A stretch of 28,586 bases of DNA from a virus (IMGVR_UViG_3300020042_005790:1-28586); one strand, 5' to 3'; positions 1 to 28,586 are shown, counted from the first letter of the stretch. Notes: generated by a model from the letters alone, not told the origin. Program-made: numbers and translations.

Positions 1-2
1 CA

Positions 3-413
3 GGGCCAGCATCAACCCAAACGAACACCCCAACCAATTTGGCAACCAACCAGGCTTTGCGCCTGATTGCGTCGGCCCAAGGTGTTAACTTGAATTCTGT
101 CGCCGACACCATCGCCCCCATTTTGGTGGCTGGTGACGTCAGCGTTCAAAGCATCATTGTTGCCAACGCAAGCGTTGACCTGACAACCGCGCAACTTGCT
201 GTTTACACCGGCCCAGGCGCCACCGGCACGGCTGTCAAGTCGGCCTACGCGTTGACCGGCAACAGCACCAGCGCCAAAGTTGTTGTGACTGCCGCTTCGT
301 CAACCGATTCGATTACAGGCACACCCTTGTATATTCGAAACACTACCGCCCAGGGCGCAGCGGCCACCGCCGATGTGTTCATTTACGGGTATGACCTGAC
401 GTTCTTGCCTTAA
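3..413 (+). CDS. Small Ala/Thr/Val-rich virion protein (5'-truncated; possible capsid decoration/cement protein)
   Basis: Frame is open from position 3 (GPASTQTNTPTNLATNQ...), so the listed TTG start at 39 is probably internal. Beta-rich composition, ends ADVFIYGYDLTFLP, followed by a terminator. Confidence 0.6.
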   Translation, partial: GPASTQTNTPTNLATNQALRLIASAQGVNLNSVADTIAPILVAGDVSVQSIIVANASVDLTTAQLAVYTGPGATGTAVKSAYALTGNSTSAKVVVTAASSTDSITGTPLYIRNTTAQGAAATADVFIYGYDLTFLP

Positions 414-434
414 TTGGGCATGAAATGGAAAGAG

Positions 435-462
435 GCCGCCCCCAAAAAGGGTGGCTTTTTTT
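435..462 (+). terminator. Rho-independent terminator
   Basis: Hairpin GCCGCCC-CCAAAAA-GGGTGGC followed by T7, directly after the stop at 413. Confidence 0.8.
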
Positions 463-507
463 CTATGGTAAGCACTATAATTTTGAAAACACGGGAAAGG
501 GTTAAAA

Positions 508-849
508 ATGGTAAATCTTGAAGCCATCCGGCCAAGCGGGCCAACTTATGCGCTTGATTTAACTTCATCGGCGTCAGCGGCTTTGCTGATTACGCCTTCG
601 ACCAACGATCAAACGAATTACGTGATTCTTTTGAACACCGGAAGCGATAAAGCGGCCGTCACGATGGCGCCCGAATCGGCCAACCTGGTGACGCCGACAA
701 TTGCCAGCACCGGCAATTCCGGTTCCTTCGTGTTACCTGGCGGCATGAATTTTCCCATTGTGATCGCAGCCCCCAAAGGCCCGTTCTACATTAAAGGGAT
801 TAGCAGCGGCACAAACACACTTTACATTACCCCCTGCCAAGCAGATTAA
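508..849 (+). CDS. Hypothetical virion protein (113 aa)
   Basis: ORF with AAAGGG RBS, beta-rich, collinear with the structural genes. Confidence 0.65.
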   Translation: MVNLEAIRPSGPTYALDLTSSASAALLITPSTNDQTNYVILLNTGSDKAAVTMAPESANLVTPTIASTGNSGSFVLPGGMNFPIVIAAPKGPFYIKGISSGTNTLYITPCQAD

Positions 850-858
850 GGGGGCGCC

Positions 859-3060
859 ATGTCGAACAGCACCGCTGTTACGAACACGACGAACATCAAA
901 CCGGTTCAGGGGCTTTTTCAACCTGAACCGACGTTTGATTTAATTTCGTTTGTTGGCCCCGCTGGCAGTTTGTTTTTTGCCCCAATCAATCCGATTCAAT
1001 CGGGTTTGACGATTACCGACAGCACAATTGATTCGTCCGTGATCGGTGGAACCGCGCCAGCAGCCGGTTATTTCACCAGCATTTACGCAACCACCGGCCA
1101 AGTGGCCACAACCCCTTCAGCCGACTTGGACATTGCCAACAAGGCTTACGTCGATTCCGTCGCCCAGGGCTTGGACGTGAAAGCGTCGTGCGTTTACGCA
1201 ACAACAAACAACATCACGCTGTCCGGCTTGGCTGTCCAGGCTGGTGGCGATTGGGCTGCCACGCTGACCGCGGGCGACCGCATCCTGGTTAAAAGCCAAA
1301 CCAACCAGGCGACCAACGGCATTTACGTGGCCAGCGCCAGCGGATGGACGCGCAGCGCCGACATGAACACCTGGGCCGAAGTGCCAAGCGCGTTCACGTT
1401 TATTGAATCAGGGACAACCCTAAGTGACACCGGTTGGGTTTGCACATCCAACCAGGGCGGCACAATTGACGTGACGCCAATCACCTGGTCGCAGTTTTCG
1501 GGCGCGGGTTCTTATTTGGCTGGCACAGGGTTAACCCTTACCGGCAACACATTCAGCATCACCAACACCGCGGTGACCGCGGCCGCATACGGTTCGGCTT
1601 CCCAGGTGGCCACGTTTACCGTGAACCCCCAAGGCCAATTGACTTTGGCGGCCAGCACCAGCATTGCAATTGCAGCAAGCCAAGTCACCAGCGGCACGAT
1701 TGACAGCGCCAGGTTGTCGGGCGCATATACCGGCATCACCGGTTTGGGAACTTTGCTTGACTTGACCGTGACCAACACAATCACCGGTTCAATTTCAGGC
1801 AACGCGGGAACGGCTACAACGGCCACCACGGCCACGAATTTGGGCGGTGGTGCATTGGGTTCGGTTCCATACCAAACGGCCGCTGGCGCCACTTCTTTCC
1901 TGGCTGTTGGGGCCAATGGCCAGGTGTTGACCTTGGCCGCCGGTGTTCCGACCTGGGCAACGCCTACGGTTGGCACGGTAACGTCGGTTGGCGGCACGGG
2001 TACGGTGTCCGGAATCAGTTTGTCCGGCACGGTTACCACCAGCGGCAATTTGACTTTGGGCGGCACGTTGGATTTGTCGGCGCCACCAGCAATTGGTGGA
2101 ACGACTGCAAACACAGTCAGAGGCACAACAATCACGGCCACAACAAAGTTTGTTGGCCCTTATTTTGACGCTGCCACAAGTGCTGGCGGTGCATTGCGTA
2201 ATTCAGGCGGCACGGCCCAATTGCAATGGGGCGCTGGCGGTGGTAATAATTTGACTTTGGATGTTTCCACAAACATCAACGGTGCAAACGCGCAAATTGA
2301 CATAAGCCCCACGGGAACCGGCCACGTTCACATGAAGCCAACAGGAACCGGTGCAATTGAAATTGCCCCAACCAGCCTTGGCACAATTAACAATATGTCG
2401 ATTGGTGCGACTACGGCATCAACAGGCAAATTCACCACGATTGATTTCAGCAGCACGTTGGCGGTGTCCGGTTCAACCGGCTCGGCTGGCCAGGTGTTGC
2501 AATCAAACGGCGCCAGCGCCCCGACCTGGGTGACGCCCACCGCTTACGCAACGGTAACCGACGACACAACCACAAACGGAACCAGGTATCCGTTGTTTGC
2601 GGATCATACAACCGGAAACCTGACCACTCAATATGTGTCGTCCACAAAATTTCAATTTAACCCGTCCACCGGCACATTGTCGGCCACGGTGTTCAGCGGA
2701 CCGGCTGCCAGCCTGACAAACGTTCCGGCTGGTCAATTGTCCGGCACGATTCCTTCGGGCGTCCTGGGCAATTCGACGGTTTATATTGGCACGACGGCCA
2801 TTGCGTTGAACCGCGGCAGCGCCAGCCAATCATTAACCGGTGTGAGCATTGACGGCAGCGCGGGAAGTGCAACAAACGCAACAAACGCAACAAATGTCGG
2901 CATCACGGACGACACTACCACGGCCGCGGAAATGTACCCAACCTGGGTGACGACCACCACGGGAAACTTGCCCGTAAAGGTGTCTTCGACTAAACTGAAA
3001 TTTAATCCATCAACAGGCGTTTTGACCATGACCGGTGGAACTGGCGGGGGCAACTTCTAA
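859..3060 (+). CDS. Long Gly/Thr-rich tail fibre-like protein (733 aa)
   Basis: ANKAYVD motif, GDRILVKSQTNQATNGIY..WTRSAD domain typical of phage fibres, repeated GT-rich segments, and two copies of DDTTT...YP...GNL...VSSTK.FNPSTG. Confidence 0.8.
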   Translation: MSNSTAVTNTTNIKPVQGLFQPEPTFDLISFVGPAGSLFFAPINPIQSGLTITDSTIDSSVIGGTAPAAGYFTSIYATTGQVATTPSADLDIANKAYVDSVAQGLDVKASCVYATTNNITLSGLAVQAGGDWAATLTAGDRILVKSQTNQATNGIYVASASGWTRSADMNTWAEVPSAFTFIESGTTLSDTGWVCTSNQGGTIDVTPITWSQFSGAGSYLAGTGLTLTGNTFSITNTAVTAAAYGSASQVATFTVNPQGQLTLAASTSIAIAASQVTSGTIDSARLSGAYTGITGLGTLLDLTVTNTITGSISGNAGTATTATTATNLGGGALGSVPYQTAAGATSFLAVGANGQVLTLAAGVPTWATPTVGTVTSVGGTGTVSGISLSGTVTTSGNLTLGGTLDLSAPPAIGGTTANTVRGTTITATTKFVGPYFDAATSAGGALRNSGGTAQLQWGAGGGNNLTLDVSTNINGANAQIDISPTGTGHVHMKPTGTGAIEIAPTSLGTINNMSIGATTASTGKFTTIDFSSTLAVSGSTGSAGQVLQSNGASAPTWVTPTAYATVTDDTTTNGTRYPLFADHTTGNLTTQYVSSTKFQFNPSTGTLSATVFSGPAASLTNVPAGQLSGTIPSGVLGNSTVYIGTTAIALNRGSASQSLTGVSIDGSAGSATNATNATNVGITDDTTTAAEMYPTWVTTTTGNLPVKVSSTKLKFNPSTGVLTMTGGTGGGNF
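2869..2895 (+). repeat. 9-bp tandem repeat GCAACAAAY x3 (ATN x3) in the fibre gene
   Basis: gcaacaaac gcaacaaac gcaacaaat read directly. Confidence 0.85.
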
Positions 3061-3383
3061 TGATTACAAAATGGAAAATCTTGGGCATTGATTCAACCGA
3101 TGGTGAATTGATTACCAAGGCAAAATACTTTGCAACCGTCAGCGACAATGATTTGGTTGTTGAAACGGAAGGTTTTTGGACGTTTCAAGAGCCAAAACTG
3201 AACGTCGCGTTTGTGGATGTGACCGAAGACATGATCGTGGCCTGGGTTCAGGCCGAAACAATGCAAGAGGGCGCCAACATGATTGAAAAGCGCCTGAACG
3301 AACAATTGGCCGCTTTGAAAGCGCAGCGCGTCACACCGCTGCCCTGGGCGCCCCAAACGTTCACACCGGATTTGAAGGGATAA
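3060..3383 (+). CDS. Small fibre-associated protein (107 aa)
   Basis: TAATG coupling to the fibre gene. The F.DVTEDMIVAWV...LPW pattern resembles small proteins found next to phage fibre genes. Confidence 0.65.
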   Translation: MITKWKILGIDSTDGELITKAKYFATVSDNDLVVETEGFWTFQEPKLNVAFVDVTEDMIVAWVQAETMQEGANMIEKRLNEQLAALKAQRVTPLPWAPQTFTPDLKG

Positions 3384-3386
3384 AAA

Positions 3387-5303
3387 ATGGCGGTTAACTT
3401 ATCACCCGTTGGCGGCGTTGCTGCCCAATTTTTCACAAACGACGGCGTTCCCCTGGCCGGTGGTTTGATTTACACCTATGCGGCCGGAACCAACACCCCC
3501 GCGGCCAGTTACACCACCAGCGCGGGAACAATTGCCCATTCCAATCCAATCGTTTTGGATTCGGCTGGTCGCGTTCCTACCGGTGAAATTTGGTTGACAG
3601 ATGGCATTTCATACAAGTTTGTTTTAAAAGATTCCACCGGCGCATTGTTGGCCACTTACGACAACATTGTCGGCATCAATTCCAATTTTATCAATTACAC
3701 CGGCAGCCAGGAAATCCAAACGGCTACGGCTGGCCAAACCGTGTTTACGTTGACAACCATGCAATATCAACCTGGAACCGGCAGTTTGTCGGTGTTTGTT
3801 GATGGCGTAAACCAATACGGGCCTGGCGCCCAATATGCCTATGTTGAAACCAGCGGCACGGTGGTGACGTTTGTGTCCGGCCTTCATGTTGGTGCATCGG
3901 TAAAATTTACCACCACCGCCATCAATTCGGCATCGTATGGTGACGCATTTCAAATTTCTTATACGCCACCATTTGCGGGAAGCGTACCCACCAATGTCGG
4001 TGACAAATTGGCGCAAACTGTTAGTGTCAAAGATTTTGGTGCTGTTGGTGATGGCGTAACCGATGACACTGTGGCAATTCAAGCCGCTTTAGACGCAATT
4101 GCATCAAAAAGCGCAAACAGTATTGGTGGAACTGTATTCCTTCCATCGGGTCGATATTTGGTTACAGCCCCGCTTGGGATGTGGGTTGGCACAACAATTG
4201 AGGGCGAAACGTCGGGGCTTGTTGGTGTTGCGCCTAATTCAAATACGGGAACAACATTTGTTTTAAGCCCTTACCAAAGCAATGGCACAACGCCTTGGAC
4301 TACTTCAACATTAAATCCTGGCACAACAGTTTCAGGTCGAGTGTTGTTTTACTTAAAAGGAAGCGGTGGCGTAATTTCTTTGCGTAATTTTGGCGCAATA
4401 CCAAACAATGCTTTATCTGCAAACGGAATATTTTTGTACGCAGGAAATCAAACTGGTATTTATGTTGGTCAAGGAATTACGCAAGGATACTTTGACACTA
4501 TTAGGCCAACTGCGTTCAGTGTGTGTTTCAACACATCCAAGATGAATGACTGCAATTTTGTCAATTGCGGTATGGAATTCTGCCAAACTGTTTTTAATGT
4601 TATCAATGATTCCAATGGTTCGATTGGGCAGTTTTCGGACAATAGATTTGTCAACACGACATTTTTTGGCTACCTGAACGCATTTACGATGGGTGAAGGT
4701 CAATCTGCAAATTGTTCGTTTTCAGCGTGTTCATTTCTTGGTAGTGTTGGAATAAACACCAACGCATTTATAAACGCTGGAACTAATGCAACGTTAATTG
4801 AGTTTTGGACATTCAGCAGTTGTGTGTTTAACAACTCATCTGCACCAGGTGGAAACAAAAGTTTGATGCGAGTTTCATCCGGTAATCCAAGGATTGAACG
4901 CGTAACTTTTGCTGGCTGCACTTTTTTTGAGTGCGGAATTGATATCCAATATATAGCACCGTCTGTAACAATTTCTTATTTAGTTTTTTCAGGGTGTATA
5001 TTTTATGATTCTCCAACATTAATTGCATTTGAAGTTGATGTTTTGTCAATGGTTGGATGCACATTTATTTTTGATTCATACATTGCAATTTCAGGATTTA
5101 ACAATGGCGTAATAAGCGGGTGCAATTTTCTTGGCTTAAATTCGGCGGGGACTTACGATGTAAATATTACCGCTGCAATCAATACAAACTTTGTCATTAC
5201 TGGAAACGCATTCCGAAGCGGCAAAGGCGTTGGCATCAGTGGCGGGTCAACAAGTTACAAAGTGCTGTCTAATTTGAACCAGGCAGACGTTACCAATCCG
5301 TAA
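3387..5303 (+). CDS. Tailspike-like protein: virion-anchoring N-terminus plus pectate-lyase-3-like beta-helix
   Basis: N-terminal QFFTNDGVPLAGGLIYTYAAGT...NPIVLDSAGR anchor. VKDFGAVGDGVTDDTVAIQAA..GGTVFLPSGRY marks the start of a pectate_lyase_3 domain. F.GC.F repeats indicate a parallel beta-helix. Confidence 0.85.
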   Translation: MAVNLSPVGGVAAQFFTNDGVPLAGGLIYTYAAGTNTPAASYTTSAGTIAHSNPIVLDSAGRVPTGEIWLTDGISYKFVLKDSTGALLATYDNIVGINSNFINYTGSQEIQTATAGQTVFTLTTMQYQPGTGSLSVFVDGVNQYGPGAQYAYVETSGTVVTFVSGLHVGASVKFTTTAINSASYGDAFQISYTPPFAGSVPTNVGDKLAQTVSVKDFGAVGDGVTDDTVAIQAALDAIASKSANSIGGTVFLPSGRYLVTAPLGMWVGTTIEGETSGLVGVAPNSNTGTTFVLSPYQSNGTTPWTTSTLNPGTTVSGRVLFYLKGSGGVISLRNFGAIPNNALSANGIFLYAGNQTGIYVGQGITQGYFDTIRPTAFSVCFNTSKMNDCNFVNCGMEFCQTVFNVINDSNGSIGQFSDNRFVNTTFFGYLNAFTMGEGQSANCSFSACSFLGSVGINTNAFINAGTNATLIEFWTFSSCVFNNSSAPGGNKSLMRVSSGNPRIERVTFAGCTFFECGIDIQYIAPSVTISYLVFSGCIFYDSPTLIAFEVDVLSMVGCTFIFDSYIAISGFNNGVISGCNFLGLNSAGTYDVNITAAINTNFVITGNAFRSGKGVGISGGSTSYKVLSNLNQADVTNP

Positions 5304-5312
5304 GGCAAAAAC

Positions 5313-6485
5313 ATGGCACAAACTGGTTACACCCCGATCCTAATTTACAGCAGCAGCACGACCACAAACGCGCCCGCTGCCGGTAATCTGACCAACAGCA
5401 CGTTGGGGTCGGAACTTGCCATCAACATCACCGATGGCAAATTGTTTTACAAAGACAATGCCAACGCCATCCAAGTGATTGCTTGGAAGACAACGCCAAC
5501 CACCGCGGGCGGCACGGGATTGACTTCTTACACCGCGGGCGATTTGCTTTATTACGCAACCGGGACAACGTTGGCGAAATTGGCAATCGGCGCCAGCACC
5601 ACCGTGTTAACCAGCAGCGGCAGCGCCCCCCAATGGACTGCACAAAGCAGCCTGGCGGTTGGAACTGCAAGCAATTTGAAATCAAACGCCACTACCGGCG
5701 TGATGCAAATTGTTGGGCCAACCGCAGCGTCAACCCGCGTAATGACTATTCCCGACGCCAACTTTTTGGTGGCTAGGCTAGATGGCGCACAAACATTTAC
5801 TGCTGCACAAACTATTGAAGGCACAACACAAATTTTTACGGTGGGTTCTTCGGCTAAAAAATTGTATTTTTATCCCGATACATCGGGTGAGGCCATTACA
5901 ACAAAAACATTGCAAAATGGCGCTGGAATTTATTTTAATGACACTCTTGATTCGGTGCATTTGCTCACGGGCGGCGCTTATAGGTTGTCAGCCAATACCG
6001 CTGGTAATGTTACTGTTGATACGGGAAACCTAATTATCGGCACATCAGGCAAAGGCATTAACTTCACCGCCAATACCCCGCAAGCGGGTATGACAAGCCA
6101 GTTGCTAAATTGGTATGAAGAAGGAACTTGGACCCCCTCAGCTTCTTCCACTGTGGGGTCAATTACTACATACGCATCAGGCGGTACATATACAAGAGTG
6201 GGAAGGCAAGTAACTGTGACTGCTTATGTTGATTTAACCAATGTAGGCACTGCTGCGGGGTCTATGCTTATCAGCAATTTTCCATTTAAAAACGGCGGTG
6301 CGTCAGGTGCGGGGTATTTGCAACAAATGGGGGTAGCGAGAGAGACAGGCGTTACTGGTGCAACTTATGCTGTTTTGTTAGTGGGGAATTCAACAAATGG
6401 CTATATTTCGTCATTGACTGGTGGCGCAATCACATGGGTAAGTACCTATCAATACGCCTTGTCAATAACATATTACACGTCTTAA
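5313..6485 (+). CDS. Tail fibre protein (390 aa)
   Basis: N-terminal ELAINITDGKLFYKD motif (Mtd/hyaluronidase N-terminal-like). C-terminal YEEGTWTP...GTYTRVGRQVTV receptor-binding-type knob. Confidence 0.75.
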   Translation: MAQTGYTPILIYSSSTTTNAPAAGNLTNSTLGSELAINITDGKLFYKDNANAIQVIAWKTTPTTAGGTGLTSYTAGDLLYYATGTTLAKLAIGASTTVLTSSGSAPQWTAQSSLAVGTASNLKSNATTGVMQIVGPTAASTRVMTIPDANFLVARLDGAQTFTAAQTIEGTTQIFTVGSSAKKLYFYPDTSGEAITTKTLQNGAGIYFNDTLDSVHLLTGGAYRLSANTAGNVTVDTGNLIIGTSGKGINFTANTPQAGMTSQLLNWYEEGTWTPSASSTVGSITTYASGGTYTRVGRQVTVTAYVDLTNVGTAAGSMLISNFPFKNGGASGAGYLQQMGVARETGVTGATYAVLLVGNSTNGYISSLTGGAITWVSTYQYALSITYYTS

Positions 6486-6495
6486 GGAAATAAAA

Positions 6496-7959
6496 ATGTC
6501 TTTAACAAAAGCATCGTATTCAATGATAACTGGCGCACCCGCCAATGTGCTGGATTTTGGTGCGGTTGGTGACGGTACAACAGATGACACCGCCGCTATT
6601 CAAGCGGCATTAACCACGGGCCGTTCTGTTTATCTGCCTCAAAATACATACGCCATTTCTGCAACTTTGCGTTTAAATTCTGATGGTCAGATTTTTTTTG
6701 GCGATGGTGATGGAAATGCAAATGAACCAGCCCGATCTGTTTTAAAGTGGATTGGCGCTTCTAATGGAAAAATGTTTTCTATCAGTAATGGGACAACAGA
6801 AAATTGGCAAAATTGCACAGTTAGAAATATTTGGTTTAACGGCAATTCTTTGGCAAACATAGCTATTGAAGGATATGCAGCAGCCGTATCAGGCGGTGCA
6901 TGGAGGAATCGATATGAGTATCTTACAATTAGCGGATTAACAGGCGCTAACAGCACTGCTTTTGATCTTGGTTCGGGTTCTTTTCCTAATTTTGCCCATG
7001 ACGCTGAAATTAATAGTTGTTTTGTGATTGGTGCTGTTCGAGGCGCTATTGGCGCTGGCTCATTACAAAGATTTAATAACACTACATTTTCTTTATGTAC
7101 AAATGCGGTGGTGGGTTTAGTTGGTTCGGCTTGGAATTTTGTGGGTTGTGTTTTTAGTCAATCGGGTGCATACGATTTTAACGGTACAAATATTCAAGTT
7201 GCCAACTTTACAGGCTGCTGGTTTGAAGATAGCACAACAGGTATTTATCTAGCCACAACAGCACATACTTGTAATTTTGATGGTTGCTATTTGCAAACCA
7301 AATCTACAAACACAACACAACTGATGAACATGGGAAATGCCGCTGGCAATTTTTCCATTAAAGGTTGTTTTGTTCCCGTTTCTAGCGGTTCGTTTTTAAT
7401 TAAAAATGTGAATGGAAACTATGAATACGATGCTATGTCAAGCAACGTGGTTCTTGAGCCTGGCTATCGGTATCGTTCACAAGGTTTAGTTAGGTCAGAC
7501 AATGGTGCATTTGCGGCGGGTATAACTAGCGATCAAAATAACGCAACTGGTGATGGCACTGTTTTTTCATTAAACAGCAGTGCTTTTACTGAAGAATATG
7601 ATACGGGTGGATTTTTCAATGCTGCCACAGGTGTTTTTACTGCGCCATTGTTTGGATATTATCAATTTTCGGGTGCTATTGCACTTGGCGAAGTTGCAGC
7701 AGGGCATACATCGGCATATCTGTCTTTGGTCACAACTAGTGATGTTTATACTCTTGGCGCAATAAATCCTAGTGCTGTACGCACTGGCGGTGCTTTTCCA
7801 GATTATGTGTTTTTACAAGGCACGGTCACTGTATTAATGTCGCCGTCTGACACGGCATATCTTCAAATAACGGTGGCAGGTTCAACAAAAACTGTTGATG
7901 TTTTATCAGGAACTACCGCTGTTGATTGGCGCACTCGATTTGAAGGTCGAATGATTTAA
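6496..7959 (+). CDS. Second tailspike-like protein: pectate-lyase-3-like beta-helix plus C-terminal C1q-like domain
   Basis: NVLDFGAVGDGTTDDTAAIQAA..VYLPQNTY and F.GC.F repeats. C-terminal YDTGGFFNAATGVFTAPLFGYYQF...TRFEGRMI resembles C1q/TNF-like domains. Confidence 0.8.
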   Translation: MSLTKASYSMITGAPANVLDFGAVGDGTTDDTAAIQAALTTGRSVYLPQNTYAISATLRLNSDGQIFFGDGDGNANEPARSVLKWIGASNGKMFSISNGTTENWQNCTVRNIWFNGNSLANIAIEGYAAAVSGGAWRNRYEYLTISGLTGANSTAFDLGSGSFPNFAHDAEINSCFVIGAVRGAIGAGSLQRFNNTTFSLCTNAVVGLVGSAWNFVGCVFSQSGAYDFNGTNIQVANFTGCWFEDSTTGIYLATTAHTCNFDGCYLQTKSTNTTQLMNMGNAAGNFSIKGCFVPVSSGSFLIKNVNGNYEYDAMSSNVVLEPGYRYRSQGLVRSDNGAFAAGITSDQNNATGDGTVFSLNSSAFTEEYDTGGFFNAATGVFTAPLFGYYQFSGAIALGEVAAGHTSAYLSLVTTSDVYTLGAINPSAVRTGGAFPDYVFLQGTVTVLMSPSDTAYLQITVAGSTKTVDVLSGTTAVDWRTRFEGRMI

Positions 7960-7983
7960 TTTTAATTTTAAAAAAAGGTTTTT

Positions 7984-8241
7984 ATGTTTGAAAAACAAAC
8001 CGTTGTTGACCGCATTGAAGTACTGGCAGATCAAACTGTTGCTGTGCGATATGTGGTAACCGTTCTTGAAGATAGTCAGCCTTTTGCCGAACAAGTCAAA
8101 GGTAATTACTTTAAGCCAGGCGATGATTACAGCGCCGAGGATGCCAAAGTTCAAGCCATTTGCGCCGCGGTGCATACGCCTGAAGTAATTGCAGCCTATC
8201 AAGCGGCTTTAGAAGCCAGCAAACTAAAAATCGAGGAATAA
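7984..8241 (+). CDS. Small tail-fibre-associated protein (85 aa)
   Basis: [33 protein letters not shown] resembles small proteins that follow phage fibre genes. Confidence 0.65.
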
Positions 8242-8242
8242 C

Positions 8243-9217
8243 ATGACCACGCCGTTTGACATTGTTACTCGCGCCATGAAGGACATTGGCGCGTTGGCCG
8301 CGGGTGAGGTTCCAACCGCTGACGAAGCCCAAGACGGCTACGATATGTTGAACGATATGTGCGCCCAATGGTCGAACGAAAACATGATGGTTTTTTATAA
8401 AACCGAAATCATTTTTCCGGTCGTTCAAAACCAAACGCAATACACCATCGGCCCAGGTGGCCAAGTGGGTTGCACATTCACCGGATCAATCAGCGGCACA
8501 ACGCTGACCATTCCGGCCAACGGCGTGACTTCAGGCGCCATCACCATTGGCCAAACATTGACGGGAACCGGCGTTGCAGCCGGAACCACAATTGTGAACT
8601 TCAACACCGGCGGCGGCGGCAACGTCAACGAAGCTGGAACGTACACCGTCAGCCAATCGCAAACGGTGGCCAGCACAACCATTCAGGGTTACTACGAACG
8701 CCCGCTGACGTTGGAATCGGCGTTTGTGCGCGTGACCACGACCAGCAATGGCGCCCCAATTTACGGCGGCGGCCTGGACTATCCCGTGGCCATTTTTGCC
8801 CTGGAACAGTACGAATCCATTGGCCTGAAGCAATTGAACGGCCCCTGGCCAAAAGGCGTTTATTACCAGGCAAGCGAAAACCTTGGCACGATTTACGTTT
8901 GGCCAAACCCCGCCCAAGGCGAAATGCACATTTTTGCCTATACGCAATTCCGCACGTTCACCGCGCAAACCAACGACATTGCGTTGCCGCCTGGTTACAT
9001 CAACGCATTGCGTTGGTGTTTGGCTGAACGGTTGCTGCCCATGTTTGGCAAGATGAACCAGGTTCAAATGGCCATGATAAATTCGCTGGCTGCCCAGGCA
9101 AAGGCGACAATCAAACGCACCAATATGCGGCCGCCGCAAGTGGCGCGTTATCCTGACACGCTGTTGATGGGCAAATCAAAAGATGCCGGTTTCATCATGG
9201 ATGGGGGATTTGCATAA
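8243..9217 (+). CDS. Head-to-tail adaptor (P22 gp4-like) with an inserted beta-domain
   Basis: [39 protein letters not shown]-terminus and [18 protein letters not shown]-terminus. Lies directly upstream of the gp10-like gene. Confidence 0.7.
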
Positions 9218-10683
9218 TGCCTGACTTCGGCTTCGTGGGCGCTTCTTACGAAGCCCCGTCAATCTACCAAGACGCGCAAGAGTGCATCAATTTTTACCCT
9301 GAAATTGACCCCACAAAGCAGCCTGGAAGCCGCGGCGTTGTTGCGTTGTACCCTACCCCTGGATTGGTTGAAGAACTGGCCTTGTGGCAAGCGGAGGTGC
9401 GTGGAATGCGGGCGTTGTCCGGCAGCCAATATTTGGTTGTTGTTGTGGGAAACCGCGTGTACAGCGTCACCACCTCTTTTGTGGCCACGCAAATCGGAAC
9501 GTTAACCACCAGCACCGGCCAGGTTGAAATGACCGATAACGTGACCACCAACAACGGTTTGACCGCTTACATTGTGGACGGCCCCAACCGCTACACCTGG
9601 GTGGCGGCCACCAACACGTTTGCCGCGCTGCCATCAACCGATGGATTGTGGCAAGGCGCCACGTCCACCGACACGGTGGATTCATACATCATTTACAACG
9701 AACCAAACACGCAAAATTGGGCGGCAACTGACCTTGGCCTTGCCGTGACCACAACGGGCAACTACGGCAGCAAAGACGGCGCCCCTGACAACCTGGTGGC
9801 TTTGATCGTTGACCACCGCCAGGTTTATTTGCTTGGCGAAGTCACCACCGAAGTTTGGGTGGACGTTGGAACCGTAATTTCCGGTTTGATTACTTTTCCG
9901 TTTCAGCGGGTAAGCGGCACGACCATGCAGCACGGCTGCGCGGCCAAATATTCCGTGGCCAGGTTTGGCGAATCGTTCATGTTTGTGAGCCGCGACACCC
10001 GCGGCCAGGCCATCATTGGCGCGGTGAATGGTTACACGTTTGTGCGAACATCCACCCACGCGGTTGAAAACAGCCTGGTTGGCGCCGACGTGTCCGACGC
10101 GTTTGCATATACCTACCAAATCGAAGGCCACGAAATGTATGTCGTGACGTTTCCTTCAATTGATTTGACATGGGTTTATGACCTGGCCACGCAACAATGG
10201 CACAAATGGCTTTCCTGGGACAACGTGGCCGGATACTACCGCCACCGGTCAAATTGCTATGCGTTTTTTGCTGGCAAAAACCTGGTGGGCGATTTTGAAA
10301 ACGGCAAGATTTACAGCCTGGACAACGCGGTTTACACCGACAACGGTTCAACGATTCGTCGTTTGCGCCGTGCGGTTCACTTAACCACAGATTTACAGCG
10401 CCAGTTTTTTGAGGAATTCCAAATCCAATTCCAACCTGGCGTGGGCCTTACAACCGGCCAAGGCGAAGACCCTCAAGCCATGTTGCGTTGGTCAAATGAC
10501 GGCGGTTCTACCTGGTCGAATGAGCATTGGATCACGATTGGCAAAATTGGCCGGTATCAAAACCGCGCCATTTGGCGACGCCTAGGCTGGTCGCGTGACC
10601 GCATTTTTGAGGTTGTAGTGTCCGATCCGGTCAAGGCCGTGATTGTTTCCGCAAACCTGAAAGCGTCGGTGGGGGATAACTAA
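9217..10683 (+). CDS. Tail hub / packaged-DNA stabilisation protein (P22 gp10-like)
   Basis: CINFYPE...LYPTPGL, TWVYDLATQQWH and PQAMLRWSNDGGSTWSNEHW..IGKIGRY.NRAIWRRLG..RDRIFEV motifs; 488 aa. Confidence 0.85.
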   Translation: MPDFGFVGASYEAPSIYQDAQECINFYPEIDPTKQPGSRGVVALYPTPGLVEELALWQAEVRGMRALSGSQYLVVVVGNRVYSVTTSFVATQIGTLTTSTGQVEMTDNVTTNNGLTAYIVDGPNRYTWVAATNTFAALPSTDGLWQGATSTDTVDSYIIYNEPNTQNWAATDLGLAVTTTGNYGSKDGAPDNLVALIVDHRQVYLLGEVTTEVWVDVGTVISGLITFPFQRVSGTTMQHGCAAKYSVARFGESFMFVSRDTRGQAIIGAVNGYTFVRTSTHAVENSLVGADVSDAFAYTYQIEGHEMYVVTFPSIDLTWVYDLATQQWHKWLSWDNVAGYYRHRSNCYAFFAGKNLVGDFENGKIYSLDNAVYTDNGSTIRRLRRAVHLTTDLQRQFFEEFQIQFQPGVGLTTGQGEDPQAMLRWSNDGGSTWSNEHWITIGKIGRYQNRAIWRRLGWSRDRIFEVVVSDPVKAVIVSANLKASVGDN

Positions 10684-10967
10684 TGGTTGCCCCCAATCCC
10701 GCGTCATCGACAAACATTCGGTTTCCGCAATCGGCATTCCTTGATCCGACGACCGGACGGCCAGCGCGTGAATGGATTATTTGGCTGCAAAGCCCTGACA
10801 TTTTGTCGGCCACCATTGCTTACATTGTGATTACGGGCGGCACAATTGCCAACGTGACGATTGACAATTGCACGATCAACGATTCAACTATTGGTCTGAC
10901 GACACCGGCCGCGGGTAAATTTACCGATTTGACAGCCTTGAATGGCATTGGCGGGGGTACGTTTTGA
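10683..10967 (+). CDS. Small tail protein (tail-needle position)
   Basis: FLDPTTGRPAREWIIWL N-terminus. Sits after the gp10-like gene, as gp26 does in P22. Ends GIGGGTF. Confidence 0.55.
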   Translation: MVAPNPASSTNIRFPQSAFLDPTTGRPAREWIIWLQSPDILSATIAYIVITGGTIANVTIDNCTINDSTIGLTTPAAGKFTDLTALNGIGGGTF

Positions 10968-11428
10968 CTGAACTTGAAATCTTTAGTGAAGCCCCGACAC
11001 GGGAACAAATTGAACGGCTGCAAGCCGAAATGGTTAAGCATCCGCAAGCCGAAGGTTTGGTGACTGAGCATTATTTTGTGCCTGGTATGTATTGCCGCCG
11101 GTTATTTCGTCCGGCTGGAACGCTGATTGTTGGCAAGGTTCACAAACAGCCCCACTTCTTTTTATGCGCCAAAGGCGAGATAATTGCCTGGACGGAAAAA
11201 GGCATGAAAAAACTTCAGGCTGGTGATGTTGTTGAATGCCAACCTGGAACCAAACGCGTGACTTTGGCGACTATGGATTCGGTTGGAATTACGTTTCATA
11301 AGACTGACGAAACGGACATTGAAAAGATTGAGGAAGAATTAGTGGAAGCCGATGAAGCGGCCATGTTTGGCCCAGGCAACAAACTAAAGCAAATCATTTG
11401 CGAAATGCAAAAATTGGAAGGGAAATAA
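10964..11428 (+). CDS. Cupin-fold protein (TTG start)
   Basis: HYFVPGMYCRRLFRPAGTLIVGKVHKQPHFFLCAKG...PGTKRV fits cupin motifs 1 and 2. TTGA overlap with the upstream stop. Confidence 0.7.
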   Translation: MTELEIFSEAPTREQIERLQAEMVKHPQAEGLVTEHYFVPGMYCRRLFRPAGTLIVGKVHKQPHFFLCAKGEIIAWTEKGMKKLQAGDVVECQPGTKRVTLATMDSVGITFHKTDETDIEKIEEELVEADEAAMFGPGNKLKQIICEMQKLEGK

Positions 11429-11429
11429 A

Positions 11430-12125
11430 ATGTCATTTATAACTGCCGCATTAGTTGTTGGTGGCGCAAGCCTTTTGGGTGGCTATATGTCTTCCGAAGC
11501 CGCCCAAAGCGGCGCACAAGCGCAAGCGGGGGCTACGGGCGAAGCCGCGCAATTGCAACGTCAAACGGCGCTTGATTCGATTGCCTTCCAAAAGGAAATG
11601 TTCCAAAAGCAATTGGAACTTGGCCAACCTTATCGTGAAACGGGTTACAAAGGGCTGACGCGGCTTCAGGAAATGTTGCCTGGTTTAACTTCGCCGGTGA
11701 CCGCCCAGGACATTCAAAATATGCCTGGGTATCAGTTTGCCGTCCAGCAAGGAACTGGCGGGGCCATGCAAGGAATGAACGTCGGCGGCGGTGGATCAAA
11801 TGTTCAACGCGCTGGCCAAAAGTTTGCCATTGATTACACAATGGGAACGGCGCTTCCGCAATTGATGCAGCAAAAACGAGACATTTACAACACTTTGTCC
11901 GGCGTGGCCAACATTGGCCAAGGCCAACCAGGCGCCGGTTCGGCCGCCGGTGCGCTTGGAACCAACGTTGCCAACACCATGATGGGCAGCGCAACCAACA
12001 TTGGCCAATTGGGCGTGGCTGGCGCCAATGCTTATGCGTCCGGTCAAATTGGTTCGGCAAATGCTTATTCAGGCGCCTTGAACAACATTGGCAACGCGGG
12101 CATGATGTACGCGCTTTTGGGATAA
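11430..12125 (+). CDS. DNA ejection/pilot protein (P22 gp7-like position)
   Basis: Hydrophobic Gly/Ala N-terminus, Q/A-rich body, QPYRETG and PGYQF motifs, Gly/Ala/Asn-rich C-terminus. Confidence 0.7.
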   Translation: MSFITAALVVGGASLLGGYMSSEAAQSGAQAQAGATGEAAQLQRQTALDSIAFQKEMFQKQLELGQPYRETGYKGLTRLQEMLPGLTSPVTAQDIQNMPGYQFAVQQGTGGAMQGMNVGGGGSNVQRAGQKFAIDYTMGTALPQLMQQKRDIYNTLSGVANIGQGQPGAGSAAGALGTNVANTMMGSATNIGQLGVAGANAYASGQIGSANAYSGALNNIGNAGMMYALLG

Positions 12126-12135
12126 GGAAAAAATC

Positions 12136-13797
12136 ATGGATTTAAACATCACACCGGTTGCAACCCAACTTAAACCACCGCAATCAATGTCGCTGGCCGA
12201 CATGATTAACGTTGGCCGCGGCGGTATTGCGCTGAAAAAAGAAAAGCAAGCCGACACCGAACGCGTTGGGCTTCAGGACTTTTTTTCCAATCCTGAAAAT
12301 TTCCAAACAGATGGCAACATCGACATGACCAAAGTCAATGCAGCGATTCCAAAAATTGCACCATTGACGGGCCGCGACGTTTTGAAAAACGTGGCCGATT
12401 TAAGCACGGCCCAAACGCAAGCCAACAAAGCCAAACAAGGTTTGACGCAAGACCAAAAAGCATTGGTCGGCCAAACGTTCAACATCCTGGGCAAAGCCGG
12501 TGTGAACAACAGGGACACATATTTGAAGGCGCTGGACGACCTGGTGGCCACAAACCCCAACAATCCCGACCTTGGACGCCTGGCTGATTCGTACAAAACA
12601 ATTTGGTCAAAAATGCCGGAAAACACCAATTTTGCACAGTTGGCAATTTCCGGCGCCCAAACATTGATGCCGGTTGCATCGCAAGAAGCGCAATTTGGCC
12701 CACAACCTGGCACATTGAACACCGGCGCCCAAATCTTGCCGACCGTCACCCGTCCTTCGGTTGCTGGCCAGGCGCCAAGCATCCAAGTTGGCCAAACGCC
12801 TTTGGCGACCAACCAACTTGGCCCAGGTGCGCGTTACGTGCCAACCGGCCGCGTGGACATGAACAACATTCCAACCGCTTTGGCTTACGGCCCAAATGGA
12901 GAATTGTTGGGCGAAGTAACCATTCCAGGTGGCGCAAATCCAGCAATGCAACCAGGCGGCGCGGCTGCCAATCAAATGCCCACCGGCGTTATGGGTGGCA
13001 GCGTACAACCGCAAAACAACATCCAAGCGCCTGGCGGCCCCGTTGTTGGCGGCCCAATGCCCCTTCCAACAGTTACGGCGCAACCCCTTCCGGCTGCCGG
13101 ACAACCGCAACCGGCGCCAGCATTGCCAGCAAACGCGCCAGCACGTATGCCCGCGGGCGAAACCGGCGTGACTTTAGAAGCCGCACAAAACCTTCGAAAT
13201 ACTGTTCGCAATGCGGCCGCGCAAGCGCCCGTCCAACAATTCAACAACAACCAAATCATTAAGTTGGCCGACGACGTTATCACCGGTCGGGGCGCAAACT
13301 TTATTGGTTCGTTGTCCGGCGGTTACGCTGGACTTCCTTTTACCAGCGACAACGCAACCAACCTAAATCAATTGGGCCATTACATGGCGATGCAAACGGC
13401 GTCATTGTCGCAATCATCCGGCTTGGGTGGCACGGATGCTGGTCGCGCAACTCTTGGTCAAATTTCAGGCACAACAGAATGGACGGCGCCAGCCATTAAG
13501 CAAACAGCCCGCGTAAACCGCGCATTGACTACCGCAACGGAACTGTTTAACCAAGGCGTTGACAATGCTTTCAACCGCACAAAGAATCCGTTTTCGACCC
13601 CAGAATTCCAACAGCGTTGGACGCAAACATTGGGTGCCGACGGTATCAATGCAATTCGTTTGTACGATGCTATGCGAAACAAAGACAAAGAAGCCATCCG
13701 CGAAGTGGTAACGCAAGCGGGCGGCCCTAATTCGCCAGGCTATCAAAACCTGGTTCGCAAAATCGGGGATATGCAAAAACTGGTTGGGGGTAAATAA
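12136..13797 (+). CDS. Second ejection protein (553 aa)
   Basis: Helical Q/A-rich ORF with a Pro/Gln linker, lying between the gp7-like gene and the large ejection gene. AAGGA RBS. Confidence 0.6.
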   Translation: MDLNITPVATQLKPPQSMSLADMINVGRGGIALKKEKQADTERVGLQDFFSNPENFQTDGNIDMTKVNAAIPKIAPLTGRDVLKNVADLSTAQTQANKAKQGLTQDQKALVGQTFNILGKAGVNNRDTYLKALDDLVATNPNNPDLGRLADSYKTIWSKMPENTNFAQLAISGAQTLMPVASQEAQFGPQPGTLNTGAQILPTVTRPSVAGQAPSIQVGQTPLATNQLGPGARYVPTGRVDMNNIPTALAYGPNGELLGEVTIPGGANPAMQPGGAAANQMPTGVMGGSVQPQNNIQAPGGPVVGGPMPLPTVTAQPLPAAGQPQPAPALPANAPARMPAGETGVTLEAAQNLRNTVRNAAAQAPVQQFNNNQIIKLADDVITGRGANFIGSLSGGYAGLPFTSDNATNLNQLGHYMAMQTASLSQSSGLGGTDAGRATLGQISGTTEWTAPAIKQTARVNRALTTATELFNQGVDNAFNRTKNPFSTPEFQQRWTQTLGADGINAIRLYDAMRNKDKEAIREVVTQAGGPNSPGYQNLVRKIGDMQKLVGGK

Positions 13798-16388
13798 TGG
13801 CCGTCGAACTGTTTGATACGTCGCAAATTGACAGCGCGGTAAGTGACGCCTTTGGCACAAAGGTTAAATCACGACCAGCGCCATCCCTTGCAACATCGGC
13901 CGCACCAGCCCCCGCACCGGCGCAAGCCAATCAAGCGTCAGTTATTTCCGATCAATTGCTGGACAGATTAAGAAAAGTTGAAAGCGGCAAAGACCCTTTT
14001 GCTGTCAACAAAGAAACCAAGGCAATGGGGCCATATCAGTTTTTGCCTGAAACTGTCCAAATGTTGCACAAACAGGGCGTGAAATTTAACCCGTTTGACG
14101 AAAACGAATCACGCGAAGCCGCCAGGACATATTTGACGCAATTGACTAAACGCCACGGCGGCAACGTCGATTTGGCTTTGAAAGATTACGGAGGGTTTGT
14201 TACCAAAGACCCAACCAATTACATTCAAAAAGTAACGGGCGGCACATCCACGGCGCCCGCGCCAGCATCGTCGTCACCATCTACGACCGAATTTTCCGGC
14301 ATTAAAGAACAAGACATTAACAGCGCGGTAAACGACGCATTTAAAAATCCTGAACCACCCAAACCAGGTATTGTTGAAAAAACAACCGGCAAGGTTGCCA
14401 GTAAGGTTGGCGAATTTTTCCGTGGCCAAGGCCGCGCAGCCGCCAGCCTGGCAGATACCGGAATTAATGCGTTGACCGGAACTTTAGACGTGCTGGCCTA
14501 TCCGGTGGCGCGGGCTTATTACGGCACACAAATGTCGCCCGAAGCCGCGGCCGAAAAAGCCAAGGCCGAAACCACCAGCCCCAAAAACGTTGTTGGCCGC
14601 GCCTTTGGTGTAACCAATACGCCGGAATACAAAGGCGAAGCCAGCCAGCAAATTATGAATTTTGTGGGCGCCAATATGGACAAGGGCGCCGATTGGATTG
14701 CCAAACAAACTGGTTTGCCAAAGGCCGACGTTGAATCGTATATGAATACGTTGTTGTTGGCGACGCCTTCAGCCATTAAAGCAGCCGGTCAAACCAAACT
14801 TGGCCAAGCCATCAAAACCGAAGCCGGTTACGCTGGCCAGGCTGTCAAGCAAGGCGTCCAGGCTGTCACGCCTGATGTTGTGCAGCGTGGTGTTGTTCGT
14901 GCGGTGGAAGCCGTTGCGCCTGGCACTACAACCGTTAAGGCGCCAAGCGCCGTACCAGGCGCCGTGCCGCCCGTTGCTGGCCAGCCTACCCAAGCCGCGC
15001 CTTACGCGCAGCCAGGTGGTGGGCGCGTTAGCGTTGGCGCAGCCGCCACGCCCGACGCCACAATCATCAAGCAAGCCCTTCAAACAGCCACGCCTGAATT
15101 CCAACAGTTGTACGGCAATATGCCGCTGGATAAGGTAAACGCGCCCGTTGTATTGCGTCACTTGGAAGGCGATTCGCTGCCCGTCCCCGTTCGTTTGACC
15201 GAAGGCCAAGCCACCGGCGATTTGGTGAAAATTTCCAAGGAACAAAACACCCGCGGAACCCCCGAAGGCCAGGCGCTTGCATACCGTTTGAACGAGCAAA
15301 ACAAAGCCCTGGTGGACAACGTGCCGCTGATTCGTGAAAAAGCCGCGCCGGACGTATATTCAACGCGCACCATTGAATCCAGCGAAGCGTTGATCGACGC
15401 ATACAAAGCGTTGGACGCCGACCGCAGCGCACAAATCACCAGCGCATACAAAAAACTGGAAGACGCCAACGGCGGCACGTTCCCCGTTGACGGTGTGCAA
15501 TTGGCCAAGAACGCCGACGCGCTGTTGTCCAAGAAACTAAAAACCAACTTTGTGCCACCCGAAATTGCGGCCGACCTTAAACGGTTCCGCGAAGGTGAGC
15601 CAATGACGTTCGAGCAATTCGAAGCGTTGCGAACCAACCTGGCTGCCGAAATCCGCAAAGCCGAACGTTCCGGCGACGGCAACCGTTCGATGGCGTCCAG
15701 CCTGGTTTATCAAGCCTTGGAAGACTTGCCATTGCAAGGCAGCGCCGCACAATTGAAACCCTTGGCTGACACCGCCCGCGGCCTGGCCAAGTCACGTTTT
15801 GACGCGCTGAAAAAAGACCCCGCATATAAAGCCGCCGTGAACGAAACCGTACCGGCCGACAAGTTTTTTGACAAGTATGTGATCCGCGGCGTCAACAAAA
15901 ACGTCAACACAATGGTGGAAACGTTGGGCCGCGATTCGATTGGCCACCAGCACATTAAAGCCGGAACCATCAATTGGTTGTCGGACAAGGCTGGCATTGT
16001 GGACGGCAAAGGAAACTTCAGCCAGGCCAATTACAACAAGGCTTTGAAATCGCTGGACGACGTGCGGAATTACCAGGAAATTTTTGATCCTGAAACCCAA
16101 TTGCAATTGAAGACTTTGGGCAACGTGGCAAACTATACGCAATTCCAGCCCCGTGGTTCCTATGTGAACAATTCCAACACCCTGGTGGGCTACCTGGCCA
16201 ACAAGGCTGCCGGTGGCGCCGAAGCGTTGGGCAACGTGGCTGGTTTGAAATTCGTTGGCGGCTATCCAGTTGGAACAGAAGCCCGAAAGTTTATTCGGTC
16301 GCGCAAGGAAAAAGCCGCCGTGGAAAAATCATTGGAACCAGGCGCTGGATCAACCCTGGAAGACGTTAAAAACAAGGGCAAGAAATGA
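13797..16388 (+). CDS. Large ejection protein with N-terminal lytic transglycosylase (SLT) domain
   Basis: LRKVESG (catalytic Glu), AMGPYQFLPET and AARTYL...GNVDLALKDYG match the three SLT motifs; 863 aa. Confidence 0.8.
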   Translation: MAVELFDTSQIDSAVSDAFGTKVKSRPAPSLATSAAPAPAPAQANQASVISDQLLDRLRKVESGKDPFAVNKETKAMGPYQFLPETVQMLHKQGVKFNPFDENESREAARTYLTQLTKRHGGNVDLALKDYGGFVTKDPTNYIQKVTGGTSTAPAPASSSPSTTEFSGIKEQDINSAVNDAFKNPEPPKPGIVEKTTGKVASKVGEFFRGQGRAAASLADTGINALTGTLDVLAYPVARAYYGTQMSPEAAAEKAKAETTSPKNVVGRAFGVTNTPEYKGEASQQIMNFVGANMDKGADWIAKQTGLPKADVESYMNTLLLATPSAIKAAGQTKLGQAIKTEAGYAGQAVKQGVQAVTPDVVQRGVVRAVEAVAPGTTTVKAPSAVPGAVPPVAGQPTQAAPYAQPGGGRVSVGAAATPDATIIKQALQTATPEFQQLYGNMPLDKVNAPVVLRHLEGDSLPVPVRLTEGQATGDLVKISKEQNTRGTPEGQALAYRLNEQNKALVDNVPLIREKAAPDVYSTRTIESSEALIDAYKALDADRSAQITSAYKKLEDANGGTFPVDGVQLAKNADALLSKKLKTNFVPPEIAADLKRFREGEPMTFEQFEALRTNLAAEIRKAERSGDGNRSMASSLVYQALEDLPLQGSAAQLKPLADTARGLAKSRFDALKKDPAYKAAVNETVPADKFFDKYVIRGVNKNVNTMVETLGRDSIGHQHIKAGTINWLSDKAGIVDGKGNFSQANYNKALKSLDDVRNYQEIFDPETQLQLKTLGNVANYTQFQPRGSYVNNSNTLVGYLANKAAGGAEALGNVAGLKFVGGYPVGTEARKFIRSRKEKAAVEKSLEPGAGSTLEDVKNKGKK

Positions 16389-16621
16389 TGGCGCAACCCG
16401 AAATTGATCCCGTAAAATACGGCGTCCTTTGGCAAAAGGTTCAGGACTACGAACGCCGGTTTGACGATATGGACAAGAAAATGGACAAGATGGAAGGCCA
16501 GTTGGAAAAACTGGTCGCCCTGGCCAATCAAGGCCGTGGCGGTTTTTGGATGGGCATGGCCTTGGTGTCGTTTGTGTCCAGCGCCGTGGGGTTTGCGATC
16601 AGTTGGATAAAGGGCCATTAA
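16385..16621 (+). CDS. Small coiled-coil protein with C-terminal TM helix (lysis-cassette membrane protein)
   Basis: Heptad FDDMDKKMDKMEGQLEKL followed by the hydrophobic FWMGMALVSFVSSAVGFAISWI. ATGA overlap. Confidence 0.6.
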   Translation: MMAQPEIDPVKYGVLWQKVQDYERRFDDMDKKMDKMEGQLEKLVALANQGRGGFWMGMALVSFVSSAVGFAISWIKGH

Positions 16622-16622
16622 A

Positions 16623-16976
16623 ATGAGTGAGGAAAAAATCCAAGCAATGGAAAGCAAAGGGCAATTGATTGAAAAAATTACGTTTGCTTTGCTGCCTTTG
16701 CTGTTTTCGTGCGTGGTTTACCTTATGTCGGCGCTGTCAAACTTGGCGCACGAAGTCACCATCTTGAACAGCAAAATCAGCCTGGTTGTGACCAGCGACA
16801 ACAAGCAAGCAAGCAACACCGGCGCCGAACTTGCCCGCGAAAAATTACGTCAAGATTTAGAAAAGGAAATCCAACGAAACCGTGACCAAATCGCGGAAAA
16901 CCGGATGCACATTGCCATTTTGGAAGAAAAAACCCACGTTGCAAAACCAATCAAAACCCTGACCGGAAAGGACTGA
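16623..16976 (+). CDS. Membrane protein with N-terminal TM and coiled coil
   Basis: ITFALLPLLFSCVVYLMSAL TM segment followed by a charged coiled coil. Lies upstream of the holin. Confidence 0.6.
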   Translation: MSEEKIQAMESKGQLIEKITFALLPLLFSCVVYLMSALSNLAHEVTILNSKISLVVTSDNKQASNTGAELAREKLRQDLEKEIQRNRDQIAENRMHIAILEEKTHVAKPIKTLTGKD

Positions 16977-16977
16977 T

Positions 16978-17388
16978 ATGTTTGGACTTGACGCATTGCT
17001 GAACGTCGGCGGTAAGTTGATCGACAAATTGATTCCCGATCCCGAAGCCAAAGCCAAAGCCCAATTGGACTTGGCCAAGATGGCCCAGGATGGCGAACTG
17101 GCCAAGATGGCCAACGAAACCAAATTGTTTGAAGTGGAAATGAACAACGTGTCGGATCGCTGGAAAGCCGACATGGGTTCCGATTCCTGGCTGTCAAAGA
17201 ACATTCGGCCGATGGCATTGATTGCCATTTTTGTGGCTTACTTTGTGTTCACAATGATGAGTGCATTTGGCTACAACGCCCAGGAATCCTATGTGCAGTT
17301 GTTGGGCCAATGGGGCCAAATCATTTTCCTGGCTTACTTTGGTGGCCGCACGGTTGAAAAACTTGCTGACATGAGGGCTAAAAAATGA
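16978..17388 (+). CDS. Holin, 3-TM (GTA-holin-like) family
   Basis: GGKLIDKLIPDPEAKAKAQL...DSWLSKNIRP...LAYFGGRTVEK signature; adjacent to the endolysin. Confidence 0.8.
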   Translation: MFGLDALLNVGGKLIDKLIPDPEAKAKAQLDLAKMAQDGELAKMANETKLFEVEMNNVSDRWKADMGSDSWLSKNIRPMALIAIFVAYFVFTMMSAFGYNAQESYVQLLGQWGQIIFLAYFGGRTVEKLADMRAKK

Positions 17389-17822
17389 ACCTGACGCCGC
17401 ATTTCACCCTGGAAGAATTGACCGCATCCGAAACAGCCGAACGCAACGGATGGGACAACAGCCCCAACGACGCGGAATTGGCCAACCTGACGCGCCTGGC
17501 TGATTTTCTTGAGCAAGTCAAAGTGGTGTTGGATGGCAAGCCCATAATGATTTCATCGGGTCTACGCACAAAAAAGGTCAATGACGCGGTGGGCAGCAAA
17601 GACAGCAGCCAGCACCGCACCGGCTGCGCTTGCGATTTCCGTGTGCCAGGCATGACGCCCGACGAAGTAGTGCGGAAAATCATGGCCAGCGGAATTGCAT
17701 TTGACCAGGTGATCCGTGAATTTGATCGCTGGACACATATCAGCATTCCAAACACCGACGACACCAGCCCGCGCAAACAAGCCCTGATTATTGACAAGGC
17801 CGGAACGCGTCCGTTTGCTTAA
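17385..17822 (+). CDS. Endolysin, peptidase M15A family (Zn peptidase)
   Basis: LTPHFTLEEL, ISSGLR, SQHRTGCACD (SxHxxGxAxD) and WTHIS zinc-ligand motifs. Confidence 0.9.
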   Translation: MNLTPHFTLEELTASETAERNGWDNSPNDAELANLTRLADFLEQVKVVLDGKPIMISSGLRTKKVNDAVGSKDSSQHRTGCACDFRVPGMTPDEVVRKIMASGIAFDQVIREFDRWTHISIPNTDDTSPRKQALIIDKAGTRPFA

Positions 17823-18040
17823 CGTTTCATTTGCCGGACAAACACCGCAAACGATGCCGCGGTATCGCCAAAGGCCGTCATTTTGTCAAATTCCGCAGCC
17901 ACTTCATCCAGGACGTGATTGCGAAGCGCCAATTCTTTGCATTTGCCTGGCGCGGTGCAGCCGGTGGTGTAGCAAAGTGGACACACCCACGGTTCGGGCA
18001 AAGCCGCCCCTGATTGCAATTGCTGTTGCATGGTGGGCAT
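17819..18040 (-). CDS. Hypothetical protein with CxxC (73 aa)
   Basis: AAGGA directly upstream of the start (spacing short). CPLC..C..C followed by a helical tail RNHVLDEVAAEFDKM. Last gene of the leftward operon. Confidence 0.5.
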   Translation of the reverse strand: MPTMQQQLQSGAALPEPWVCPLCYTTGCTAPGKCKELALRNHVLDEVAAEFDKMTAFGDTAASFAVFVRQMKR

Positions 18041-18043
18041 TCC

Positions 18044-18559
18044 TTAAAGTTTGATTGCATTCAGATTGAAATTGTCGGCCATCACTTCGTCGTAATTGAA
18101 ATGGCGGCCAAAGCAATCCCTAAACGAAACGCATTCGTCCGACCAACCTTCGACAACATTTTTGTAAATGTATGCCTTTTTTGGAACGGTAATGCTTCCA
18201 ACGACAAAATGCAAGCCCTTGGCCGTCAGGCGCCAAAGCCCGTCGGATTTTTTGGTTTTGTCTTCCCTGGTTCCGGCTGATTCCACCAGCCCCCAATGTT
18301 GGGTTGTGGTGTAGGTTTTGCCGCGCAGCATCCAGCGCGGGGCCGTGCGGGGAATATCTATCCATCCATCTTCATCACAAGTGGCCCTGGAAAGCCACAA
18401 AAGCCCCAGGGCGCGGGTTTCGTTCATGCCCTGGGGGCTTACCTTGCCCCACTTCCCGCAACAAGGGCAATTGCCCCCGTCGCCTTCAATGGTGGCCCGC
18501 CAGTTGGTTTTTAATTGCGAAAGGTATTGGCCTTCGTCGCCAAAAAAATCCAATTGCAT
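18044..18559 (-). CDS. Hypothetical protein with CPCCG Zn ribbon and possible winged-helix C-terminus
   Basis: Start re-called at 18559 (AAGGGG RBS; MQLDFF...). HWGLVE...GLWRLTAKG looks like a wHTH wing. Confidence 0.6.
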   Translation of the reverse strand: MQLDFFGDEGQYLSQLKTNWRATIEGDGGNCPCCGKWGKVSPQGMNETRALGLLWLSRATCDEDGWIDIPRTAPRWMLRGKTYTTTQHWGLVESAGTREDKTKKSDGLWRLTAKGLHFVVGSITVPKKAYIYKNVVEGWSDECVSFRDCFGRHFNYDEVMADNFNLNAIKL

Positions 18560-18569
18560 GGCCAGCCCC

Positions 18570-18839
18570 TTAGAACGGAATGTCGTCGTGCATATCGTCA
18601 AACCCGCTGCCCTGGGGCGCCTGGCGGCGTTGCGGCTGTTCGTCGCGTTCGCGTGGTTCGTTGATGTATGCCCAACCGTCCCAACCGCCTTCCTTCAGCG
18701 GGATCACGTCAATTTTGAGCATTGGCCCGTTTTTGGTTTCAATGATTGAGCCGATACGTTGGTAACGGTTCTTTTGCTGCCCCTGGGCGTTGTTGTACGT
18801 GCCGGTGATTACGGTGATTTCGTTGATAAGTTTGGCCAT
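18570..18839 (-). CDS. SSB-like protein
   Basis: Short OB-like core (GTYNNAQGQQKNRYQRIG) and acidic C-terminal FDDMHDDIPF tail. Adjacent to the exonuclease and ERF genes. Confidence 0.7.
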   Translation of the reverse strand: MAKLINEITVITGTYNNAQGQQKNRYQRIGSIIETKNGPMLKIDVIPLKEGGWDGWAYINEPRERDEQPQRRQAPQGSGFDDMHDDIPF

Positions 18840-18842
18840 GAT

Positions 18843-19475
18843 TTATTCCCCAATGATTTTTTTCAGTTGATCGACCTTGACCGCGGTTTCGGCCAGGAAC
18901 TTGATGATTTCCGCTTCCATGTCGGCAATGAACACGTCATCACGCGGGACGCGTTTAATAAACAATTGAGCCTTGGCGGGCATTCGTGGATCAAACACAA
19001 CGTAATCGCACCAGGCACGGCCAGCACAAACCATTTGCATTTGCATTTGCGCGAAATACTTTTGCGGGATTGAACCGGTTAACAGCGTTTCGATCATGGT
19101 GGCCGTATTGGGCGCCTTGATTTCGACGCAGCCGTCATCACCAATCAGGCCGTCAGGTGACGCGCCAGCCATCGCAATGGTTGGATGGTTCACAAAGCCC
19201 ACTTCCTCAACCATGTTGCCGGTGGCCGCTTCATACGCCCCGCGGGCGAACGGTTCCTGGTCGGTTCCCCATTGCATGGCGCTGTTGGTGAACGATTCCT
19301 GGCGTGTGCCGGTGATTTGTTCGACCACCAGTTGCGCCATGTAGTTTTCACGCGTTGCGGAATAACCCGACTTTGTGCGGGCCATCACGTCGGCCACTTT
19401 GGACGCGGTGACTTTGCCCAGGCGGGCGGCAAACCATTCGTCGGTGCGTTGTTCAATTTCGTCAGACATTTTCAT
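18843..19475 (-). CDS. YqaJ / lambda-exonuclease family recombination nuclease
   Basis: EQRTDEWFAARLGKVTAS, AMQWGTDQEPFAR, GASPDGL, VEIKAP and YFAQMQMQM motifs. Confidence 0.92.
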   Translation of the reverse strand: MKMSDEIEQRTDEWFAARLGKVTASKVADVMARTKSGYSATRENYMAQLVVEQITGTRQESFTNSAMQWGTDQEPFARGAYEAATGNMVEEVGFVNHPTIAMAGASPDGLIGDDGCVEIKAPNTATMIETLLTGSIPQKYFAQMQMQMVCAGRAWCDYVVFDPRMPAKAQLFIKRVPRDDVFIADMEAEIIKFLAETAVKVDQLKKIIGE

Positions 19476-20091
19476 TTCCTTTGGTTGATAATTCTTTTTT
19501 GGCGCGGGCCACGCGTTCTTTTTTGGCTGCCATTACTTTGGTTTGAAGCGTCTGGTTGCCCTGGCAAGCGTCAAATGCTTCTTTAAACACTTTGGCCAAT
19601 TCTTCGCTGTTGGCGCTGGCTTGGATGGCCGCCAGGTGGTCGGTAATGTCAGGTACGGCAGCCACGGAATGCGTATGTGCATCGGCATCGTTGTCGGCTT
19701 CGGTTGGAATGCTGAACGCCTGGAATGCAGCGTATTTGTACGCGGCCGACATTGCTTTGTTGGTGGCTTTATCGCCGCTGTCCATTGCTTCGCCAAAGGT
19801 TTTGACGGTGTGTTTGGAACCATCTTCAGCAGACACAAAATCGAATTCGACTTCGACGGTAATGTAAAACAACGCACCGCCTTTTTGGCTTACGCGTTCG
19901 ACGCATTCACGCGCCAGCACACGGGGCAAAATGCACAAACCATGTTTGGCCAATAAAGGCGCAATGGTGTTGTAAACATCATCAATGCCGCGGAAGTTGT
20001 AACCGCTGCCTTGCATATTGCGACGGTCTTTGGTGATGCCGACCGTGGACAATTCAGCCTGGACGGCGTTGATTGCTTTATAAACTTTCAT
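19462..20091 (-). CDS. erf: ERF-family single-strand annealing protein
   Basis: YNFRGIDDVYN, GEAMDSGDKATNKAMSAAYKYA..F.IPT..DNDAD. Start re-called at 20091 (AAGGA RBS). Confidence 0.9.
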   Translation of the reverse strand: MKVYKAINAVQAELSTVGITKDRRNMQGSGYNFRGIDDVYNTIAPLLAKHGLCILPRVLARECVERVSQKGGALFYITVEVEFDFVSAEDGSKHTVKTFGEAMDSGDKATNKAMSAAYKYAAFQAFSIPTEADNDADAHTHSVAAVPDITDHLAAIQASANSEELAKVFKEAFDACQGNQTLQTKVMAAKKERVARAKKELSTKGNENV

Positions 20092-20102
20092 GGTGGTTTC
20101 CT

Positions 20103-20444
20103 TTACCATTTGGGGGCACAAGTAACGTCAATCACAACATCGGCGGTGTACCCGTTGACCTTGCGTTTGCCGTACATCAACACGGCACGAAGCCCGTTGG
20201 CCTGGCAATCGCCAATAGCCGACACGACTTCATTCCGCGACATTGGTTGGATACTTTTATCCAAAACCAAATCCTGGGCGCCGCCGGTTGTGGTTGTTGA
20301 ACAACCGGACAACCAGGCGACAACACCGACAGCAATTACCACCACAACCAGGCAATTCCAAACGCGTTGGTAAAGCGTTGGCTTTGGGTAGTAAGGGCCG
20401 TCAAGATCAATGCGAATCATTTTTTTCATTGCAGTAACTTTCAA
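20103..20444 (-). CDS. Predicted lipoprotein
   Basis: Hydrophobic LVVVVIAVGVVAW followed by lipobox LSGC. Two further Cys could form a disulfide. Confidence 0.65.
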   Translation of the reverse strand: MKVTAMKKMIRIDLDGPYYPKPTLYQRVWNCLVVVVIAVGVVAWLSGCSTTTTGGAQDLVLDKSIQPMSRNEVVSAIGDCQANGLRAVLMYGKRKVNGYTADVVIDVTCAPKW

Positions 20445-20551
20445 AATGGTGCGGGTGGCAAGTTGTCCCGACGTTGGTTTTGGTAATCGCGTTCTTGCTT
20501 ACGCGACCAGGGGATTGGCCCCCCTGGCGGTGGAAATGGCCAGTTAAACAT
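20441..20551 (-). CDS. Small Pro-rich protein (36 aa, MFNWPFPPPGG...PPAPF)
   Basis: Start overlaps the upstream gene's end and stop overlaps the downstream start; fills the operon gap. Confidence 0.5.
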   Translation of the reverse strand: MFNWPFPPPGGPIPWSRKQERDYQNQRRDNLPPAPF

Positions 20552-20750
20552 TGGCAATTTTTTTGGCGTAGTTGATGGCTTGGGCAAACATGGCCACGGG
20601 ATAAATGCGGGTGGCCACAACCATTTCAGCGTCGGTGTCCAACAGCGTGACGGCATAACCTTTTTTGACCTGGGTTACCAGGGAAGCAATGCCAAAATCA
20701 GGGTTGGTAAATGTTGCAATTTGGTTTGCGGTGGTGATGGTTGAATTCAT
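20544..20750 (-). CDS. Hypothetical early protein (68 aa)
   Basis: AAGGA RBS; first gene behind the promoter at 20791-20820. Confidence 0.7.
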   Translation of the reverse strand: MNSTITTANQIATFTNPDFGIASLVTQVKKGYAVTLLDTDAEMVVATRIYPVAMFAQAINYAKKIANV

Positions 20751-20790
20751 TTCAATTTCCTTTTTAAAAGACCCGTTAGGGCATGATGTG

Positions 20791-20820
20791 ATTTTAAGCC
20801 AACTTAACTGGCGGCGTCAA
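20791..20820 (-). promoter_or_regulatory. Leftward sigma70-like promoter with overlapping palindromic operator
   Basis: Minus strand TTGACG-18-TAAAAT. Palindrome TTAAG-CCAA-CTTAA at 20794-20807. Confidence 0.75.
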
Positions 20821-20824
20821 CACT

Positions 20825-20971
20825 TTATGCAAATATTTTTGCAAAACTTTCACGAACCGCGATGGCTTCACGCAATTCGGCCAGGCTGGCGCGTTCCAGG
20901 TAAATGCCGCTGACGGTGGCGGCATAGAACACGCGGCCGCCGCGGTGTACCCTGGTGATTCGGACTGTCAT
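20825..20971 (-). CDS. Small hypothetical protein (48 aa, MTVRITRVHRGGRVFYAAT...)
   Basis: Translated by hand (below the ORF-track cut-off); AAGGGG RBS. Confidence 0.6.
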   Translation of the reverse strand: MTVRITRVHRGGRVFYAATVSGIYLERASLAELREAIAVRESFAKIFA

Positions 20972-20981
20972 TTCGTTCCCC

Positions 20982-21080
20982 TTAAAAGATGGCCATTGCA
21001 AGCCAAATCAAAACATAGATGGCCGGTGCTGCCACCAGCGCCATCCCCAAAACTTCCCAATCTGTTGGTTCGCGGTTCAT
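20982..21080 (-). CDS. Small single-TM protein (32 aa, MNREPTDWEVLGMALVAAPAIYVLIWLAMAIF)
   Basis: Translated by hand; AAGGA RBS; about 22 hydrophobic residues in a row. Confidence 0.6.
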   Translation of the reverse strand: MNREPTDWEVLGMALVAAPAIYVLIWLAMAIF

Positions 21081-21090
21081 GGCTGGTTCC

Positions 21091-21351
21091 TTATGCGGCG
21101 CGGGCGCAAGCGGTGGCCCACAATGGGTTGTTTTCAAAAATCCGAACACGACCTTTTTCAAAATAATCTGTCATGGTGTCGGTGTTGTTTTCGTAAGGCG
21201 CTGCATCGCGGAAGATGCGACCCAGGGCGCCGGTGTAGTCTTTTGCGTAGATCGTCACGCAATCACGGCCGTCGATCAGTTGGCCGCGGCTATACCAAAC
21301 GCGGGCTTTTTCTGTTTCGTTGGCAACATAAAATTTCATCATTTTCAACAT
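21091..21351 (-). CDS. Hypothetical early protein (86 aa)
   Basis: AAGGA RBS; first gene behind the promoter at 21399-21427. No HTH or S24 peptidase motif recognised. Confidence 0.7.
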   Translation of the reverse strand: MLKMMKFYVANETEKARVWYSRGQLIDGRDCVTIYAKDYTGALGRIFRDAAPYENNTDTMTDYFEKGRVRIFENNPLWATACARAA

Positions 21352-21398
21352 TTTGATTTCCTTAAAAGACCCCGTGCAATTCGCTAGGGCATGACTGA

Positions 21399-21427
21399 AT
21401 ATTAAGCCAACTTAACAACCCTTGCAA
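21399..21427 (-). promoter_or_regulatory. Leftward sigma70-like promoter with overlapping palindromic operator
   Basis: Minus strand TTGCAA-17-TAATAT. TTAAG-CCAA-CTTAA at 21402-21415. Confidence 0.75.
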
Positions 21428-21472
21428 GAACTATTTGTAAAGCCCCCTTAACTTTGAGGGGATTTGTTGCTA

Positions 21473-21501
21473 TTGACACACAACGCAAGGCCGCTTAACA
21501 T
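21473..21501 (+). promoter_or_regulatory. Rightward sigma70-like promoter for cro, with a degenerate operator in the spacer
   Basis: TTGACA-17-TAACAT. GCAAG-GCCG-CTTAA at 21485-21498. A further site TAAAG-CCCC-CTTAA at 21438-21451. Confidence 0.8.
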
Positions 21502-21507
21502 CGAAAG

Positions 21508-21666
21508 ATGGACAAAGAAAAAGCAATCAAACTGGCGGGATCAGCCAAAGCGTTGGCCGAACTGTTGGGAATCACCAGGGCGGCCGTCAGCCAATGGGGG
21601 AACGATGTTCCACCGGCACGGGTGTGGCAGTTGAAAGCGTTGCGTCCGAAATGGTTTAAAGCATAA
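21508..21666 (+). CDS. cro: Cro-like HTH regulator (52 aa)
   Basis: Hand translation MDKEKAIKLAGSAKALAELLGITRAAVSQWGNDVPPARVWQLKALRPKWFKA shows the P22/N15-type Cro pattern (LAELLGIT.AAVSQWG..VP..R). Missing from the ORF track. Confidence 0.9.
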   Translation: MDKEKAIKLAGSAKALAELLGITRAAVSQWGNDVPPARVWQLKALRPKWFKA

Positions 21667-21673
21667 TTGTTGC

Positions 21674-21767
21674 GAGACACGGATAGGTTGGAAGTCATGA
21701 GCCAACCGAAAAGCGACCCACCCCGCCTTCCGCTGTTTCCTTTTTTGGGGTGGAACTTTTAAGGGTG
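21674..21767 (+). ncRNA. Putative structured cis-regulatory RNA between cro and the replication gene
   Basis: Inner stem GGTTGG/CCAACC, outer stem GAGACA-CGGA/TCCG-C-TGTTTC followed by T6, and an alternative stem CCACCCC/GGGGTGG. Confidence 0.5.
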
Positions 21768-21771
21768 CGAC

Positions 21772-22476
21772 ATGAAGATCAAAAATTGGTCGAAATTCCA
21801 ACATTTCAAAGACCGCAAACCGCCGTGGGTAAAACTGTATCGTGACATTCTTGACGACATTGAATGGCACGAATTGGACGCGACCGCCAGCAAAGTGTTA
21901 GTGATGTGTTGGCTTATCGCCAGCGAAGACGATGGCAATTTGCCAAACACAAAAACCCTGGCTTTTCGCCTTCGTATGTCAGAAAAGCAAACTTTGGAAT
22001 GCTTAAACAAGTTGTCTCATTGGCTGGAACGTGATGATATCAACGCGATATCAAGCGGATATCAGGATGATCTACTAGAGACAGAGAGAGAGACAGAGAC
22101 AGAGACAGAGACAAAGAGAGAGGGAAAGAAAACGCAGCGCGGGACGCGCTTGCCAACTGACTTCGTTTTGTCGGATGAATGGGTTTCTTTTTGTCGCCAA
22201 CACCGGCCGGAACTTGATCCACGGGAAACATTTGAAGGGTTCCGCGACTACTGGATTGCCCAACCTGGCCAAAAGGGCGTAAAAACCGATTGGACGGCCA
22301 CTTGGCGCAATTGGGTACGACGGCAGCAGCAAGCCAAAAAAACCGCGTCAGAAGCCCGTTTGGTGCAAATGGCAGCCCTTACCCGCGGCCTGGCAACACC
22401 AAAGCCAGCCCCGTTTTGGGCAAAACCTGAACAAACTGTGGAGGTGTCCGATGTGGAACGAAAACGACTTTTGTGA
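21772..22476 (+). CDS. Phage replication initiator (lambda O-analogous)
   Basis: IKNWSKFQHFKDRKPPWVKLYRDILDD N-terminus, central low-complexity ETERETET linker, C-terminal GTRLP.DF...FRDYW...KTDWTATWRNW (DnaT-like). Position after cro. Confidence 0.8.
   Translation: MKIKNWSKFQHFKDRKPPWVKLYRDILDDIEWHELDATASKVLVMCWLIASEDDGNLPNTKTLAFRLRMSEKQTLECLNKLSHWLERDDINAISSGYQDDLLETERETETETETKREGKKTQRGTRLPTDFVLSDEWVSFCRQHRPELDPRETFEGFRDYWIAQPGQKGVKTDWTATWRNWVRRQQQAKKTASEARLVQMAALTRGLATPKPAPFWAKPEQTVEVSDVERKRLL
22036..22122 (+). repeat. Putative replication origin: GATATCA x3 at 11-bp period, then a (GAGACA)n purine tract
   Basis: GATATCA starts at 22036, 22047 and 22058. GAGACA/GAGAGA hexamers span 22078-22122. 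Inside the initiator gene, as for lambdoid origins. Confidence 0.65.
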
Positions 22477-22840
22477 TGCCGACAGCGGTTTTGATTACGT
22501 GTTCAGCAAAATGAACGCAATTTATGGCGCCACGTTTGCCAACCATTGGCGTGATGTTGACCCCAATTTGGTTCGCCAAGTGTGGATTGACGAATGCGGC
22601 CGCGGCCTGACGTACCGGCCAAAAATGGATTACGCATTGCAGCACATGAACCCCGACCGGCCACCTTCGGCCCTGGCGTTTAAAAAACTGTTGATTGATG
22701 GCCCGCGCATTCCTGATAAACCCGAAACGCTGATAACCAAACAGCCGACGCTGCACGAACAAATTGAAACGCAGCGGAAAAAAGAAGAAGCCTTGGCCAA
22801 GATGCGCGAATTAACTAAACATTTGAGGATGCCGAAATGA
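22451..22840 (+). CDS. Putative replication partner (helicase-loader / P position)
   Basis: GGAGG RBS; overlaps the initiator's end. YGATFANHW...W...RPPSALAFKKL resembles loader-type proteins. Confidence 0.55.
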   Translation: MWNENDFCDADSGFDYVFSKMNAIYGATFANHWRDVDPNLVRQVWIDECGRGLTYRPKMDYALQHMNPDRPPSALAFKKLLIDGPRIPDKPETLITKQPTLHEQIETQRKKEEALAKMRELTKHLRMPK

Positions 22841-23178
22841 CAAAAGATAAAGCATTGGAATTGGCGCTTGAGGCGTTGGAGTGCGCCAACTCACCAAATG
22901 GTGATTATGAAGATGAAATCACCGCCATCAAAGAAGCCTTGGCACAGCCACCATTAACAGAAAACGGAATGTATCGACTTGGTTATCACAACGGTTACGG
23001 GTTTGGTGAAGCATATGGAAAAGCCAACGCACCACAGCGCACATGGGTTGGGCTGACGAATGAGGAGATCAAAGCATTTGATGCTTGGCACGACAACAGA
23101 GAGGAGGAAATTGGTTGGTGTAACCCATCGGAAATCGTGGCCTACATTGAAGCCAAACTTAAGGAGAAGAATACATGA
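22837..23178 (+). CDS. Hypothetical mosaic protein (113 aa)
   Basis: ATGA overlaps at both ends. EALELALEAL...AIKEALAQP...RTWVGLT.EE...IEAKLKEKNT. Confidence 0.7.
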   Translation: MTKDKALELALEALECANSPNGDYEDEITAIKEALAQPPLTENGMYRLGYHNGYGFGEAYGKANAPQRTWVGLTNEEIKAFDAWHDNREEEIGWCNPSEIVAYIEAKLKEKNT

Positions 23179-23474
23179 CCCGCGACCAGGGCCATTTGTT
23201 GTTGAACAAAATCCAAGAGGGGCAAACCTTTGACTACGACCAAATCACCGCAGCCCTTATCGCAACCGGCGACCTTGCCGGATGGCGTGAAATCAACTTG
23301 GTCGGAAGCCTGGCGGCGGGAATGCGAAGCCAGGGAATGGTTGCGCCGGTTCAAGAATCACCAGCGCGAGAGGGGAACCAGGTTGGCAAATGCCTGGTGG
23401 TTGGACACGATAGCGAAAATCGAGAAAATCCGCGGCCCTGGTGCAGCGCGTACCTTGCGCGACGATATGAATAA
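23175..23474 (+). CDS. Hypothetical protein (99 aa), overlapping the next ORF
   Basis: AAGGAG RBS and ATGA coupling to the upstream gene. Confidence 0.55.
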   Translation: MTRDQGHLLLNKIQEGQTFDYDQITAALIATGDLAGWREINLVGSLAAGMRSQGMVAPVQESPAREGNQVGKCLVVGHDSENRENPRPWCSAYLARRYE

Positions 23475-23490
23475 GGAAAAAGCAAAATGA
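23230..23490 (+). CDS. Hypothetical protein (86 aa, TTG start) in the +1 frame
   Basis: GAGGGG RBS upstream. Helical WSEAWRRECEAREWL...IEKIRG..AA..LRDDM. Stop is ATGA-coupled to the next ORF. Confidence 0.55.
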   Translation: MTTTKSPQPLSQPATLPDGVKSTWSEAWRRECEAREWLRRFKNHQRERGTRLANAWWLDTIAKIEKIRGPGAARTLRDDMNKEKAK

Positions 23491-23597
23491 AAATTGATGT
23501 TCAAAAAATGCACAGCGTTGGATTTGGTGTTTTGTTTTTTCCAAGGTACGGCATTGGCATACAAATCGGAAGACGTTGGTTTGGAATAAAAAAATGA
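23487..23597 (+). CDS. Small hypothetical protein (36 aa)
   Basis: Translated by hand (MKIDVQKMHSVGFGVLFFPRYGIGIQIGRRWFGIKK). AAGGA RBS; ATGA overlaps at both ends. Confidence 0.55.
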   Translation: MKIDVQKMHSVGFGVLFFPRYGIGIQIGRRWFGIKK

Positions 23598-23881
23598 GAG
23601 CAGCCAGGATTGACGCAAACCATGAACAAGTTGTATCAGCATTGCGGGCGGCTGGCGCTTCGGTTCAATCTTTGGCGGGTGTTGGCAAAGGCGTACCGGA
23701 TTTGCTTGTTGGATTCCAGGGCAAGACATTGCTTATGGAAATTAAAGATGGCCGCAAAACGCCGTCAGAACGCCGATTGAGTGAAGACCAGGTAAGGTGG
23801 CATGGCGCTTGGCGCGGCGGCCCCCTGGCTATTGTGGACGGCGTGGATGCGGCTTTGCGGATGTTGGGGGTGATGAAATGA
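23594..23881 (+). CDS. PD-(D/E)xK nuclease, VRR-NUC-like (putative resolvase)
   Basis: ARIDANH..VV.ALR, GVPDLLVG, LMEIKDG and LSEDQ..WH..W motifs. Confidence 0.8.
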   Translation: MRAARIDANHEQVVSALRAAGASVQSLAGVGKGVPDLLVGFQGKTLLMEIKDGRKTPSERRLSEDQVRWHGAWRGGPLAIVDGVDAALRMLGVMK

Positions 23882-24078
23882 TTGAAGTAAACGACATTGT
23901 TCAAGTTAATCCTGAATACGAAACATTTGGCGGCTGCATGGTGGTGGTCACCGAACTAAAAACGTGGGGCATTCAAGGGTATTTGCAATCCGCGGGTGTT
24001 CCTGGCCAGCAATACATCAGGCTGAAATTTGCCGATATTGAACCAACAGGCGGCAAAGCCATTTGGGTTCTCACATGA
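23878..24078 (+). CDS. Hypothetical protein (66 aa, possible SH3-like fold)
   Basis: ATGA overlaps at both ends; DIVQVNP..FGGCMVVVTE.KTWGIQGY. Confidence 0.6.
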   Translation: MIEVNDIVQVNPEYETFGGCMVVVTELKTWGIQGYLQSAGVPGQQYIRLKFADIEPTGGKAIWVLT

Positions 24079-24476
24079 TTTACGAATTGCACAACCCGCA
24101 GCAAGCCAAAGTTTTGATGGAAAACGTTTGGCCAACCGTCAAAGCCAGTTTGATGGCTGGCCACAAAATGCGCCTGGAAGTGAAACGGGCCACTAGGTCA
24201 AGCGATCAAAACGATATGTTTCACGCCATCATCCACCAAATTTACCTGGCTATGCGGGCGGCCGGTTCCACCTGGTCGGCCGACGATTGGAAACGGTTGT
24301 TGATTGACCAATGGGCGCACGAAACCGACCGCAAGATTGGTAAGGTGGCGCCAAGCCTGGATGGCCAGCGCGTTGTTCAATTGGGGTGGCAAACGCACAA
24401 ATTCACCATTCCGGACGCCACCGAATTCATTGAATGGCTGTTGGCCTGGTGCGCCGAAAAAGGAATTGAAGCATGA
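24075..24476 (+). CDS. ninB: NinB-family recombination protein
   Basis: TRSSDQNDMFHAII..I, WSADDWKRL, LDG..VVQLG..T.KF and EFIEWLLAWCAEKGI. Confidence 0.85.
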   Translation: MIYELHNPQQAKVLMENVWPTVKASLMAGHKMRLEVKRATRSSDQNDMFHAIIHQIYLAMRAAGSTWSADDWKRLLIDQWAHETDRKIGKVAPSLDGQRVVQLGWQTHKFTIPDATEFIEWLLAWCAEKGIEA

Positions 24477-24634
24477 AATGTCCGGTTTGCGATACGTGGA
24501 CAACGGTAAAAGAAACCCGTCGAAAGCCAAACAATGCCAGGTCAAGGCGGTATGAATGCGGAAATATGCACCGGTTTATTACTTTGGAAACCATTGTGCG
24601 ATTGGTAAAACCAAAAACTCAAACCGAAAAATGA
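24473..24634 (+). CDS. Stand-alone NrdR/Ogr-like Zn-ribbon protein (53 aa)
   Basis: Hand translation MKCPVCDTWTTVKETR...RRYECGNMHRFITLE matches the NrdR N-terminal pattern (MKCP.C...V.(D/E)(S/T)R...RR.EC...RF.T.E). ATGA overlaps at both ends. Confidence 0.75.
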   Translation: MKCPVCDTWTTVKETRRKPNNARSRRYECGNMHRFITLETIVRLVKPKTQTEK

Positions 24635-25011
24635 CCGGCTGGCGCAAGAAACAAATTATGCAAATACTAAAGCACCCCTACGTTCGAAGCAAAAAGTTGT
24701 TGCGCCTGGTGGCCAACCTGGATTGCCAATTGTGCGGCAGCGGCCATTTTGTTCAGGCCGCGCACAGTAATTGGGGCGGCGGCAAGGGCCGAAGCGTGAA
24801 GGCCGACGACAACCTGGTGGCCGCGCTTTGTATGAATTGCCACCACGACATTGACCAGGGCGCCCAATGGTCAAAACGGGAACGCCAACAAGCCTGGTGG
24901 GTGGCCCACAAAAAAACCGTTGATTGCCTGGTTGACAGCGGCCAATGGCCAGTTGACGTGCCAATCCCAAATGATGCAGAATGGGAACGGCTTTTTGAGC
25001 CGTTGCCTTAA
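24631..25011 (+). CDS. Zn-binding HNH-like nuclease (DUF968/DUF1364-like)
   Basis: YVRSKKLLRLVA.L.CQLCG, QAAHSN, KADD...ALCMNCHHDID. Start could be 24631 or 24658. Confidence 0.7.
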   Translation: MTGWRKKQIMQILKHPYVRSKKLLRLVANLDCQLCGSGHFVQAAHSNWGGGKGRSVKADDNLVAALCMNCHHDIDQGAQWSKRERQQAWWVAHKKTVDCLVDSGQWPVDVPIPNDAEWERLFEPLP

Positions 25012-25012
25012 T

Positions 25013-25037
25013 CGGGGGTTACGGCCCCCGCTTTTTT
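25013..25037 (+). terminator. Rho-independent terminator ending the rightward early operon
   Basis: CGGGGG-TTACGG-CCCCCG hairpin followed by CTTTTTT. Confidence 0.75.
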
Positions 25038-25055
25038 CCATTATCATGGGCGAAT

Positions 25056-25415
25056 ATGGAAGACGAATCAGCAGAATTTATCGCAGCCTTGCTGCATTCA
25101 GGGACAGTTGCACATTTCATGCACTTGTCCACGAATTCCTATTCCCAACACAAAGCCCTTCGGCACTATTACAACGACATTATTGACCTGGTTGATAGTT
25201 ACGCCGAATGCTTCATGGGCCGCTATGAACAGTTGAAATCCTGGCCGCAAGAATTCCACAACGCCAAAAATCCCGTGGAATACTTCAGCAGCCTAAAAGA
25301 TTTTGTGGAAGACGCCCGCAAGGAACTTCCCCAAGATACGGAATTACAAAACTTGGTTGACGAAATCGCCGACCTTATCAATTCCACGTTGTATAAACTA
25401 CGATTCCTCAAATGA
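25056..25415 (+). CDS. Dps/ferritin-like four-helix-bundle protein (DUF5856-like)
   Basis: AHFMHL...YSQHKAL..YY..I.DLVDSYAE.FMG and LQNLVDEI..LINSTLYKL resemble the Dps H..HW...H...D..AE ferroxidase pattern. Confidence 0.7.
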   Translation: MEDESAEFIAALLHSGTVAHFMHLSTNSYSQHKALRHYYNDIIDLVDSYAECFMGRYEQLKSWPQEFHNAKNPVEYFSSLKDFVEDARKELPQDTELQNLVDEIADLINSTLYKLRFLK

Positions 25416-25426
25416 AAGGGAAAACC

Positions 25427-25639
25427 ATGTCAGCAATGAAGCAACCCAAGGGCTACGGCTACGGCAGCAACGCAAAAGAGCCATCCGGCGTGAAATCCAG
25501 CGACGCTGGTGGCGAACGCACCGGCATGATTAAAAACGGCATTGCAATGGGCAAAGCCGATTCTACTGGCGCCGATAAAAAGTTTGACGGCGGCCGCACC
25601 AGCGGCGTTTGCTACACACACAGCCGCGGCGGCAAGTAA
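25427..25639 (+). CDS. Small Gly/Lys-rich protein (70 aa)
   Basis: AAAGGG RBS; TAATG-coupled to the next gene. Confidence 0.6.
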   Translation: MSAMKQPKGYGYGSNAKEPSGVKSSDAGGERTGMIKNGIAMGKADSTGADKKFDGGRTSGVCYTHSRGGK

Positions 25640-26559
25640 TGGCCACCCCGCTGTCAGCAATGGCAGCGGTGCAACAGCCAGGGCAAATGCCGGTCGGGAA
25701 CCGGCTTTCCGCGCTTGCGCCGCAGCCGCAAATGGGCGACCAACCTGAAAATCCTATTACCCAGGAATATTTCGGACGGCTGCAAAACGACTACCCTGGC
25801 CTGGTGCAGCAGTACCAAGCGTTGATGGAATCGGATCAAGGGCGCACGTTAAACACCGACGTGGCCCGCGAACTGTCCGAACATTACCGCGCCGACCGAA
25901 CCAAATCGGCCGACGTGCATGAACCGTCCAGCGCGTTTGTCAAACAGTTGTATGCTGAACGGCTGGCGCAGCCGACCCCCAAAGATCGCCACCCAACCGT
26001 AGTTTTTACGGCCGGTGGCACGGGCGCGGGTAAAACCAGCGGCATGGAAATGGCCAAACAGGTTGATCCGCGTTTGGGTAAAGCCGAACTGGTGTACGAC
26101 ACAAACATGAATTCGTTTGATTCGGCCGACAAAAAGATTCGCCAGGCATTGGACGCCAAACGCAAGGTGGACATTGTTTACACCTACCGCGACCCCGTAG
26201 AAGCCCTGGTTAACGGCGCATTGGCGCGGGCCAGGCGCATGGAAGAAACAATGGGAACTGGCCGCACGGTTCCGCTTTCCGAACACATGAAAACGCATCT
26301 TGGCGCCCGCCAAGCAATTGAGCAGATTCAAAAAAAATACCGTAACAACCCCCAGGTTCAAATTCGCGTCATTGACAACAGCCGTGGCGCGGGCAAAGCC
26401 CAGTTAAGCAGCCTTGACAAGTTGCCTAAACTAAAGGAAAATGAAGTGAGGAAAGGATTACAGGATGCACTCGAACGAGCCAAAAAGTCAGGCGCCATTA
26501 GCGACGCCGTTTACCGCGGAACCGCCGATTACGCCCGCGCAGCATCGGGAAAACCGTAA
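25639..26559 (+). CDS. Zeta-toxin-like P-loop kinase with Pro/Gln-rich N-terminal extension
   Basis: VVFTAGGTGAGKTS Walker A, LVYDTNM, IVYTYRDPVEAL, and ARARR..GRTVP lid motif typical of the zeta/PezT family. Confidence 0.75.
   Translation: MATPLSAMAAVQQPGQMPVGNRLSALAPQPQMGDQPENPITQEYFGRLQNDYPGLVQQYQALMESDQGRTLNTDVARELSEHYRADRTKSADVHEPSSAFVKQLYAERLAQPTPKDRHPTVVFTAGGTGAGKTSGMEMAKQVDPRLGKAELVYDTNMNSFDSADKKIRQALDAKRKVDIVYTYRDPVEALVNGALARARRMEETMGTGRTVPLSEHMKTHLGARQAIEQIQKKYRNNPQVQIRVIDNSRGAGKAQLSSLDKLPKLKENEVRKGLQDALERAKKSGAISDAVYRGTADYARAASGKP
26404..26457 (+). promoter_or_regulatory. Internal promoter, operator-like site and RBS within the zeta-toxin-like gene
   Basis: TTGACA(26414)-17-GAAAAT(26437). 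TTAAG-CAGC-CTTGA at 26404-26417. AAAGGA 7 nt before the ATG at 26465. Confidence 0.5.
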
Positions 26560-26647
26560 GAACGAAGCCGAGGCCACCGCAATGGCCGAAGCCATTGCCC
26601 GCGCTTTAAATCAAAGCGTGATGGAAGGGAAATTGCCCAATGGCTGA
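26465..26647 (+). CDS. Small overlapping ORF (60 aa), candidate antitoxin/partner
   Basis: Good RBS. Overlaps the last 95 nt of the kinase gene, fills the gap to 26640, and has a helical C-terminal half. Confidence 0.5.
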   Translation: MHSNEPKSQAPLATPFTAEPPITPAQHRENRKNEAEATAMAEAIARALNQSVMEGKLPNG

Positions 26648-26873
26648 ACCAACGTGCCTTACGTGCGAATTTTTCCGCAACGCCCAGGTGATGGGAAGTT
26701 GCCGACGCTATCCAGCGCCGCAAAACAAACACCAAAACGATTGGTGCGGTGAATACCAAATAAAAATGATGGCGCTGCCGGTGTACGACATTATGACGGA
26801 CACCACCACAATGCCCCCCGAACGTAAAAAGCCTGGAAGGAAACCGAAAAATGGTGATAACACCGCTGCATGA
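26640..26873 (+). CDS. Cys-rich small protein with basic tail
   Basis: CLTCEFF...CRRYP...WCGEY (4 Cys) and RKKPGRKPK (AT-hook-like). Confidence 0.65.
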   Translation: MAEPTCLTCEFFRNAQVMGSCRRYPAPQNKHQNDWCGEYQIKMMALPVYDIMTDTTTMPPERKKPGRKPKNGDNTAA

Positions 26874-27111
26874 TCGTGTCCTGGTCAAGCCTATTGTCCG
26901 AAGTTTGTCGGACGTTTTGATTGTGGAAAATAGAGAAAAATTCAACGAAGGAACCGTGGTTGCCATTGGCCCCAAAGTTGGCGACGTGAAGGTTGGCGAA
27001 CGCATTAAATACGGCAACGGCACGTATTTGGATTGGCCCGTCCACAAAATCGACGGGCAAGACCATCAACTTATTCAGGAAGGCGACGTGGCTTGCGTCG
27101 TGGAGGATTAA
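26851..27111 (+). CDS. groES: GroES-like co-chaperonin
   Basis: ITPLHDRVLVK, GTVVAIGP, VKVGERIKYG and IDGQDHQLIQEGDV motifs. Confidence 0.88.
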   Translation: MVITPLHDRVLVKPIVRSLSDVLIVENREKFNEGTVVAIGPKVGDVKVGERIKYGNGTYLDWPVHKIDGQDHQLIQEGDVACVVED

Positions 27112-27113
27112 TC

Positions 27114-27278
27114 ATGGCAACAAAACCAGGGCTTTACGCCAACATTCACGCCAAACAGGAACGCATTGAACGCCAAAAGGCGGCGGGTAAACCCGTAGAG
27201 AAAATGCGAACACCTGGAAGCAAGGGTGCGCCAACAGCCGCAGCATTCAAACAATCAGCAAAGACGGCGAAAAAATAA
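27114..27278 (+). CDS. Small basic protein (54 aa)
   Basis: GGAGG RBS; KPGLYANIHAKQERI...GAPTAAAFKQSAKTAKK. Confidence 0.7.
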   Translation: MATKPGLYANIHAKQERIERQKAAGKPVEKMRTPGSKGAPTAAAFKQSAKTAKK

Positions 27279-27280
27279 TC

Positions 27281-27559
27281 ATGGCCACCAAGAAACACGA
27301 CAAGCCAATTCCCCACAAAACGACGGGCAAGGGCAAGACCTACAACCCGACGGAACAGGGGGCTGGCATGACTGCCAAAGGTCGTGCAGAATATAACCGT
27401 AAGAATAATTCGAATTTGAAACCGCCAGCACCAAACCCTAAAACAAAAGCCGACGCCGGTAGAAAAGCGTCGTTTTGCGCCAGGATGGAAGGGGTGGTTA
27501 AGAACGCGAAAGGCCCCGCGGAACGGGCTAAAGCCAGCCTAAAAAACTGGAATTGTTAA
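27281..27559 (+). CDS. Small basic protein (92 aa, DUF6321-like)
   Basis: GAGMTAKGRAEYNR...NLKPP...RKASFCARM...SLKNWNC. Confidence 0.7.
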   Translation: MATKKHDKPIPHKTTGKGKTYNPTEQGAGMTAKGRAEYNRKNNSNLKPPAPNPKTKADAGRKASFCARMEGVVKNAKGPAERAKASLKNWNC

Positions 27560-27590
27560 ACCCTTTTGGAATATATAAAGGAAATTGAAA

Positions 27591-28193
27591 ATGGCTACTA
27601 TTAACACCAAAGCAACCGGCGTCGCGTATGCCGACCCCGCGTTTGATAGCGTTCAAGTCGGTTCATCCGGCGTACCTATTGCAATCACTTCGGCTGGCGT
27701 CCTAAACGGCGCCTATGCCACCACCAGCGCAGCAAGTGGCGACACACGACTGTCCTACAACAAACTGACGTTCACCAGCACCGGTTCCGGTGAAGTTGTG
27801 CGCGGTTTTGCTGTTGTGACCGGTGCTGGCGCTGCGGCTGCTGGCACGATCAACGGCGCCCACTTCAGCACGTCAGTCAATACTGGCGGCACTATCAGCG
27901 GGGCGGCCAACGCCATTCGTGCAACGATTGGTGGTTCATCTACCAATCCTGGTGGCACTTTGGCAGCATTACAACTTGATTCTGATTTTGCAACGGGCGG
28001 CACTTGGTCAAACGCATCATTCATGCGTGTAACCAACTCAGGCACGGGCGAGGTTGGAAACTTTGCTTTGATGCCCGCGGTCAGCGCAACTGGCGTATTT
28101 CGCGCCAAGGTCGGTTCACCCGTTGTTACCCATACCATTCCCGTGGTCAGCGGCGGCACGACCTACTACATCATGGTTTCGACGGTTGCCTAA
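27591..28193 (+). CDS. Gly/Ala/Thr-rich putative structural protein (200 aa)
   Basis: AAGGA RBS; beta-rich composition; ends GTTYYIMV like short fibres. Confidence 0.6.
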   Translation: MATINTKATGVAYADPAFDSVQVGSSGVPIAITSAGVLNGAYATTSAASGDTRLSYNKLTFTSTGSGEVVRGFAVVTGAGAAAAGTINGAHFSTSVNTGGTISGAANAIRATIGGSSTNPGGTLAALQLDSDFATGGTWSNASFMRVTNSGTGEVGNFALMPAVSATGVFRAKVGSPVVTHTIPVVSGGTTYYIMVSTVA

Positions 28194-28196
28194 ACT

Positions 28197-28376
28197 ATGT
28201 TTAAGCATCCCGATCCGGAAGTGCAATTCCTGGTTGAAATGCTTGAAGGTCAACGGGATCAGGCGGTGGCCCAGGCTGCCGCCTTGTTCCGCGCCAATAA
28301 GGAATTGGAAGCAAAACTAAACGAACAAGATGAACAGGATTGCGGGGAAACCCTAAAGCCTGGCTGCAACGACTAA
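28197..28376 (+). CDS. Small coiled-coil protein (59 aa)
   Basis: Translated by hand (MFKHPDPEVQFLVEMLEGQRD...KELEAKLNE...); fills the gap between neighbours. Confidence 0.6.
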   Translation: MFKHPDPEVQFLVEMLEGQRDQAVAQAAALFRANKELEAKLNEQDEQDCGETLKPGCND

Positions 28377-28384
28377 GGAAAACC

Positions 28385-28570
28385 ATGACGATTGAACAAA
28401 TGAAAGCCCGCGTAGCCGAACTGCAACAAACAGCCAAACAGCACGAAGCCGTTTTGCTGCAAATCAGCGGCGCCATTCAGGAATACACAATGGTTATTGC
28501 CCAAGAAGAATCCAAAGCCAAGGAAGAACAAAATGCCCCTAATCAGGTCGATGACGCCCAAAGCGTTTAA
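28385..28570 (+). CDS. Small coiled-coil protein (61 aa)
   Basis: AAGGA RBS; MTIEQMKARVAELQQ...LQISGAIQE. Confidence 0.6.
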   Translation: MTIEQMKARVAELQQTAKQHEAVLLQISGAIQEYTMVIAQEESKAKEEQNAPNQVDDAQSV

Positions 28571-28586
28571 AGAAAATATCAAAACC
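28533..28586 (+). CDS. Start of a small basic protein (3'-truncated)
   Basis: AAGGA RBS; MPLIRSMTPKAFKENIKT is open to the window end. Confidence 0.5.
   Translation, partial: MPLIRSMTPKAFKENIKT

Follow-up and report, generated by a model that had tools for sequence, protein, structure and literature searches.

Introduction

Type III restriction enzymes require recognition sites in inverted orientation, and phage T7 escapes EcoP15I with all 36 of its sites in one orientation (PMC3874151). MANTIS (Gao_RL), as described in the available text of its preprint (bioRxiv 10.64898/2026.09.23.753747), combines hemimethylation with a graded preference for inverted sites and with one-strand depletion in virulent phages; the word GAG is absent from the preprint's main text. 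A one-strand Type III mark, CACAG, is described for Burkholderia in the accessible part of PMC7364216. Nothing relevant to orientation in BREX is found in the accessible part of PMC11842806, and a trinucleotide motif considered for the Dpd system, which the accessible part of PMC10164549 does not confirm, was left unused. The phage considered here has lost the trinucleotide GAG mainly from one genome strand, along with many words of the restriction type. The window, by which we mean the whole stretch of DNA analyzed (28,586 nt; IMGVR_UViG_3300020042_005790:1-28586), is a partial genome of a P22-like podovirus.

Results

The window encodes tail spikes, head closure and ejection proteins, a holin and an endolysin, and also a reverse-strand Erf/YqaJ operon, a Cro-like gene, a replication initiator, NinB and nucleases (Table 1). 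Relatives are 32-34 kb long, and the complete ones, of 33-34 kb, contain the terminase, portal and coat genes; in aligned parts, identity to the window is 84-88% for three relatives (G001-G003) and about 70% for the more distant G004. Because no integrase or DNA methyltransferase family was matched in 47 ORFs of the window, 19 extra ORFs of relatives and 60 of the 61 ORFs of the complete relative G003, the phage would appear to be lytic and without self-methylation. Spring water is the source of its nearest named relatives; that the host is a freshwater proteobacterium is a guess.

The Cro-like regulator lies at 21508-21666, at a divergent promoter region, and the scans gave no CI-like repressor or integrase match. 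Ahead of the packaging genes are a GroES-like co-chaperonin gene (26851-27111) and a DUF5856/starvation-inducible regulator-like gene (25056-25415). A zeta-toxin-like P-loop ORF at 25609-26559 (Pfam E 7e-13) occurs in 33 viral loci, each of which has an excess of GAG over CTC on its top strand; it had no solved-structure match and is probably a clade marker. Among the relatives, a reverse-operon gene of G003 (L088:13557-13943) carries an RNA polymerase alpha C-terminal-like domain, and the structural region of G004 holds an MptE-like gene (L090:13985-14776) and a GNAT acetyltransferase gene (L091:7927-8331).

Table 1. Features of the window that bear on word avoidance
Feature	Position	Strand	Remarks
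Window phage genome with word avoidance	1..28586	.	86 GAG and 23 CTC on the + strand
Tail fiber-like gene	859..3060	+	2 GAG, 2 CTC
Variable tail spike and fiber module	3387..8241	+	Cluster of leftover avoided words
AGCT site 1 of 3	6140..6143	.	
AGCT site 2 of 3	6861..6864	.	
Sole AGTTC in the window	8148..8152	+	The single bottom-strand GAACT (vs 29 top-strand)
AGCT site 3 of 3	8632..8635	.	
Head closure gene, P22 gp10-like	9217..10683	+	Query for collecting relatives
Gene nearly free of both words	12136..13797	+	1 GAG, 1 CTC
Reverse-strand operon: Erf-like and YqaJ-like recombination genes, small ORFs	17819..21351	-	1 of 56 Glu codons GAG
Replication initiator-like gene, putative origin region	21772..22476	+	Polarity unflipped across the gene
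Tandem repeat (6-bp unit) within the initiator gene	22077..22122	+	11 directly oriented GAG, every one on the tolerated strand
GAG-rich accessory ORF	22837..23178	+	8 GAG; 7 of 16 Glu codons GAG

GAG and CTC together number 109 in the window, against 359.5 expected under a Markov model (O/E 0.30). The deficit had been reported by a first-pass annotation from hand tallies, and these are exact by count, both for the two forward genes at 859-3060 and 12136-13797 and for the reverse genes at 18044-20121 (3 GAG and 1 CTC, all four in TGAG/CTCA context). The same annotation was right about the rarity of AGCT, which has 3 sites where the Markov model expects about 57, but it had listed two and missed the one at 6861. 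Ribosome-binding sites are mostly of the AAGG type, as it had remarked, with AAGG upstream of 22 of 43 starts and GGAG upstream of 2. Its claim that the depletion goes beyond codon bias also survives: in 300 synonymous shuffles, the observed and expected off-frame counts were 29 and 110 for GAG, 20 and 160 for CTC, and 3 and 68 for AGCT. In frame, 49 of the 392 Glu codons are GAG and 5 of the 623 Leu codons are CTC; even with codon usage and junction dinucleotides left free, a maximum-entropy model required forces of 0.34 and 0.16. The signature is restricted to one phage group, since 9 of 80 head-closure loci had a zero-order O/E of 0.07-0.10 while the other 71 lay at 0.22-0.72; dozens more members of the group were recovered in two further scans.

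The loss had been taken to be strand-symmetric, and this did not hold. The excess of GAG over CTC on the + strand of the window flips relative to the coding strand in the reverse genes, where GAG serves for 1 of 56 Glu codons as against 48 of 336 in forward genes (p 0.007). Over 7 related records, Glu GAG stands at 307 of 2451 in forward and 9 of 330 in reverse genes and Leu CTC shows the opposite trend (32 of 3788 forward, 20 of 338 reverse), with the caution that these records share ancestry, so that pooled p-values treat them as more independent than they are. Usage of Lys AAG and Gln CAG is alike in forward and reverse genes, and in 18 non-purging relatives Glu GAG is equal by gene direction (0.38 vs 0.36). 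The + strand excess of GAG over CTC is 3.4- to 7.4-fold in the relatives; the other 71 loci have a median of 1.19. GAG loss tracks the genome strand, not the coding strand, which does not fit an mRNA-level toxin target (RNase or CmdT-like).

Polarity recurs in three related sub-groups. With genes made non-redundant at 90%, and with 172 of 1795 called genes removed as unsupported, non-ATG or antisense shadows, bottom-strand off-frame GAG stood at 112 of 930 expected in the core group, at 13 of 174 and 11 of 114 in two sub-groups that tolerate AGCT, and at 104 of 356 in a distant sub-group; the corresponding top-strand values were 208 of 618, 75 of 146, 33 of 80 and 186 of 277. The tandem repeat inside the initiator gene forms the one dense GAG cluster of the window, and its pattern was matched in 3 of the 13 stretches checked. 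The accessory ORF at 22837-23178 is likely a recent acquisition that has yet to be purged.

The bases around GAG matter. Ordered by rising G/C count in the four nearest flanks, bottom-strand GAG in conserved genes runs, observed over expected, 19/28, 25/131, 14/258, 1/210 and 2/86, and top-strand GAG 8/10, 38/66, 62/161, 32/168 and 8/73. The motif first proposed, (A/C/G)GAG, does not describe this pattern: AGAG and TGAG are tolerated to about the same degree, and what counts is G or C within 2-3 bases on either side. On the bottom strand the flank effect lies mainly at -2 to +3. The top-strand profile is discrete, with GGAGC (2/76) and GAGCG (3/85) near zero and GAGCC (37/61) near normal, although bottom-strand GAGCC is 0/97; the ratio of top to bottom is not constant across contexts. 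Because discrete zeros stand beside near-normal words on the top strand, the data read as a two-strand layer together with a broad one-strand layer. Because GAG flanked by A/T only is largely tolerated in the window group (the survivors are 37 distinct sites), the target there seems to be a set of 4-6 bp sites built on a GAG core and not the bare trinucleotide. A context-free trinucleotide target was rejected for the window group on this unequal loss over flanks; equality is nearly reached in two cultured phages, PA73 and RcTitan. Type I bipartite sites with a GAG half-site were also rejected, on the position of the flank effect, on a gapped scan that gave only weak GAG hits and on the presence of polarity; GAG half-sites do exist (table in PMC12707154, as far as that source was accessible).

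These contexts bear on an alternative that we consider unlikely, though it is the foremost of the rivals: one undescribed and widespread proteobacterial defense, or family of defenses, that reads a 3-4 bp GAG core, preferably between G/C flanks, places its mark on a single strand of the host DNA and restricts in graded fashion, best at inverted sites, in the manner of MANTIS. A single reader would fit the bottom strand, where each of the 16 xGAGy contexts is depleted, with a smooth dependence on flank G/C count, and it would fit the persistence of polar loss in sub-groups where AGCT or bottom-strand GAACT is tolerated; MANTIS, within the available text on it, offers a precedent for graded, strand-biased restriction. 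The near-normal frequency of A/T-flanked GAG in the window group speaks against it, as do the discrete top-strand profile and the inconstant ratio between strands, which fit a mixture of sites. No candidate enzyme was found.

GAG is one of many words lost. AGCT, CCSGG, GGWCC, GCAGG, CCAGA, GGYRCC, GGCGGA, GACATC, GCACGC, GAANNNNTTC, 21 further palindromic 6-mers and gapped palindromes are lost on both strands, and GAACT, GGACT, CACAG, AGACG, AAGCGT and GAGCC on the bottom strand only, as is CGAAG in one sub-group. By strand counts in the window, almost no inverted pair is left for GGACT (11:0), GAACT (29:1; 40:1 for the two together, GRACT) and CAGAG (6:0), but such pairs persist for bare GAG (86:23), CACAG (11:5) and CAGCAG (15:4), and the leftovers of these three lie mainly in the spike module. 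In the window group at least 7 words are polar together, CAGCAG, AGACC and CACAG among them. No GAG-free 4-mer is polar, which again is what a single reader of GAG would give.

The division between the two sets follows the types of known enzymes. Among the matches listed in additional file 4 of PMC6286503 (for Type III rows, the best 170 of 173), GAACT, GGACT, CACAG, CGAAG, AGACC, CAGCAG and CGCAG are Type III sites, and CCAGA, GGCGGA and GAANNNNTTC are Type II sites; GAACT, GGACT, CACAG and CGAAG had been found de novo as one-strand words. Palindromic and asymmetric Type II sites are thus lost on both strands, the mark of Type II avoidance, and asymmetric sites are retained on one genome strand and lost on the other whatever the gene direction, the mark of Type III or inverted-site restriction. 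Polarity of 3-fold or more is seen in 5 of 21 listed Type III 5-mers without GAG and in 3 of 320 background 5-mers (p 3e-5); three of the five words were already known when the test was made, and the 21 are those that entered out of 24 non-degenerate non-GAG 5-mers among the matches listed. A rank test over all 21 was not significant (p 0.07). AGACG and GAGCC (one-strand) and GCAGG, GACATC and GCACGC (two-strand) have no entry in file 4 when exact entries are compared, and the one-sided AAGCGT is absent among the Type III rows listed there; these six are candidate unlisted specificities. In sister phages of mostly 43-51% GC (L010-L080), the avoidance set is a different one, with CCGG, GGCC and GGWCC near zero in many, and the GAG deficit is milder, which suggests that they have other hosts.

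How far listed sites account for GAG itself can be judged in part. By hand count among the matches listed, GAG occurs within 15 of 84 distinct Type III sites, and the entries include CGAG, GGAG, TGAG, CAGAG, CCGAG, GAGAC, GAGAG, CGAGG and GGAGG. GAG contexts covered by the listed 5- and 6-mers together with AGCT and GAGTC stand at 22/497 and uncovered contexts at 90/418; after the addition of three listed 4-mers the uncovered contexts still stand at 19/53, most of the coverage then coming from those 4-mers, which are listed for unrelated hosts. File 4, among its matches listed, has no entry for a bare GAG site, which weighs against a single reader of the core. CAG weighs the other way: it lies within 21 of the 84 listed sites by the same hand count and is nonetheless not purged wholesale (off-frame force 1.39 and 1.03), so that adding up sites in general would not pick out GAG.

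The polarity also raises the possibility of a toxin acting on single strands, a DarT-like ADP-ribosyltransferase or similar, that attacks CTC on the strand exposed in unidirectional or rolling-circle replication. A loss confined to one strand and unflipped across the initiator gene would fit rolling-circle exposure. Known DarT targets are T-flanked (TNTC, TYTN), whereas TCTC is among the less purged contexts here (bottom-strand GAGA 8/60, GAGC 6/276), and the listed Type III words have the same polarity as GAG. We regard such a toxin as quite improbable, and the DNA-modifying toxin named among the first-pass options is disfavored.

Whether a mutational process could produce the loss can be addressed at wobble positions. 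For CTC on the top strand, the first C stands at 1.1 vs 16.4%, the T at 2.1 vs 18.1% and the last C at 1.5 vs 17.0%, with no single sink; a deaminase-type signature, in which only C positions are lost with T as the sink, was rejected since all three positions are purged. Leftover avoided words cluster, 21 of 34 lying in 3387-8300 (17% of the window), the spike module, and 9 of the 23 + strand CTC lie in 3387-7959. Because codon nulls were survived, each base of CTC is purged at wobble positions and leftovers cluster in the variable spike module, GAG loss is selection, not mutation or host bias.

The contrary view, that the loss reflects mutational bias (for example C-to-T deamination in CTC), host codon preference or a bias common to the host chromosome, draws on the low AG and GA dinucleotides genome-wide in the window, on a milder GAG deficit over the phage family (force about 0.5) and on milder deficits in some bacteria (Markov O/E down to 0.59). 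Against it stand the absence of a single sink, the survival of the loss under free codon and junction-dinucleotide terms, and bacterial stretches used as proxies, not the phage's host: of 60 fetched, 49 were analyzed (10 were too short and 1 was left out), and zero-order GAG O/E ran from 0.50 to 1.03, the lowest thus 0.50 vs 0.12, while the three best codon matches, likewise proxies (G475, G435 and G460), had a Markov O/E of 0.95-1.06. We consider this view largely refuted and give it very little credence. The first-pass proposal of selection by a host DNA-targeting defense accordingly stands on the codon nulls, the three word positions, the restriction to one group and the absence of the signature in 49 bacterial stretches; the symmetric picture that went with it does not. 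Least probable of all is that the phage avoids the target of a nuclease or modifying enzyme of its own. It does encode HNH-like and VRR-like nucleases, but 109 sites are left, the loss is polar, the scans found no modification gene, and dozens of other restriction-type words are lost too.

Searches for the host were uninformative. By head-closure protein, 3 GTDB contigs matched, and these resemble binned phage contigs; by DNA, 400 class-level, 396 family-level and 8 genus-level genomes gave short or repeat matches only, besides the phage-like contigs of G008 itself; by GroES-like protein, nothing was found in 301 genomes at E 1e-12; and the endolysin homologues had no organism names attached. 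ResIII-family matches were discarded as a host clue, being present in 5 of 5 genomes tested and also in 14 of 14 controls.

Cultured phages also bear on whether GAG is a word apart. Off-frame GAG/CTC is reduced to 9/321 in PA73 (Septimatrevirus) and to 4/366 in RcTitan (Titanvirus), on both strands and with A/T flanks at 0/12 and 1/11, respectively; many palindromes are purged in these two phages as well. In the E. coli phage Shy (Lokivirus), GAG is purged about tenfold (force 0.09/0.06). These are 3 of 8 cultured phages tested, of which two were not a random choice, and the three are mutually related; the purge does not go this far in Serbin, Acinetobacter phage 53, T7, PBR31 or P26218. Since CAG is unpurged and these three phages are purged of GAG, GAG is special across hosts and a dedicated reader may exist; unrelated lytic siphoviruses of three other host genera purging the same word is what such a reader would predict. 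Shy (L292), which would serve as a cultured model for the GAG-purge question, has 20 GAG and 45 CTC on the + strand, a polarity opposite relative to the structural genes that matches CAGCAG (0:12), and CACAG is absent on both of its strands. As a control, CAGCAG in T7 counts 0:36 by strand, as published. Raw T7 strand counts (L250), not codon-corrected, are 23:0 for CAACAG (a MANTIS-type site), 36:8 for GGTAAG and 15:72 for CAGAG.

Discussion

What has to be explained was observed directly: GAG is lost on one strand, to an extent that depends on G/C flanks, listed Type III sites are lost with the same polarity, and listed Type II sites are lost from both strands. Because the one-strand words match listed Type III sites and the two-strand losses match listed Type II sites, we favor, with some reserve, restriction-site avoidance dominated by hemimethylating, inverted-site (Type III-like) enzymes, with a one-strand layer that converges on GAG. 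The hosts would carry several hemimethylating systems of the Type III kind, with sites of 4-6 bp that have a GAG core in common, and these systems would cleave only at inverted pairs. A lytic phage without a methyltransferase of its own may then drop Type II sites from both strands and align Type III sites head to tail, as T7 does for EcoP15I, and overlapping sites (CGAG, GGAG, CAGAG, CCGAG, GAGAC, GAGAG, CGAGG, GGAGG, GAGCC) could sum to a deficit at the trinucleotide level. GAG and CTC are likely cheap to remove, because no protein sequence demands them and the preferred Glu codon is GAA. An undescribed system, which the first-pass annotation had thought possible, is unnecessary for the window data, and its existence seems to us doubtful.

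The class of mechanism is already known; the literature searched showed no example of its trinucleotide-level scale or of GAG recurring in this way. No paper on GAG/CTC purging in phages turned up there, with the proviso that coverage was incomplete and short terms are noisy, so that this is not proof of absence. The one-strand avoidance is on a scale not found in the accessible part of a published survey (PMC6286503). Strand-resolved word counts in an uncultured phage group can read out the restriction sites of its hosts and the likely type of system, including candidate unlisted ones. Whether many enzymes have a common GAG core or one defense reads GAG is testable in the cultured phages Shy, PA73 and RcTitan. 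If the latter is true, few known self/non-self systems would read so short a site, and pressure from this reader would lie behind the altered Glu and Leu codons and ribosome-binding sites of unrelated lytic phages from at least four host groups.

From the perspective of known systems, the window group resembles the Type II avoidance of virulent phages in PMC6286503, as far as that source was accessible, in that 21 palindromic 6-mers, AGCT, CCSGG, GGWCC, CCAGA, GGCGGA and gapped palindromes are nearly gone on both strands; the same survey, in its accessible text, differs in reporting Type III avoidance as rare and without systematic strand asymmetry, and GAG is not mentioned in that main text. 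MANTIS and the window group have one-strand site depletion in common, but the sites given for MANTIS in the available text are 6 bp long (CAACAC, CAACAG) and are not clearly polar in the window (21:11 and 22:16), and avoidance of this BREX-related type 2 system was rejected in view of the lack of one-strand loss. PA73, RcTitan and Shy are likewise purged of GAG in all frames, but they are siphoviruses of another phage group, and their purge is deeper (1-9% of expectation) and extends to both strands. T7 facing EcoP15I is alike in retaining asymmetric sites on one genome strand only, and CAGCAG, AGACC and CACAG are polar in the window too; it differs in that T7 has no GAG deficit (force 1.15/1.19), whereas in the window group polarity takes in at least 7 words and reaches down to a trinucleotide.
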